A stretch of 64,000 nucleotides of DNA. Origin: Candidatus Parcubacteria bacterium. GTDB lineage: Bacteria; Patescibacteriota; Patescibacteriia; CAIXNZ01. Location: NCBI GenBank assembly GCA_026395685.1, contig JAPLYG010000016.1, forward strand, positions 1,035 to 65,034, given 5' to 3'. Positions 1-64,000 of the stretch are shown piece after piece. The notes beneath the pieces were generated by a model. That model was not told where the DNA came from. It worked only from the letters and a program-made list of their open reading frames with translations, and did no database searches. Made by a program: the position numbers and the translations under genes. How positions within the stretch are numbered: the stretch's first letter is position 1; the number at the start of each line of letters is the position of its first letter.

Positions 1-30
1 TACATAGAGATGAATTTTGTTGACTTTCAT
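1..30 (-). CDS. 5' end of a gene running off the window (MKVNKIHLYV...)
   Basis: ATG at 30 in AT-rich context just downstream of the deacetylase gene; only 10 codons visible. Confidence 0.3.
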   Translation of the reverse strand, partial: MKVNKIHLYV

Positions 31-54
31 ATTCGAAATTTATTTTTAAAATAC

Positions 55-939
55 TCATTTCCCATTTCTTAATTCATCCAGAAATTTTACCACATTCAAT
101 TCCGGGTAAACGCTTATCCTGGTTAAAGCGAATAAATCATCGGGATTTTGCCAGGCATCCTGATCAAAGGTCAACCCGCTGATGTAACCGGCGCTTTTAG
201 TCTTGTTTTTTATTTCTTCATTATATAGCCCAAAAGGATAAGCCAGGATATTCACCTGTTTATTTAAAAGTTTTTCCAGAAATTCTTTGGAATTAGCCAG
301 CTCAGAATCAATTTCCTCGCTTGTTGCTTTGGTCAATTTCGGATGCCAGACCGTGTGCGAACCGAATTCAACCAGACCGAATTTATCCAATTCTTTTATC
401 TGCTCCTCGGTCAGCCAATCCTCTCCCCTAACCCCTGTCATAATATACATTGATGATTTAACTTGGTACTTCTGCAAAATTGGCCAGGCATTGGTGTAAA
501 AATCCTCATTGCCGTCATCAAAAGTAATGACCATTATTTTATTTTCGGGGATTTGCATTGTCTGCAAATATGAGACAGCCTCGCTGGCAAATACTGCATG
601 GTAACCGTTGTCCATTAAACTTTTAAGCAAAGCTTCAAATTTTTTGGGCTCCAGATAAAAACTTTTACTGATTTTATCAGCGTGCTGAGGGGCTGTACCG
701 ATATGGTGAAAATTTAAAATCGGTAAAAAGGTTGTCTCTCCCGGCTCAATTTTCTTCATTCCGTCATTAATCGCATTTTCTTTTTGCGCTGACGCACTTT
801 CAGTCGAGTCTTGCCAATTATAATCAGAAGGCTGGGATTTAATATTGATAGCCAGATGATCAAGCAAAATAATTATCGCGGCTACCAATAGCCCGATCAT
901 TATATTGATAATTAAATTAAAGTGTTTGTCATTATCCAT
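55..939 (-). CDS. Membrane-anchored polysaccharide deacetylase (CE4/NodB, IcaB-like)
   Basis: N-terminal TM; motifs TFDDG, GSHTVWH, AYPFG. Confidence 0.9.
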   Translation of the reverse strand: MDNDKHFNLIINIMIGLLVAAIIILLDHLAINIKSQPSDYNWQDSTESASAQKENAINDGMKKIEPGETTFLPILNFHHIGTAPQHADKISKSFYLEPKKFEALLKSLMDNGYHAVFASEAVSYLQTMQIPENKIMVITFDDGNEDFYTNAWPILQKYQVKSSMYIMTGVRGEDWLTEEQIKELDKFGLVEFGSHTVWHPKLTKATSEEIDSELANSKEFLEKLLNKQVNILAYPFGLYNEEIKNKTKSAGYISGLTFDQDAWQNPDDLFALTRISVYPELNVVKFLDELRNGK

Positions 940-1063
940 ATTTTCCTTAATTTTAGCATTGATTAACTTATAAAGGCAAATAAAAGAGCCCCTTTTTAGG
1001 ACTCCTTAATATACCGCTAATCAAATTACCAATTACTGATTACTTATTATTAATTTCCCCTAT

Positions 1064-1528
1064 CTACTTTATTCTATTCAGCTTTTTTATCAACTCATGA
1101 TGATCCATGGTAATAATATGCAAATCATGAATTATATTACAGGCGTTTTGCGTATATTTGCGTCGGGGCAATAATTGCCAATGAATATGAGCGATTGAGC
1201 AGCCAGAATATTGGCCGATATTAATACCGCAATTAAATGAATCAGTCTCAAAAAGCCGGCCCAAAGCTTTTTTACTTTTTTCCAACAATTTAAAAAATTC
1301 CGACTGTTCTTCAGTATTTAAATCTTCCAGCTGACAAATATGACGTTTGGGAATTAACATTAAATTCCCGTCTAAATAAGGATATTTATTGGCAAAAACC
1401 AGCCAGTACTTGCCTTCCAAACTCTTGACTGACTGCTGTTTAATCACTTTAGGATCGCAAAAAGAACAAGTCTTGATTTTATTTTTGATCTTGCGGTATT
1501 GCGCACGACCTTTTTCTAAAACTTTCAT
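1064..1528 (-). CDS. HIT-family nucleotide hydrolase/phosphorylase
   Basis: CxxC, NKYPY..G, HIHWQ (HxHxQ) motif. Confidence 0.85.
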   Translation of the reverse strand: MKVLEKGRAQYRKIKNKIKTCSFCDPKVIKQQSVKSLEGKYWLVFANKYPYLDGNLMLIPKRHICQLEDLNTEEQSEFFKLLEKSKKALGRLFETDSFNCGINIGQYSGCSIAHIHWQLLPRRKYTQNACNIIHDLHIITMDHHELIKKLNRIK

Positions 1529-1598
1529 ATTATTTACTAAATTTATTAAATAAAAAAAGCCAGCTATACATATAATATAGCATGGCTAAAATTTTTTG

Positions 1599-2066
1599 TC
1601 AGGACTTTTTAATCCTTTCCATAATCTGCGAAGTGCTCATGTCAGGATGAGAATTACCGAATTCAACGACTTTAATGCCAAGATCACCAGCGATATGGCG
1701 TTTTTCCTCGTTTCTGGCAGCAGAAGTAGTGCTGGAGACAACCAGAATGTCAGGGTTAACCAGCGTAATCAAGAGGTTAATATCGTCAAAAATTACCACA
1801 TTATCCACACCTTTAATGGCTGCTACAACTTCTGCCCGGTATTTTCCCGGAATAATCGGGCGATTCTGCCCCTTCATCTTTTTAACCAAGGCATCGGAAT
1901 TTACGCCCACGACCAGATAGTCCCCCAAAGCAGCTGCATCACACAAATATTTGACATGGCCGACATGAAAAAGATCAAAGACACCGGCAGTTAACACAAT
2001 CTTTTTACCGATTTGTCTTCGCCGGCTAACACTCTCCGATAATTGCGACATCAATAAAACTGCCAT
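1599..2066 (-). CDS. Cytidylyl/adenylyltransferase (RfaE domain II/TagD-like)
   Basis: GVFDLFHVGH (HxGH), LVVGVNSD, RP, STSQI motifs; SD GGGAGG upstream. Confidence 0.85.
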   Translation of the reverse strand: MAVLLMSQLSESVSRRRQIGKKIVLTAGVFDLFHVGHVKYLCDAAALGDYLVVGVNSDALVKKMKGQNRPIIPGKYRAEVVAAIKGVDNVVIFDDINLLITLVNPDILVVSSTTSAARNEEKRHIAGDLGIKVVEFGNSHPDMSTSQIMERIKKS

Positions 2067-2167
2067 CTTACGCCCTCCCTACAATCTGAAAAAGCAAGTT
2101 ATAAGGATAGATTGCCGACAGTTGTTCCTGGAAATATAGTAAAGCTTTTTCTTTTTTTTGACAAGTA

Positions 2168-2188
2168 AAAACCCCGCAAAGCGGGGTT
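2168..2188 (-). terminator. Intrinsic terminator of the ABC/efflux operon
   Basis: AACCCCGC-AAA-GCGGGGTT hairpin with short T-run on minus strand. Confidence 0.65.
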
Positions 2189-2211
2189 AATACTTAAAAA
2201 TATAGTGACTT

Positions 2212-2658
2212 TTATTTCACCGTTGCATTAACTGGTGCAGGATTTAATCCTGGCTTCTGTACAGCAACCGGACGAATCTGGATAGTTTCAGCTGAGATAC
2301 TGCCGTCAGAATTTTCTTTTCCGGTTATCATTAAATTTTGGCCGACAGCCAAATCTTCAGCTGTACCATCAACTGACTTTGATATTTTTGTGGAAGCTGA
2401 AAATAAAATTATTTTCGAGCCATTATCACGGATTTTGATAGATAAACTTTGATCATCTTTCGCAATTACTTCCCCGTTGGTAAAATTAGCGCCATTGGCC
2501 TGTCCTCGCATATTTCCGTTTGGACCTTGGCCTGTCATGCCAGGAAAATTACGAGGTCGACTTTGGCTTTTGCCATAAACCATGCCGCCGTAAAATGAAC
2601 CGCAGCCAATGGCAATGACTATGATGATAACTATAACGATGATCGAATTTTTGTTCAT
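2212..2658 (-). CDS. Membrane-anchored protein (DUF5666-like beta domain)
   Basis: TM, Gly/Asn-rich linker, GEVIAKD...LAVGQ..ITG.ENSDGSISA..IQI; ATG 2658 preferred over GTG 2697, which lies in a palindrome. Confidence 0.7.
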   Translation of the reverse strand: MNKNSIIVIVIIIVIAIGCGSFYGGMVYGKSQSRPRNFPGMTGQGPNGNMRGQANGANFTNGEVIAKDDQSLSIKIRDNGSKIILFSASTKISKSVDGTAEDLAVGQNLMITGKENSDGSISAETIQIRPVAVQKPGLNPAPVNATVK

Positions 2659-2687
2659 AAATTTATAATTAATTATTATTGATACTG

Positions 2688-2739
2688 GCTTTGACACTTT
2701 AGTGTCAAAGCTACGACCTCAAACACTAAAGTGTTTGAG
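2688..2739. repeat. REP-like inverted doublet
   Basis: GCTTTGACAC-TTTA-GTGTCAAAGC and CTCAAACAC-TAAA-GTGTTTGAG palindromes in opposite orientation. Confidence 0.7.
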
Positions 2740-2757
2740 CCTAAAATTAGATAAATA

Positions 2758-3978
2758 TTATTCATATCTAAGCGCCTCAATCGGATTCAAATTCGCTGCC
2801 CGGCGCGCCGGATAATAACCGAAAATAATACCGATTGCTGCTGAGACACCAAACGCTAATAAAATAGAAGACAGTGAAATACTGGTGGCAATACCACCAA
2901 AAATTCTCATACCAATGGAAATCAGCCAGCCGACTATAATGCCTATAATGCCTCCAAAAAAAGTTAAAGTAATTGCTTCAGCTAAAAACTGGCGGCTGAT
3001 CTCAATCTTCTTAGCTCCGATAGCTTTACGCAAACCTATTTCCCTGGTTCTTTCTGTCACATTGGTCAACATCATATTCATAATACCAATACCTCCGACA
3101 ACTAAAGAAATAGCGGCTACTGATGCTAAAAGCATTGTAAAGGTATTGGTAACAGAAGAAGCGGTTTCCACAATATCCGACTGATTCATGATGCTGAAAT
3201 CCGCTGAATCTGAATCTGTAATATTATGGCGAGACATTAATAAATCAGTAATTTCCTGTTCCAAGTTCGACATTGATTTTTCATCATAAGCCTGGACATT
3301 TATGGAATTGACACGCTGGTTGCCTGCCAAAAATTGCTGGGCGGTTGTCATGGGAACAAAAATAATATCATCCTGATTGCTGAAACCAGTACCTCCCTTA
3401 GAGACTGTAACTCCGACTATTTTAAATTCTATTTTATTGATACGTATTGTCTGGCCGACAGGATCAGCATCTTCACCGAAAAGATCATCTCTGACTGAGG
3501 GACCAAGCACTGCTACCCTAGCCATACTGGTTAAATTTTGAGCCGTAATAAAAACCCCGCTTTCAATTTCAATATTTCTGACTGCCGGGTAATCTGCCGT
3601 AACGCCGCTAACCGAGGTATTAGTATTAGTACCTTTGGCAGTTACCTGATAACGTCCTGATACTACCGGCGCTACAGCCTGGGCAGTGGTTTCAGTTCCT
3701 ATCGCATCAGCATCTTCCAGAGTTAAAGTCTGGGCAGAACCGCGGCCTTGGCTGACTTGAGTTCCAGCTCCCCGCTGAAAACCTGGCTGTACCATAATCA
3801 GATTGGAACCAAGATTTTGAATATTTGACTGAATACTTTGCTGTGAGCCCTGACCGATCGCAATCATCGCAATTACTGAACCGATACCGATAACAATGCC
3901 CAAAATGGTCAGGCCGGAACGGGCTTTATTGGTAATCAAAGCTGAATATGTTTCTGAGATTAAATCAGATGTTTTCAT
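2758..3978 (-). CDS. MacB/FtsX-family ABC transporter permease
   Basis: RSGLTILGIVIGI, GGIGIMNMML..VTERTREIGLRKAIGA, PARRAA.LNPIEALRYE. Confidence 0.95.
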   Translation of the reverse strand: MKTSDLISETYSALITNKARSGLTILGIVIGIGSVIAMIAIGQGSQQSIQSNIQNLGSNLIMVQPGFQRGAGTQVSQGRGSAQTLTLEDADAIGTETTAQAVAPVVSGRYQVTAKGTNTNTSVSGVTADYPAVRNIEIESGVFITAQNLTSMARVAVLGPSVRDDLFGEDADPVGQTIRINKIEFKIVGVTVSKGGTGFSNQDDIIFVPMTTAQQFLAGNQRVNSINVQAYDEKSMSNLEQEITDLLMSRHNITDSDSADFSIMNQSDIVETASSVTNTFTMLLASVAAISLVVGGIGIMNMMLTNVTERTREIGLRKAIGAKKIEISRQFLAEAITLTFFGGIIGIIVGWLISIGMRIFGGIATSISLSSILLAFGVSAAIGIIFGYYPARRAANLNPIEALRYE

Positions 3979-3981
3979 AAA

Positions 3982-4686
3982 TTATTGTTTTATAATCTTT
4001 TTTTTACCATTTTTATTATCCTGCACAATAAGACCGTCACGAATCTGAATAATCCGATCGGCATGCTCGGCCACATCATGCTCATGAGTAATTAAAATAA
4101 TAGTATGATTTTGCTTTTCATTAAGCTCTTGAAATGTTCCCAATACTATTTCACCGGTTTTGGTATCCAGATTGCCAGTCGGTTCATCAGCCAGAATCAA
4201 TTTGGGGTTATTAACTAAGGCGCGGGCAATGGCAACACGTTGCATCTGGCCACCTGAGAGCTGATTGGATAAATGGTAATAATGAGATTCATCAAGGCCG
4301 ACATTTTTCAAAGCTTGCCTGGCGATCTTTTCCCGATCTTCCCTTTTTACCCCGGAATAGATAAAAGGCAAAAGCACATTACGCATTACCGTAGCGCGCC
4401 GCAATAAATTAAAAGACTGAAATACAAAACCAATCTTATTTTTTCTGATATCTGCCAATTCATCATCGGAAAGTTTGGCGACATCCTGTCCGTCAAAAAA
4501 ATATTGACCAGTCGTCGGCGTATCCAACGCCCCCAGAATGTGCATTAAAGTTGATTTACCAGACCCAGAGGGGCCGATAATAGCTACAAACTCTCCATCT
4601 TTAATAGTAAAAGACAAACCATTAAGCACAACCGTTTCATTATCTCCGTTAATATATTTTTTAGTAATATTTCTACATTCAATCAT
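3982..4686 (-). CDS. MacB/LolD-type ABC transporter ATP-binding protein
   Basis: [25 protein letters not shown]. Confidence 0.95.
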
Positions 4687-4703
4687 ATAAATAAGCTATT
4701 TTT

Positions 4704-6626
4704 TTATCTGCCGGGAGCGCCGCCGCCCATCATAAACAGGCTACGATTTGACGAAGATTGAGTTGTTGTACTTCTGGCATTGGTAGATGAATTAATAGTT
4801 CGGGTTATGATCTGAGCACCCACTGCCAAACCTTCTGTAATCTCGGTATATGAATCATTTGCTAAGCCGACCTGAACAATTTGCTGTTTGGGAGTTTTCT
4901 TTAAAATAACACCGGAATTATCAGTTGTCACTTCGACTTCTTCATCTGGGATTTCCACATAATTTACTCCGCCTGCTGTTTTAATTGCAGCGTTTGGGAC
5001 CATTAAAACATCCTGTTTAATATCAGTTATTATCGCCGCTGAAACGCTCATCCCTGATTTTACTCTTTCATCTTGAGTATCGAAAACTATTTTGACATTA
5101 TAAGTTACCACGCCCTGACTAACTGTACCGATAATATCAACATCTGCCACTCTTCCGCTGATGCTTAAATCGCTGATTGCGTCAAAAGTCAAAGTAACTT
5201 TCTGATCAACCTTTACTTTGGCGACATCAACTTCATTTAAAGAAATTTCAGCCATAAATTGTTTTGTAATTAATGTAGCTATTGCAGAACCAGCAGTAAC
5301 ATCATCATTAACGTCAATATCAATTGAGGCAATAAGACCGTCAAACGGAGCCCGCACGATATAATCACTTAAAATTTCCTGCGCATCAACCAAATCATTT
5401 TGACGTTGTTGTAAGGTCAGCTCGGCAGCGCGGAGTTCAAGTACATCAGGACCGTCTTTTAATTCCTCTAAATACGCCTCTTTTTCTTTAACTGTTAATT
5501 CTGCTGACTGCAAATCGTAAGGATTATTGTAATCATAATTATCCAAATTTCTAATTGCATCAGTTAAAGCCTGCTCATTATCTCTCAAAGTTGTTTGGCT
5601 TGAAGTTAATTTTGACAAATGATTGTCAATCTGCCCGATATATCCAGCTAAATCAGACTGATAATCCCGCACGGCCTGAAATATCGACTGATCACTCGCA
5701 GAACGAATATCGACCCAAGTATCAATATAGTTCTTTTCACTTTTAGCAGCTTGGGACATAGCCCTTACAGTCTCCAGTGTTTCTGACAAGACTGCTGCAA
5801 TTTCTTCATTATTAGAATAGCGGGTAATCTTTTTATAATTTTCAAAATTTACACTATACTTAGTGCGAGCATTATTATAATCATCTATTGTGCCATTTTG
5901 CAAAATTTCAAACTCAGATTTATCCTTGGCTGAACTAATAGAGTTGATCAAAGAACTTTTATTATCCTGACCCTTGGAAAAAAAATATTCAGCGTTGCTT
6001 AAATCATTACTATAAAGCACATCTTCCAAAGCTGTAATAATCGTCGGCAAATCTATAAAGGCATCGGAAATATTGCTGAAAGCGTCATCATAGCCTTTTT
6101 CTAAATTATCAATGGCGTTTTCTTTGGCAACTTTTGCTTTTTCAATATCCAATGGCTGTGTTTGCTTTAATTGCTCTAAAGTTGCCTTGGCACGCGTTAA
6201 ATCATTTTCAGCCTGTAATAATTCCAAAGCGGTCACAGATTCCTTTAATTTATTTAACGATAACTGCGCAGTTTCCAAATTAACCTGGGCATCACGCAAT
6301 GTTTTATAAGCATCATTGGCATCAATTTTAGCTATAACATCGCCAGCCTTAACCTCCTTTCCCTTTTTTGCTGAAATACCTATTACCGTGCCAGATACTT
6401 TTGACTTTATATCCAGTTCATTTTCTGAAGATACCTGTCCGCTGCCGCTTACTGAAGTAATAATTGTCCCTTTTTCTACAGTTGCAATGACATAACGAGT
6501 CGGCTCTGATTTTCCCGTCATAGACTTTACTAAAAAGTAACCAACAATAATTAAAACGGCAATGATAACCGCAGTAACAATTTTTCTTTTAGCTACAAAC
6601 TGAAAAATTCCATTTAGTATCTTCAT
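4704..6626 (-). CDS. Efflux periplasmic adaptor (MacA/HlyD-like) with very long coiled coil
   Basis: TM, lipoyl halves (SKVSGTV...GKEVKAGD; VRAPFDG), beta-barrel NEVDVAKVKVDQ. Confidence 0.9.
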   Translation of the reverse strand: MKILNGIFQFVAKRKIVTAVIIAVLIIVGYFLVKSMTGKSEPTRYVIATVEKGTIITSVSGSGQVSSENELDIKSKVSGTVIGISAKKGKEVKAGDVIAKIDANDAYKTLRDAQVNLETAQLSLNKLKESVTALELLQAENDLTRAKATLEQLKQTQPLDIEKAKVAKENAIDNLEKGYDDAFSNISDAFIDLPTIITALEDVLYSNDLSNAEYFFSKGQDNKSSLINSISSAKDKSEFEILQNGTIDDYNNARTKYSVNFENYKKITRYSNNEEIAAVLSETLETVRAMSQAAKSEKNYIDTWVDIRSASDQSIFQAVRDYQSDLAGYIGQIDNHLSKLTSSQTTLRDNEQALTDAIRNLDNYDYNNPYDLQSAELTVKEKEAYLEELKDGPDVLELRAAELTLQQRQNDLVDAQEILSDYIVRAPFDGLIASIDIDVNDDVTAGSAIATLITKQFMAEISLNEVDVAKVKVDQKVTLTFDAISDLSISGRVADVDIIGTVSQGVVTYNVKIVFDTQDERVKSGMSVSAAIITDIKQDVLMVPNAAIKTAGGVNYVEIPDEEVEVTTDNSGVILKKTPKQQIVQVGLANDSYTEITEGLAVGAQIITRTINSSTNARSTTTQSSSNRSLFMMGGGAPGR

Positions 6627-7169
6627 TTATTTGGCATTAATATTTAAAGTATTATCGAAGGGGGCAGCTTTATCAGGACTATCAATAGGCGCTAAGGGCT
6701 GACCATTTAAATTGTTTTTAGGGGGTTGTGGCATAAGTCTGATCAACCTAGCTTCAATTTGCCCCTGGCTATTCGGGTCACCAATAACAACAATCACCTC
6801 ATCTATTTTTAAATCCGAGATTTTGATTGTTTGATCAAAGCTTTTTATCACTGTCTTATCGTCAGTTGAAATGACTTTTTCAATATCATTTCTTCCTTTA
6901 ATGACAATGCTATTGCCCTCAACTTTTAATATTTGCCCGAAAATCCCGTTTGCTTCCATAAAATCTCGGTCGCGAAAACCCTTTAAAAAACCTTCTTTGG
7001 GTCCGGCGAAATTACGCTGATAATTATCATTCCAATGGCAGGAAAAGTCAGCCTTTTTACCACCTACAATCATCCCCGCTTTAAAAATAAGCAAAACAAT
7101 AATTAAGATACCCAGGATGATAATAATTGCCTGAAAAGATTTGGATTGAAAAATTTTATTAATGTCCAT
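6627..7169 (-). CDS. Membrane-anchored hypothetical (DUF5666-like)
   Basis: TM then G.I.KVEG...DLKIDE.IVVIG.PN..GQIEARLIR. Confidence 0.65.
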   Translation of the reverse strand: MDINKIFQSKSFQAIIIILGILIIVLLIFKAGMIVGGKKADFSCHWNDNYQRNFAGPKEGFLKGFRDRDFMEANGIFGQILKVEGNSIVIKGRNDIEKVISTDDKTVIKSFDQTIKISDLKIDEVIVVIGDPNSQGQIEARLIRLMPQPPKNNLNGQPLAPIDSPDKAAPFDNTLNINAK

Positions 7170-7183
7170 ATATTTATAAATTA

Positions 7184-7591
7184 TTAAATAATATTTAATC
7201 TAAATTTTTTCGCGTTATTGGCTAACAATCTGACAGACTCGCAAAAAGCCAGAGTACATACCAACAATAAAACCAAGCTGCTTATCGGCAAGCTTTCAGC
7301 TAAAGACATTAAATAATTCTGCCAATAAGACATCAAAATTTCATGATCTGAAAAAAGCAGGGTAAAAAACTGCCAAAAGCCTGTTTCTGCCAAATTAGAT
7401 CTAAAAACCATAAACGCAAAAACAGCAGCTACAGCCGATACTGTGCTGGAAACTGCAAATAATACTACTTTCAATTTCAATATCCTGGAATTGCTTAAAG
7501 CGTTGATCCTGGAAATTATTATTGCCTGGAGTTCTGCTGGCGGCTGCGGAGAATTTAATTTTGTGAACAATCTTTCAAAATCAGGTCTCAT
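7184..7591 (-). CDS. Putative membrane anti-sigma factor
   Basis: Directly downstream of ECF sigma; N-terminal PPAEL...I motif then TM helices; ATG 7591. Confidence 0.55.
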   Translation of the reverse strand: MRPDFERLFTKLNSPQPPAELQAIIISRINALSNSRILKLKVVLFAVSSTVSAVAAVFAFMVFRSNLAETGFWQFFTLLFSDHEILMSYWQNYLMSLAESLPISSLVLLLVCTLAFCESVRLLANNAKKFRLNII

Positions 7592-7633
7592 ATAACTCAA
7601 ATTAATAATAAAAAAAGACCTCCTACTATATAA

Positions 7634-7660
7634 TACGTGGCAGGTCTTTCTTTTGGTGCA
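7634..7660 (-). promoter_or_regulatory. ECF-type promoter TGCACC-N17-CGTA for the efflux operon, overlapping the sigma gene terminator
   Basis: Resembles SigW-type TGAAAC/CGTA; hairpin AAAGACCT...AGGTCTTTTTT. Confidence 0.5.
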
Positions 7661-7667
7661 AAGTTGC

Positions 7668-8234
7668 TTACTTTTTGATTAAAAGTCTGCGTAATTGGGT
7701 AATTGCCCGTAGATGCTGGCTTTTGACTGTATTCAAGGGTTTATTTAATATCTCACTAATTTCGAAAAAGGTTAAACCATCCTTATAATGCAGGCTGACT
7801 ACTAAACGGTAACTAAAAGGTAATTTATCTAAAATTCGAGATAGTTCTTCTGCCAGATTCTGCCTATCCCAAATTTCTGATGGCAAGGGCGCCGGATCAG
7901 AATAAGCCTCTTCCAGATTAATATCGTTATAAGACGCATTCAACTCTGAAAAAGTAAGATCTTTTTTCCGCCTAAAAAAATCAAGAGCCGTATTTTTGGC
8001 AATTATATAAAGCCATGATTTAAAATTTTTTTTATGGTCAAATTTTTTCAAATTGCTCCAGACTTTTATAAATGCATTCTGAGTAATATCCTGGGCATCG
8101 GCATTGTTTTTTACAAAATAATAAACAAAACGGTAAACCGCCTGAAAATAACGGCCGATTAAAATTTCCAGAGCAGCCTGGTCATGATTTAAGAGATAAG
8201 CATTAATTAATTTCTGGTCTGTAAAATTATCCAT
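7668..8234 (-). CDS. ECF RNA polymerase sigma factor (sigma-24 family)
   Basis: DAQDITQNAFIKVW, FKSWLYIIAKN.ALD, region 4 EISEILNKPLNTVKS. Confidence 0.95.
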   Translation of the reverse strand: MDNFTDQKLINAYLLNHDQAALEILIGRYFQAVYRFVYYFVKNNADAQDITQNAFIKVWSNLKKFDHKKNFKSWLYIIAKNTALDFFRRKKDLTFSELNASYNDINLEEAYSDPAPLPSEIWDRQNLAEELSRILDKLPFSYRLVVSLHYKDGLTFFEISEILNKPLNTVKSQHLRAITQLRRLLIKK

Positions 8235-8340
8235 ATAAAATAATTATTTTCAGAATAACATAGAATAAGGCAAATAGAAAGTTAATTCTTTCCCTAAATA
8301 AAAAAACTCCGTTTTACGGAGCTTTTTTATTATTTTATTT

Positions 8341-9655
8341 TTAACGTCTGCGCCTGTTAAATGGTTTTGAGCTGCTGCTGCGATGCGGACGATGAGATCT
8401 TTTAAAATTATGTGAACTCGGCTTATCATTACTTTCCTGCGACTGTGTCTGCCCCTGTTCCCGAAATTTTGGAAACTGTATATTGAATTGGTCACGTTCT
8501 CCTTGAGCCTGAAACGGACGATGTCGACGGCCGCCTTGGAACTGGAAAGGCCGTTCGCGTCTTTCACCTAACGCCTTAAATGTAGATTGTCCCTGTCTGC
8601 TTTGAGCCAAAAATGGACGATCATTTCTAGACTGGCTTCGGAAAGGGCGTTGTCCGCGACCAGCTTGAAATCTAATCTTCAGTATTATCGGGTAAATCAA
8701 AATTTATTACATAAGCAATATCAGTAACATCAATGCCGCGGGAAGCAATATCCGTGGCCACTAAAATGCGGTAACGTCCTGTTTTAAAGCCTTTCAAGGC
8801 TTCTGTGCGCTGCGCTAAAGAGCGGTTGGAATGAATTTCAGCAGCCGGAAAGCCCATAGCTTTTAAATTGGCGGTTATTTTTTTGGCGCCAAATTTTGTA
8901 CGGCTAAAAATCAGGACAGTCCCCTGCGTATCAGTCAGCAATTTGTCCAAAAGCCTCATTTTATTTTCCTTCGGTACGATAAATAATTCTTGCTCCACGT
9001 TTTTGGCAGCAGTGCCAGCAGGTGCAACTTCAATTCGCAAAGGCAATTTCAGATAATTGGCAGCCAATTCAGCGATTGATTGCGGCATTGTAGCGGAAAA
9101 CATAAAAGTTTGGCGTTCAGACGGAGTCGCGCTTAAGATTCTTTTAATGTCGGGAATAAAGCCGATATCAAGCATACGATCACCCTCATCTAAGACCACA
9201 ATTTTAACCTGCTGTAAGGTTAAATTTTTTTCCTTCAAATGATTGAGTAAACGGCCGGGAGTGGAAATAATTACATGCGGGTTAGCTTTAATTTTTTGTT
9301 TCTGATCATAAGCAGAAGCACCGCCGATAATAGTCGCTGTTTTCAAACCGATATTTCTACCGATTTGCTGAAAAACATCATCAACCTGCAAAGCTAATTC
9401 GCGGGTCGGCAGTAAAATCAAAGCCTGGCCTTTTTTCTCAGCCAAAATCTGAATAATCGGCAAAGCAAAAGCAAGAGTTTTACCCGTGCCTGTTTGGGCA
9501 ATACCCACGATGTCTTTTCCTGCCAAAGCCAAAGGAATGCATTGTTCCTGAATTGGAGTAGGTTGGGAAAATTTAAGATTGGCCAGAATCTGCAATAATT
9601 TTGGCGAAACGCCTAAATCAGCAAAACTGGCAGTTTTTTTGTTAACTGTTGTCAT
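8341..9655 (-). pseudogene. DEAD-box RNA helicase (RhlE-like), interrupted: motif VI deleted, basic tail out of frame
   Basis: Q motif, GTGKT, PTRELA, DEGD, SAT, DIASRGID present; TAG after LPDNTED; R/Q-rich tail continues in the 8341..8700 frame; ATG at 9655. Confidence 0.8.
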
Positions 9656-9761
9656 ATTTTTAATTAATTTGACCCGAGTTCCTTGGTGGGCCAAATCAAT
9701 ATGACACATTTGAGGTTCGAGTCCTGCAGCAATAAAAGCTGCTTATTTAGTTGAGATATTC

Positions 9762-9790
9762 ATTATACTACATTAAATTGTTATTGTCAA
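9762..9790 (-). promoter_or_regulatory. Consensus sigma70 promoter of the helicase
   Basis: TTGACA-N17-TATAAT exact. Confidence 0.8.
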
Positions 9791-10036
9791 TTAAACACCC
9801 CCAAGTCGAGACTTTTAAATGATTTAATACTATTTCTAAATCTTGACTTTCCAAGGTTTTTTGTATAAAATAAGAATAACTGTTTCTGAATATTTTTAGT
9901 GTTTAATATTCAATATTTCAAAATCGGTGGGCTGGTCGGAGCAGGAAAGCGGTTGAACTATAAATTTATAAGACACGTATCACAATTAACGATATACGAA
10001 ACGAACATCGATACCGATTAACGTTTCACGATTTTT

Positions 10037-10108
10037 TGGGGAGTCGCCAAGTGGTAAGGCACCGCCCTTTGGAGGCGGCATTCATAGGTTCGAATCCTAT
10101 CTCCCCAG
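10037..10108 (+). tRNA. tRNA-Gln(TTG)
   Basis: Acceptor TGGGGAG/CTCCCCA, anticodon arm CCGCC-CTTTGGA-GGCGG, GGTTCGAATCC. Confidence 0.95.
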
Positions 10109-10194
10109 CCTTCGTTCGCCGTAGCCCTGCTCCGCAGGGCGAAGGCGAACCTTCGCTTCAAAGTTTTGCCGGTACTACGGCGAACTTCGGCTGG
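10106..10194. repeat. 89-bp nested palindromic element, copy 1
   Basis: 86/89 identical to 11183..11271 (compared by eye). Confidence 0.9.
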
Positions 10195-10260
10195 TTTAGA
10201 CCAGCTATATGTGGATATAACTTTCGACAGGCTTCGGCTGGCTCGGGCCAGCTAAATTAT

Positions 10261-10500
10261 ATGAAAATAGTTTATATAATTCAAAGTCAAAAAGACTTCA
10301 GTACTTATATCGGTGTTACTTCTGACTTAGAGGATCGTTTAAAACGCCATAACCATGGCGAAGTTTATACAACTAAAACAAGGATACCGTGGAAAATAAT
10401 TTGCTATTTTACTTTTACTTATAATCAGACCACTTACGATTTTGAGAGGTATTTAAAAACAGGAAGTGGTAGAGCTTTTCTTAATAAACATTTGTTATAA
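10261..10500 (+). CDS. Small GIY-YIG nuclease (UPF0213-like)
   Basis: VYII.S....YIG.T.DL..RL..HN.G, FERYLKTGSGRAF; true start ATG 10261. Confidence 0.9.
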   Translation: MKIVYIIQSQKDFSTYIGVTSDLEDRLKRHNHGEVYTTKTRIPWKIICYFTFTYNQTTYDFERYLKTGSGRAFLNKHLL

Positions 10501-10577
10501 TCAATCCACAGGACGTACTCTTAAGCGCACATCTGCTTTATTAATTATCTAAGATTAGTAAATCACTTTTTAAGAAA

Positions 10578-10600
10578 AAGGTTCGATTCCTTCCTGGCCT
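10578..10600 (+). other. Orphan tRNA 3' fragment (T-arm plus acceptor strand, Trp-like), possible att remnant
   Basis: AAGG-TTCGATT-CCTT-CCTGGCCT with no 5' half. Confidence 0.4.
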
Positions 10601-10638
10601 TTCTCTAGACAAATTAATTAAATTAATTCAATAAAACC

Positions 10639-11073
10639 ATGGAATTCTTTATGAGTTTTGAAGAAGATGGCACGAAACCAGAGGATAAATGTGGGGAAAA
10701 GGCTCGAGAAGCAAGGATTGCAGTTGAGCCAAAGATTATAGATCTTGTAAAAAATCGAACATACAGCTCAATTATTCATAGAATTGCTATTATACCTGTA
10801 ATATATAGTCAAGAACTTTTAATAAAATTTCCTGCTCCTGAAAGAAAATACATTTCACATAAAAATGGTTTTGCTGATTTTCGTTTGTACGTTGACTATG
10901 AAAAATTTATTAATACCTCAGATGATGGCAGAGTTAAGCTTTTGTTAAAAAATATAATTGATTCAATAAGAATAATTTCAGCACGTCTTAAGAAAGATAT
11001 TAAGGGTGAAGAACTCGAAAATGATATTTTATCTCTATTTAATTATAATTACGAACAACTAAATGCTGTCTAA
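10639..11073 (+). CDS. Orphan polymorphic-toxin immunity protein (Imm44-like)
   Basis: IAIIPVI...ERK.ISHK...ADFRL.VDYEKF....KLLL.NIIDSI pattern recalled from the Imm44 family. Confidence 0.6.
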   Translation: MEFFMSFEEDGTKPEDKCGEKAREARIAVEPKIIDLVKNRTYSSIIHRIAIIPVIYSQELLIKFPAPERKYISHKNGFADFRLYVDYEKFINTSDDGRVKLLLKNIIDSIRIISARLKKDIKGEELENDILSLFNYNYEQLNAV

Positions 11074-11182
11074 ATTGAAACCGATTTTTATTTTCGGTGG
11101 CAAAATATGAGCTTTTAAATACGAGGATGCGGAAATGTCGTGAGGAATCACTGAAAAAAGTTCTAACAACGTCCATCCTGGG

Positions 11183-11271
11183 CAGCCTTCGTTCGCCGTA
11201 GCCCTGCTCCGCAGGGTGAAGGCGAACCTTCGCTTAAAAATTTTGCCGGTACTACGGCGAACTTCGGCTGG
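11183..11271. repeat. 89-bp nested palindromic element, copy 2
   Basis: Direct repeat of 10106..10194. Confidence 0.9.
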
Positions 11272-11463
11272 CTTTGGCCAGCCATAATTTTAAGCTCTGC
11301 TTGGTGTAAAAAGTCGTCCTCGTTTTGAGGGCGATTTTTTAAAACAAAAAAACACCCGTTTTGATGGTGTTTATTTTTATATAAACAGTAATAGTTAATA
11401 ATCCCTCGGTAAACAGTGGGGGGTGGTTAAATGATATAAATCATTTGCCCCCACAAAAATAAA

Positions 11464-11649
11464 TTATTTAGATTTTGGGTCATAATCTTCAGCAGCATCC
11501 CAAGCCTTAGATAAACCGCTGACAATATTGGTTATTTCCGAATCTATGGAATTTTTAATGTCATGATTCCGTCCCTTAAAAAAAGATTCTAAAATAGCTT
11601 TAAGATATGCCGCCTGAAATTCGCCCTTGTTTTCAAAGCCTAATTTCAT
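11464..11649 (-). CDS. Small hypothetical protein
   Basis: 61-aa ORF with TTGCCA-N17-TATAAT upstream. Confidence 0.5.
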   Translation of the reverse strand: MKLGFENKGEFQAAYLKAILESFFKGRNHDIKNSIDSEITNIVSGLSKAWDAAEDYDPKSK

Positions 11650-11903
11650 AGTTTATTCAATTGTTAAATTACCTTAATTAAGTCGACAAATTCTTAATCT
11701 GGTCATTAATTAATACAAACATTATACTTCATTTGAATAATCTTGGCAAGTATCAGGAAAAATAGAGAGTAAAAAGACCCGAAATCCCCAAAAAACAAAT
11801 AAAAACTCCTATTTCTACAATTGACATCCTTGAGCAAAGATGCTAATTTAATTAAAACCGTGACTGAGGGACTTATGTACATTAAATCTTAAGGAGGAGA
11901 AAA

Positions 11904-12458
11904 ATGATCAGCAAGTACAGAATGGAAATCGTATTTTGCATTACCAGCATGATTATTTGGGGAGTATGCAGTATGCTCATTACCGCTGGCAACTTTCACT
12001 ATGCTCTCTCAATGGAAGAAATAAAAGCGCAGAGTGAACTTTTTTGGACTGCCGATAAGTATTGGCACTATATCGGGTATAAAATTGCGGCTTTATATGC
12101 GCTCTTTGGAGGCTGTCTAGGCATCTTTTTAGCGCAATATTATCAAAGCCTGCCAGAAAAGGAAAAACATAGTATTCCGCTATCTGAGCTTAGGCGCAAA
12201 TATTATGGTTTAAAGCATTACATTCCCAGAACCATAGCGGCAAAAAATACTGCTGTAACAGGATTTGCAATCGGGCTAACATTCCTAACGTTTGCTGCAA
12301 TATATATTTTGCCAACTCTGCAAAATGAATTGATATTAGCCAACGAAACGCATATCCGCATAATTATGGGCATAATTGTCGCCTTTGTTATGTCCGGAGC
12401 ACCGGTGTATATTTCCCTGGCATTTTTAAAGAAAAATAGGGATGATGAAGATGTATAA
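11904..12458 (+). CDS. Hypothetical 4-TM membrane protein
   Basis: TTGACA promoter 11821, SD AAGGAGG, hydrophobic segments, own terminator. Confidence 0.75.
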   Translation: MISKYRMEIVFCITSMIIWGVCSMLITAGNFHYALSMEEIKAQSELFWTADKYWHYIGYKIAALYALFGGCLGIFLAQYYQSLPEKEKHSIPLSELRRKYYGLKHYIPRTIAAKNTAVTGFAIGLTFLTFAAIYILPTLQNELILANETHIRIIMGIIVAFVMSGAPVYISLAFLKKNRDDEDV

Positions 12459-12462
12459 TACC

Positions 12463-12496
12463 AAAAGCCCCCGCACTGTTCGGCATGGGGGCTTTT
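12463..12496. terminator. Bidirectional intrinsic terminator
   Basis: AAAAGCCCC...GGGGCTTTT between convergent genes. Confidence 0.75.
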
Positions 12497-12510
12497 ATAT
12501 TATATTAATT

Positions 12511-13422
12511 TTACACTTTTACATAACGCTTAACCGCAATGTAACTGCTGATCAAGTTCAGTAAAATGGCGCCTAATAGTTCCAAGCCGAAAATCAAAAG
12601 AAAATTCTGATTGAAATATTTTACAATATTGAAATCACCTTCCAGAATAAGCTGTAAATATGGCCGGATAAAACCCAGCAAAGGATAAAGTATTAACAAA
12701 GTAATGACCATGGACATGATGCCGAAAATAACACCCTGAAGCAAAAACGGACCTTCCACAAACCAGTCAGTCGCGCCAATCAGTTTCATGGCAAAAATTT
12801 CCTCACGATGAGTATAGATAGCCATTCTGATGGCATTGAATATGATTAGAATTGAGATCAACGCAAAAACAAGGGCAATAATAATCACCGACCGCCCCAC
12901 CTTCTGGGTAATGCCGTTAATTTTCTCTATTACTGTCTTATGATCGTCAAAATCCTTGCTCTCAATCAAATTGTTGTATTGCGGAGTCTGCAAAATATCT
13001 AAGACTGCGGGGTAATCGCTAGAATTTTTTGCCTTAATTATTAAGCTGGCACCCAAAGGATTTTTCTCAATCTCCTCAACGGACTGGATAATCTTAGGAT
13101 TATCCTGATGTTTATTTTTAAAATTTTCCAGAGCCTGCTCTTTGGAAATATAATCAACGCTTTTAACCTGGGCCAGCCCCTGAATATATTTTTGTACATT
13201 CATCACCTGATCTTCTGATATTTCAGATTTAAAATATATACTGATATCAACCTTATCTTCAATCGTATTAATTGCTGTTTTAGCCACAACATTAAAAATG
13301 ACCAATAAATTAACAGTAACAAGCGCCAAAACTAAAATTGTCAAAGTCACTAAAGACAGCCAAAAATTACGGAAAAAATCCTGCAGAGCAAATTTTGTTA
13401 CCCTAAAAGTGCTGGCAAACAT
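12511..13422 (-). CDS. ftsX: Cell division permease FtsX
   Basis: ISKEQAL, NPLGASL, NAIRMAI..REEI..MKLIGA; follows ftsE. Confidence 0.93.
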   Translation of the reverse strand: MFASTFRVTKFALQDFFRNFWLSLVTLTILVLALVTVNLLVIFNVVAKTAINTIEDKVDISIYFKSEISEDQVMNVQKYIQGLAQVKSVDYISKEQALENFKNKHQDNPKIIQSVEEIEKNPLGASLIIKAKNSSDYPAVLDILQTPQYNNLIESKDFDDHKTVIEKINGITQKVGRSVIIIALVFALISILIIFNAIRMAIYTHREEIFAMKLIGATDWFVEGPFLLQGVIFGIMSMVITLLILYPLLGFIRPYLQLILEGDFNIVKYFNQNFLLIFGLELLGAILLNLISSYIAVKRYVKV

Positions 13423-13448
13423 TATGATTAAAAATTATCAAATAAAAA

Positions 13449-14129
13449 TTAAAGAATATATTTCCCTTCTTCCTGATCACTTATAATTTCCCCGTGATCC
13501 ATCAGCACTACCCTCTTTTTAATGCGGTTAACTACATCCTTATTATGCGTAACCAGCATAATTGTTGTGCCGAATTCATTTATTTTTAAAAGCAAATCAA
13601 TAATATCCTTGGTGTTTAAACTGTCCAGATTACCAGTCGGCTCATCAGCCAATAATATTTTCGGGCGATGGACTAAAGCTCTGGCAATCGCTGCTCTCTG
13701 GATTTCACCTCCTGAAATCTGATCGGGATAATGGCCGGCTTTTTCTTTTAAGCCTACAATTTTTAAAACCTGCGGAACCACTGAGTTTATTCTTTTATTG
13801 GGAACCCCGCATACTTCTAAGGCAAAAGCTACATTTTCATAAATATTTTTACTGGGTAAAAGCTTAAAATCCTGATAAACAACGCCGATCTGACGTCTTA
13901 ATAAAGGAATTTCCTTCGCTTTAATGTCAGTAATATCCCATCCACCCACAATTATCTGGCCGGAATTTGGCTTCAGCTGGGAAGTTAAAAGCTTGATCAA
14001 GGTACTTTTCCCGGCGCCGCTTTGTCCCACAATTGAAACAAACTCTTTCGGGCGAATGGACAAATTAATATCCTTGACCGCTACTGTTTTGGGATAAAAT
14101 ATTTTACTAATTTTTTTAAATTGAATCAT
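13449..14129 (-). CDS. ftsE: Cell division ATP-binding protein FtsE
   Basis: [33 protein letters not shown]. Confidence 0.93.
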   Translation of the reverse strand: MIQFKKISKIFYPKTVAVKDINLSIRPKEFVSIVGQSGAGKSTLIKLLTSQLKPNSGQIIVGGWDITDIKAKEIPLLRRQIGVVYQDFKLLPSKNIYENVAFALEVCGVPNKRINSVVPQVLKIVGLKEKAGHYPDQISGGEIQRAAIARALVHRPKILLADEPTGNLDSLNTKDIIDLLLKINEFGTTIMLVTHNKDVVNRIKKRVVLMDHGEIISDQEEGKYIL

Positions 14130-14175
14130 GGGACTTAACCACTAATATTTATTTACAAATTAACACGAATATTGA

Positions 14176-15093
14176 TTATTTAAGGGCGGCGGTAACCGGT
14201 TCAGCAAGTTCAACTTTAACCTTGCATAAACCAGCAGACTTTTTGGCTATCTGTTTAAAAGCGACTACGTCTAAATCGATTACTCGATTGGGATGGACAC
14301 TGCGATCAGGCCCCCAGTCATTAACTTTAACAATAATTGATTTGCCGTTATCAACATTCGTAACTTTTAATTTTGTGCCTTTGGGATAATCGGGCGAAGC
14401 TGCACAATTACAGCTTTTATACTTATACCAGGAAGCAACGCCTTCGGACATAATATTCAAATCATCCAATATTGCTACCTTTGCATATTTGAAATTTGTT
14501 TTGGAAACAATTTTACTCAATCCGTTATTAACTAAAGATTCAATTCCTATCCACTGCAATTTCTGTTCATCGAAATAATACATGGTCTTACGGAAATAAT
14601 CGTTTTCCAAATATCTGACTGAAAACCAAAACGGCTGGGCAAAGGTAACTTCCTGCGCAGTAACCAAATTAAATTCATAAATACGACTGGCAAACTGAAA
14701 ACCTTCCGGAGCTGCCATTATACTTTGCGGACCAAGCGCCAATTCCTTCATTTCCAATGAAGCATCTGAAGCAAAAGTTTCTTTATCTATTTGAAAAATA
14801 AACTGGTTATTGAATGCTTTGAATTTTTTACCTTTTGCCACTTCGTCTTTTTTAAAATCAAACCTTGTAGTATTTAAAACAACAATACCCAAATCCACAG
14901 CCTGAGCCAGTGCCGGAACGCCAATCACCGGGGCTGAATTATTTTCAATTACCGGGTTGCTTGATTCTGTTTGGAACTGGATATTACTTAAATCTGGCTG
15001 GGGGTCAACTGTAAAAACTTCTTGGGCTGAGGCTGGCTTGATAAAAACCAGACTTAATGATAGAATTAATAAAAATATGAGATTTTTTTTCAT
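14176..15093 (-). CDS. Secreted protein with C-terminal RlpA-like double-psi beta-barrel
   Basis: Signal peptide; G.ASWY, GTKLKVTN, VKVNDWGP, RVIDL. Confidence 0.8.
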   Translation of the reverse strand: MKKNLIFLLILSLSLVFIKPASAQEVFTVDPQPDLSNIQFQTESSNPVIENNSAPVIGVPALAQAVDLGIVVLNTTRFDFKKDEVAKGKKFKAFNNQFIFQIDKETFASDASLEMKELALGPQSIMAAPEGFQFASRIYEFNLVTAQEVTFAQPFWFSVRYLENDYFRKTMYYFDEQKLQWIGIESLVNNGLSKIVSKTNFKYAKVAILDDLNIMSEGVASWYKYKSCNCAASPDYPKGTKLKVTNVDNGKSIIVKVNDWGPDRSVHPNRVIDLDVVAFKQIAKKSAGLCKVKVELAEPVTAALK

Positions 15094-15149
15094 AATATTT
15101 TATTTTTTATAACATAGTTATATCATGGATTACCTAAACTTCTAACTGG

Positions 15150-15220
15150 GCGGGATTAGTACAGTGGTAGTATATGACCTTCCCAAGGTCGAGACGGGGG
15201 TTCGATTCCCCTATCCCGCT
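15150..15220 (+). tRNA. tRNA-Gly(CCC)
   Basis: GCGGGAT/ATCCCGC acceptor, loop TTCCCAA, GGTTCGATTCC. Confidence 0.93.
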
Positions 15221-15226
15221 TAAAGT

Positions 15227-15299
15227 GCCCCTTTAGCTCAGTTGGTAGAGCGACGGTATCGTAAACCGTAGGTCGCCGGTTCAATCCCGGCAGGGGGCT
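15227..15299 (+). tRNA. tRNA-Thr(CGT)
   Basis: GCCCCTT/AGGGGGC, ACGGT-ATCGTAA-ACCGT, GGTTCAATCCC. Confidence 0.93.
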
Positions 15300-15372
15300 A
15301 TATTTTTATGGGTTTTCCACAGAGTGGAATTCCCTTCTCAGATTACAAAAATTTTATCTTCTTAATTCAAAA

Positions 15373-15759
15373 CTAATTAAAGAAGTACGCCCACCATTTT
15401 TCCGGGTTACTTTTATTTTCCTCTACTACCTTATTTTCTTCACTTGCTAAAATCTCACTATTGGGTATTATTACCAGGTTCTCATTTTCTTTTTTTAAAC
15501 CCAATTTCAATTTAGCTTCCTGTTCAATAAAAGTATCTGTTTTCAAATACTTCACCAATTCCTCAAAATCCCGATTTTGTTTATTTAAATGCGCTATCTC
15601 GTCCTGAAGCAGTACAATGTCGGAATCAATCCGATAATTCCTGACTGATCCTTTGGCTAAACCGCCCAAAATAAATAAAAAAAGAAACAAACAAAAAACC
15701 AGAAAAAATTTTGAAAAAATCAAATCCGGAAAAATTTTCTTGTTTCTCCTTATTAGCAT
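15373..15759 (-). CDS. Septum formation initiator (FtsB/DivIC-like)
   Basis: TM plus coiled coil plus FIEQEAKLKLGL.K.NE. Confidence 0.8.
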   Translation of the reverse strand: MLIRRNKKIFPDLIFSKFFLVFCLFLFLFILGGLAKGSVRNYRIDSDIVLLQDEIAHLNKQNRDFEELVKYLKTDTFIEQEAKLKLGLKKENENLVIIPNSEILASEENKVVEENKSNPEKWWAYFFN

Positions 15760-15787
15760 AAAATTATTATATCACAAAATAAGGCTT

Positions 15788-16552
15788 CTATAAACTTTTT
15801 TTCTTAAAATTAGCTCCCATATCGTCATTTTCTTCATTTTTAGAACTATTATCATTATTCTCTTCTGCTTTTTCCAGCTCATCAACCAGCAACTTCTTAA
15901 GGCTTAATTCGCCGAAATTCTCCTTATATTCTGCTAACAATTCATCTAATTTATAATCCTCATACTCAGCCAGCTTGTCCTGATCTAAAAATTCTGACGT
16001 GATTTTATCTTTGCCTTTTTCACCTAAGCTTACTACCTTTTTAACATCAAGCTTCTTCCCTGTTTCTTCATTGATTAAGTCAGCCAAAACCTGATTGACT
16101 TTAGCCGGAAAGGCAATGTTGCCTAACTTTAGAATAGCAGCTTTCGCTTGAATTTTTATATCCCCCAAATGAAAAACAGACTGCATAACACCGCTAACTG
16201 AATATGAAATATCTAAAATTTTATCATAGCTTAAATCAGAGACAATTTTGTGAAAAAACCCCTTTCTATCGACATCAACCAACCTTTTACTAGTTATGAC
16301 GCAAGCATTTGCAAACCAGATATAAAATTCCCGAACTCCATAAAAAAATCCAGTCAATAAAATTGCGCAGAACAAAGCAACTCCAAGCTCACCAAGGCTA
16401 AAGAGCGGAAACATAAAAAAGAAAGCGCCTAAAATTAAAACCGTAGTAACAGCAATTTGCTTAGCATAAGTTATTGGATGATGATGTAACACCGCAATCA
16501 ATTCTTCATTAGCCTGCAAATTTATCTGTTTGGCAAAATATTTGTCTGACAT
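15788..16552 (-). CDS. Membrane protein with bacterial PH domain
   Basis: 2 TM, ITSKRLVDV..KGFF, I.DISY...G.....GDI.I. Confidence 0.7.
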   Translation of the reverse strand: MSDKYFAKQINLQANEELIAVLHHHPITYAKQIAVTTVLILGAFFFMFPLFSLGELGVALFCAILLTGFFYGVREFYIWFANACVITSKRLVDVDRKGFFHKIVSDLSYDKILDISYSVSGVMQSVFHLGDIKIQAKAAILKLGNIAFPAKVNQVLADLINEETGKKLDVKKVVSLGEKGKDKITSEFLDQDKLAEYEDYKLDELLAEYKENFGELSLKKLLVDELEKAEENNDNSSKNEENDDMGANFKKKSL

Positions 16553-16617
16553 GCTATTGGTAATTAGGAAGTTAGTAATTAGTAATTGGTTGTATAGTTG
16601 TTCAATTGTTAATTTGT

Positions 16618-17778
16618 TCAGTTGTTAATTTCAATAATTTCACAATTCCCCATCGCCTTATCCAATAATTCCTCAAACTTCCAATCTTTTTCAGTATCCA
16701 GAATTAAATTCAAATCAGAGCGGGTAACCGGATGTTGCGGGACATAGAGAGAACAACAATCAGCAAAAGGCTGACTGGAGAGCTCATATGTGCCGATTTG
16801 CCTGGCAATGGTTACTATTTCTTCTTTATTAAAGCCAATCAATGGCCTCAGAATCGGCAAATCAATTGCTTCAGAAATCGCGTGAATATTTTCAACGGTC
16901 TGTGAGGCAACCTGGCCCAGACTGTCTCCGGTAACCAGAGCTAAGACATTTTCCTTTTGGGCAATCAGACTGGCTATTCGCAGCATCATGCGGCGATAAA
17001 AAATTACACGATAAGCTGGCGGTACTTTATTTATTATTTCCTGTTGAATTTTTAAAAAAGGCACAAGATACAAACGACAACCATGCTGATATTCAGCCAA
17101 TACTTTAACCAAGTCCTTTACTTTCTCCTGATTTTCCTTGGGTGTCGCGGGATAAGAATCAAAATTAATAAAGATTATTTTCGCGCCCCGTTTTTGCATC
17201 AAATTAGCTGCCACCGGAGAATCAATGCCGCCAGAGATCAGGCATAACAATTTGTCTGAGACGCCGATCGGCAAACCGCCGCGGCAGATTATTTTATCGA
17301 AATAAATAAAGACAAAATTATTAACTATATCAATACGGCAATTCAAATCAGGCTTATGCAAATCAACTTTCTTTTTCATTGTTTCCAAGACCAATTCGCC
17401 TAACTTCGCACTGACCTGCTGTGAAGTCAAAGCAAAATTCTTATTGGCACGTCGAGTGGTAATACGAAATGTTTTAAATTTTTTATCCTTAAGTAAGGAC
17501 AAAAGATCCTGGCTAAGCTGATCTAAATCTAAAGCAGAATTCCAGGCCATAGCAAAATATTCAATGCCAAAAACCTTTAACAACTTTTCTGTAACCTTAT
17601 CTAAATCCCAGTTTTCCTCAATCAAGACAATAAAACGTCCATGCAAATCAAAAAGTGAAATTTTACCAAACTCCTTAAGCGCAAATTTGATATTATCAGC
17701 TAATTTTTTCTCAAAAAACTGCCTATTTCTCCCCTTCAAGGCAATTTCCCCATAGTGAATAATTATATACCGTAGCAT
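16618..17778 (-). CDS. thiI: tRNA 4-thiouridine synthase ThiI
   Basis: YGEIALKGRNR, THUMP, SGGIDSPVA, GDSLGQVASQT, DCC. Confidence 0.95.
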   Translation of the reverse strand: MLRYIIIHYGEIALKGRNRQFFEKKLADNIKFALKEFGKISLFDLHGRFIVLIEENWDLDKVTEKLLKVFGIEYFAMAWNSALDLDQLSQDLLSLLKDKKFKTFRITTRRANKNFALTSQQVSAKLGELVLETMKKKVDLHKPDLNCRIDIVNNFVFIYFDKIICRGGLPIGVSDKLLCLISGGIDSPVAANLMQKRGAKIIFINFDSYPATPKENQEKVKDLVKVLAEYQHGCRLYLVPFLKIQQEIINKVPPAYRVIFYRRMMLRIASLIAQKENVLALVTGDSLGQVASQTVENIHAISEAIDLPILRPLIGFNKEEIVTIARQIGTYELSSQPFADCCSLYVPQHPVTRSDLNLILDTEKDWKFEELLDKAMGNCEIIEINN

Positions 17779-17911
17779 AACTTAAATCATATATCTTAGA
17801 TCTTAAATCATATAATCATTTTAGCAAATTTTAGCCTTTTCGCCAAGAGCTTTTACACAAAAAATCGCCAGACTTTTTATCCTAACGATTTTTAGCTAAA
17901 AAGCTACTAAA

Positions 17912-19234
17912 TTATGATGTTAGTAATTCGCGTAAAACCTCTTTAGTTGCCAATCTGTCATCCCAGGGAGTAACAACGCCATTACTTTTAATGCTCTGCT
18001 CTGTTCCCTTGCCGGTAATTAAAACTAAATCCCCGGGCTGGGCTATTTCACAGGCGTACTTAATCGCTTCCCTGCGATCTGTTATTTTAAATAAAGTCTG
18101 ATTTTCAATTTTTCCTTTTTCGATTGCCCCGGCTGCAATTTCATTTAAAATTTTATCAGTCGTCTCATCATAAGAATCCTCATCAGTCAATATGGTAATA
18201 TCAGCCTCCTCGCCCGAAATCCTGCCCAAAGTCGGACGTTTCGCATGATCACGCACTCCTCCGGCTGAACCAAAAACATGAATAATACGATTTTTAGGAA
18301 ACAGTTTAATAGTATTAAACAAATTGGCAAAAGATACAGGATCATGAGCATAATCAACCAAGACAGAAAAATTCTGGCCTTCAGCAATCGATTCCATGCG
18401 GCCGGGCACACCACTCACCTTGGCTAAAGCTTGCTTACACTGATTTAAATTTAAACCAAATTGCAAGCCGACACAAATTGCGGCCAAACAGTTGTAAACG
18501 TTAAATCTACCAATCATTTTTGTTTTAAAATCTTCAGTACCAACCCGGAAGAAAGTACCATTCACCTGGAGATTTATATCACCAGCCAAAACCGCCTGAG
18601 CATCCGGAAGTTTACTGACAAAGCTTATACCATAGCCATACTTCTTATCAGCGCTAAAATTAAAATAATACTGCCAATGCTGGTCATCTAAATTTACCAC
18701 CAAAGTTTTGGGGATTTCCTTACCGTCGATTTTCTTTCTGGGAAATTTTGCTAAGCTGCTAAAAAGCTGGCCTTTGGCTTTTTTATAATTTTCAAACGAA
18801 CCATGAGCTTCAATGTGTTCCGGAGTTAAATTTGTAAAAACAGCAACATCATAATTTATCCCCCAATTGCGATTTTGCATTATGCCTTCAGAAGATGTTT
18901 CCACAACCGCATATTTACAACCGGCTGTCACCATCTCTCTTAGCATCTTTTGCAAAGCCAACCGGCCCTGCATAGTTTTATGAGTAGCGTTTATCCATTC
19001 CTTATCAGCAATTTTAAAATTCACGGTCGTCATTAAGCCGACTTTAGCGCCAGTTTCTTCCAAAACATTGGCAATCAGATTACTCGTCGTTGATTTACCA
19101 TTAGTGCCGGTAACACCGATGACAATCAATTTATTAGATGGAAAGCCATATCTGTAATTAGCCAAAACAGCCCAGCATTTATGATACGCTAAAAGCCAAT
19201 TTTTAGGGATTAATTTTCTTATTAAAGTTTTCAT
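17912..19234 (-). CDS. murE: UDP-MurNAc-tripeptide synthetase MurE
   Basis: GVTGTNGKST, ETSSEG, VPGRME, VDYAH, GG.RD..KRP, GKG.E. Confidence 0.93.
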   Translation of the reverse strand: MKTLIRKLIPKNWLLAYHKCWAVLANYRYGFPSNKLIVIGVTGTNGKSTTSNLIANVLEETGAKVGLMTTVNFKIADKEWINATHKTMQGRLALQKMLREMVTAGCKYAVVETSSEGIMQNRNWGINYDVAVFTNLTPEHIEAHGSFENYKKAKGQLFSSLAKFPRKKIDGKEIPKTLVVNLDDQHWQYYFNFSADKKYGYGISFVSKLPDAQAVLAGDINLQVNGTFFRVGTEDFKTKMIGRFNVYNCLAAICVGLQFGLNLNQCKQALAKVSGVPGRMESIAEGQNFSVLVDYAHDPVSFANLFNTIKLFPKNRIIHVFGSAGGVRDHAKRPTLGRISGEEADITILTDEDSYDETTDKILNEIAAGAIEKGKIENQTLFKITDRREAIKYACEIAQPGDLVLITGKGTEQSIKSNGVVTPWDDRLATKEVLRELLTS

Positions 19235-19288
19235 TGTAATGTTTATTATTACTAAGTAATAGCTATCTTAGCATAAATAGCCCCAAAA

Positions 19289-21973
19289 TCAAATACTATT
19301 TTCCTTAATATTATTAGCTTTCTTTTCTCTGTATATATAGCTTATTTTGCCCAATTCAATGGCAAATATTTTTACGACAGCAATCCCTATTACAATCAGC
19401 CAGTCGCTAAAAACTATAGCCTTCAGCGCAAAAATATTCTGGATTGCAGGCGTATAAATTATCACAAGCTGCGCAATGAAAGCGGCTAAAACTGCAATAA
19501 TTAAATATTTATTTGACCAGAGCTTAATTCGCCAAATCGGCTGGCGCAAGCTTTTACAGGAAAAAGAATAAATCAGAGAGCTTATTACAATTGAGGTAAA
19601 AATTAAAGTGCGGATATATGCAATCTCATAATGTACACCTAGCAAATAAATAAAAATTATAAATAAAACCATATCAGTTATAATACCGATAAAAAATATT
19701 AGAAAATTCATTTCCTGATTTAAAATTGGTTCGTTTTTCTTACGCGGCCTAAACTTCATTACATCTTTTTCTCCTGGTTCAAAAGTCAAGGCAATATTTG
19801 GGAAACCGTCAGAAATAATATTAACATACAATATCTGCAAAGCAGTCAAAGGTAAAGGCAGACCCGCAACCAAGGAACCAACTACCAGTACCATCTGAGT
19901 AAAACTGTCTGCCAACAAATAAACAACAATCTTCCTGACATTATCAAAAATAACTCTTCCTTGGCGTACTGCATCCACAATTGTTTTAAAATTATCATCT
20001 AACAATATTATATCGGATGCTTCTTTGGCAACATCCGTGCCAGAGCCTAAAGCGACGCCAATATCTGAACTTTTTAAAGCCGGCGCATCATTTACGCCAT
20101 CCCCTAACATCGCCACCACCTCACCGTTTGCCTGCCAGGCATCGACAATTCGTAATTTATGTTTGGGAGAAACGCGGGAATAAATGGTAATTTCTCTTAC
20201 CTTTGCTTTTAATTCATCATCGCTTAATTTATCCAGGTCATCCCCTTCCAGTATATTTTTCTCATTAACTTTGAGTCCGATATCCTCGGCAATTGTTTTG
20301 ACGGTAAGTTTGTGATCACCCGTTATTATAATAGGCCTAATACCTGCTTCTTTACATAAATCAATTGTCATTTTTGCATCCTTACGCAACGGGTCTTTCA
20401 GCCCCAATACACCGGCAAAAATAAGATCAGCAAACTTTTGTTCTGAAAGTTCATTTACTTTGTGATCAACCTCCTTGTAAGCTATGGCTAAAACCCGCAA
20501 ACCCTGTATTGTTAAATTGTTGATATTCGCAATAATTTTCTTCTTCAGATCTTCATCAATTTTTATAATCTGCTCATTAATCTTGATTTCGGAACAAAAA
20601 TCCAAGACTCTTTCAGGAGCACCTTTTAAATAAATTATATTTTTGAGATTATTTATTTTATGAAGCGTTGCCATGTATTTCAAATCCGTACCAAAAGGTA
20701 TTTCATCTAGCCTGGGCAAATTATCTCTTAATTTCTGATAATCAAACCCGATTTCAATGCCTGCCTTTAAAATAGCTGTCTCGGTCGGATCACCTATAAA
20801 TTCTTCCGTTAAATTTTCTTCTGAAGTGCTTAAAGATGCATTATTGCTTATTACTGCCATGGAAAAAAGCTGCATATGATCAGCAATCTTTTTTACTTTC
20901 GTTGGCGAATCGAGCATATCTTTTTCCAAATCACAAAAGCCAGTCAGAGAGTAAGCTACCCTCATCTTACCTTCGGTCAAAGTACCTGTTTTATCGCTGC
21001 AAATCACAGAAGTAGAACCCAAAGTTTCAGCAGCCAATAACTTCCGAACCAAAGCTTTTTTACGTAAAATCTTCTGCATTCCAACGGTTAAAATAATGGT
21101 CAAAGAAACCAAAAGTCCTTCCGGGATTGAAGCCACGGCAATTGCCACAGCTGTTTCAAACATAACAAACAAATCATTGCCTAAAAAAATCCCTAAGATA
21201 AAAATAAATAGACATAATACTAAAATCACCATCCCTAATAAATTGCCAAAATGTTCCAACCCGGCTTGCAACGGGGTAGCCTCGCGTTCAGTTTCTCTTA
21301 TTAAACTGGCAATTTCTCCTAAATGTGTTTTTGTTCCTGTCTCTGTAATTATGACTTTAGCCCTGCCCCGGGTTACTATTGTGCCCATGAAAACTAAATT
21401 TGTTCGTTCAGCCAAATTAATGCCCTTAGCCAAGACTGAAGTATCTTTATTTACCGGCATTGATTCACCGGTAAGTGTTGCCTCGTTAAGCTGTAAATTG
21501 TAACTTTCCAAAATTCTTCCATCTGCGCCGACGCGATCACCCGCTTCTAGCAGTAAAATGTCGCCAATTACCAAATTTTGGCTGGAAATTATTATTTCCT
21601 TATTATCTCTGATCACTTTTGATTTAAAGGTGACTAATTTTCTCAAATGCTCTAGCGTTTTTTCAGCTTTATTTTCTTGTAAAAATCCAACCAAAGAATT
21701 AATCACAACGGCTGATAATATAACACCCGCATCAATAAACTCATGTAAAATAAAAGAAACTAAACCCGCAACGATTAATATATAGATCATCGGGCTTTTA
21801 AACTGCCGTAATAAAATAAAAATCCAAGAGGCTTTGGGGGATTCAGGAAGTTTGTTTATGCCAAATTTAATTAAACGACGGCCAACTTCTTCCTTATTTA
21901 ATCCTGATTCTTTCGCGCCTAAAAGCCGAAAAACCTCATTTAGCTCTAGATTGTGCCATAATAAATTAGGCAT
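19289..21973 (-). CDS. Cation-transporting P-type ATPase (type IIA, Ca2+-like)
   Basis: TGES, IPEGL, DKTGT, GDGVNDAPAL. Confidence 0.95.
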   Translation of the reverse strand: MPNLLWHNLELNEVFRLLGAKESGLNKEEVGRRLIKFGINKLPESPKASWIFILLRQFKSPMIYILIVAGLVSFILHEFIDAGVILSAVVINSLVGFLQENKAEKTLEHLRKLVTFKSKVIRDNKEIIISSQNLVIGDILLLEAGDRVGADGRILESYNLQLNEATLTGESMPVNKDTSVLAKGINLAERTNLVFMGTIVTRGRAKVIITETGTKTHLGEIASLIRETEREATPLQAGLEHFGNLLGMVILVLCLFIFILGIFLGNDLFVMFETAVAIAVASIPEGLLVSLTIILTVGMQKILRKKALVRKLLAAETLGSTSVICSDKTGTLTEGKMRVAYSLTGFCDLEKDMLDSPTKVKKIADHMQLFSMAVISNNASLSTSEENLTEEFIGDPTETAILKAGIEIGFDYQKLRDNLPRLDEIPFGTDLKYMATLHKINNLKNIIYLKGAPERVLDFCSEIKINEQIIKIDEDLKKKIIANINNLTIQGLRVLAIAYKEVDHKVNELSEQKFADLIFAGVLGLKDPLRKDAKMTIDLCKEAGIRPIIITGDHKLTVKTIAEDIGLKVNEKNILEGDDLDKLSDDELKAKVREITIYSRVSPKHKLRIVDAWQANGEVVAMLGDGVNDAPALKSSDIGVALGSGTDVAKEASDIILLDDNFKTIVDAVRQGRVIFDNVRKIVVYLLADSFTQMVLVVGSLVAGLPLPLTALQILYVNIISDGFPNIALTFEPGEKDVMKFRPRKKNEPILNQEMNFLIFFIGIITDMVLFIIFIYLLGVHYEIAYIRTLIFTSIVISSLIYSFSCKSLRQPIWRIKLWSNKYLIIAVLAAFIAQLVIIYTPAIQNIFALKAIVFSDWLIVIGIAVVKIFAIELGKISYIYREKKANNIKENSI

Positions 21974-22032
21974 ATAATTTTGATGCTATTTAACTATTAA
22001 TTAATTATATCAAATATTACAAATTAATTATA

Positions 22033-22196
22033 CTAAAAAAGATTGCCAGTTTTGGCAATCTTTTCTTGGTGACCCGGCCTGCCTTCGCTTCCTCCTACGC
22101 CAAGACTTATGCGGACAAGAAAGCTTCGGCAGACAGGCTGGGGCTCGAACCCCCGCCTTCATCCCGCGTTGCGGAATTTCGGCGGGCAGGCAGGAC
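22033..22196 (-). repeat. Duplicate of tRNA-Lys 3' part plus terminator, interrupted by palindromic insertions
   Basis: Matches 22225..22290 once inserts 22078-22137 and 22152-22190 are removed. Confidence 0.85.
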
Positions 22197-22259
22197 TATT
22201 CTTATTTTGATTGAAGCAGAGGGTCTAAAAAAAGATTGCCAGTTTTGGCAATCTTTTCT

Positions 22260-22335
22260 TGGTGACCCGGCTGGGGCTCGAACCCAGGACCCTCTGCTTA
22301 AAAGGCAGATGCTCTACCGACTGAGCTACCGAGTC
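22260..22335 (-). tRNA. tRNA-Lys(TTT)
   Basis: GACTCGG/CCGGGTC, TCTGC-CTTTTAA-GCAGA, encoded CCA. Confidence 0.95.
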
Positions 22336-22505
22336 ATATGTTTAGTTTATAATTCAAAGTTTAAAATGCAAAATTGCAATTTATAATTATAAATTTTGGT
22401 ATTATATTTAAATAAATTTTCCAAAATTTTAAACTATAAATTGTCCCTCAAAGCGGGATGCCGCTTCGCGGCATAACTTTAAACTTTGCACTTTTAACTA
22501 ACTTG

Positions 22506-22579
22506 TTGCGGGGGTCGGATTTGAACCGACGACCTCCGGGTTATGGGCCCGGCGAGCTGCCAGACTGCTCTACCCCGCG
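22506..22579 (-). tRNA. Initiator tRNA-fMet(CAT)
   Basis: C1:A72 mismatch, GGG/CCC anticodon stem, loop CCCATAA. Confidence 0.93.
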
Positions 22580-22688
22580 ATGATTAAATAAAAAATAACC
22601 ACTGCTGGTTAACACAATTATAGCAAAAACCACGTAAATCTTAAAGTTTTTATTATTATAATCCCTTTTTCAAAATAAATCAAGTCCG

Positions 22689-23324
22689 CTAACTGCTTTT
22701 TAGCTCAAATTCCAAAAGATCTTTTTTTGTATTCAAAGGCTGCCAAAAACCTTCATGCTTGTATAACTTAAGCTTTAGCTTGGGAAAGACATCATATTCC
22801 AGGCTTCCTTTAGTTGCTAAGAGATTAATTAAGTCGTCTTTATTAAATAAATACCAGCCACAGCTGACCCAATCCTTCAAAACCGGCTTTTCAATGAACT
22901 TGGCATAGCCATTTTCCTCTGTAACCAAACCAAACGGCAATTGCGGATGAGCCACGCAGATCGCGTTTGGTCCTAATGTTTCCAGTTTTTCTAAATTAAT
23001 ATCAGTAATATCGTCACAATTTAAACAAAGAACAAGATCTGAACTTGCCAGGTCAATTGCCTGCCTTAAAGCGCCAGCCGTGCCTAATGGTTCAGTCTCA
23101 ATGGCAAATTCTATAGGATAGTCGGGATAATTAACCTTAACATAATCAATAATCTCCTCAGCTTTATAGCCTAAAGAAAGAATAATCTTAGCTAACTTTT
23201 TGGTTGCGAATAAATAATCAAGCTGATGCCCCAAAATCGCTTTATCTTTGACTTTGACCAGTGGCTTAGGTAAAACATCTTCCATGCGATTGCCTTTGCC
23301 TCCGGCTAAAATAATTGCTTCCAT
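22689..23324 (-). CDS. Sugar-phosphate nucleotidyltransferase family protein
   Basis: ILAGGKGNRM, PKPL, EPLGTAGA, FIEKP. Confidence 0.85.
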   Translation of the reverse strand: MEAIILAGGKGNRMEDVLPKPLVKVKDKAILGHQLDYLFATKKLAKIILSLGYKAEEIIDYVKVNYPDYPIEFAIETEPLGTAGALRQAIDLASSDLVLCLNCDDITDINLEKLETLGPNAICVAHPQLPFGLVTEENGYAKFIEKPVLKDWVSCGWYLFNKDDLINLLATKGSLEYDVFPKLKLKLYKHEGFWQPLNTKKDLLEFELKSS

Positions 23325-23327
23325 AAT

Positions 23328-24647
23328 TTAGATTAATTTATAGACTTTAGGAATCGGTTTTATAAAATCCTGCGCCCAAGCATAGGTATAAGCGCCCTGA
23401 TTAGGTATGATAATCAAATCATTTTCTGTCATTTTTTGAGCATAGCAATAGTGACCCCAGAAATCTTCAGGCATACATAAATTGCCGTACATCGCCACTT
23501 CTATTTCTTTTAAGGCTGGATGAGTCAAATTAATTACCGGGAAATAGTATGTCGTATAATATTCCCAGCCGACCATATTATTGCCGGCGTTTAAAATTAC
23601 ATTGCCTGAACTTTTAACATCTGCTACCCGCATTACCAGATGCATCGATTTAGCGCTTATTATTCTGCCTGGTTCAAAAAAATAGCTAGACTTAACTATC
23701 GGCTTTAAATGCAAATTAATCGCCTGAAAAATACTCTCTGCATATTGCGACGAGGTTGGAGTTTTGAAAATAAAATACTTATCAAAAAAGTCAAGCCGCT
23801 TATCAAAATATTCAGCCGCCAGCTTTATTATCTCTCCTTGCGGCTCTGCCCAGGGATAATATCCGTCTAAAGCTGTGGGGTAAAATCCGCCGCCCAAATC
23901 AATAAATTTAATTTGCGCTAAGTCAGATTTACTGAAATGAATTTTTAAATATTTCCCCAAAATCCTGATTATTTCCTGATACGGTTGTACTTCCAAATTC
24001 AAACTCATATGGCATTGGATGCCCTGCAATTCAATTTGAGGATATTTTTTTGCCGCTTGCCAGAATCTGGCTAAATCATCAAGAGCAATGCCAAATTTTG
24101 ACCAACTGCCATGCAGTGGGGTATAAATCCTAATACCGGCTCTTATTTTCTCTCCCCTGCCAAGGAGCGCGGCAATTTTTTCTAATTCGCGGAAACTGTC
24201 AATTTGAATAATAACTCTAGCTCGGTTTTTTATGGCTAATTTTAATTCTGACTCGCTTTTACCCGGCCCGCTAAAAATTATTTTCTTAGCCTTGCAGTCC
24301 AAAGCCATTTCTAATTCTCGTCCGCTCGAGACATCAAGGCCCATGCCTTGGCGCACCGCGATTTTCAAAATTTCAGGATAATGATTTGATTTAACCGCAT
24401 AATAAGGCTGCTGATCAAACTTATACTTGCCAAAAGACGATTGAAAGTCTTTAATGCTCGCTATCAGCGATTTAACATCAAACAGATAAAATGGCTCTGA
24501 AGTTTTAGCTGCAATGGCTTTAATCTTTTTCTTTAATTTTAGAGTTTGCCTTACAATTGCTAAAAGACTGCCCCTTTCAGCGGTTACTTTTTGTTTTAGT
24601 AATTTCCAAATTAATTTTTCTTGCGCTGACTGATTCTTTAGCAGCAT
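23328..24647 (-). CDS. PLP-dependent decarboxylase (diaminopimelate/ornithine decarboxylase fold III)
   Basis: YAVKSN, DVSS.RE, SKFG, IDLGGG, FEPGR, GNLC..ED, GAY. Confidence 0.88.
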   Translation of the reverse strand: MLLKNQSAQEKLIWKLLKQKVTAERGSLLAIVRQTLKLKKKIKAIAAKTSEPFYLFDVKSLIASIKDFQSSFGKYKFDQQPYYAVKSNHYPEILKIAVRQGMGLDVSSGRELEMALDCKAKKIIFSGPGKSESELKLAIKNRARVIIQIDSFRELEKIAALLGRGEKIRAGIRIYTPLHGSWSKFGIALDDLARFWQAAKKYPQIELQGIQCHMSLNLEVQPYQEIIRILGKYLKIHFSKSDLAQIKFIDLGGGFYPTALDGYYPWAEPQGEIIKLAAEYFDKRLDFFDKYFIFKTPTSSQYAESIFQAINLHLKPIVKSSYFFEPGRIISAKSMHLVMRVADVKSSGNVILNAGNNMVGWEYYTTYYFPVINLTHPALKEIEVAMYGNLCMPEDFWGHYCYAQKMTENDLIIIPNQGAYTYAWAQDFIKPIPKVYKLI

Positions 24648-24674
24648 AGATTACCCGTTATAACTCCAATAAAT

Positions 24675-27098
24675 CTATTTGGTATTGGCCATTAGATGAA
24701 AATAAGGCGGACGATTTTTATAGCGTTTAATTGCCAAATACATTATTTCTTCAATAAACTGCCCATAATCTTGCCCGGTTAATTCTGCACAATTGGGCAC
24801 GCAATCACCCATATTGATTGAAGGGTTGGGATTTAATTCCAAAACATAAGGGTTGTCATCTTTGTCTACGCGAATTTCTACCCGGCCATAATCATGACAG
24901 TCTAGAATATTGTATGTATCCAAAGCCATTTCGCCCAATAATGTCTCTAACTTTTTACTGATATTGCGTACCGGACGCTGAACAACAATCCCCATCTTTT
25001 CTGCAGAAATATCCGGGGAAAATTTAATATCATGGGTGTAAATGTGCCATTGTCCCTGAGTCATGTCTTTAAAAATTGAGCGGGATAAGGGTAAAACCTT
25101 CAAATCATTTTCTTCACTTCCCAAAATTGAAACATCATATTCATCGCCTTCTATATATTCTTCAATCAAAGCCGGCGAGCCTAAGTCGATAATTACTTTT
25201 TTCAGTTGTTTAGTTAGCTCTTCAGTATTAGTCACAACCGACTCATTAGTAATGCCGATGGAATTATCGGTATTTGAAGGCTTAACAATCAGCGGATAAC
25301 GCAAATTCTGATCAATTTCATCGTCCATTGAATAGACATAATCCCATTTGGGGGTTGGAATGCCATGAAAAGCCAATAACTTTTTAACTCTAATTTTATC
25401 AATACATAAACTTAATGTTGACGGATTCGAACCAGTATAAGGTATTTGCAATATATCCAGCAAGGCGGCGGCATGCGGTTCCAGCAGACTGGAATCATTA
25501 ATCCTTTCACAGACATTAAATACCAAATCCACATCGCTTTCACTTAATTCCTTAAAAGCTTTCTGAATATTATTAAAATCAAAAAAGGTAACTTTATATC
25601 CCCGATCCTTTAAAGTTTTTTCTATATTGCGTCCGACTGACATCAAATCAGCATTGACCAAATTTTCCCCTTCTTCAAAAATATTACAGGCTATGCCTAC
25701 GTGCAATTTCTTTTGTTCAGACTTAGACATCCTTCTGATTTTTTCAATTCTGGCCGCCCGAACAAATAAATCAGGTTTAATAGCTGCTAAAGAAAGACTA
25801 TTTTTTCTGGAAGTTTTACCAAAAGAAGATTCTGGGGCAAACTTTGCCACTTCAAATTTTACATATTTCATCGCCTCTCTCAGATTATCCTGAGCGTCAA
25901 GCAAGCTGTAGCCTGAAGCTGTAATCCAACCCAAATTATCATAGCCTTCAGGAGGAGCAAAAATCGGATCACCTATCTCCTTATAAAAATGCATTTCCCC
26001 GATTGACGGCCATTTTTCAATTTCATAATCAATATTAGCGGAAATCAACACCCCGGAATAATCGGGACGAAAATCCTGACCAATAATATATTTTAAAGGA
26101 TTGTCCGGTTTTTTTATTTTAATGAAGTAACCCAAAGCAACTTTAACCGCATACTCAATCAAATCTACGCCCCAACAGCCTTTAATATAGGAGTAAATAT
26201 AATCACCGCCCATACGCAGATTAATTTCAATTGGCACCGGGCCATGAGGGGTGGATTTTGCCTCCCAATGCACAATGCCATTTTGCAAGCCCAGTTTTTC
26301 CAATGTTTCTTCAGCCTGCTCAAATAATTCCTGCTGTTGCAAAGCTGGCAAACTTGAAGGGATTGATTGCCCAACTTCTACAAAAAATGGCTCCTGCGTC
26401 TGAAAATTATCAGAAATAGACCAAAATTTTACTTTGCCGTTCTGGATAATAATATCAATATCGACTTCATCGCCGTCAATATATTCTTCCACGAAAATAT
26501 CCAGGCCGTCAGCCAAAGCGCTTTCAGTCGTAGTCGAAATATTTTTTTTAATATAATTGTAGGTATTTGCCAAATCATCCTTGCCATTTACCTTGATAAC
26601 AAAAGCGCTGGAAGCGCCATAAGCCGGCTTAATTACTACAGGAAATTTAAAATCATCAGGCAAATTTTGAATTTCAGCCACTGATTTCAGTAAAACATGC
26701 TTTGGCGTAGCAATACCGTTTTGTTCGCAAAAATCCCTGAATAAATATTTATTCCTGACTTTTTTGGCAATATTATAAGGGATGCCTACCCAATTAAATT
26801 TATCAGCAATTTTGGCAGTCAATAAAACATCATCCTCCCAAAAAGTTACCACGCCGCTAATCTTAACTTCCGGATTACTGGCGATAAATTCCTTAATTGC
26901 GTTGATGCATTCAGTCTGATTGGTATTATCCGCCAAAATCCAATGATCAATATATGGCGCTGCCCAATTTTTTTCTTTATTGAGACAAACGACTTTCAAG
27001 CCAAGCCTTTTTAATTTTTGCAGAATAAAACGCTTTTTTATTGACCCGGTATTAACGACCAGAATTGTTTTGTCCTCAAAATTATTTCCGTTTCTCAT
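24675..27098 (-). CDS. Double ATP-grasp ligase: L-amino-acid-ligase-like domain fused to a Ddl-like domain
   Basis: N-half PVVIKP..GASS, EEYIDG.E, EINLRMGG; C-half PYTGS, LIVKP..DNSIGI, YGRVEIR, LELNPNP. Confidence 0.88.
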   Translation of the reverse strand: MRNGNNFEDKTILVVNTGSIKKRFILQKLKRLGLKVVCLNKEKNWAAPYIDHWILADNTNQTECINAIKEFIASNPEVKISGVVTFWEDDVLLTAKIADKFNWVGIPYNIAKKVRNKYLFRDFCEQNGIATPKHVLLKSVAEIQNLPDDFKFPVVIKPAYGASSAFVIKVNGKDDLANTYNYIKKNISTTTESALADGLDIFVEEYIDGDEVDIDIIIQNGKVKFWSISDNFQTQEPFFVEVGQSIPSSLPALQQQELFEQAEETLEKLGLQNGIVHWEAKSTPHGPVPIEINLRMGGDYIYSYIKGCWGVDLIEYAVKVALGYFIKIKKPDNPLKYIIGQDFRPDYSGVLISANIDYEIEKWPSIGEMHFYKEIGDPIFAPPEGYDNLGWITASGYSLLDAQDNLREAMKYVKFEVAKFAPESSFGKTSRKNSLSLAAIKPDLFVRAARIEKIRRMSKSEQKKLHVGIACNIFEEGENLVNADLMSVGRNIEKTLKDRGYKVTFFDFNNIQKAFKELSESDVDLVFNVCERINDSSLLEPHAAALLDILQIPYTGSNPSTLSLCIDKIRVKKLLAFHGIPTPKWDYVYSMDDEIDQNLRYPLIVKPSNTDNSIGITNESVVTNTEELTKQLKKVIIDLGSPALIEEYIEGDEYDVSILGSEENDLKVLPLSRSIFKDMTQGQWHIYTHDIKFSPDISAEKMGIVVQRPVRNISKKLETLLGEMALDTYNILDCHDYGRVEIRVDKDDNPYVLELNPNPSINMGDCVPNCAELTGQDYGQFIEEIMYLAIKRYKNRPPYFHLMANTK

Positions 27099-28369
27099 AT
27101 GAGTGTTTTTAATTCCTCCTGATAAATATTTAGTAACTTAGTTTGTAAATGTTTGGGCGCAGTACGCATGGGATAAACTTTAAAAAATTTATGATGCAGC
27201 ATTTTTTCCTGCTTAATGGTTTTATCCAGATACTTTTTCTTAAATAGCTCCATCAAGTCGCCATGGTGCCCTAAGCGATAAGCCATTAAAAAGGCCAAAC
27301 GTTGTTCGTCTTTAACAGCCGAAGGCATTTCATAAGCGCGTGTAATTTTCTTGGCGAAAAGCGGATATAAATCCCTATATTTAATATTAAAAAAGTCTTT
27401 GTTAAATCCGATTTTTTTGGGGTCACCGCCGACAGCAACTGAATACAGGTAAGCTTTGGCGCACATCGGGCAATGATAGCACCATCTATCCCTTGACGCC
27501 GTATCCAAGGAACAGGACATTAAATATTTTAAAAGCTTGGGATATCGATGGTATAATATTTTCATTTCCGCCAAATTATAAATCCCTTCCACCAGACTAA
27601 CAGCCTGAAAATTTCCTGAACTAAACTTATCAAAATATTTATTCATGGGACTCAAATAAACCGAAGACTGGTCAAATGACGGATAAGATTTAACACCCTG
27701 CTCCATCCAATAATCGTCAAAATTCTTTTCATTGCCTAGAATTAAATATTTTGCCTGGTAATGATAAGAAAAAGGCAACAACTCTAAAGCAAAAATCAAC
27801 ATACCGTTAGCGCTATCCCAGCCTTTTATTTTAATTGGCAAAGCCTTATTGAGATAAATTGCGTCCAAATTATCTTCAAAATATTCTATTTGCTTATGTT
27901 GTTCCCGGCAAAATTGGCTGATTATTCTTTTCTTAAATTTGTGTTCTAAGCTCTGCTCATCCTCCTTTTCAATAACGTATATCAGCCGGCAAGCTAAGCC
28001 TATTTCTTCGGCCAAACCATAAGAAAGCAAGCTGTCCTTGCCAAATGACAAAGCTAAAATCGCCTGAGACTCAACATTCGCCTGAGACGGGAGTTTTGTT
28101 TTTTCTTTTGGAATATGTAAAAAATCTTCTTGGCGATTTTTAATATATAATCCCAGCTGTTTAGTTTTAATTTTATTTAAATAGGCAACTCTGCCTAAGT
28201 CACCAAACAAACCATAATCAACTATTTTTCTGATGACCGGGTTGTTAAATCCAAATTGTATATTAATTTTACCGGAAGCAGCTATCGGCGCTGCACTCGC
28301 ATAAATAAAATTTTCAATTAAAAAATTTTTGGCTTTAAAATCTTTCCAGACACTGCGAGGATAAACCAT
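27095..28369 (-). CDS. PP-loop adenylating enzyme, MurL-like epimerase
   Basis: SFGKDS, GNE, SC...RWCYHCPMC resemble MurL GGKDS, SNE, SCN..WCGxCPKC; frame open to 28453. Confidence 0.65.
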   Translation of the reverse strand: MVYPRSVWKDFKAKNFLIENFIYASAAPIAASGKINIQFGFNNPVIRKIVDYGLFGDLGRVAYLNKIKTKQLGLYIKNRQEDFLHIPKEKTKLPSQANVESQAILALSFGKDSLLSYGLAEEIGLACRLIYVIEKEDEQSLEHKFKKRIISQFCREQHKQIEYFEDNLDAIYLNKALPIKIKGWDSANGMLIFALELLPFSYHYQAKYLILGNEKNFDDYWMEQGVKSYPSFDQSSVYLSPMNKYFDKFSSGNFQAVSLVEGIYNLAEMKILYHRYPKLLKYLMSCSLDTASRDRWCYHCPMCAKAYLYSVAVGGDPKKIGFNKDFFNIKYRDLYPLFAKKITRAYEMPSAVKDEQRLAFLMAYRLGHHGDLMELFKKKYLDKTIKQEKMLHHKFFKVYPMRTAPKHLQTKLLNIYQEELKTLI

Positions 28370-28474
28370 CGGATAAGAATCCTTGCCGTTAATCAGGATA
28401 TTAAAGCCTGAAGGATTAATTGAATATGAAATTTTTACCTGGGAATTTTTGATATTATTAAATTAATTCGCGGC

Positions 28475-28888
28475 TTATTGATACTTATAATCATAGGTTG
28501 AATATGCGACTGTCAATTCCTCGCCTTTTTTTATATTTCTGATGGTTACGAATTTTTCTCCGCCGTCAATTGTTTTCAAATTTGGCGTAGTAGAATTATT
28601 CACAAAAAAAGAAATATCCATGCCATTGAATCCGGTTTCCGGAATATAAACGGAACGATCTTCTTCAATCACGCAAAAATCGTCAACCAATTTTAAGATT
28701 TCTTCATCCAAATCCTTGAGCTCATCCATTTGAAATTTAATCCACTCCAGGCTTTCATTGCCAAAAGGATCAGTCCCTTCAGGAATATCGCGGATGGCAA
28801 AAACGCCCACGCCTTCAACCGCAGACGGCCTCAGCCGGCAATATGTATTTTTTATTTTATTTAAAAGCGTTTCTTTATCAAGAGCCAT
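28475..28888 (-). CDS. SET-domain methyltransferase
   Basis: GVGVFAIRDI, FVNNS..PN (NHS variant), IKKGEELT..Y. Confidence 0.88.
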   Translation of the reverse strand: MALDKETLLNKIKNTYCRLRPSAVEGVGVFAIRDIPEGTDPFGNESLEWIKFQMDELKDLDEEILKLVDDFCVIEEDRSVYIPETGFNGMDISFFVNNSTTPNLKTIDGGEKFVTIRNIKKGEELTVAYSTYDYKYQ

Positions 28889-28928
28889 GACATTAAAATA
28901 AATTATTAATTCGAGTTTCTAATAAAGT

Positions 28929-29831
28929 TTACTCCCGTTTTAAACATATTACTAAACTATATATTGTATTTGGTAAATATTTTTTTTGAGTCGGCAAGAC
29001 TACTTTTTTAAAAATCTCGCCCAGTTGATCACCATCTTCAAAATTATAGTCTCCTTCTTCAGGCGGAGGAATCGGACCAGCTTCCTGCAAAATTACTAAA
29101 TGGTCAGCGGGCATATCTTTTAAAGGCGGGGTAACTCCGCAATCAGCATAGTCTTTCAATAATGCCCGGCTTATTTTTTCAATCATAGCCTGCTCTCTAG
29201 AAGTGCCCCGATCATTCAAATTTTCATTTTTATAACCGCAATAAAATCCATTGTAACCGTTTTCACGACCGACGTTCAGCTGTTTTTTAACAGCGCCTGG
29301 TGTTGTTGAACAGCTGACAACCGCATCATAATTTCCCCGTAGAAACATTTGCCGATATAAATCTTCACAAACGCCCTGATTGCGGTTTTTAAATTTTGTA
29401 AATACTAAATTAACTAAAAAACCCTTTTTATTTCCCGGCACATCAATATTTTTTCCAGTTAAAAAGCCGGCTAGTTTGCCATTTTTTACCGTCAGATAAA
29501 TTGAGTCAGAATCGCCGAAGTCGCCTTCTTTTATATTCTCTATTGCCTCATCCCTATTTGTTTTATCTTTCATGTCAAACCTAACATTTTTATTGCGCGG
29601 GCCAAAAGCCTGAAGCACTGATTCACCAAAAATATTACACAATTTTTCTAATTGAGCAGGAGATTCCCAAGCATCTCGATCCACTATGTCTAATTTCAAT
29701 AATTCAATATTTTTATTTTCCGGATCAGGTTTTTGAATAATCTCAATTTTTACACCTGCTAAACTATTTTCCAGTTTGCTGCCAAATGATTCCCCAAATA
29801 TCTTCCCCATCGACTTTTCATTAATATTCAT
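28929..29831 (-). CDS. Hypothetical protein, possible GNAT fold
   Basis: GKLAGFL and RNQGV (motif A-like). Confidence 0.5.
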   Translation of the reverse strand: MNINEKSMGKIFGESFGSKLENSLAGVKIEIIQKPDPENKNIELLKLDIVDRDAWESPAQLEKLCNIFGESVLQAFGPRNKNVRFDMKDKTNRDEAIENIKEGDFGDSDSIYLTVKNGKLAGFLTGKNIDVPGNKKGFLVNLVFTKFKNRNQGVCEDLYRQMFLRGNYDAVVSCSTTPGAVKKQLNVGRENGYNGFYCGYKNENLNDRGTSREQAMIEKISRALLKDYADCGVTPPLKDMPADHLVILQEAGPIPPPEEGDYNFEDGDQLGEIFKKVVLPTQKKYLPNTIYSLVICLKRE

Positions 29832-29965
29832 TTAAAAAAATTATTATTAAAAAATTTTAATCTTATTTTATATTTTAAGTATATGACTAGTGATTTTGAT
29901 TGTCAATGATTTTTTGAATCTTTTTGTAAAATTAAAATTTATTTTTAAAAATGCTATTGCTAATA

Positions 29966-29992
29966 AAAAAGAGTCTCAACCGATGAGACTCT
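29966..29992 (-). terminator. Intrinsic terminator
   Basis: AGAGTCTCA..TGAGACTCT plus T-run on minus strand. Confidence 0.75.
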
Positions 29993-30001
29993 TAGTTGCC
30001 C

Positions 30002-31024
30002 TCACTGCAACTGATAACGAGCTGCTGCTGATAAAATAATTGCTTTCAGCATTTGAGAATATTTCCGACTGGTTAAATTCCAGATCTTTGCCAAATGTCC
30101 GTCCCAGCACCAGCCGGGATTAGGATTGACTTCCAAAATGCGCGGGAAACCCTTGGCATCAAGACGCCAATCAATACGTGCATAATCTTGGCAACACAAA
30201 GCCGTAAACATCAGTTTGGAATAAGAAGCAATTATATTTCTAGTTGACGCGGGAATATTTGCCAAACGACTTTTCACCTGCCAATATGGCGAATCAGGCA
30301 ACCATTTGGCTTCCCAACCCTGAATCGGCGGCAAGTTAGACGGCAAACAGGAATAATCTTCTTCGATAATCGGTAATACTTCAGAACCGATTATCCCGCA
30401 GGTCAGATCTTGTCCTGTCAAAAATTCCTGAAAAATAACCTCATCATTATAATGAGCTTCTTCTCTGAGGAATTTCAGGCTCCGTAAAAGCTCTGCGCTA
30501 TTATAAACCACATTTTGCGCAAAAATTCCCATTCCGCCATCACCACACCTGGGTTTGATAATGATCGGATAATGACAAATTTCTTCCCAAGACTGGTAAG
30601 TTTTCGGAAAAGGCACTCCCAGCAATTGTGCTAATCTAAAAACACCGGCCTTGTCATAACATTGCTCCATACACTCAGCTCCGGCACCGGTATATGGCAA
30701 GTTCAATTCTTCCAATATTAAAGGGATTGCCTTTTCCTGTCGCGGATTATTAAACAAACCCTCGTCGCACAAATTTACCACTAGCCACACATCGCTTTTT
30801 ATCGCCTTCAAATCTCCAATTAAGCTTCTGTGATTATCCAATAAAACAAAATCAAATTCTTGCAGCTGCCGCGAAGCATCTTCAAGAACATTGATTGTCT
30901 TTAAATCTTCGTCATTAAATTGACCACCTCGCTTAATCTGATCAGGGAAACGATGATCGCCCAGAATAACGGCAATTAATTTCGGCTCGACTGCAGATAA
31001 TTCAGACTCAAAACTTCCTGTCAT
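30002..31024 (-). CDS. Non-canonical D-Ala-D-Ala-ligase-like ATP-grasp protein
   Basis: NLCDEG, PYTGA, IIKP..GDGG.GI, YARIDWR, LEVNPNPGWCWDG; ATG 31024 with AGGGG SD. Confidence 0.85.
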   Translation of the reverse strand: MTGSFESELSAVEPKLIAVILGDHRFPDQIKRGGQFNDEDLKTINVLEDASRQLQEFDFVLLDNHRSLIGDLKAIKSDVWLVVNLCDEGLFNNPRQEKAIPLILEELNLPYTGAGAECMEQCYDKAGVFRLAQLLGVPFPKTYQSWEEICHYPIIIKPRCGDGGMGIFAQNVVYNSAELLRSLKFLREEAHYNDEVIFQEFLTGQDLTCGIIGSEVLPIIEEDYSCLPSNLPPIQGWEAKWLPDSPYWQVKSRLANIPASTRNIIASYSKLMFTALCCQDYARIDWRLDAKGFPRILEVNPNPGWCWDGHLAKIWNLTSRKYSQMLKAIILSAAARYQLQ

Positions 31025-31137
31025 TTGCTTTCCCCTGAATATCTTTGACATGATGATGTAAAGAACTGATTAGGCAGTATATATTTTTGTAACAAAAAAG
31101 TCAAGACAAAAATCCTGACTATTTAAATTTATATCAG

Positions 31138-31659
31138 TTAAACTAGAAAATTCTTTTCCTTTAACTTCTTCAGCGCGGTTAATGTAAGTCTCTTTTTCTG
31201 CGTCTGATAAATTTTTCCCGCAAATTTTTTTGCCTCGTCATAATCAGCCCAGAGATAATCATCAAATTCTGTTTGGGCAATATCCAGATCTTTAATTTTG
31301 CTTTGCACGGCAACTAAATAATATCTCTTGCCTTTCATTTGAATATTCTCGCCGGCTATTGTTTTTATTTCTCTCGTCCCCTGAGCTGCTGCCGGAAAAG
31401 TTATGACCTCAGTATCGAGAAATTCTATTTGTTCAGTTTTAATATTTAAATCCAGCCCTAATTCTTCTTTTATTTCACGATTCAATGTATCTGCTAATGA
31501 CTCACCTATTTCAATTCCGCCCTGAGGCAATTGCCACAATTCATGTTCCTTTTTATACACCAGCAGGATCTTCTGATCATTAATAATACAAGCAACAGCC
31601 ACGGGACGATAACCCCGCTCTTTCACTTCTTCGATTTCCTGATCAAACTTAGTTGCCAT
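31138..31659 (-). CDS. NUDIX hydrolase
   Basis: WQLPQGGIE.GE....REIKEELG Nudix box. Confidence 0.9.
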   Translation of the reverse strand: MATKFDQEIEEVKERGYRPVAVACIINDQKILLVYKKEHELWQLPQGGIEIGESLADTLNREIKEELGLDLNIKTEQIEFLDTEVITFPAAAQGTREIKTIAGENIQMKGKRYYLVAVQSKIKDLDIAQTEFDDYLWADYDEAKKFAGKIYQTQKKRLTLTALKKLKEKNFLV

Positions 31660-32755
31660 GGATGTTTAAATGCTGAAAAATTAAATCAACATATTTTCGG
31701 GCAGCATCTCCTGCCATAAGCTGGAAAATATTTCTGCCTAAGGCTAAACGATCCCCTGAATTTCGCATAAAATATTCAATCACTTCTACCAGACTATCTT
31801 TATTTAACTGTGATTGTGCGAGAATTTTGACCGCATTATTTTTGGCAAAATACTTGGCATTAATCTCCTGATGGCCGGGAATGGGTATGACAACAGCAGG
31901 CTTGCCCAAAACTGCAAATTCTGTCAGCGCAGAAAAGCCTGCCCTGCTAATTATCAAATCAGCCGCAGCCAAAGCATCAAAGATTTCCCTATTTAAAAAA
32001 CCATACTCTCGATAACGCATAGTGACTAACTTCATTTGCTCACGGCTATAATAATTCAAAAGGTGTCCGCTGATTGTTTTGCCTTTACCGGCAAGATGAA
32101 TAACCTGATACTTTGACGCCAAATACCCGATAGACTCCAATACTGCCTGATTAAGGGTCTGAGCGCCTGTTCCTCCCCCGATGATTAATATTATTGGCAA
32201 ATCAGAATTTAATTGAAAAAGATGGATAGCCTTTTCCCGGCTGCCGGAAAAAATTTCAGTTCTGACCGGATTGCCAATGCAAACTGTTTTCTTTTTATCA
32301 AAACTTTCAATCTGTTCCGGAAAAGTAACGGTAATTACATCAGCCTTTTTAGCCATCAGTTTATTTGCCAGACCTATTTCCAAATCCTGCTGATGAACGA
32401 AAATTTTAATTTTTAAAAATCTGGCAGCATATACAACAGGCACCGCCACAAAGCTGCCGGCGGTTAAAATCACCTCGGGTTTAAATTTACGCAAAATAAA
32501 GAATGACTTAACAAATCCGCAGATAAAAATAAAGGGAGCAATAATATTCCATCCGGAAAAATAACGGCGTAATTTGGCAGCGCTAATGGTTTTAAAAGGA
32601 ATAGAGTATTTGGCTATTAATTCTTTTTCGGGACCGTTTTTGGTTCCCAACCATAAAACTTCCAGGCTTGGCTCCCTGGTTTTTAATTCTTCATAAATTG
32701 CCACAAGCGGAGAAACACTACCCATCGTGCCCCCTCCGGAAAATAGTATCTTCAT
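31649..32755 (-). CDS. murG: MurG glycosyltransferase
   Basis: SGGGT.G, GNPVR, GGG.GA, ISRAG, HQ..NA. Confidence 0.93.
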   Translation of the reverse strand: MKILFSGGGTMGSVSPLVAIYEELKTREPSLEVLWLGTKNGPEKELIAKYSIPFKTISAAKLRRYFSGWNIIAPFIFICGFVKSFFILRKFKPEVILTAGSFVAVPVVYAARFLKIKIFVHQQDLEIGLANKLMAKKADVITVTFPEQIESFDKKKTVCIGNPVRTEIFSGSREKAIHLFQLNSDLPIILIIGGGTGAQTLNQAVLESIGYLASKYQVIHLAGKGKTISGHLLNYYSREQMKLVTMRYREYGFLNREIFDALAAADLIISRAGFSALTEFAVLGKPAVVIPIPGHQEINAKYFAKNNAVKILAQSQLNKDSLVEVIEYFMRNSGDRLALGRNIFQLMAGDAARKYVDLIFQHLNIHGN

Positions 32756-32879
32756 AGTTTTTTTAATTTACAATAACCAATAACACAATCATCAAACAAT
32801 AATTAATAACCAATTCCTAAAAACTATTTGCTATTAGAATTTAAAATTTGTTTGATTATCGGTGATTGATTATTGATTA

Positions 32880-33995
32880 TTATTCACGTGTCTGACGGGA
32901 GACATTAACTACAATCCCACACGCAGCCATTAAAACAGCCAACGACGTACCGCCATAACTGATGAATGGCAAAGGCACTCCGGTCAAAGGTAAAAGACCG
33001 ACCATAGCACCAATATTAACAAAAGTTTGAATAAGAATCCAGCTGACAATGCCGATAACCAGCAATTTTCCAAAATTATCCTGCGCTAGCTGGGCGATTT
33101 TCAAACCTCTCAATAATAAGAATATATAACCGCCGATTAATAATGTAACGACTAAAAAACCTAATTCTTCGGCAATAATGGCAAAAATTGAATCTCCGGA
33201 AACTTCCGGTAAATACTGAAATTTTTGACGCGACATTCCAAAGCCCCTGCCCCAAATTCCGCCGGAGCCGATTGCCAAAAAAGCCTGGTTGATATGATAG
33301 CCAATACCTTGAGGGTCTAATTCAGGATGTAAAAATATTGAAAGACGCGCTGCGCGATAAGGAGCAATTCTTATTAATACCCAAAGTCCGACTATAGAAC
33401 CAAGACCGACTCCAACCATATGCATTAAATTAGCTCCTCCGATAAAATATATTGTTAAAGAAATCAAGGCAATAATAGTCATTGTTCCCAAATCTGGCTG
33501 CAAAACAAGCAAAAAAGTAATAATACCCAAAACACTTAAAAAAGGAACCAATCCTTCCGAAAAATCACCTGCTCTTTTATGTCCTCTGTTTTCCAGCCAT
33601 GAAGCAAGATAAATAACAAAAGTAAGCTTTACTAATTCTGAAGGCTGGAACGAAGCACCCAGAATATTTATCCAACTTTTCGCGGTGCCGTAACCAGAGC
33701 CGATACCGGGAATGAAAACCATAACTAATAAACCGATCGAAACAAGCAGCATCCAGAAGGAAATTTTTTTAAAAATACGGTAATCTATAAAAGAAAAAAT
33801 TATAAAAGCAATAAGACCGGGCAAAGCTCCCCAGAGAATCTGATGTTTTAATAAATAGTAGCTATCACCAAATTTTTCATAAGACAAAGAAACGCTGGCC
33901 GAAGATAGCATTATTAAACCAAAAATAATAATACAAGCCAGCGTAATAATAAAGCCGTAATCAGGCTGATGCCAGTTTTTTGCAGAAAAACGCAT
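32880..33995 (-). CDS. ftsW: FtsW SEDS protein
   Basis: FQPSELVK, QPDLGT, YLPE...D.IF..IAEELG, GVPLPFISYGGTS. Confidence 0.93.
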   Translation of the reverse strand: MRFSAKNWHQPDYGFIITLACIIIFGLIMLSSASVSLSYEKFGDSYYLLKHQILWGALPGLIAFIIFSFIDYRIFKKISFWMLLVSIGLLVMVFIPGIGSGYGTAKSWINILGASFQPSELVKLTFVIYLASWLENRGHKRAGDFSEGLVPFLSVLGIITFLLVLQPDLGTMTIIALISLTIYFIGGANLMHMVGVGLGSIVGLWVLIRIAPYRAARLSIFLHPELDPQGIGYHINQAFLAIGSGGIWGRGFGMSRQKFQYLPEVSGDSIFAIIAEELGFLVVTLLIGGYIFLLLRGLKIAQLAQDNFGKLLVIGIVSWILIQTFVNIGAMVGLLPLTGVPLPFISYGGTSLAVLMAACGIVVNVSRQTRE

Positions 33996-33998
33996 AAT

Positions 33999-35396
33999 TT
34001 ATTTTATTTTTTTTACAGCTGAGTTAAACTGGTCTCCCCTGTCAAATTCATTAATAAAAAGCCCAAAGCTGGCAGCCCCGGGAGAAAGCAAAAAGGTATC
34101 GCCTTTTTTTAAAATATACTTAGCTTGTTTAAAAGCTTCACTCATAGAATCTACAAAAACTAAATTTTCATTAAAATTTATCTTATTTAGCTCTTTCACT
34201 AATTTTTCAGTTGCTGTACCTTCAAATAAAATCAAAGCCTTTACTTTACTTTTCAGCACCCGAGCCATATCTTTAAATTCTAATTTTTTATCCGTTCCAC
34301 CTGCCAGCAACACAACCTTTTGCTCTAAAGAATTCAAGGCGGCAATAACCGCGTCCGGGGTGGTTGCCGTCGTGTCATTAATATATTTAATGCCCTTATA
34401 AGCACGAACCAATTGCATCCGGCCTTCGATACCGTTAAATCCGGCAACAACTTTTTTTATAATCAAAAATGGCACTCCAAAAACTCGGGTTAAAACAACA
34501 GCCCCCATGATATTTAATAAATTATGTTCGCCTTTTAACTTCAGCTCGCCTACATTAATAACTTTTTCTCTTTTGCCGTTGCGCTGATAATAAATCCAGC
34601 CATCTGATATATATGCCCCGTTTTCTTGAATTTTTAATTTATTTAAGCTAAACCAAAAAACCTGAGACTTGGCTTTTGAGCCCATCTGCCTGGTATAGTT
34701 ATTATCTTTATTCAAAACAATGAAATTATCACGAGTTTGGTATTTCCAAATCAATGATTTGGCCGCTGTATAATCAGCCATGCCCCTATAAGTGTTTAAA
34801 TGATCGCGCATTACATTAGTCACCAACGCATACTTTGGACTAGTTTTTGTTTCCCCCAGACCTTCTAATTGCCAGGAAGACAATTCCAAAATTACAGGAA
34901 TGTCTTTCTTAATCTTAGATAGATAGTCTAAGGGAGAAACTCTGATATTGCCTCCCATGATTGCACCTTTTTTATAGGCTTTTATAATCTTGTATACCAA
35001 TGAAGTAGTTGTACTTTTGCCTTTGGTGCCGGTAATGCCTAAAATCCGATCAGACTGACAAAGTTTAAAGAAGAGGCTTAAATCAGTTTCAATTAAAACT
35101 TTATGGGCAATGGCAGCCTGTAAATATTTGGAATCACGCCTCACTCCGGGATTTTTAATTATCATGTCGGCTTTAATAAAGTCAGCTATACGATGTTCTC
35201 CCAGTACGTATTTAATATTCTTTTTATATTTTTTTAACTGATTAAGTGAATTTGCCAGCAATTTTGCGGATCTTAAATCTGTCACGGTTAATAACGCGCC
35301 TTTTTGGGCTAAAAACTTCGTGACAGCTAATCCGCCGCCATGGACGCCAAGCCCCATTATGGTTATTTTCTTACCTTTAAAATCCAGGTTTTGCAT
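33999..35396 (-). CDS. murD: MurD ligase
   Basis: GLG..GG, GITGTKGKSTTT, ELSSWQL, NDT.AT, LLSPGAASF. Confidence 0.93.
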   Translation of the reverse strand: MQNLDFKGKKITIMGLGVHGGGLAVTKFLAQKGALLTVTDLRSAKLLANSLNQLKKYKKNIKYVLGEHRIADFIKADMIIKNPGVRRDSKYLQAAIAHKVLIETDLSLFFKLCQSDRILGITGTKGKSTTTSLVYKIIKAYKKGAIMGGNIRVSPLDYLSKIKKDIPVILELSSWQLEGLGETKTSPKYALVTNVMRDHLNTYRGMADYTAAKSLIWKYQTRDNFIVLNKDNNYTRQMGSKAKSQVFWFSLNKLKIQENGAYISDGWIYYQRNGKREKVINVGELKLKGEHNLLNIMGAVVLTRVFGVPFLIIKKVVAGFNGIEGRMQLVRAYKGIKYINDTTATTPDAVIAALNSLEQKVVLLAGGTDKKLEFKDMARVLKSKVKALILFEGTATEKLVKELNKINFNENLVFVDSMSEAFKQAKYILKKGDTFLLSPGAASFGLFINEFDRGDQFNSAVKKIK

Positions 35397-35493
35397 AGTA
35401 TAAATATTATTGCTATATCTAATATCTTAGCAAAATTTAAGCAAAAAGAAAATCCTTCGCAAAAAGCGACGAAGGATTTTCCAAACTATCATT

Positions 35494-35712
35494 TTATTTA
35501 AGGATCGCAGAAATTACCAATGCAACACTATACATAAAAGCTGCCAATACAATGGCGATAGCAATAGGCCTTTTGGCGACCCCGCGCAAATACTTGACCT
35601 CGACAATCATCTTGTCAAAAATCCAGATAGAAAATCCATACGCCACTGCCATTGTTAATGCAATCACAATTGACCAGGCTAAAATGAAAAAATAGCTTTC
35701 GAAATTTTGCAT
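35494..35712 (-). CDS. Small 2-TM membrane protein
   Basis: 72-aa hydrophobic ORF in operon orientation, followed by a terminator. Confidence 0.6.
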   Translation of the reverse strand: MQNFESYFFILAWSIVIALTMAVAYGFSIWIFDKMIVEVKYLRGVAKRPIAIAIVLAAFMYSVALVISAILK

Positions 35713-35727
35713 ATTCTATTACCCCGC

Positions 35728-35755
35728 GCCCTCTGTAGCTTTAGCGTAAGAGGGC
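35728..35755. repeat. Palindromic element (30-bp family), intergenic copy
   Basis: GCCCTCT-GTA-GC-TTTA-GC-GTA-AGAGGGC. Confidence 0.75.
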
Positions 35756-35774
35756 TTAATATTTAATTTTTATA

Positions 35775-36650
35775 TTAAAATTTAACCGGCACTGAAACTA
35801 AATCCTTTTCTGTTTGACCGTCCATTAAAAATACCTCAACAAAACCTTCTTTCGTTGTGGAAAATTCATAACTAACCTTTAAACTAAAATCTCCATACCC
35901 GTCTGAACCGACATTTTTTACAGATCCTGAAATATTTATCAGAGGTTGCCCACTCGCACTTTTTACCCGGACATAGACTTTATTGTCAGTAGCTTTAGCT
36001 CTGCCTTCTATCTGAATCGGAGAACTCAATTGCTGATCAGCAACCGGCATCGTCACAGTCAGATCCTTGGTTGATGTAATATTAGTTGAAGTAATGTTCT
36101 CTTTAGCTGGATCCTGTGCGCAATCTTCATATCTTATTAAAACATTATCACAGGTGTTATACCACCCTTCACTTCTGGTTCCAATTAAGCGGCATTCTTT
36201 AAAACATTTACCCTTGAGGCATTCACCGCGAAAATATGCCCATTCATCACAAATACTTTGGTCACTAAAAACACACAGGCCAGCCTCTCCGCCTGTTGTC
36301 TGATAATTTTCAGATTTGCCGCCGTCAGCCTGACATTTTACAGATGCCGGATTTGCGATCTGAGTGTTAACATTCGTATTAACATTTGAATTGGCATCCT
36401 TATTCTCATTAATATTTACCTTCTCTGTTTCAGTTTCTTTTACATTATCCTCCTTGATCATTACCTTCAAGGTACACCAACCGGGCAAATAATCATCGCC
36501 CTGAAAAGCGTTAATTACGCTGCATAAAGGTGAAAATGCTTTGGCCCAAACACCGCCGGGTGAAAAAGGTACGCAAAAATAAACAACAAAAAAAAGAATC
36601 AACAGAATATTTAATAAAATAGACAATTTACTTGCTGTTTTTGATTTCAT
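35775..36650 (-). CDS. Membrane-anchored protein with DUF333 and Ig-like (Gmad2-like) domains
   Basis: IANPAS..C...GG...C.F.D...CDEWAYFRGEC; P....LSSPIQIEG.A. Confidence 0.75.
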   Translation of the reverse strand: MKSKTASKLSILLNILLILFFVVYFCVPFSPGGVWAKAFSPLCSVINAFQGDDYLPGWCTLKVMIKEDNVKETETEKVNINENKDANSNVNTNVNTQIANPASVKCQADGGKSENYQTTGGEAGLCVFSDQSICDEWAYFRGECLKGKCFKECRLIGTRSEGWYNTCDNVLIRYEDCAQDPAKENITSTNITSTKDLTVTMPVADQQLSSPIQIEGRAKATDNKVYVRVKSASGQPLINISGSVKNVGSDGYGDFSLKVSYEFSTTKEGFVEVFLMDGQTEKDLVSVPVKF

Positions 36651-36788
36651 ATTTTTTCAAATTTAATAATTAAGGCTGAATATATTATAGCACAAATCCT
36701 TTAAAAATGTTAATTAGTTTATTAGTTAATTGGTATATTCGTAGCTAATTCGTAACAATAATAAAAGCCCGTCGGTTTCCCGCGGGCA

Positions 36789-37358
36789 TTATTTTTCTAA
36801 TCTAAGACAACATTTTCCATATTCGCTTTCAATCTGTTGCAGTATTTGAGCAACCACATCCTCTGGTTTCAAGGAAGAAGTATCAAACAATGTTTCTCCA
36901 GGCAATCTAAAAGTCTTATACCAATCAATCGTCAGTTCTTTAGGGCTAAACCTATACCGGACATCCAAAAGGGGCCGGGCCTGATCTCTCTGCAAAATAG
37001 TGGTTAACGGAGGATAAAGCAAAAAAGAAAATAGTTTGTAATAATGTATCTTGGCTAATCTTTGATAACCCTGATACTGGTATTTCTGATGGGAATGAAT
37101 GTCGGCTATTATACTACGCCGGACTTGCATTAACTCTTCAGCTAAAAACATCGCTGTTTTATAAGCCAAACGGGTGCGCCAGGTACTGCGCTTAGTCCAA
37201 TCAATGCCTCTTTTAAAAGCATCAAAATCAATGTGGCTAATGTCAGCAATTTTTTCCTTTAGCAAGGAGACTACAGTAGATTTGCCTGCACAGATAGGGC
37301 CTCTGATTAATATAATCATGGGCATAATTTCTCTCGTCCCTACTTTTTCCTTTCGCAT
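36789..37358 (-). CDS. P-loop kinase (AAA_33-like)
   Basis: IRGPICAGKST; start at ATG 37358 after SD AGGAGGT (the ORF-track start 37439 runs through the promoter). Confidence 0.75.
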   Translation of the reverse strand: MRKEKVGTREIMPMIILIRGPICAGKSTVVSLLKEKIADISHIDFDAFKRGIDWTKRSTWRTRLAYKTAMFLAEELMQVRRSIIADIHSHQKYQYQGYQRLAKIHYYKLFSFLLYPPLTTILQRDQARPLLDVRYRFSPKELTIDWYKTFRLPGETLFDTSSLKPEDVVAQILQQIESEYGKCCLRLEK

Positions 37359-37452
37359 GGCACCTCCTTTCAAAGATCGATCCTGGGTTTTTAGCATCTT
37401 GGCATAACCCCTTTTATAATGCAACTTATCAATCCACAAATCTTAATTCAAA

Positions 37453-38133
37453 TTACTTTTCCGACAGCACCTTTTCTGCAACTCTCAACCCTTCAATACT
37501 ATTTATCTGCAGCCACTTGGTGGCTTTGATTATCTTAACCGGGTAATCCCTGGAAACTACAACCAGTGTCTGGGGCAAGCCAAACTCCTCCTTATCTTTT
37601 AGCTTGACCAATGGATATTTGAAAAATTTATCAGTCAGAACATATAAGCCAGTATTAACCAGGCTCTGTTTGCGGTTATGCACACCTTCCACTATATCAG
37701 CCAAATTGCCGGCTTCATCCGTGACAATCCTGCCACCCAGGTATTTACCGTTTATTTCTGAAACCAGCATGCATTGTTCATGAACCAAAGATTTATTCAT
37801 ATCTGAAAAGGAATAAATATCATCACCCATCATAACCATGAACCTATTGTTCAGGATATCCCTGCATTCATGCAAAGCATTGCCGGTACCCAACAATTTC
37901 TTTTGTTTTACATAGGTAATCTTACAACACTTATAATTATTGCCGAAATGATTAATTATCTGTTGCCCCATATATCCGATAACCAACACTATTTCATCTA
38001 TCTCTTTCGGCAAGTTATCCAAATTATGTTCCAGCAAGTTTTTCCCGGCCACGCGAATCATGGGTTTGGGGACATGCCAAGTTAATGGTCTTAATCTAGT
38101 GCCGGCTCCTGCGGCTAAAATAACGCATTGCAT
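37453..38133 (-). CDS. Nucleotidyltransferase (GlmU-N/NTP_transferase family)
   Basis: ILAAGAGTRLRPLT..PKPM, LLGTG. Confidence 0.88.
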   Translation of the reverse strand: MQCVILAAGAGTRLRPLTWHVPKPMIRVAGKNLLEHNLDNLPKEIDEIVLVIGYMGQQIINHFGNNYKCCKITYVKQKKLLGTGNALHECRDILNNRFMVMMGDDIYSFSDMNKSLVHEQCMLVSEINGKYLGGRIVTDEAGNLADIVEGVHNRKQSLVNTGLYVLTDKFFKYPLVKLKDKEEFGLPQTLVVVSRDYPVKIIKATKWLQINSIEGLRVAEKVLSEK

Positions 38134-38136
38134 AAA

Positions 38137-38877
38137 TTATTTAAGTAAATCCCAAAGTCTTAAAAAAATTATTTTTTGAGTTTCGCAAATCATCTTATTC
38201 TCAATAATAACTCCAACAGGGTTGCCTTTGGCGTCGCGGGAGATAAACGCACACTTATTATTATAAATTAAAATGAATGTAGCTGATTGATTTTTGGTGC
38301 CCAACCATCTTCTTTCATCAAGTCCGTGAGTGGCCCCGCCTTCGGCTAAAGAGATAGCTTTTACCTGGATCCCCTTTTTAATGCGCTGTTTGGTAAAATC
38401 AGGAAAGGCCTGATTCAAATCATCACTGGCTTCAGTTGCAGAATAGACAAAATACTCCCTAGATTCCTGTTCTGACATGGTAATTAGTAAATCATCTAGT
38501 ATTTCTCTTATGCCTTTTGTCCCCTCATAAAACTTTGTAGTAGGCAAATTTTCGCCCTTATCCTGCAAAGCTTTTAACTCAGGAATCAAATCACTAAAAT
38601 TATCTTTTATCTTTAGCAATTCCTGTTCTTTATTTTCTACCAGCTTAACCAAACTAGACGGATTTTCAGCCACAAACTTTTGTTTGGTATCCTGATGAAA
38701 ATAAGAGACCAGTCCTTTTTCCTGCAAGCTTTTTAAAATGTCATAAGCTGAACCGCGGTTTAAATCAGCGAGTTCTGCCAATGAACGGACGGAAATTGCC
38801 CCGTATTCCAAAAGAGTCAGATAAACTTTAATTTCTTTGTCATTTAAACCCAACTTTTTAAAAATTGATAAGTCCAT
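38137..38877 (-). CDS. TrmB-family transcriptional regulator
   Basis: LGL..KE.KVY..LL, wHTH, FYEG..GI, IIEN..I.ETQK.IF..LW. Confidence 0.88.
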   Translation of the reverse strand: MDLSIFKKLGLNDKEIKVYLTLLEYGAISVRSLAELADLNRGSAYDILKSLQEKGLVSYFHQDTKQKFVAENPSSLVKLVENKEQELLKIKDNFSDLIPELKALQDKGENLPTTKFYEGTKGIREILDDLLITMSEQESREYFVYSATEASDDLNQAFPDFTKQRIKKGIQVKAISLAEGGATHGLDERRWLGTKNQSATFILIYNNKCAFISRDAKGNPVGVIIENKMICETQKIIFLRLWDLLK

Positions 38878-38910
38878 AAAAATGTAATTAGCAATAAAAT
38901 GAAAGTTAAA

Positions 38911-39029
38911 AAGGCCTGGAGGGATACTGGGTGGTTAAGAAGTTAGTAAGATCATTTAGTTATATACGCGTGTATATAAGACTAAACAAACTCACTACTT
39001 CTCACCAACCCAGTCCCTCCAGAGGCCTT
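38911..39029 (-). ncRNA. ~120-nt long imperfect hairpin; candidate attenuator, sRNA or MITE
   Basis: Arms AAGGCC-TGGAGGGA-ACTGGGT-AGAAGT-TTTAGT-TATATAC mirrored; T-run after it on minus strand; promoter TTGACA-N17-TATACT 39102..39074. Confidence 0.55.
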
Positions 39030-39374
39030 AATTTAATGTACCACGCCCTCCATTTATCAATATTCCTACTTTAAGTATATGACCCCAACAAATTATTGTC
39101 AAATATTTCTCTACAACATATAGCTATTACTCATTATTTTATTTAATTTTAGCATTATTTTATATATTATTTTGTCAACTATTTATTCGAATGTAAAAAG
39201 TTATCCACAACCAAAAAAGAGGGCAAATACCCTCTTTAAACTTCAACCTTCATACTTCAGACTTTGGCCTTAAAAATATTACTCCTAAATTATATCAGCC
39301 AAAGGCTGATCCGCCTCTGGCGGAAACTTCCAATTGTAATTTTACATTTTACATTTTGCACTTTAAACTTTTAA

Positions 39375-40424
39375 CTAATAAATTTTATCCATCAAACTAA
39401 TCACCACCCCAATCACCGCCATGACCGTAGCAATCAGCCAAAAACGCATAACAATCTTGCATTCTGGCCAGCCCTGAGCTTCCAAGTGATGATGAATGGG
39501 CGCGGAAATAAAGACTTTACGCTTAAAAAATCTTTTTGAAGTCAATTGAATCGCAGAAGATGAAACTTCAATTACAAATAGAAAACCGATTATCGGTAAT
39601 AATAAAACTGAATTAGTGAGCATAGCCACAATACCCAAGGTTATTCCCAACCCCATGGAGCCGGTATCACCCATATAAAAACGAGCTGGATTGATGTTAA
39701 ACCATAAAAAGGCTAAGAGTGCGCCTACAATTACCCCGCAAAAAGCGGATAAATCATAATTACCCTGCGTAAATGCAATAATGCCAAAAGCGGCAAAAGA
39801 GGAAGCCAAAAGTCCGCCTGCCAAACCATCCAATCCGTCAGTAATATTAACCGCATTTGAAGTAGCTACCATGATAAAAACCGAAACCGGAATGAACCAC
39901 CAGCCAATTTCAAAATTATTAATAAATGGTATGCGAATAACGTCCCAATCAAGTTTAAAATAAAACCAAAAAGCTCCCACCAGGGCAATTACTGTATAAA
40001 TCAGCAATTTATAGCGCATTTGCAAACCTCCGCCTTTGGAGCCTATACCTTTAATATTTAAAATATCATCAACCACACCGACAAGAGCGGCAGCCACTAA
40101 TGCGCCTAAAGGCAAATAAGTTTCTGAACGAGTTAAAAAATTCAATTTATCAAAAATTCCCCAGTCAGTCCACATGGCTAAACCATAAAAAGCCAGAGCC
40201 AAAACTAAAGTTGTTACCCAAATTAAAATCCCGCCCATGGTCGGCGTTCCTGCTTTATGTGCATGTAATTGTGACATGACCGGCGCACCCGATTCAGCTG
40301 GTCGTATATTCTTGCCCCATTTATATTTATACATGAAATGGGTCAAAAGCGGGGTTGATAAAAGTGCAACGATAAAAGCTAAGGCGGTTAAAAATAAAAT
40401 CTTAATGACGCTGAAATTATCCAT
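39375..40424 (-). CDS. mraY: MraY translocase
   Basis: KAGTPTMGG, DD, SNAVNITDGLDGL, MGDTGS, APIHHH. Confidence 0.96.
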   Translation of the reverse strand: MDNFSVIKILFLTALAFIVALLSTPLLTHFMYKYKWGKNIRPAESGAPVMSQLHAHKAGTPTMGGILIWVTTLVLALAFYGLAMWTDWGIFDKLNFLTRSETYLPLGALVAAALVGVVDDILNIKGIGSKGGGLQMRYKLLIYTVIALVGAFWFYFKLDWDVIRIPFINNFEIGWWFIPVSVFIMVATSNAVNITDGLDGLAGGLLASSFAAFGIIAFTQGNYDLSAFCGVIVGALLAFLWFNINPARFYMGDTGSMGLGITLGIVAMLTNSVLLLPIIGFLFVIEVSSSAIQLTSKRFFKRKVFISAPIHHHLEAQGWPECKIVMRFWLIATVMAVIGVVISLMDKIY

Positions 40425-40439
40425 ATTATTAATTTTAAA

Positions 40440-40826
40440 CTAAATATTTAATAAAATCACAAAAATCCCGGCGGCAAATAAAATCAGCTGCAAAGCTGTC
40501 TGGGAGAAAACTAGAAAATGACTGATCATTTTCTCCTGCAGATAAAACAAATAAGCCAAAATATTATTAAAAATCAAAATAAACAAACCGAAGGCGGGAA
40601 TTATCAACGCCTGATACCAAGGTCCGACTTTATCAATGCCAAAATAAACATTATAATGCAGAGCAATCTGGCCCGAATCAGACAAATATGAAAAAGGTGA
40701 CAGCTTAAAATAAAGCGCTCCCCACAAGGTAACATTAATCAATATTCCTATAACCAAATTAATTTTGAACCAAATATCTTCGCGAAACGGATGCTCCAGA
40801 AATTTTGATATGCTATATAGCCACAT
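40440..40826 (-). CDS. Conserved membrane hypothetical (DUF1648-like)
   Basis: IALHYNVYFGID..G.W motif, 3 TM. Confidence 0.7.
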   Translation of the reverse strand: MWLYSISKFLEHPFREDIWFKINLVIGILINVTLWGALYFKLSPFSYLSDSGQIALHYNVYFGIDKVGPWYQALIIPAFGLFILIFNNILAYLFYLQEKMISHFLVFSQTALQLILFAAGIFVILLNI

Positions 40827-40954
40827 GGATTTAAGTCTAAAGTTAAAAGTCTAAAGTCTAAAGTTGTGAGAATTTACTTTATTTTAGCACAATACCTCTA
40901 AAAATAAAAGTCCCGATTTCCCAGAGTTCTTATTTGTATTCTAAATATTTTTAC

Positions 40955-42214
40955 TCAATTTTTTCGTTTTAAGGGCGACATTTCACGCAGCCTTTTTACA
41001 ATAGCCGGCAAAACTTCGATTACCCTGTCAATTTCCTTGGCAGTAGTTCCCTTGCCCAGGGTAAAGCGCAAAGATGCGTGGCAATCTTCAGCCGGAATAT
41101 CCATGGCGCGTAAAACATGAGAGGGTTCCAAGGAGCCGGAAGCGCAGGCTGAACCAGTAGAAACCGCAATACCTTCCAAATCAAGCATCAAAAGCATACT
41201 CTCCCCTTCAGCACCTAAAAAGCTGATATTCGCATTGCCTGGTACGCGTTTTTCCAAATTACCGTTAATTTGAGTATCGGGAATTTTCTTCGTTAAACCC
41301 GCAATCAATTTATCCCTTAATTTTCCAATTTTATCGTTTATTTCTGTTTGCTCTTTATTTACCAATTCTATTGCCACGCCCAAACCGACAATTCCAGCGA
41401 CATTATAAGTCCCCGGCCTGATATTATATTCCTGATGTCCACCAAAAATAATGGACTTAATCGGCGTGCCTTCTTTGATGTACAAAGCTCCAATTCCTTT
41501 GGGTCCGTAAATTTTATGTCCGGAAATTGTAATAAAATCAGTTTTTAAATAATCCGCCTTCATCGGGCAATAATTAACCGCCTGCACTGCATCAGTGTGA
41601 AAATAAATCTTATCATACAAATCCTTCGGACTTCGTACTTCGGACTTCGGCCTTCGTTTTAAGTTCGCCTTTTCAACAATTTCCCCGATTTTACGGATGG
41701 GCTGAATCGTTCCGATCTCATTATTAACATACATAATGGAAACCAAAATCGTATTGTCTTTAATTGCTTCTTTTATTTCATTTATTTTAACAACCCCATT
41801 AGAATCAACATTAACGAAAGTCACTTCAGCTAATCCTTCTTTTACCAATTCCTGACAAACCTCCAAAATTGCCGGGTGTTCAATTTTTGAAGTAATAATA
41901 TGAAATTTCTTGTCCTCCGGAGCTTTAGCGGAGGAGGATTCTTTTTTAGCGTTGCGAAATGCCATGAGCAAGCCGCGCAAGACCAGATTATTGCTTTCAG
42001 TCGCTCCGGAAGTAAAAATTACCTCCTTGAACTTGCAGCCAAAAAGATTAGCCAGCTGTTCCCTGGCCCAATCAACACCTTTAATCGCTTCTTGACCAAA
42101 GGAATGCAATGAGGACGCATTACCAAAAATATCAGTAAGATATGGCTGCATTTTTTTTAGAACTTGCGGATCAAGCGGCGTAGTCGCAGAATGATCCAAA
42201 TATATCTTTTCCAT
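40955..42214 (-). CDS. iscS: Cysteine desulfurase IscS/NifS with two repeat-derived in-frame insertions
   Basis: YLDHSATT, FTSGATESNN, HTDAVQ, SGHKIYGPKG, STGSAC. Confidence 0.95.
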   Translation of the reverse strand: MEKIYLDHSATTPLDPQVLKKMQPYLTDIFGNASSLHSFGQEAIKGVDWAREQLANLFGCKFKEVIFTSGATESNNLVLRGLLMAFRNAKKESSSAKAPEDKKFHIITSKIEHPAILEVCQELVKEGLAEVTFVNVDSNGVVKINEIKEAIKDNTILVSIMYVNNEIGTIQPIRKIGEIVEKANLKRRPKSEVRSPKDLYDKIYFHTDAVQAVNYCPMKADYLKTDFITISGHKIYGPKGIGALYIKEGTPIKSIIFGGHQEYNIRPGTYNVAGIVGLGVAIELVNKEQTEINDKIGKLRDKLIAGLTKKIPDTQINGNLEKRVPGNANISFLGAEGESMLLMLDLEGIAVSTGSACASGSLEPSHVLRAMDIPAEDCHASLRFTLGKGTTAKEIDRVIEVLPAIVKRLREMSPLKRKN

Positions 42215-42335
42215 ATTAGTTTATTAGTTAATTGGTTAATCAGTTTATTAGTCAAGCAACCTTATACAACTTTATAAAACCTAATACAACCTCATATAAC
42301 TTCCTTTTTCATACTTCGGCCTTCATCCTTAGGCC

Positions 42336-42560
42336 TTAAACCGCAATCACCTCTTTGACGCCTTTAACCTCTTTTTTAATCTGAGCCTCAATCCCCATCT
42401 TCAAAGTCATCTGCGACATGGGACAGTGAGCGCAGTGGCCGAGCAATTTAACTTTCACAATCCCCTTTTTTTCATCAACATCAACCAACTCCACATCCCC
42501 TCCATCCATCTGAAGTCCCGGCCTGACTTCTTCTAAAATTTTCTCAATTTGTTTTTTCAT
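42336..42560 (-). CDS. NifU/Nfu-domain Fe-S carrier
   Basis: VRPGLQMDGGDVEL, G.CAHCPMS. Confidence 0.92.
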   Translation of the reverse strand: MKKQIEKILEEVRPGLQMDGGDVELVDVDEKKGIVKVKLLGHCAHCPMSQMTLKMGIEAQIKKEVKGVKEVIAV

Positions 42561-42572
42561 AATGTTGTATTA

Positions 42573-43153
42573 TTACAGGGGACTTTAGTCCCCGTTTGAT
42601 TTATTTAATATTTATATTTTTCAACAGGCAAATTCAATTCCCAATTTAAATTTTTCACATTTCCAATAATTTCCAAGATTGATTTTTTCTCATATTTCGT
42701 TAACAAATTATTATAATTTGAATACTCATATTTATTTAGATCATAAATATCCTCAACCAATCCATGTTTCCAGGGGTTCCCCAGTATATACCCCATAACC
42801 TTATAATATGCTTCCTGATTAAAAACATTACTAATATAATAACTATCCCAAATTGGTTTTGATATATTTTCCAGTAAAAAAGAAACACCACCATTAATCT
42901 TTTGAATAATTTTTGGCACATCCTTACCAGTCTTTAAGTAAAAAAGAATATGGTAATGATTCCTTAAAATACAATAAGAGTCATAAGAAAAATCATAAAT
43001 TGATTGCATTGATAAAATTTTTCCCAAAAGAAGCTTCCTATTATCTTCATTCTCAAAACAATTCAGACCATCAATAGTTCTACTTGTTAAAAAATAATAG
43101 TTATAGTCAAGATAGAATTTCATATTGTCTTACGCAGACTAAAGTCTGCTATA
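42573..43153 (-). mobile_element. RAYT-like Y1 transposase cassette with inverted REP ends
   Basis: REPs GGGGACTTTAGTCCCC (42578-42593) and GCAGACTAAAGTCTGC (43134-43149) flank the ORF. Confidence 0.75.
42605..43123 (-). CDS. REP-associated tyrosine (Y1 HUH) transposase
   Basis: YFLT, NHYH (HUH), IW, YI.GNPWKHGLV, Y.YS; very AT-rich. Confidence 0.85.
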   Translation of the reverse strand: MKFYLDYNYYFLTSRTIDGLNCFENEDNRKLLLGKILSMQSIYDFSYDSYCILRNHYHILFYLKTGKDVPKIIQKINGGVSFLLENISKPIWDSYYISNVFNQEAYYKVMGYILGNPWKHGLVEDIYDLNKYEYSNYNNLLTKYEKKSILEIIGNVKNLNWELNLPVEKYKY

Positions 43154-43163
43154 ATAATTCATA

Positions 43164-43586
43164 TTAACAGTGCGCATGTTCCTCTTCTTCCAATTTTTCC
43201 GTAAAAGTCTCCCCGCGATAATCAGCCACGGCTTTTTTCAGTCCAGCTGCCGCCAAAACAGAACAGTGAATTTTTTCTTTGGGCATACCGCCAAGCTTTT
43301 CCGCAATCTGCTCGCGGGTAATTTTTAAAGCCTCTTCAATTGTTTTACCTTTTGCCATTTCAGTCAGCATCGAAGATGAGGCAATGGCAGCGCCGCAGCC
43401 TAGAGTTTGGAATTTAATGTCTTTGATAATTTCTTCGCCTTTCTCGTTTTTATCAACCTCAATATAAATCTTCATCATATCACCGCAGACAGGATTACCT
43501 ACTTCGCCCACGCCATCAGGACTTGCTAATTCGCCCTGATTGCGCGGATTTTTGAAATGGTCCATTAAAATTTGAGTGTATTGCAT
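43164..43586 (-). CDS. iscU: Fe-S scaffold IscU/NifU-N
   Basis: DHF.NPRN.G, GNPVCGD, GCGAAIASSS, KIHCS. Confidence 0.95.
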   Translation of the reverse strand: MQYTQILMDHFKNPRNQGELASPDGVGEVGNPVCGDMMKIYIEVDKNEKGEEIIKDIKFQTLGCGAAIASSSMLTEMAKGKTIEEALKITREQIAEKLGGMPKEKIHCSVLAAAGLKKAVADYRGETFTEKLEEEEHAHC

Positions 43587-43674
43587 ATTTTTTAAGGCCG
43601 AGGTCTCAAGGATGAAGTCTGGATTATTTTATAATCTTCAAATTACTTCATACTTCGTACTTCGTGCTTCATAC

Positions 43675-44076
43675 TTATTTAATTAAATCGCTTAATTTAA
43701 TTGAATTCAAAGTTTTACTAATGCCCTGATCCAGCTTTTGCCACACAATCTTACTCTGGCAATCACATCCTTTTTTTGCGCATAAACCGCCGATCCCGGC
43801 GCAAACATATGGGGCCAAACTACCTTCTAACGCTGTAAGAATATCCTTTACTGAAATCCTTAGCGCAGGCTTGGCTAATTTATATCCGCCGTTAACGCCT
43901 TTAACACTCACCACTATCTTGGCCCTTTTCAATTTGGCAAAAAGACGCTCCAAATAAGCCAAAGAGATTTTTTCTTCCTTGGCAATTTTAGCTAGTGAAT
44001 AAGGCACATTTCCCTGATTTTTCGACAAATTTACCAATGCCCTTAATCCGTATTCAGATTTTGTGGAAAACATCAT
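43675..44076 (-). CDS. iscR: Rrf2-family regulator (IscR-like)
   Basis: STKSEYGLRA, YLERLF..L, G..GGY.L, Cys cluster; ATG 44076. Confidence 0.85.
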   Translation of the reverse strand: MMFSTKSEYGLRALVNLSKNQGNVPYSLAKIAKEEKISLAYLERLFAKLKRAKIVVSVKGVNGGYKLAKPALRISVKDILTALEGSLAPYVCAGIGGLCAKKGCDCQSKIVWQKLDQGISKTLNSIKLSDLIK

Positions 44077-44111
44077 ATCTTTCGGCCTTTGGACTTCATC
44101 CTTCGGCCTTA

Positions 44112-44167
44112 ATTCCAACCAATTTAGTTGGTATTCATATTATATCCGCTTATAACCAGATAGTCAA
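44112..44167 (-). promoter_or_regulatory. isc promoter TTGACT-N17-TATAAT with Rrf2-type operator
   Basis: Inverted repeat ATTCCAAC-N7-GTTGGTAT (44112-44134) at the transcription start. Confidence 0.7.
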
Positions 44168-44176
44168 GCCAACTTA

Positions 44177-44205
44177 TTGACAGCCATTTCAAAATCTGTT
44201 AAACT
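44177..44205 (+). promoter_or_regulatory. rpmA promoter TTGACA-N17-TAAACT
   Basis: Consensus match, divergent from the isc promoter. Confidence 0.65.
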
Positions 44206-44307
44206 ATTTTTATAAAATATTAAGGTGCAGAGGCAGTTTACGGCAGACGCTTTACCGTCAGACGAAACAGCCATCAAAACCTTTTAACAATTAATGATCT
44301 AAAAGAT

Positions 44308-44592
44308 ATGTCACATAAAAAAGCAGGTGGTAGTTCCGCCAATGGACGGGATTCAAATTCCCAAAGACTGGGCGTAAAACGCTACGAAGGTCAGCTTGTC
44401 ACTGCAGGAAATATTCTGGTTCGACAAAGAGGCGTGGCAATCAGACCCGGACAAAATGTAATGAAAGGCAAAGACGATACTCTCTTTACTATAATTGACG
44501 GCATTGTTAAATTTACTGAACGCAAAGTGCGCAGATTTAATAACCATCTATTAAAAGCAAAATTTGTCAGTGTTTTACCGGTAAAAAAATAA
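44308..44592 (+). CDS. rpmA: 50S ribosomal protein L27
   Basis: [28 protein letters not shown]. Confidence 0.97.
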
Positions 44593-44653
44593 TATCGTAA
44601 TATAAAAGAACGACGCAGCCAATGTGTCGTTCTTTTTATTTGTAATAATTCTT

Positions 44654-45328
44654 TTATTCTAACAGAGGTGATGTCAGATCATTAATTTCCGCTGTTTCGG
44701 GGATTTTAAACATAATATCTTCTATCCGGTTAAAATTAAATTTCTCATAAGTTGTTATGCTTTTGCCGTCAGTTGTTTCAGCTTCAACCTTGACTGGCAA
44801 ACCATACTTTTGCCAAAGCCAGACTCTAGTTAAGTATGCTCCATCTTTATATTGCACAAGCAAACAATTTATATTATCAACGACTTCTTTGCCCACGATT
44901 TCCAAATTATATTTTTCCAGCCCAGCTGCCAAATCCATTGCTGTTGCATCTGCCCGAGCCCCCAAGCTCAAGATCATTTTGTCGGCTGTATTATTTTCAG
45001 GATTGTAAAGATAAAAAATATTATTTTCCTGGTCAGAAATCGAAATCGTCTTTTTCCCGTTTTTTTCTTTCTCTATCCTAATCTTTTCTTTATTTTGCCA
45101 ATATTTTCCCTTAGACACCTGCCCGTTTTCAGTTTGAACGTTAAAATCATAATAAATATTTTTTATATTTTTTGCCCGGCTAATTAATTCCTCAACCTTA
45201 TCTGTTTCTGTAAGCTCTGATGTCTTGATTACTAATTTTGAATCGCCATCCTGTACATAAACCTTCTTACAGGCGCTTAAACTGACAACAATCAAAAGAC
45301 ACAAAATTAGAAATAAATACTTCTTCAT
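44654..45328 (-). CDS. Lipoprotein, LolA-like/DUF4412-like fold
   Basis: Lipobox LSAC; G.E.VD...C, W.W..YGLPVKVE, F.IP. Confidence 0.7.
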   Translation of the reverse strand: MKKYLFLILCLLIVVSLSACKKVYVQDGDSKLVIKTSELTETDKVEELISRAKNIKNIYYDFNVQTENGQVSKGKYWQNKEKIRIEKEKNGKKTISISDQENNIFYLYNPENNTADKMILSLGARADATAMDLAAGLEKYNLEIVGKEVVDNINCLLVQYKDGAYLTRVWLWQKYGLPVKVEAETTDGKSITTYEKFNFNRIEDIMFKIPETAEINDLTSPLLE

Positions 45329-45370
45329 ATCTATACTTTATAATTAATCATAAAAATAAAAGCCTGTAAT

Positions 45371-46219
45371 TTATTGAATAGTATATTCGACTTTTGACTG
45401 CTGACCATCAGACAAAATGATGACTATCGAGTATTTGCCAACTGGCCAACTTGTAACCGGCTTAGAAAATGAAAAATTTGAAATAATATCTCCGCCCTGT
45501 TTAACCTCATCAGTTACCGGCCCGACCTGATCTCCGGTTGGCAAATAAGTCATTACAGCCTCAATCAGTAAACCGGGCGTTGTTTTGGTAATATATGCTG
45601 AAACCAGTATTTTCTCGGTCTCGGGCGCAAAAACGTCTTTTGACTGACTAACTACTCCACGCTGATCAACTTTATCACCCACTTTAACTTCCATTATTTT
45701 CGTCTCCTTGCCAGACAATTCAGGATTTAGCTGTAAAATATCGGCGTTCAACAAACTCTCTATCTGCGGAAAAGAAAATCCCTGTTTTTCCTGAGCTGGC
45801 TCCATATTAATAGCAGAAATTTTCCATTCCTTTCCTTCCCTAATAAAACTGAATTCAACTGTTTTACTCAAGCCGTTATTGGAATTTAAATTAACCACCA
45901 ATAATCCGGTGTCTTTGGTAATTTTTCTTTTGGTAACCGCATAATGGTTATAATTGGCTAGCACGGGATACTGCTCAATAAAAGCCTTGAACTGGTCCAA
46001 AGAAGTAGCTTTTTGAAAATCTTGTGCTGTCAAACTGTAGGCATTGGCAAAATCCTTATTTTTTATAAATTCTAATTGCTTGGCTGTTACATTCTCCAAC
46101 GCAGCTGAAGCCCAATACAATACTAATCCGCTAAGGAGAATAAACCCCACCAAAAATGCCAGAATTTGCAACGTCAAGATTAATTTTTTATTGGAAAAAA
46201 TTTGGAAAATTTGAGTCAT
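45371..46219 (-). CDS. Membrane-anchored protein (DUF4864-like plus Ig-like domain)
   Basis: QL..I...DF..AY.L...DFQ..TS.DQF..F, WKI. Confidence 0.65.
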   Translation of the reverse strand: MTQIFQIFSNKKLILTLQILAFLVGFILLSGLVLYWASAALENVTAKQLEFIKNKDFANAYSLTAQDFQKATSLDQFKAFIEQYPVLANYNHYAVTKRKITKDTGLLVVNLNSNNGLSKTVEFSFIREGKEWKISAINMEPAQEKQGFSFPQIESLLNADILQLNPELSGKETKIMEVKVGDKVDQRGVVSQSKDVFAPETEKILVSAYITKTTPGLLIEAVMTYLPTGDQVGPVTDEVKQGGDIISNFSFSKPVTSWPVGKYSIVIILSDGQQSKVEYTIQ

Positions 46220-46233
46220 AACTATAATATTTT

Positions 46234-48321
46234 TTACTGGACAGAATAAAATTCAAAATCATTTACCTTTTCCCAGTCGCGCTCATTCAAGACAGTAATT
46301 TTCTCATTGCTGATTATATATAAATAATCATTTAAATATAAAGCGCGTTTAACCCCCTGATCACTGACAGCTTTAACCAGCTTCAGTTGGTCATTTTTAT
46401 AGGAAAAGACATACCCGCCCTTGCCGCCTGGCAGGAAAAAGACCTCATACTTGGAATCCATTAAAAAGGCGTGATGATTCGTTACTGCCTCTGACCAATA
46501 TTCCTCCAGCAGATATTTTGCCAATTCTTTGGGATCAGACGGATTGGAAACATCAAAAATGGCGACTTTAACCTTATTATTTTCCTCGCCAATGCCGATA
46601 ATCTTATCTTTATTAATCGGGTGCAGATAGCCTGAATAGCCGGGGATCTTTAGTTCACCTTTTAATTCCGGCTTTTTGGGATTTGATAAATCAATCACAT
46701 AAAAAGGATCGGTCTGGCGAAAAGTAACCACATAACCTTTATCTTCAATAAATCTGGCTGAATATATCCTTTCTGTTAAGCCCAGATCCAAAACTGAACC
46801 GATAACCTTTAAATCCTTATCTAAAACATAAACATCATTGGCGCTTTCACTCGTACCGCCGCCAACCATGCCGAACCAGGATTGGCCGACTGTTGTGGCC
46901 ACGCGCAGATTGCCATTATATTCATCGAGGCTGAACTGATTCAGCGGTTTTCCCGGCACACTGCCATTGGCAGTAATTTTAAAACCATCTATCGCGATTT
47001 TAAAAATGCCTGATTGTTCCAGTTCCCGGCGATGTGCCTTGCCATAAGTTTGCATTCTATTAGTCATTTCATTTTCCAAAAGCATGCGGTCATCATCGTT
47101 AAGTGAACTGATCCAACGCTCCATAACAGTGTTTAATTCCGCCATTTTAGCCTGAGAACCCAAATCATAAGTTTGTAATTTCTGTAATTTATCAGTCACC
47201 CAGCTAGGTACTATGTCGGAATTTTCCTTGAAAAAATTAAACAAATATCTGACCATGTCCCCCGGATAATAATAAGTGACAAAAATATTGTCCTTAGACA
47301 CATAGATGATTGACTGAGAATTTGACCCGACAAAAGATACAGTTTTTTCTACTTTTCCATCAGCAGGATTTATGGCCATGACCGTAAAAGTTGCATCTGT
47401 CGGCACAATTACTTCGGGATGATAAATATCGGTACAGCTGATAGACACCCCGCTACCGTCAATTTTAAGAGGTTCATATGGACAAGGCTGGTCATATTTA
47501 ATATTATTTCTGGTAATCACATATATTTTGTCCTGATACAGCCGGCTGGTTAAAATATAGCTGTTATCACCCGCTTCTGCGGTCCATTTAACCGCTGGCT
47601 TTGCTTTGTCGGAAATATCATAGCCGTAAATTTTCCTGTTATCATCGCTAAAAACCGTTAAAATATTATTTTTTAAAAGCATTGAGCCGTTAATTTCCAA
47701 TTCTGAATCAAGCTTTAAATCAGCCGGCGGATAAGCCTTAACCAGTTTTATTCCGTTTTTAATTTCACGGGATATCGGAGGTACCGGAGCAATTTCAGTG
47801 TTTACATCTGGTGCAAACTCGATCATTGGTACTGATACCGGGATTTGCCTATAGGGCTGAAACCAGCGATCACCGGAAAAATATATTTCTTTGCCGTCAG
47901 TTTTGACAATATCAGGCTCATCAATGCCGCTAACCTGGACATTGGTCTCGGAAACTCTGTCTGCGCCAATACTGCCGGTAGACAACCCGGTGCTTTCACT
48001 AAATGAGCCCAAATCATCCAAGGCAAATTCTCCCCCACTATTTGAAGCTGGAGAAGTAAATTCACGTATTACAGTACTACTATATCCTGTCTGAGACGAG
48101 ACGCTTGCTTCTTCCAGATATTTTTTAAATTCATCATTAGAGGTAAATTTTTTAATGCCCTTTAACTGGCCGGATAAATCATTTTGACTGTTTAGATTTA
48201 AAAAACTGAAGTTCTGCTGATTGTTGTTTTTATAATTTAAAACAAAATACAGCAAAGCGCCATTTATTACTACCAAAAGCAGAATAATCACAATAAATAA
48301 AATCTTTAAATTTTTGTTCAT
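46234..48321 (-). CDS. Secreted beta-propeller domain protein
   Basis: TNVQV.G.DEPDIVKTDG, LNQFSLDE, ERIYSARF, TFRQTDP, GELKIPG.S.YLHP. Confidence 0.9.
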   Translation of the reverse strand: MNKNLKILFIVIILLLVVINGALLYFVLNYKNNNQQNFSFLNLNSQNDLSGQLKGIKKFTSNDEFKKYLEEASVSSQTGYSSTVIREFTSPASNSGGEFALDDLGSFSESTGLSTGSIGADRVSETNVQVSGIDEPDIVKTDGKEIYFSGDRWFQPYRQIPVSVPMIEFAPDVNTEIAPVPPISREIKNGIKLVKAYPPADLKLDSELEINGSMLLKNNILTVFSDDNRKIYGYDISDKAKPAVKWTAEAGDNSYILTSRLYQDKIYVITRNNIKYDQPCPYEPLKIDGSGVSISCTDIYHPEVIVPTDATFTVMAINPADGKVEKTVSFVGSNSQSIIYVSKDNIFVTYYYPGDMVRYLFNFFKENSDIVPSWVTDKLQKLQTYDLGSQAKMAELNTVMERWISSLNDDDRMLLENEMTNRMQTYGKAHRRELEQSGIFKIAIDGFKITANGSVPGKPLNQFSLDEYNGNLRVATTVGQSWFGMVGGGTSESANDVYVLDKDLKVIGSVLDLGLTERIYSARFIEDKGYVVTFRQTDPFYVIDLSNPKKPELKGELKIPGYSGYLHPINKDKIIGIGEENNKVKVAIFDVSNPSDPKELAKYLLEEYWSEAVTNHHAFLMDSKYEVFFLPGGKGGYVFSYKNDQLKLVKAVSDQGVKRALYLNDYLYIISNEKITVLNERDWEKVNDFEFYSVQ

Positions 48322-48519
48322 AGTCCTAATTATTAATTAAATATCTTATATTATTAATCCACGAGAAAGGCACCTTAAGGTAACATTAAGCTGAATATAT
48401 TATATCATTTTTCTTTAACAATAAAAAAAGGTTATACACCGCTACAAAATTGCCGCAAACAAAAAATCACGAAAGCGCTTGGACATTTCGTGATTTTTAA
48501 TTTGAATTAAAGAGTATTT

Positions 48520-49821
48520 TTATAGCTGTTCATCTTCATACCATTTTATATTGCGGGAAATATACATCACAACTGCCAATATCATAAACAGAAAAACACT
48601 TCCCATCAAAAAGGCGTAATCTTCCGACTGCAAAATAACATACATAAAAATATAGAGCAAAGCCAGAATTCCGCCGATAACCAGGGCCATATTATTTTTT
48701 TTGAAAATTGCCCTGGAGTAAAGGGAAATAAGCAAGGTGGTAGCAAGGGAGGCTATTAAATAAGCTATATTGAAATTAATATTTTCAGCCAAGGACAATA
48801 ATAAGGCGTAAAAAATTACCAGGGCCAGCCCAACCAAAAGATACTGAAACGGATGAATCCTTTTCTTATAAATAACTTCCACAAAAAAATAGGCTAAAAA
48901 AGTAAGGAAGATGACTAAAATCGCATATTTAACCGAACGTTGGGTCTTTTGATAATGATCAGCCGGTATTAGTAAATCCACGCCAAATTCCGCATTATCA
49001 ATATCATAAGCTTTATCCTGCCAAATCTGAGGAAAATTACGGTTTAAATCAAGTACTTTCCAGTTAGCCGTAAAGCCTTGGGCAGTCACTTCCCGGCTAT
49101 CAGGCAAAAATTTACCCGCGAAACTTGGACTTGGCCAATCAGACTTTATGCTGACTTGAGTCTCTTTGCCCAAGGGAGAAAAATATAAATATTCACTGCC
49201 ATTTATTTTCACTTCCAGATTAAAATCAAAAGTTTGCTCAGCGCTCTCAGCCGTCAGAATAAGCGGGGCACTGACACCTGATTCAAAAAGATCCTTTGCC
49301 TTGGCGCCAGATTCAAAAGTTAGCTCTTTACTGCCGAAATTCATGACAATAGTTTCTTTGATACCTCTCATATCGGGTATGCCTAAAGAAATATAAGCGT
49401 CATGCCACTGGATATTTTCAGACGAGATCCCTAAGTCACTGTAACTAATCCCTTTAAACTGTCCGCTGATTTTCAAATTTGATTTATAGACTGCGGCTTC
49501 AAAAATACCCCGTTTAAGTATTTCCGGCTTAATTTCGCCATCTACTTTCAAAACATCAGGTAACACATAGATAAATCCTTTGATATTAGACATCTTAGTT
49601 TTGTCAAAAGTCAAATAAGGAATTGAAATTACCGGGCCGACAATAGTTTGCGCATTGCCCCATTTTTCGCTAACCTCGCTGATAGCTTCGCTCTGGCGCT
49701 GTTTTCTTTCATAAACCAGACCATAAAGCATTAAAGTGGGAATTAATAAAACTAAAATCAAACAGCCTATTACCACCAATTTAACGCTGATTGACTTTCG
49801 AAACCATTGGCTTGCAGACAT
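48520..49821 (-). CDS. creD: Inner membrane protein CreD
   Basis: W...QT..GP, WPSPSF.G.FLP, RSVKYA, IHPFQYLLVGLAL. Confidence 0.93.
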   Translation of the reverse strand: MSASQWFRKSISVKLVVIGCLILVLLIPTLMLYGLVYERKQRQSEAISEVSEKWGNAQTIVGPVISIPYLTFDKTKMSNIKGFIYVLPDVLKVDGEIKPEILKRGIFEAAVYKSNLKISGQFKGISYSDLGISSENIQWHDAYISLGIPDMRGIKETIVMNFGSKELTFESGAKAKDLFESGVSAPLILTAESAEQTFDFNLEVKINGSEYLYFSPLGKETQVSIKSDWPSPSFAGKFLPDSREVTAQGFTANWKVLDLNRNFPQIWQDKAYDIDNAEFGVDLLIPADHYQKTQRSVKYAILVIFLTFLAYFFVEVIYKKRIHPFQYLLVGLALVIFYALLLSLAENINFNIAYLIASLATTLLISLYSRAIFKKNNMALVIGGILALLYIFMYVILQSEDYAFLMGSVFLFMILAVVMYISRNIKWYEDEQL

Positions 49822-50000
49822 ATTTTCACAATTAATAATTAGCTAAATTGAGATTCCCCCTACCAAGAGTAAGAAGACTTCTAATGTAGAATAATTCTAA
49901 AACAAAACTGAAATAAAATCAAGAACCGACCCCGCGATGCAAAGCCGGTCTTATTGATACCTATTGACAATTTTCTCAAGCTATGCTAGTATACCACTAC

Positions 50001-50210
50001 GTCTGGGCAGGCTGATGGCAGACATTGGCTGGGCCGAGTAAGGTCGCCTTGGACCGAGTGGCAAAGCAACAAAGCAAGGCTGCGGTCAAGAAAACGTCGG
50101 AATATCTTGACCTAAGCGAAAAAAGGATCCGGCTTACTCCCTAGGCTTGCCCGGCCTTTGGAGGACCAACATGACAGGGCAACCCCGGGACTGCAAACCG
50201 GGGCTTTTTA
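50001..50210 (+). ncRNA. Unidentified structured RNA with own promoter and terminator
   Basis: TTGACA(49964)-N17-TAGTAT; nested stems GGGCAGGC/GCTTGCCC, GAGTAAG/CTTACTC, GCCTTG/CAAGGC, GGTCAAGA/TCTTGACC; terminator CCCCGG..CCGGGG-CTTTTT. Confidence 0.65.
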
Positions 50211-50307
50211 TTTTCTACAAATTTAATGCGAATATACTAAAAACACCCCACAGAGCGGAGTGTTTTTTTGCAACCTCATAAAACTTAATATAACTTCATA
50301 CAACCGC

Positions 50308-51936
50308 TCAAGAGATCGCCGCCTTAATAAACTCTTTAAAAAGCGGATGCGGCTTCAACGGTCTTGACTTGAATTCAGGATGAAATTGTGTGGCCACAAA
50401 AAATTTATGATTCGGCACTTCAATGATTTCTACTAAATTATTATCAGGAGAAGTTCCGGCAATGCGCAAACCTTTTTCTTCCAGTAACTTCCTGTATTGA
50501 TTATTAAATTCATAACGATGGCGATGGCGTTCGGAAATTTCTTTTTGTCCATATGCTTTATAGCTGACAGAATCTTTATTTAAAACACAAGGATAAGCTC
50601 CCAAGCGCATAGTACCGCCCATTTTCTTGGTTTTAATTTTCTCAATTTGATCTTCCATAGTATGAACCACAGGGTAAGGCGTATTTTCATCAACTTCCGG
50701 AGTATTAGCATTTTCCAAACCAGCCACATGGCGGGCAAATTCAATTGTCGCCAATTGCATGCCATAGCATAAGCCTAAATATGGAATATTATTTTCCCGA
50801 CAATATTTAATAGCCTGAATTTTGCCTTCAATGCCTCTCATGCCAAAACCGCCCGGCACAATAATGCCGTCGTATTTTTTTAATTCAGCCAGTTTGGCAG
50901 GATCTTTTTCGTATTCCTCAGAATTTATCCAGCAAAGTACGGGCTGACGATTATTGGCCCAAGCCGCATGCTTAATTGCTTCAATTACTGAAATGTAAGA
51001 ATCTGACAAAGTAAAATTGCCTGTGGCAAAATATTTGCCGACAATGCCGATATTTACTTTTTCTTTGCTGGCCTTAATTACTTCCACCAATTTTTCCCAA
51101 TCTTTCAGATCTTTCCCCTTATCTTTTAAGCCAAACTTTTCCAGAATTCTATTGCCAAGCTCGTCTTTCTCAAAATTTAAAGGAATTTCATAAATAGTAT
51201 CGACATCCGGGGCTGAAATGGCGTTTCCTTTTGGTATATTACAAAAAGTAGCCAATTTTTCCTTGCGTACTTCATCCAAAGGAACCTCTGCCCGGCATAA
51301 AATAAAATCGGGAAAAATACCAGTGCTGTTTAAGGCACGTACGGCTGTTTGCGTTGGCTTAGTCTTCATTTCACCTATTTTTGAAGGTATGGGCAGATAG
51401 CTGACCAGAATGACAATAACATCATTGGGCGTTTCGGTTCTCATCATGCGGGCTGCTTCCAAAAACAAAATATTCTGATATTCGCCGACAGTACCGCCGA
51501 TTTCAATAATAGTAAAATCAGATTTTGCCAATTCAGAAGCTTTTTTAATACGGTTAATGACTTCCTGCGGCACATGTGGCACAACTTCCACGCATTTTCC
51601 GCCATATTCTAAATTCCTTTCCCGCTGAATCACGCTTAAATAAACACGACCGGTTGTCATATAATTTGTTGACAGAATATCCTGATCTAAAAATCTTTCA
51701 TAATTACCGATATCCTGGTCGGTTTCATCGCCGTCATCAGTTACAAAAACTTCGCCGTGTTCAGTCGGATTCATTGTTCCGGCATCAACATTGATATAGG
51801 GATCAATTTTAATAGCTGTAACTTTATAGCCTTTGCTTTGTAAAATTTTACCGATTGAAGCGCAGGAAACACCCTTGCCTACTCCGGACATCACGCCACC
51901 GGCAACAAAAATGTATTTGGGGGTCATATCTTCCAA
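50308..51936 (-). CDS. pyrG: CTP synthase
   Basis: GGVMSGVGKG, KTKPTQ, GLCYGMQ, ERHRHRYE, QFHPE. Confidence 0.97.
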   Translation of the reverse strand: MEDMTPKYIFVAGGVMSGVGKGVSCASIGKILQSKGYKVTAIKIDPYINVDAGTMNPTEHGEVFVTDDGDETDQDIGNYERFLDQDILSTNYMTTGRVYLSVIQRERNLEYGGKCVEVVPHVPQEVINRIKKASELAKSDFTIIEIGGTVGEYQNILFLEAARMMRTETPNDVIVILVSYLPIPSKIGEMKTKPTQTAVRALNSTGIFPDFILCRAEVPLDEVRKEKLATFCNIPKGNAISAPDVDTIYEIPLNFEKDELGNRILEKFGLKDKGKDLKDWEKLVEVIKASKEKVNIGIVGKYFATGNFTLSDSYISVIEAIKHAAWANNRQPVLCWINSEEYEKDPAKLAELKKYDGIIVPGGFGMRGIEGKIQAIKYCRENNIPYLGLCYGMQLATIEFARHVAGLENANTPEVDENTPYPVVHTMEDQIEKIKTKKMGGTMRLGAYPCVLNKDSVSYKAYGQKEISERHRHRYEFNNQYRKLLEEKGLRIAGTSPDNNLVEIIEVPNHKFFVATQFHPEFKSRPLKPHPLFKEFIKAAIS

Positions 51937-52024
51937 AATTAAAAATTAAAAATTTAAAATTAAAAATTGCCGAAAGTAATTTTTAAATTTAAGTTTTCAA
52001 TCAAGCAACAAAAAAGAGAGGCTA

Positions 52025-52471
52025 TTATTCCTCTCTGGCGACAGTAAGTCCAATCTTGGCAGTTACTCCTGTGCCAAAATCAACTAAGACATCATAATAT
52101 CCTAAACTTTTAATAGGTTGCTCTAATTTAATATATTTAGTGTCAATAACAAATTTGCGCTCTTTCAATTCCTCGGCAATTTTTACGGCGTTTATGGAGC
52201 CGAATAAAGTTTTCTTTTCGTCTGCTTTTGCCTTGATGGTAATTTTTATATTATTTATTTTTCTGGCAATTTCTTTATTTTTTTTAGCTCTATTTTCCAC
52301 TTTTTTGATCTGCTGTCTCTTTTTAGTTTCCATTTCGTTTATTGTCGCATCCGAAGCGATTTTAACCAAACCATTAGGCAATAAATAATTGCGGGCAAAG
52401 CCTTCACTCACCTCTTTTACTTCCCCGGTTTTACCCAAATTTGGGACAGTTTTTATTAAAATCACTTTCAT
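52025..52471 (-). CDS. rplI: 50S ribosomal protein L9
   Basis: MKVIL...V.NLG..GEV..V..GFARNYLLP, LFGSI. Confidence 0.96.
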   Translation of the reverse strand: MKVILIKTVPNLGKTGEVKEVSEGFARNYLLPNGLVKIASDATINEMETKKRQQIKKVENRAKKNKEIARKINNIKITIKAKADEKKTLFGSINAVKIAEELKERKFVIDTKYIKLEQPIKSLGYYDVLVDFGTGVTAKIGLTVAREE

Positions 52472-52576
52472 ATTATTATAAATAAAACATGTTTTGAACT
52501 GTGAGCCTTGAGCATAAAGCTCTAAGCCCCAAGCCCGAAGCTCTAAGCTTACGAAATTATTCTACACTAAAAAATA

Positions 52577-52975
52577 TTAATTGCCAAATAATCCTGCCCA
52601 AAAGCCCTTGCTCTCCGAAGCTTTAGCAGAGGAGGGTTTTTCAGATTCAGAATCGTTTTCATCATCTGACGCTTTATCTGCAGCTAGAACTATATTATAG
52701 ATTCGCTGCGCTTCTTGCTTTACCAAATCTGAATCATAATCTCCGCTATGAGCGGTATAACCTTCGTATGAAACTTTTTTCTGGTCCAAATGCAAACTCA
52801 AAATTAACGGATCTTCGGAATTAATATACATATGAAAACGCGGATAAAAATCAGAACGCAATCTTTTTACGTAACTGGTTTCTCTGGTGCGCGAATCTCT
52901 AATCTGGCCATAACCGCAGCGTCTGACCAAAAAATCAGCATTTTTATTAAATTTTTGGTTAAATGGAATTTTCAT
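52577..52975 (-). CDS. Conserved hypothetical carrying an in-frame palindromic insertion (PSSAKASESK)
   Basis: YPRFH, LHLDQKK.SY...AHSG motifs. Confidence 0.7.
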   Translation of the reverse strand: MKIPFNQKFNKNADFLVRRCGYGQIRDSRTRETSYVKRLRSDFYPRFHMYINSEDPLILSLHLDQKKVSYEGYTAHSGDYDSDLVKQEAQRIYNIVLAADKASDDENDSESEKPSSAKASESKGFWAGLFGN

Positions 52976-52982
52976 TATAATT

Positions 52983-53336
52983 TTATTTAACTTTTTGAAA
53001 TTTTACGATAATTATCGGATCATATTTATTTCCCAATTCATCCAAAATTTCCACTTTTTCACCCTTTATTAGCCTATTAAAAGCCAAATCACTGATCATT
53101 TCATTGTCTGCATCTATATCCAGCTTCAAATCTTCCAATTTCTCAAAATCTTTAATCATCGCTGATTTAACGGTTGATTCAATCTCTTTTTTATGAATTT
53201 TCAATTTTTCAATTTCATCTTTAACTTCCTGATACTCGCTGCTGTGTGATAATTCGCTTTTATAAGCGTCGCGAATCACTTTCTGGTCTGCTTTAAACTT
53301 TTTAACACGATCAAAAATTTCTTGGATGTCCTGCAT
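52983..53336 (-). CDS. Conserved coiled-coil hypothetical
   Basis: 117-aa ORF in operon with neighbours. Confidence 0.7.
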   Translation of the reverse strand: MQDIQEIFDRVKKFKADQKVIRDAYKSELSHSSEYQEVKDEIEKLKIHKKEIESTVKSAMIKDFEKLEDLKLDIDADNEMISDLAFNRLIKGEKVEILDELGNKYDPIIIVKFQKVK

Positions 53337-53754
53337 AGGATTTTTAAAAATTATTAATCAAAAATACCATTTTATTATAACCTATTTTACTAACCGCATC
53401 AATTGTTGATAAGTCTTTTATTTTGCTGTAAACTATTAAAAAACAAATGCCTTTTAAAAATCCATTATTTTAATCCAATTATACTTAAACTCTGAGTAAA
53501 GAGCAACCTCACAAATATAATATACAATAAATGCTTTTATCTTGACAAAATAACTATTTTATGTCGTAAGTCAATATTCGCAAAAAATGACTTGACAATT
53601 ATTTACGAAGTTGCTAAGGTATCATATGGTTTAAATACAGAGGCCAAAGAGGCCGCGTACCTTTTTAATATATATAAGGCAAGGGGAGGCAAACAAAGAT
53701 TCAAAACAGCTCTGCATTGCGGAGCCAAACCGTCTGAAAAAGGAGACCTGACAG

Positions 53755-54924
53755 ATGAAGAAAATCACCGCATTCACGGCCATGGCGGTCATGATTCTCA
53801 TGACCATGCTCTCGGGCTGCACCAAGCCCGCCCCCGGCAACGGCAACAACCCCATCGGCGCCCAGCCCAACGACCCCCGCGCGTCCGAAATGACCGTCTC
53901 GTGGACCTACGACACCCCCGGCTCGCTCAAGTGGGAATCCGGAGACCTGACCCCCATCAAGGACAGCGACGACGGCCTCTGGAAAATGCTCTACGACCCG
54001 GCCGGCGTCAGCCCGACCGCCATTACCCCCGGCTTTCCGCCGGGCTACGTGGCCATCGGTGGTGACGCGATCAACCCGACCTGCAATAACCCGTACAACC
54101 CCGCGTGTCGGACGGACATCTCGTCCAACTGCACCAACGGCGTCTGCACGGCGTCCGTGAATCTGCCCATCGGCTCCTGGAACGGCATCTGGTTCTGGTA
54201 TGATGGTCAGGTACGCGTCGACCACATCACGCTTTCCGCCGGGACCCAGTCCTGGCCGCTCGTCAACTACTCCGTGATCGCCGGCGATACCGCTCCGACT
54301 ACCAATCCGCTGCACCAGTCCTGGGTCGCAGCCTGTGTCCGCATCGACAGACCCACGCCCACGACCATCGACGTCAACCGCGACGTCGCCAATAACGCCA
54401 GGTGCCAGGAAGTGATCTACAACATCGAAATCTGGGCCAACGGCGACTCCAGCGTGAACGTCCTCGACGACAAGTTCGTTCCCTGGAACGGTCTGCAGGC
54501 TCACGAAGGAGACATGAAGATCAAGTCAACGCTTCTGCCTCCGACCGTACAGTCCGGCAGTACCCTATTCCCGAGAATCGTGTGGAACACCAACGCGTAC
54601 ATCCACCGCATCTCGAGCGTGGCCGCTTCGAGTTCCTGGTGGCTCGCCTTCTACAGCCATGACCGGGGCGACACCGCGCCGCCCAATCTGCTGTCCCCGA
54701 TCCACGGCGGCGTGTCCATTCGCACCTACCGCTACGGCGCCGGCTGGGCCATCCCGACCACGCCCAACTGCACCACCGAGCTCCAGAACATGATCAACCT
54801 GAATACGATCAACCCGCTGCTCGAGCCATTCTACGTCCTGCAAGTGACGGGTATCAACACCACGTCCAACTGCGTCACCCAGGGCGTGGACACCCGAAGC
54901 CAGATCTTCGGATTCGCAAATTAG
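53755..54924 (+). CDS. High-GC secreted lipoprotein of unknown function
   Basis: SD AAGGAG, signal peptide with lipobox LSGC, strong C/G third-position bias, terminator 54949-54980. Confidence 0.85.
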   Translation: MKKITAFTAMAVMILMTMLSGCTKPAPGNGNNPIGAQPNDPRASEMTVSWTYDTPGSLKWESGDLTPIKDSDDGLWKMLYDPAGVSPTAITPGFPPGYVAIGGDAINPTCNNPYNPACRTDISSNCTNGVCTASVNLPIGSWNGIWFWYDGQVRVDHITLSAGTQSWPLVNYSVIAGDTAPTTNPLHQSWVAACVRIDRPTPTTIDVNRDVANNARCQEVIYNIEIWANGDSSVNVLDDKFVPWNGLQAHEGDMKIKSTLLPPTVQSGSTLFPRIVWNTNAYIHRISSVAASSSWWLAFYSHDRGDTAPPNLLSPIHGGVSIRTYRYGAGWAIPTTPNCTTELQNMINLNTINPLLEPFYVLQVTGINTTSNCVTQGVDTRSQIFGFAN

Positions 54925-55006
54925 GGGTTGCCTCCCCCTACTTGACCAAAAGCCCCAGGTACTTCGGTACTTGGGGCTTTAAAATTGATTTTTTAGGCTA
55001 ATATCT

Positions 55007-56275
55007 TTATTTTTTCAATAAAATTTCCAGAGCTTTATCCATTTGAGGATCTTTATCTTTATTAAAATCATCCGGTGTCAATTTTACTTCAATATCCGGT
55101 AAAATACCTTCACCATCTATTAAATTCTCGTGTGGAGTAAGCCATAAGGCAATTGTCAATTTAATTGAAGATCCATCGTCTAAGGGAAATATTGTTTGCA
55201 CAGAACCTTTGCCAAAACTTTTTTCGCCGATTAAAGTAGCCAGCTTATAATCCTTTAATGCGCCGGCAACGATTTCCGAGCCAGAGGCACTGCCTCCGTT
55301 AATCAAAACTACGGTGGGAAAATCTTTTAATCTGGCCTGACCAGTGCTTTTATTTTCCTTCAAACTGCCGTCGCTGGCTTTTTCATAAACCACGACTCCA
55401 TTTTCCACCCATTCACTCGTGACATTTATTGCAGTGTCCAAAAATCCGCCCGGGTTATTTCTTAAATCCAAAATAATGCCCTGGGGATTTTTTTGCACGA
55501 TTTCCATTACTGCTTTTTTAAATGCCGCATCAGTATCCTCATTAAAATAGCGTAATTCTAAATATGCGATATTATTATCCAGCATTTTCCATTTTACGCT
55601 TTCTATTTTAATCTTGGAACGGATTATTTTATATTCCTTGGGGTCGTTTATGCCGTTGCGCCCAATCAATAAATTTACTTCTGTGCCCTTAGGCCCTCTG
55701 ATTTTGCTGACTGCAAAATCTAAACTCATACCAGAAGTATCTGCGCCGTCAATAGCTAAAATTGTATCTCCGCTCAACAACCCGGCTTTTTCCGCAGGTG
55801 AATCGGGCAAGGGCGCGACAATGGTGATCTTATCATTTTTAACTGCTATTTCTGCGCCTATTCCTTCAAAATTACCTTTTAATTCTTCGGTAAATTCTTT
55901 GCTGGTATCCGGGTCAAAAAAAACTGAATGCGGATCGCCTAAAGCGGCAACACTGCCGGCCATAGCCCCATAAAAAAGCTCTGTTTCATTGACCGGCTGC
56001 TTAACATAATTATTTTCGATAATTTCCCAGGCATCCCAAAACAAATTAAAATTGACCTTATTGCTTAAAAAATCAGGCTTTGCTTTCTTATTAAAAACAA
56101 CTCCCATTTTTTCACCATCGACCGAATCACTCACTACTTTGTATGTCTGCCGTCCGGCAATTAGGCCTAAAATAAATGATAAAAAAATAAGCAATAAAAC
56201 AGCATAGAACTTAACAAATCGCCGAAAAAATTTTTTTTCAGATTTTGGCACATCTAAAAGACTTGGCCGTTCCAT
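55007..56275 (-). CDS. ctpA: S41 carboxyl-terminal protease
   Basis: DPHS, GIGA, PDZ, DLRNNPGG, SASGSEI, GKGSVQ. Confidence 0.93.
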   Translation of the reverse strand: MERPSLLDVPKSEKKFFRRFVKFYAVLLLIFLSFILGLIAGRQTYKVVSDSVDGEKMGVVFNKKAKPDFLSNKVNFNLFWDAWEIIENNYVKQPVNETELFYGAMAGSVAALGDPHSVFFDPDTSKEFTEELKGNFEGIGAEIAVKNDKITIVAPLPDSPAEKAGLLSGDTILAIDGADTSGMSLDFAVSKIRGPKGTEVNLLIGRNGINDPKEYKIIRSKIKIESVKWKMLDNNIAYLELRYFNEDTDAAFKKAVMEIVQKNPQGIILDLRNNPGGFLDTAINVTSEWVENGVVVYEKASDGSLKENKSTGQARLKDFPTVVLINGGSASGSEIVAGALKDYKLATLIGEKSFGKGSVQTIFPLDDGSSIKLTIALWLTPHENLIDGEGILPDIEVKLTPDDFNKDKDPQMDKALEILLKK

Positions 56276-56437
56276 AAATTTTTATTATGAATAAAATATC
56301 CAATCCTAAAATGGACTTATTATATTAATATTAACAAAATTCTACGGAATTAGCAATCTTGATTTAATTGCACTCTTACGCTATAATCAAAACAATTATA
56401 TTATTAACATTTCTACCGTAACATTAACTAAATTTAT

Positions 56438-57817
56438 ATGAATTTAAAAACCAGGCGTATAATCATGTACAGTTTTATACTGGCATTTTTAATTTTAGCG
56501 CCGATAGTGATATTCTATTCTTCTGGCTACCGTTTTGATTTAAAAAGGCATCAAGTGCTCAAGACGGGCACTCTTTTTCTGGAAGCCAAAGAAATAAACA
56601 AGGCAAATTTATATGTAAATAACAAATTAATTGAAGATCCTTTTAGCAATAAAAAATATATTTATAACCTTTTACCCGGTGAATATTTGGTTAAATTATC
56701 GAAATCAGGCTATCACGACTGGCAAAAAAAAGCCATAATTTACAGCGGGCTGACCACTTTTATTAAAGATGCGATATTATTCAAAAAAGACGTTCCCCTG
56801 CAGATAGCGGATGGGAATATTTCCGAATTATATCTTTCACCTGATTCTTCTAAAATTGCCTACCTGGAAAAAAATGATACTTTTTCTGAAATATACCTTT
56901 TAGATCTATCCAGTAACAACACTGATTTAATTTATCGATTTACCAGTAAAGATCAAACAACAAGCTTAAGCTGGGCGGCAAGCAGCAAAAAAATAATGCT
57001 TAGTTATGACAGTACCCATATAATTATTGACACTAATAATCCGAAAAATATTTTTAGCCTTAACGCAGTTACCAATTTCAAAGCCCAAAATATTATCTGG
57101 GATATAAACAGCGACAATATTCTGTTCACGGAGTATCAAGACAGCATTTATCGCATAGATCTATACAATAAAAAATCAGAAAAGATATTTTCTTCGCCCG
57201 ATACCCAAATTAACCCGACGTTTTTTATTGAAGGCAATGATATTTTTTATATCTCAGAACAAATCGGCCAAAACAGCTTAAATAAATACAATCTCCAGTT
57301 TAAAACCGAGAAACAAATCATAGAATTAAGTAAAAACAGCAACTATAAGTTTATCAAGAGCACCAATAACTATTTAGGGCTGATTGATCTGGATCAACAG
57401 AATTTATTGCTTATTAAAAAGATAGATGCCGACTATGTTACTAGCCTCCAGAACCAAACTAAAAACTTTAATGCTAAGGAAGCTTTCTGGGATGATAAAC
57501 AGAATCAACTGCTCATTTATGATGATTTTGAAATTAAAATTTATAATACGGATGCTAATAAAGAACTTTTTATAAACCGCTATGGCAACCCCATTAAAAA
57601 AATAAGCTGGTATCCCGATCTGAGCCATCTATTAATTTTATTTGATAATAATATTGAAATAATAGATATTACCCAGGAAGTCGGGACAAGAAACTATATA
57701 GAAATTGCCAAATTTGACCAAATCTCAAATTTTGCCGTAACGCCCGACGGAAAAGCTGTATACTTTTCCGGCCAAATCGGCAAACAACAAGGTTTGTATC
57801 GTCTCAATCTGCAGTAA
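56438..57817 (+). CDS. PEGA-domain protein with beta-propeller repeats
   Basis: TM, GYRFD....KTG, NLLPGEY.V..SK.GY..W.K, SPD repeats. Confidence 0.75.
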   Translation: MNLKTRRIIMYSFILAFLILAPIVIFYSSGYRFDLKRHQVLKTGTLFLEAKEINKANLYVNNKLIEDPFSNKKYIYNLLPGEYLVKLSKSGYHDWQKKAIIYSGLTTFIKDAILFKKDVPLQIADGNISELYLSPDSSKIAYLEKNDTFSEIYLLDLSSNNTDLIYRFTSKDQTTSLSWAASSKKIMLSYDSTHIIIDTNNPKNIFSLNAVTNFKAQNIIWDINSDNILFTEYQDSIYRIDLYNKKSEKIFSSPDTQINPTFFIEGNDIFYISEQIGQNSLNKYNLQFKTEKQIIELSKNSNYKFIKSTNNYLGLIDLDQQNLLLIKKIDADYVTSLQNQTKNFNAKEAFWDDKQNQLLIYDDFEIKIYNTDANKELFINRYGNPIKKISWYPDLSHLLILFDNNIEIIDITQEVGTRNYIEIAKFDQISNFAVTPDGKAVYFSGQIGKQQGLYRLNLQ

Positions 57818-57876
57818 ACTCATTATTATAAAAAATAAAAAAGACTCCTTGCCGCGGGGTCTTTTTGTTATTTATA

Positions 57877-58593
57877 TTATTTTAATTTTGACTCAGCCCA
57901 AATACTGGCGCGCAATAATTCCGTATAATTATCAACATCAAACCAATCCCCTTCCAGCAATCCATAGCTAAGCTGATTATTCCGCAGATAATAGTTATTA
58001 ACATCAATCAATTCCAATTCACCTCTTAATGAAGGTTGTAGGCTGGGAATTACCTGCCAGACTTGCTTGTCATAAAAACTTAATCCCGTAACGGCCAAAT
58101 CGCTTTTTGCTGAAAACGGCCGATCTTCAAACCCGGTAATTTTCTGGTTCTCAATTTTGGCAACAGTGAATAATTCAGGCCGGCTTACGCTCTTTAATAA
58201 TATTTTGGCGCCACTGCCGTTGTTTTCATAATCGGAAACATCATTAGAGATATCAGATGCAAAAATATTATCTCCAAGTATCATGGCAATTTTTTGCTCC
58301 TGCGCAAAAGCCTGCCCCAAGCCCAAAGCCTGAGCAATGCCCCCGGCTTCTTTCTGGACACCAAATTCGAAATTTATCTCGGGGAAATAATGGGGATTTA
58401 ATAATTTTTTAAATTGCTCAATGCTTTCTTTGCCCGTAACCACCATGATCTCGCGGATGCCTGCCTTGGTTAAAGTTTCAATCGGATAATAAACCATCGG
58501 CTTATTAAAAACCGGCAGAAGATGCTTATTTATTACCGCGGTGCAAGGATACATGCGCGATCCCATGCCGCCGGCTAAAATTATTCCCTTCAT
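57877..58593 (-). CDS. Divergent glucose-1-phosphate thymidylyltransferase paralogue
   Basis: GIILAGG.GSR, KHLLPV; EKP changed to EDRP, DAGT to DVDN. Confidence 0.8.
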   Translation of the reverse strand: MKGIILAGGMGSRMYPCTAVINKHLLPVFNKPMVYYPIETLTKAGIREIMVVTGKESIEQFKKLLNPHYFPEINFEFGVQKEAGGIAQALGLGQAFAQEQKIAMILGDNIFASDISNDVSDYENNGSGAKILLKSVSRPELFTVAKIENQKITGFEDRPFSAKSDLAVTGLSFYDKQVWQVIPSLQPSLRGELELIDVNNYYLRNNQLSYGLLEGDWFDVDNYTELLRASIWAESKLK

Positions 58594-59315
58594 ATGATTA
58601 AATTTTGATGCAATTTTTCCTTGGCTAAGTTCTGCGCCCGCAGCAAACTGTCAAAAGTACCGGCATCAATCCACTCCCCCTGTACCAAAGCGACTTCTAG
58701 TTCCCCTTTTTCTAAATACCAATTATGCAAATCAACAATCTCCAGTTCATTGCGCTGGCTGGGTTTCAGATTTTTAGCAACTTCAACTACACGATGATCA
58801 TAAAGATAAAGGCCGGTAACAGCATAGTCACTTACCCACTCTTTAGGCTTCTCCACTATTTTTTCAGCTTTCATCCTGCTGTCCATTTTTACCACTCCAA
58901 ACCTTTCCGGATCTGTTACTTTTTTGGCAAAAACTTTAGCGCCGCTTTTAAAATTTTTAATATCTTCGCTAAAATCATCCTCGAAAATATTATCGCCTAA
59001 AATCATGGCCACATTTTCCTGGTCGATGAAATTTTCACCGATGATAAATGCCTCAGGCAATCCGCCCGGCTTGTCCTGGATTTCATAGGTAAATTTTACA
59101 CCGAACTCTTTACCGCTGCCCAAAAGATTAAGATAATCACCCGCTCTTTCCGGTGAGACAATTATTAAAATCTCCTTGATTCCCGCCTTGATCAAAGTAT
59201 TTAAAGGATAATAAATCATCGGCCGATTATAAATCGGTAAAAGTTGTTTGCTGGTAATTTTGGTGCAGGGACGCAGCCTGGTAGCTGCTCCGCCTGATAA
59301 GATTATTCCTCTCAT
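58590..59315 (-). CDS. rmlA: Glucose-1-phosphate thymidylyltransferase (short RmlA/SpsI type)
   Basis: SKQLLPIY, LGDNIF, VEKP, ELEI, WIDAGT. Confidence 0.88.
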   Translation of the reverse strand: MRGIILSGGAATRLRPCTKITSKQLLPIYNRPMIYYPLNTLIKAGIKEILIIVSPERAGDYLNLLGSGKEFGVKFTYEIQDKPGGLPEAFIIGENFIDQENVAMILGDNIFEDDFSEDIKNFKSGAKVFAKKVTDPERFGVVKMDSRMKAEKIVEKPKEWVSDYAVTGLYLYDHRVVEVAKNLKPSQRNELEIVDLHNWYLEKGELEVALVQGEWIDAGTFDSLLRAQNLAKEKLHQNLII

Positions 59316-59327
59316 ATTTTTTAAATT

Positions 59328-60185
59328 TTAATCATTAACCTTTAATTCTAAATATTCTCTTAAAGCCTCCTCCCAATTTTTCAAAGGAGGCAATTTACTG
59401 TTAATCAAAGCTGAGTGAGCCGGACGTTTTGCCGGTCTCAGAAATTCAGAGGATGCGCAAGGCTCTACCATAACTGCTAAATGAGCCAGTTCAAATATTT
59501 TTTGAGCAAAGTCATACCAGGAGATGCCGCCTTCTTTTGTTTCATTAGTTGCATGATAAACGCCAAAAGCTAAATTATTACTTAAAATATAAACTATTTG
59601 TTTGGCCAAATCAAGTGCGCTCGTCGGCTTGCCGAATTGATCATTTACAACCTTTATTTCCTTCTTATCTTGTCCCAATTTCAGCATGGTTTTCACGAAG
59701 TTATTGCCGTTTTTGCCGTAAAGCCATGATGTTCTGATTAAATAATATCGGTCACTGATATTCTGCAAAGTTTTTTCGCCTAAGAGTTTGGAATCACCGT
59801 AGAAATTAACCGGGCCGAACTCTTTAGAATCCTCAGCATAGCCTTTTTTATTTTGACCATTAAACACATAATCCGTAGAAATATGAACCAGCACCGCACC
59901 GCATTTTTTGGCAGTCAAAGCCAGATAGCCGACGGCCTGATTATTTACCTGCAAAGCCAGGTCTTTTTTCATCTCGCAATCATCAACTGCAGTAAAAGCC
60001 GCGCAATTAATAATTATCTCGGGCTTTAACATGGTGATTTTATCATTAACCTGATTATGATCAGCAATATCTATTTCTTCACGGTCCCACAAGGTGGGCT
60101 TTTGGTCGGCTAATAAAACTGCCAATTCCGATCCCAACATTCCCTTGGCTCCCAATATTAAAATTTTTTTATTATTCTGTCCCAT
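59328..60185 (-). CDS. rmlD: dTDP-4-dehydrorhamnose reductase
   Basis: GAKGMLG, STDYVF.G, YGDSK, RTSWLYG, RPA.S. Confidence 0.93.
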   Translation of the reverse strand: MGQNNKKILILGAKGMLGSELAVLLADQKPTLWDREEIDIADHNQVNDKITMLKPEIIINCAAFTAVDDCEMKKDLALQVNNQAVGYLALTAKKCGAVLVHISTDYVFNGQNKKGYAEDSKEFGPVNFYGDSKLLGEKTLQNISDRYYLIRTSWLYGKNGNNFVKTMLKLGQDKKEIKVVNDQFGKPTSALDLAKQIVYILSNNLAFGVYHATNETKEGGISWYDFAQKIFELAHLAVMVEPCASSEFLRPAKRPAHSALINSKLPPLKNWEEALREYLELKVND

Positions 60186-60254
60186 GCATTAAATTTAGCT
60201 CAAATAGCAAATTTCTGCAAATAAAAAACCCCAAAATGCACAAACACTTCGGGG

Positions 60255-60605
60255 CTAGTTTTCTGTTTTTTTCTGTTGCTCATAAAGCTCCAGCGTCATC
60301 TTAAGCCTTAGAGTCTGCCAAAACTCCGCAAGTTTTGGGAAATCATTTTCAGCCTTGGTAATATTCTGGTGAGCCTCCTCGGGAGTGGAGTAAAGGAAAC
60401 TGATGGTAAAAAGAATGCCATTACTCATTGGCAAATCTTGCGCTAAATCATATAGACAGGAAGTTATTCCTTGCAGGTATCCGGCATTTATTAAAGATCT
60501 AAGATAGCGATAAAGCATGCAAAACTCTTTTTCAGTAAAATGTTCATTTAAAGAACTAAGCTGCAGGGTAATTTTAGCTTTCAGTTCAGCTGTGAGCTGC
60601 ATCAT
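60255..60605 (-). CDS. Hypothetical protein (SD-led stand-alone gene)
   Basis: TTGACA-N17-TATCAT, SD AAAGGGGG, terminator downstream. Confidence 0.6.
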   Translation of the reverse strand: MMQLTAELKAKITLQLSSLNEHFTEKEFCMLYRYLRSLINAGYLQGITSCLYDLAQDLPMSNGILFTISFLYSTPEEAHQNITKAENDFPKLAEFWQTLRLKMTLELYEQQKKTEN

Positions 60606-60733
60606 GTGAAATCCCCCTTTATTAGATGTATATTTTATGATACCCTATATTTATAAGCTTGTCAATATAAGGAGTTGACAAATCTTATTTTTTATGTTAG
60701 TATATAGTATAAACCTACTAATTAGCTAAATTT

Positions 60734-61363
60734 ATGGACAATAAAAATATCCCTACTTTCGCACTTACCTCAGCTAGCACAAATATTGCTTCCCAGGCAA
60801 TTGTATTAAATTTTGATAAAATATTTTCCGATGAACAAGAAAAACACAAAGAAATTGGCAAAGAAAAAACTGGGGATTTAAGAACTTTCAAAACAACTAA
60901 AGAATTACTCCATGAATTTGAGGGACAAATGACTAGCTGGCCAATTGAAAATTTTCCCTCTTTTATTGAATTTACTAAAAAAATGATCGGGGACAAGTCA
61001 CAGGAATTGTTTATGGATGATTTTGCTTTTTCTCAACAAAAAGCCTGCCAGGCTCTGATTAAAAAAATTGAATCTTATTTCTCAAATTTACGAATCAAAA
61101 CAATGGAAAAAGGTAAAATCGTAACAAGCTTAAATACGGATAAAGTCCTACCTGAGACTTTGGCTAACTATAAAAAATATCTTATTTTGGCACTAAAAAC
61201 TACAAATGAAAGAATAGCCCTCTTTAAAAGTGAAATTGAAATGGCGCAGAACAATAATGATCCGACAAATGAAAGCAAATTTAATTATGCTTATCTTGAA
61301 GATCTTGCGACAAAATCTGATGCAGGCAACTTATTAAAAGAATTAATTCTTACTAAAACTTAA
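60734..61363 (+). CDS. Hypothetical protein
   Basis: 209-aa ORF with TTGACA-N17-TAGTAT upstream. Confidence 0.65.
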   Translation: MDNKNIPTFALTSASTNIASQAIVLNFDKIFSDEQEKHKEIGKEKTGDLRTFKTTKELLHEFEGQMTSWPIENFPSFIEFTKKMIGDKSQELFMDDFAFSQQKACQALIKKIESYFSNLRIKTMEKGKIVTSLNTDKVLPETLANYKKYLILALKTTNERIALFKSEIEMAQNNNDPTNESKFNYAYLEDLATKSDAGNLLKELILTKT

Positions 61364-61375
61364 ATTTGCTCAAAT

Positions 61376-61936
61376 ATGCCTCAATATGAAAGAGAAGATA
61401 AAGAAACTCCTCAATCCGCCTTAAAAAAAATGCTTACTTTTGAGGATCAATGGCTACCGAAAGATAGGCTAGCACAAAAAGGCAACCAACTTTTAAAACA
61501 AATAAATCGAACCCGGGACGTAAACGGTGAATTTTCGCCGGAAGCTGTCGGGAAAATTGAACGAATTATTCAGGTATTTGAAGAAAATATAGATAAAATA
61601 TATAATAGTGGAGAGGCTACCGAGCTAGTGAATCAAGACAAAATGAAACTTTATAATTTTGAAAAAGTTCGAGCCCTGTCATTTTTACCCGATGAAGCAA
61701 TCCCGGCGCTCGAAGATGAAATAAGAAAATCAAAAAATGATTTTAATAAAATGCAAGATCTGCAAGCAAATATCGGGCTGATAATGCAGTATTGGCAAAA
61801 CCAATTACGAGTCATAAATTTAAAGGAAATTCCGACAGAACAAGACAGAAGGAGAGAAGATAAACTAAAAGATAAGCTCGTTGAGCTGCAAAAATTACTT
61901 TTTAAAAATTTTCCTAAGGAATCAAAACAATCATGA
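61376..61936 (+). CDS. Hypothetical charged helical protein
   Basis: 186-aa ORF in operon. Confidence 0.65.
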   Translation: MPQYEREDKETPQSALKKMLTFEDQWLPKDRLAQKGNQLLKQINRTRDVNGEFSPEAVGKIERIIQVFEENIDKIYNSGEATELVNQDKMKLYNFEKVRALSFLPDEAIPALEDEIRKSKNDFNKMQDLQANIGLIMQYWQNQLRVINLKEIPTEQDRRREDKLKDKLVELQKLLFKNFPKESKQS

Positions 61937-62091
61937 ACTCTAAACAACAAAAACTTTTACTAATCCTAAAAAGTCTTAGATCAAAGCTGGCGCTGATCCG
62001 CCGACAGGTTCTTGCAGATAAAAAAGGGCAGGAATCCGTTGATGCGCAAAAGCAGGCAGCTGATCTGCGGGCAAAAATAAAAAATCTTTAA
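61933..62091 (+). CDS. Small basic helical protein (52 aa; not in ORF track)
   Basis: ATGA overlap with upstream stop; MNSKQQKLL...LRAKIKNL. Confidence 0.55.
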   Translation: MNSKQQKLLLILKSLRSKLALIRRQVLADKKGQESVDAQKQAADLRAKIKNL

Positions 62092-62100
62092 CCAAAAATT

Positions 62101-62199
62101 ATGACCTCAAACAAACAAAATTGCCAAAAAATCGCCAAAGTTCTCAGCAAATTCAAAACCAAACTGATGAAAATAAGAACTAAGCTACTTAATTCTTAA
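62101..62199 (+). CDS. Very small basic protein (32 aa; not in ORF track)
   Basis: MTSNKQNCQKIAKVLSKFKTKLMKIRTKLLNS fills the gap in the operon. Confidence 0.35.
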   Translation: MTSNKQNCQKIAKVLSKFKTKLMKIRTKLLNS

Positions 62200-62214
62200 A
62201 TATAATATAAATAT

Positions 62215-62676
62215 ATGAACCGACCACAAGCAGAAAAAAAGCAGGCACAGGAAACAATATTTTTAAAACCAGGTGAAGATTTTGACCAGCAACTGGCAAA
62301 ATTGCTTGGAGAATTTGAGTCTGAAACGAGAGAGACCGTTGAACTAGTTGACCCGACAAACCCAAAGCATAGAAAACAGCTGGGGGAAATTTCCTTGGCC
62401 CTTAAAGAAGCAGAAAATGAAGTGGATAAACTTGATTTTGACGAATCATTAGATGCAAGAAAAAAACTTAAGCAATTGGCAACAAAATTAAGAAAACTTC
62501 AGCAGCTACAGGCGGAAGAAGACCAACTCCAGGCACACATTGAACAAACCAATAAAAATCTCAAGAGCAGACTCAAGGGAGACCCCACAGACCCTCTACG
62601 CATAAGAAAAAGATCGTTAGAACAGCAATTACAAAAGGTAAGGGGAGCAATCAGCGAAACCCGACAGGCAATATAA
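62215..62676 (+). CDS. Hypothetical coiled-coil protein
   Basis: 153-aa heptad-rich ORF. Confidence 0.65.
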   Translation: MNRPQAEKKQAQETIFLKPGEDFDQQLAKLLGEFESETRETVELVDPTNPKHRKQLGEISLALKEAENEVDKLDFDESLDARKKLKQLATKLRKLQQLQAEEDQLQAHIEQTNKNLKSRLKGDPTDPLRIRKRSLEQQLQKVRGAISETRQAI

Positions 62677-62697
62677 ATATTAAAAAGGACGAAGTTT

Positions 62698-63183
62698 TTA
62701 CTCCGTCTTTTTTAGTATCTTGGTAATCTTTTTAATAATATTTCTGCTTTCCATGATTCTACGATGGTGATAATCAAGCAAAATAAACCAAACAGCCACT
62801 ATGATGCCGAGGGAGTCAATAAGCACGTCGCGATAAGTGCCTACCCTGCCATAAATAAAAGTCTGATGATACTCATCGGAAATCGCATATAAAAGCGTAA
62901 AAACAAAACTCCAAAATATATCCCAGTAAATATGCCTCTCTTCTGTCTGATGCAAAATCCTGAAAATCAAAAAGGTCAAAACAGCATATTCAAACATATG
63001 GGCAATCTTTCTGATTATAAAAGTGTACAAGTCAAAACCGCCTAAAAAGCCCAGGGATTGATTTGATAAATAATATATGGCCAGCATCCAGAGAATCAAA
63101 CTGACATACTTTTCATATTTCTGAAAATGACGATGATTTATCAGATTTAAAATTGCAGATTTAAAATTATTGACTATTTTCAT
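62698..63183 (-). CDS. VanZ-family membrane protein
   Basis: RKIAH..EYAVL, YAISDEYHQ.F..GR.G...DV.ID. Confidence 0.9.
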   Translation of the reverse strand: MKIVNNFKSAILNLINHRHFQKYEKYVSLILWMLAIYYLSNQSLGFLGGFDLYTFIIRKIAHMFEYAVLTFLIFRILHQTEERHIYWDIFWSFVFTLLYAISDEYHQTFIYGRVGTYRDVLIDSLGIIVAVWFILLDYHHRRIMESRNIIKKITKILKKTE

Positions 63184-63184
63184 A

Positions 63185-64000
63185 TTAGATTTTTTTATAA
63201 TTTTCTACAAAACCTTTGCCTAAAAGCGGTCGCCACCAGCTTTCATTTTTAACATACCAATCAACAACCTGATCAATGCCCGCTTCAAATTCAATTTCAG
63301 GCTGCCAACCCAGTTCTGCTCTTATTTTAGTGGTGTCTAATAAATAACGACGATCATGACCAGGACGATCCTCAACATAGACTTTTAAGGTTTCAGGTTT
63401 ATTTAAACGTCTTAAAACTGCTGCGGCAATTTCTTCAACGCTTTTTTCCACTCCGCTGCCAATATTATAAGCTTCGCCGACCTTTCCTTTCTTTATGATT
63501 AAATCAATGGCCTTGCAATGATCTAGAGTATGCAGCCATTCCCTTCTGTTCTGACTGCTCTTAAACAAAGGCAATTCCTGATCCTGCAAAGCATTAGTCA
63601 CAAATCGAGGAATTACCTTTTCAGGAAACTGATAAGGGCCGTAATTATTAGCGCAATGGCTAATTGTTATCGGGAGCTTAAAAGTATGGTAATAAGCCAT
63701 AACTTCGTGATTAGCGCCGGCTTTAGAAGCGTTATAGGGGGTTTTAGGCATGTATGGGTCTTCCTCCTTAAATGAGCGTTTTTCCTCCAATGCCAAATCT
63801 CCAAAGACCTCACAAGTAGAAATATGATGGAAACGATCAACCCCGGCGTCCTTAGCCGCCTCCAAAAGCATCTGAGTGCCCAAAACATTAGTTTTAACAA
63901 AGATATCAGGCTCAACCATAGCCCGTCCATTATGAGATTCAGCCGCAAAATTTACCACGACATTAATTTTTTCATCGTTAAACAACTTTTTATTTCGCTC
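63185..64000 (-). CDS. rmlB: dTDP-glucose 4,6-dehydratase (5' end outside window)
   Basis: FAAESH, HISTCEVFG, YNASK, NNYGPYQFPEK, DRPGHDRRY. Confidence 0.92.
   Translation of the reverse strand, partial: ERNKKLFNDEKINVVVNFAAESHNGRAMVEPDIFVKTNVLGTQMLLEAAKDAGVDRFHHISTCEVFGDLALEEKRSFKEEDPYMPKTPYNASKAGANHEVMAYYHTFKLPITISHCANNYGPYQFPEKVIPRFVTNALQDQELPLFKSSQNRREWLHTLDHCKAIDLIIKKGKVGEAYNIGSGVEKSVEEIAAAVLRRLNKPETLKVYVEDRPGHDRRYLLDTTKIRAELGWQPEIEFEAGIDQVVDWYVKNESWWRPLLGKGFVENYKKI

Follow-up and report, generated by a model that had tools for sequence, protein, structure and literature searches.

Short palindromes of the REP/BIME type, together with their RAYT genes, are the closest described relatives of the element reported here. 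The account of GTAG-3 REPs by Di Nocera et al. (2013, PMC3733652) gives them a build of stem, non-complementary trinucleotide and GC-loop-GC. In E. coli, according to Ton-Hoang et al. (2012, PMC3333891), TnpA-REP requires a 5′ tetranucleotide and a stem mismatch; the same paper describes IS200/IS605 elements as leaving no target repeats and using the lagging-strand template. REPs have been described as species-specific (PMC6006769). Intragenic REPs and RPEs have also been published (PMC3733652), and REP-type DNA that enters genes is in this sense a known kind.

Here, we describe a family of 30-nt hairpins in a 64,000-nt stretch of DNA from a Candidatus Parcubacteria bacterium (the window) and in the 1.24-Mb genome to which it belongs. 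Like the GTAG-3 and GTAG-14 REPs (PMC3733652) and those of E. coli (PMC3333891), as these papers present them, it is a GC-rich imperfect palindrome in the 20–40 nt range with a tetranucleotide at the stem foot, an obligatory non-complementary trinucleotide separating the stem from a GC-closed loop, and loop variants that are themselves self-complementary. It also has many dispersed copies, mostly intergenic with some in genes, and several RAYT genes in the same genome. Unlike the published REP/BIMEs, its tag is CYTG rather than GTAG or GTGG, its copies are single rather than inverted doublets, its unit has a constant length of 30 nt and exact junctions, no RAYT is bracketed by its hairpin, and its core is identical across many phyla. 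As with the intragenic REPs and RPEs of PMC3733652, which sit in functional genes such as those for tRNA synthetases, QueA, DNA methylases and helicases, copies form in-frame palindromes within genes, and the recurrent insertion at nearly the same site of orthologues that is described there for Xanthomonas recB has a counterpart in IscS. The intragenic REPs listed in that paper encode other peptides, and six peptide words of the present family occur in none of four supplementary files. With the ‘peel and paste’ elements of the IS200/IS605 group, on the descriptions in PMC3333891 and PMC5027513, the family shares the lack of target duplication, hairpin-defined ends, a replication-strand orientation bias and a short cleavage tetranucleotide 3′ of the hairpin at one end only (here a predicted one). 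It differs from them in having one hairpin rather than two, no internal transposase gene and no conserved target tetranucleotide at the five clean junctions.

A dispersed family of bulged hairpins

The canonical element reads [CYTG] + 6-bp stem + GNA + GC-TTTA-GC + GNA + stem, that is, a 26-nt bulged GC-rich hairpin with a 4-nt tag (CAGG or CAAG on the other strand), 30 nt in total. An 18-constraint consensus found 10 perfect matches genome-wide, 24 at no more than two deviations and 27 at no more than three. Four independent scrambled consensuses yielded 0, 0, 0 and 0 matches when two deviations were allowed and 0, 6, 1 and 3 when three were; a fifth control, only two substitutions away from the real consensus, yielded 12 and 22, respectively. 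The core pattern occurs twice in the window against 0.04 expected, a count reached by none of 100 shuffles, and GNA/GNA is the commonest non-Watson-Crick 3×3 loop class (30 among 626 perfect hairpins). Stems vary between copies while their pairing stays perfect, and the 10 perfect copies fall into seven stem types. When variant cores are counted, the family comprises ~44 loci.

The five loci named by an earlier note on this DNA are all present and were correctly placed. One lies in frame in iscS (40955–42214, minus strand) at 41909–41938, where the plus strand reads, tag first, CTTG + TCCTCC GGA GCTTTAGC GGA GGAGGA and the gene strand encodes SSSAKAPEDK. Another, at 52607–52636 (plus; CTTG at 52607–52610 and, at 52611–52636, a hairpin whose stem has a single G-T pair and one of whose loops is AGA), falls in frame within the acidic linker at the C-terminus of a minus-strand ORF of 132 aa (52577–52975) and encodes PSSAKASESK; this ORF has no Pfam match and a homologue in 13 of 13 family genomes. 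RPE-1 elements span ~100–150 bp, whereas one unit of this family adds exactly 10 residues. The intergenic canonical hairpin at 35729–35754 (plus) is perfectly paired and untagged, and the others lie beside tRNA-Lys, as described below. Overlooked in the earlier note was a variant-core member at 10115–10149 (plus; stem, GTA, 7-bp inner hairpin, GAA, stem, with CCTTCG flanks), situated within a repeat adjoining tRNA-Gln, and its second copy at 11192–11226 (plus).

Two general properties had been claimed for the element, a length divisible by three and a conserved CAAG/CAGG tail. The tail exists on only ~40% of copies (CYTG on 11 of 27 canonical copies in the analysed genome and 16 of 39 in G001, one of two same-genus comparison genomes). 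The length rule applies to the canonical subfamily alone, because the sister subfamilies, which are exclusively intergenic, measure 34 and 40 nt. Canonical copies outside genes are nevertheless 30 nt long as well (two in the tRNA leftover, C19:44416 and the nested copy C10:4067), and the unit is therefore intrinsic rather than a mere by-product of selection in genes. The sequence of the unit gives no sign of stop-codon avoidance, with stops in two to three of its six frames. Only 9 to 12 of the 44 loci lie inside ORFs of at least 120 aa, which make up 84% of the genome (binomial P < 1e-15); the family is strongly depleted from coding DNA, and an in-frame minority survives.

Filled and empty sites

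Close relatives differ in which sites are occupied. TatD carries an exact 30-nt insert in the analysed genome that is absent from both same-genus genomes, G001 and G002; an exact 30-nt insert in QueA is absent from G002, and another, in the loop of an intergenic AT-rich hairpin (C19:44416), is absent from G001. A PheT insert is common to the analysed genome and G001 only, two of the six genomes compared. These filled and empty sites, with the further copies, support the earlier proposal of an ultra-short, structure-defined mobile element. Its claim that targets are not duplicated holds strictly for the TatD, QueA and nested junctions only, the tRNA-Lys junction being ambiguous by up to 3 nt (GGC). 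Similarly, the clean gain of 10 residues that it envisaged describes TatD and QueA and fails for IscS, where the copy adds a net 18 nt relative to G002. The ValS copy adds a net 6 nt; both stand in place of 6 to 20 nt of ancestral sequence and look like replacements rather than clean +30 insertions, and the IscS ‘tag’ overlaps an ancestral GAC AAA. The insert is not ancestral in IscS, for it is found in 3 of 14 family genomes. These three fall in separate clades of an 18-taxon tree and differ in stems and loops: one surface loop of IscS acquired similar-looking inserts on three separate occasions. Several targets are themselves hairpins or CCGAAGG mini-hairpin arrays (TatD, QueA, C14:122656 and C23:56068).

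The window also holds inserts within inserts. Empty sites are displayed by the intact tRNA-Lys(UUU) gene (22260–22335, minus), next to a pseudo-copy (22030–22232, minus) that consists of a duplicated terminator and the last 28 nt of tRNA-Lys and hosts three inserts. Two of these form a 60-nt nested pair in the duplicated 3′ fragment (22078–22137, minus). The outer 30-mer comprises 22078–22089 and 22120–22137; the inner one (22090–22119) sits between GCT and AAAGC of the outer loop, and its excision leaves a canonical 30-mer. The third (22152–22190, minus), whose insertion point is the T-arm's 5′ foot, is a 39-nt variant. It consists of CCTG, a 6-bp stem, GAA, an inner hairpin of 7 bp, GAA and the stem again, and as DNA it folds at −11.5 kcal/mol (z −2.55). 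Once the 60-nt and 39-nt segments are removed, the pseudo-copy matches the intact gene at every position over 63 nt, and the empty site seen there earlier is thus genuine. A supposed ‘CAAG loop’ variant turned out to be a decayed copy, because the inner nested unit is degenerate (~6 of 30 positions off consensus). The nested 30-mers of the window and of C10:4067 share their loop position, between TTT and A, and G001 is empty at C10:4067. Cyanobacterial small dispersed repeats (SDR; Elhai et al. in 2008) are reportedly mobile, ~21–27 nt long and self-nested; the present family resembles them as a very small mobile repeat nested in its own copies, while sequence and host range are unrelated.

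Strand bias, RAYT genes and competing explanations

Orientation follows GC skew. The TNC strand lies on the G-rich strand at 33 of 42 orientable loci in the analysed genome (P = 2.7e-4) and, in G001, for 27 of the 39 canonical copies. Of the 20 loci at which gene strand and skew conflict, 13 go with skew and seven with the gene strand. Gene orientation could also produce this bias, as could selection that disfavours stable hairpins on the lagging-strand template.

The genome contains eight Y1_Tnp matches, seven of which best match NCBIfam REP_Tyr_transpos (three above its cut-off); the remaining one is an IS200/IS605 transposase. One RAYT-like Y1 HUH transposase gene lies in the window (42605–43123, minus; 172 aa, with HYH and Y..GNPWKHGL motifs in the translation). 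It occupies the spacer between iscU and nfu in the analysed genome only, being absent from this spacer in 12 of 12 relatives, and is newly inserted beside iscS. Its flanking hairpins, GGGGAC-TTTA-GTCCCC on the 3′ side (42578–42593) and GCAGAC-TAAA-GTCTGC on the 5′ side (43134–43149, inverted loop orientation), are plain 6-bp hairpins without the GNA bulge; a C-TTTA-G tip is common to the RAYT-flanking hairpins of this genome and of G012. Another RAYT gene (C23:144153–144758) has a tagged family member ~100 nt downstream.

We consider it probable that the family is a dispersed REP-type element whose clean, duplication-free inserts occupy protein genes, remnants of tRNA genes, the hairpin of a riboswitch and the element's own loop. 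It is likely moved by one of the seven RAYTs, which would cut it out and paste it in as single-stranded DNA at replication forks. The mobilising enzyme would then be a Y1 HUH protein, a link that is circumstantial. The active strand would be stem-TNC-GC-TAAA-GC-TNC-stem-CAGG, mostly on the G-rich strand, which we take as the lagging-strand template. Cleavage is predicted directly after CAGG, as at the right ends of IS200/IS605, with the left cut at the stem foot. The protein may contact the conserved GNA/GNA bulge and the C-TTTA-G tip, and the stem would need only to pair. Within a gene, an insert would persist only if its site, such as a loop or linker, can accommodate 10 small polar residues (S-x-x-A-K-A-S-x-D).

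Several observations count against a RAYT. The tag is CYTG rather than GTAG, and ~60% of copies have none. Copies occur one by one and not in the inverted pairs that characterise REPINs and BIMEs, and a simple paste does not predict the IscS (+18) and ValS (+6) replacements. The five clean junctions show no conserved target tetranucleotide, and both tRNA-Lys copies of the window are exceptions to the skew rule. No RAYT in the analysed genome is bracketed on both sides by the exact GNA hairpin type, and two carriers, G019 (100% complete; five core matches) and G059 (two core matches), have no RAYT by either profile. The suggested correlation of copy number with RAYT genes is weak and confounded by kinship because PF01797 also matches in 25 of 43 genomes having at most one core match, and because of these two carriers.

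Some of this would suit host replication or repair acting alone: where forks stall, template switching or gap repair primed by microhomology would copy the hairpin from one locus into another, and intrastrand pairing would keep the arms complementary. Such copying would account for the replacements in IscS and ValS, the hairpin targets, the varied yet perfectly paired stems and the copies in G019 and G059. We regard it as possible but unlikely, since an exact, recurring 30-nt unit with the same asymmetric tag at unrelated sites points to a site-specific cut rather than slippage, the TatD and nested junctions showed no microhomology, and tag and core recur across phyla (CYTG on 30 of 123 foreign copies). 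Decidedly improbable is an origin from small GIY-YIG nuclease cassettes at tRNA gene ends, which would mobilise the element or leave it behind as a recognition part or repair scar. A family member lies within ~1 kb of only two of the seven small GIY-YIG genes, and no nuclease gene is close to the copies in coding sequence, in the riboswitch or in nested positions, even though the genome has eight GIY-YIG matches (seven in open frames of at most 178 aa), the variant-core members at 10115 and 11192 lie in repeats bracketing one such gene, C14:116682 is ~550 nt from another, and 12 of 120 foreign-phylum loci adjoin RNA gene ends (11 tRNA, one tmRNA). Homing, moreover, copies whole cassettes via double-strand-break repair, which leaves free-standing 30-nt units and the replication-strand bias unexplained. 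Least credible is an immobile host motif selected for protein binding, RNA processing or termination: the identical core across phyla, the mostly intergenic copies and the hairpins within RNase P RNA (one genome), in the variable P3 hairpin of a SAM riboswitch (the analysed genome) and at tRNA/tmRNA ends would fit it, but presence varies among same-genus genomes at TatD, QueA, IscS and C19:44416, copies sit in dead tRNA fragments, in the element itself and in unrelated protein loops, orientation to neighbouring tRNA genes is not fixed, and no T-runs follow the hairpin in the flanks of the genome's consensus matches.

A REP-type element moved by a RAYT thus remains our preferred reading. What the family adds to this known kind of DNA is a core shared by many phyla, adjacency to tRNA and tmRNA ends, orientation by GC skew, and a genome with seven RAYT-like genes, one of them freshly placed beside iscS.

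Structure and abundance of the hairpin unit

In the orientation that reads tag, pyrimidine-rich stem arm and then GNA (hereafter the 'G orientation'), the canonical 30-mer is (CYTG) - 6-bp stem (YCNNCC) - GNA - GC TTTA GC - GNA - stem'. The opposite, TNC strand reads stem - TNC - GC TAAA GC - TNC - stem - CARG. An earlier note had named five loci in the window, and all are present. The hairpin in iscS (41909-41938) is perfect, the copy at 52607-52636 in the ORF 52577-52975 has a single G-T pair in the stem and AGA as one of its loops, and the intergenic copy (35729-35754) is a perfect hairpin without the tag. Two additional family members lie at 10115-10149 and 11192-11226. The remaining loci had been read as one 30-mer nested in another, followed by a 39-nt variant, within a tRNA-Lys copy. 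This reading is correct: excising 22078-22137 and 22152-22190 leaves an uninterrupted 63-base run that matches the intact copy exactly (the terminator and the last 28 nt of tRNA-Lys), and the 60-mer at 22078-22137 becomes a canonical 30-mer once 22090-22119 is removed. These junctions were set by explicit excision; a MAFFT alignment of copy and pseudo-copy put the gaps wrongly. The inner nested copy is decayed, with ∼6 of 30 positions off consensus.

The source genome (1.24 Mb, 38% GC, 23 contigs), in which the window is C14:1035-65034, holds many such hairpins. The core pattern occurs twice in the window against 0.04 expected, and GNA/GNA is the leading non-Watson-Crick 3x3 loop class, accounting for 30 of the 626 perfect GC-rich hairpins whose inner core is closed. 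An 18-constraint consensus recovers 10, 17, 24 and 27 copies at 0, 1, 2 and 3 deviations, and four independent scrambled consensuses match nothing at up to two. A fifth scrambled control is not independent because it lies only two substitutions from the real consensus. The ten perfect copies have seven different stems, every one of them paired. One copy with 3 deviations, at C15:29893 (contig:position in the source genome), is doubtful. Together with ∼17 variant loci, the 27 canonical copies make ∼44 loci in 1.24 Mb; among the variant cores are GCGAAGC, inner hairpins of 6-7 bp and two-tier forms (C4:61561, C6:49451 and C23:61362). A CCTG or CTTG tag accompanies 11/27 copies here, 16/39 in the same-genus genome G001 and, among the matches listed, 30/123 in other phyla. 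A second tag, TTTA, also recurs, and GWAG is found only within the bulge. Shuffled sequence, scrambled consensuses and the copies in non-coding DNA rule out a chance or coding-level motif.

The family is predominantly extragenic. ORFs of at least 120 aa cover 84% of the genome, yet they hold only 9 solid (at most 12) of the 44 loci, leaving 32 to 35 outside (P < 1e-15). Eight of the nine hosts are Pfam-assigned proteins: TatD, a UvrD-type helicase with a PD-(D/E)XK nuclease domain, SMC (doubtful as an insertion), ValS, QueA, an N6 DNA methyltransferase, IscS and PheT. The ninth, a 132-aa ORF with no Pfam match, has a homologue in 13/13 family genomes. The reading frame begins at the first stem base in all nine. 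The TNC strand is the sense strand in seven, giving the peptide S-x-x-A-K-A-S-x-D/E; in QueA and SMC the G strand is sense and encodes P-A-E-A-L-A-E-A-G. Direct reading finds stop codons in 2 to 3 of the consensus's six frames, so there is no sign of special stop avoidance.

Filled sites, empty sites and targets

Filled and empty alleles define the unit to the base. TatD carries exactly 30 additional nt between GAAGTC and CGAAGG relative to G001 and G002 (also same-genus), with no base common to either junction, and QueA carries exactly 30 nt between ACTTCGG and CCTTCGG relative to G002; each protein gains exactly 10 residues. An intergenic copy at C19:44416 adds exactly 30 nt within the loop of an AT-rich hairpin, and a nested pair at C10:4067 adds 62 nt, its inner 30-mer lying between TTT and A of the loop, as in the window (both relative to G001). 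Other subfamilies differ in length: intergenic members at C14:96028 and C17:15420 are exact 40-nt insertions (a 6-nt CCTWCG tag plus 34 nt), and a 34-nt member at C6:41360 lies within a 101-nt insertion, again relative to G001. The supposed frame-preserving length therefore holds for the canonical subfamily, whose unit is 30 nt long whether it lies in genes or in non-coding DNA, and fails as a rule for the family, whose other subfamilies are not all divisible by three. The absence of target duplication, first seen at tRNA-Lys, is borne out at TatD, QueA, C19:44416 and the nested junctions.

Some coding copies are less clean. IscS shows a net gain of 18 nt relative to G002 (6 nt replaced by 24), its 'tag' overlapping the ancestral GAC AAA, and ValS a net gain of 6 nt, so that the proposed 10-residue insertion is exact in TatD and QueA but not in these two. 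The PheT insert is common to the source genome and G001 and missing in G002, G004, G005 and G009, and a decayed copy at C10:9763 occupies the same site in the source genome and G001. The copy in SMC (C3:23323) is 2 deviations off consensus and G001 is of equal length at the site, so an insertion is improbable. Searching G001 with the flanks by BLAST gave no partner for the eight loci on contig C8, nor for 10 others; ValS and QueA were thus compared through G002, G004, G005 and G009.

That the hairpins encode an ancestral protein segment is ruled out by orthologue alignments for IscS, as the earlier note had expected, and likewise for TatD, QueA and PheT. The IscS loop may have been entered repeatedly. 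Two other genomes (G009 and G007) carry their own hairpins in the same loop, with other stems and loops. In a tree of IscS from 18 taxa, built with the insert region masked, each of the three filled genomes belongs to a different clade (supports 0.93-1.0), which points to three separate gains.

Hairpins are recurrent targets. The 30-mer has entered its own loop twice in the source genome and once in a Spechtbacterales MAG (L142), and the C19:44416 copy occupies the loop of an unrelated hairpin. Judging from the flanks, about five canonical copies sit in CTTCGG heptad arrays (TatD, QueA, C14:122656 and C23:56068 among the targets). The complement of these heptads, CCGAAGG, is a GNA mini-hairpin, a stable structure. 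The empty sites in G002 TatD (L094) and QueA (L313) are short CCGAAGK / MCTTCGG heptad arrays within coding sequence. No fixed target tetranucleotide is seen at five clean sites, whose left flanks are GTC, GCT, GCT, CGG and ACC.

Structured RNA genes are also hit. The tRNA-Lys fragment bears inserts at both feet of the T-arm, and in a duplicated piece from the 5' end of tRNA-Leu the C6:41360 copy occupies the D-loop. Each host is a partial tRNA duplicate that stands beside an intact gene (window 22030-22232, the 3' 28 nt of tRNA-Lys; C6:41290-41420, L325, the 5' ∼33 nt of tRNA-Leu), and the tRNA-Leu site in G001 is without the duplicate. Another copy (C10:385-410) forms the variable hairpin of a SAM riboswitch that still exceeds the Rfam gathering score; Rfam assigns the locus to this class and not to RNase P RNA. 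The riboswitch is the first of two in tandem (L324, 330-452), and an unrelated hairpin takes that place in G001.

Distribution, strand preference and candidate enzymes

The family extends well beyond its genus. A 14-nt core occurs at least twice in 18 of 61 genomes scanned (the source genome counted) and in 12 of 13 same-family genomes, with up to 33 occurrences (in G012), and its reversed control never exceeds one per genome across the 61. With one genome per species, the exact 20-nt core was found at no fewer than 122 loci; the matches listed include Alpha- and Gammaproteobacteria, Acidobacteriota, Bacteroidota, Verrucomicrobiota, Planctomycetota, Nitrospirota, Omnitrophota, Bdellovibrionota and many Patescibacteria. 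The search pattern left the three outer stem pairs free, and all of them are complementary in 71 of 123 copies listed (chance, ∼2%). Copies outnumber the reversed control 16 to 0 in a Cyclobacteriaceae chromosome and 12 to 0 in a Doudnabacteria MAG, with a smaller excess in Bradyrhizobium (8 v 4), Maricaulis (4 v 2) and Terrimonas (6 v 3). Among 120 foreign loci scanned from the matches listed, 16 contain a tRNA gene, within ∼6 nt of the hairpin in 11; a further locus adjoins a tmRNA end, and another is within RNase P RNA. Five loci from Bradyrhizobium and alphaproteobacterial MAGs (L126, L139, L140, L157, L160) have a longer common right flank (GGCGGC AAGCCGGGCGA.GA.), suggesting either a larger repeat or coding context that is conserved in those genomes.

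Copies are also biased in strand. The TNC strand is the locally G-rich strand in 33 of 42 orientable loci of the source genome (P = 2.7e-4), including 23/27 canonical copies (19/21 where absolute skew is at least 0.08), and in 27/39 copies of G001 (20/25 at the same threshold). Both tRNA-Lys copies in the window are exceptions. Leading-strand sequence can be identified by the co-orientation of genes. Here 716 of 935 genes are co-oriented with the G-rich strand, supporting its identity as the leading-strand sequence and thus the lagging-strand template. The bias cannot be wholly disentangled from gene orientation: of 20 loci at which gene strand and skew conflict, 13 follow skew and 7 the gene. 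Such a bias would be consistent with replication-coupled single-strand transposition, a coupling that PMC3333891 and PMC5027513 describe for IS200/IS605-type elements. It could also reflect selection, acting on the lagging-strand template, against the G-strand hairpin, the more stable of the two.

For transposition, the candidate enzymes are REP-associated tyrosine transposases (RAYTs). The source genome has eight Y1_Tnp matches: one true IS200/IS605 transposase and seven proteins that best match the NCBIfam RAYT model, at 124.5, 88.2 and 86.5 bits (over the 80-bit cut-off) and 66.6, 60.6, 57.2 and 33.1 bits (under it). The translated RAYT-like gene in the window (42605-43123) contains HYH and Y..GNPWKHGL motifs and is flanked by inverted hairpins (GGGGAC-TTTA-GTCCCC and GCAGAC-TAAA-GTCTGC). 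Gene and hairpins (42578-43149) form a ∼540-nt insertion in the iscU-nfu spacer that is absent from all 12 relatives holding both genes. A gene-less look-alike pair at C23:147498-147545 has an identical GGGGAC hairpin, and its partner differs in stem but has the same flanks. Taken together, the insertion unique to this genome and the look-alike argue that the RAYT unit is recently mobile, as judged from comparison of the loci. In the isc locus of G001 (L011, about 2706-3829), ∼1.1 kb separates iscS and nfu, compared with ∼120 nt or less in the source genome and G002.

The tie between RAYTs and the 30-mer is circumstantial. Hairpins flanking RAYT genes in the source genome and G012 share the C-TTTA-G tip of the 30-mer but are without the GNA bulge, and, as regards the REPtron arrangement (a RAYT gene bordered by its own REP copies), one of the seven RAYT genes has a family member on one side only. 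The earlier note had looked to RAYT or GIY-YIG genes as correlates of copy number. Over 61 genomes the link to RAYTs is weak: G019 and G059 have hairpin copies and no RAYT by either profile. G053, apparently a further exception, has two genes by the RAYT-specific profile. The GIY-YIG association is weak. In G012 (L076, 2400-3260 of contig C6), a RAYT gene has two upstream and three downstream copies of a ∼60-nt repeat that ends in an AATGC-TTTA-GCATT hairpin, and a two-tier GNA-bulged family member comes next.

Relation to known palindromes and implications

Several known systems resemble this family in part. As in REP/RAYT systems, the hairpin is a short GC-rich imperfect palindrome with many dispersed, mostly extragenic copies and non-complementary stem bases (here the GNA/GNA 3x3 loop). 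Its overall build matches the GTAG-3 and GTAG-14 REPs, described in the text of PMC3733652 as a tag, stem, non-complementary trinucleotide and GC-closed loop with self-complementary long-loop variants. The same text already reports REPs within genes, RPEs and cases in which one gene site was hit repeatedly, and PMC3333891 states that E. coli TnpA-REP requires a 5' tetranucleotide and a stem mismatch. The tag here is CYTG or missing, not GTAG/GTGG 5' of the hairpin foot. Unlike REPIN/BIME, copies are singletons, with only two neighbour pairs within 300 nt, both direct. A fixed 30-nt unit with exact junctions, cross-phylum core identity and an affinity for tRNA ends further distinguish the family from REPs. 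Duplication-free insertion and preference for the lagging-strand template are shared with the IS200/IS605 mechanism, whereas a fixed target tetranucleotide is not. Unlike a MITE, which has the terminal inverted repeats of a parent IS, the entire element is one hairpin, with no target-site duplication at clean junctions. Rickettsia palindromic elements likewise insert in-frame in functional ORFs, a likeness of behaviour only, as size and sequence differ.

We would file the family under the REP kind, but not as a proven member of a RAYT-REP system, because the GTAG tag is absent and the RAYT flank hairpins share the C-TTTA-G tip but not the GNA bulge. Comparison with the 24 GTAG families of PMC3733652 was by partial text description, not consensus, and the family could match one of them. 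Our literature search returned general REP/RAYT papers only, and nothing about this hairpin or about REPs of CPR bacteria.

Two other hairpin families occur in the window. At 39295-39324, downstream of a 349-aa ORF that we take to be mraY, lie two tandem 15-nt hairpins (TCAGCC AAA GGCTGA and TCCGCC TCT GGCGGA). This double-hairpin family has five loci in the source genome, and exact 30-nt inserts of it (SARGGSA.GG) interrupt TatD of G001, G003 and G010. The other (..ACAC-TTTA-GTGT..), at 2688-2741 (C14:3722-3775) and six other loci of the source genome, forms closely spaced, REPIN-like inverted doublets, one directly downstream of the RAYT gene C3:19178-19759.

REPs are usually seen as species-specific, extragenic and of uncertain mobility. 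Three features of this family are rare for them. Base-exact filled and empty alleles in congeneric genomes define a 26 + 4 nt unit and its duplication-free insertion. An identical core across phyla offers a recognition code (GNA bulge and C-TTTA-G tip) that can be tested with many RAYTs. Finally, the 10-residue insertions form a natural series across conserved enzymes, with three apparently independent hits in one IscS loop, and bear on the origin of protein loops in reduced genomes. For annotation, these copies explain odd indels seen in CPR proteins, as well as tRNA fragments that are split and riboswitch or RNase P hairpins that are atypical.

Tentatively, and with doubt outweighing confidence, we propose a 30-nt, codon-compatible, single-hairpin single-strand transposon with a core found from Bradyrhizobium to Saccharibacteria. 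It would home to hairpin loops, hairpin feet and tRNA/tmRNA ends, seed 10-residue loops in essential proteins (IscS, TatD, QueA, ValS, PheT) of gene-dense genomes, and rank among the smallest autonomous-looking mobile DNA. If so, cross-phylum identity would imply that the GNA-bulged C-TTTA-G hairpin is read either by a single RAYT clade that travels horizontally or by a universal host factor.
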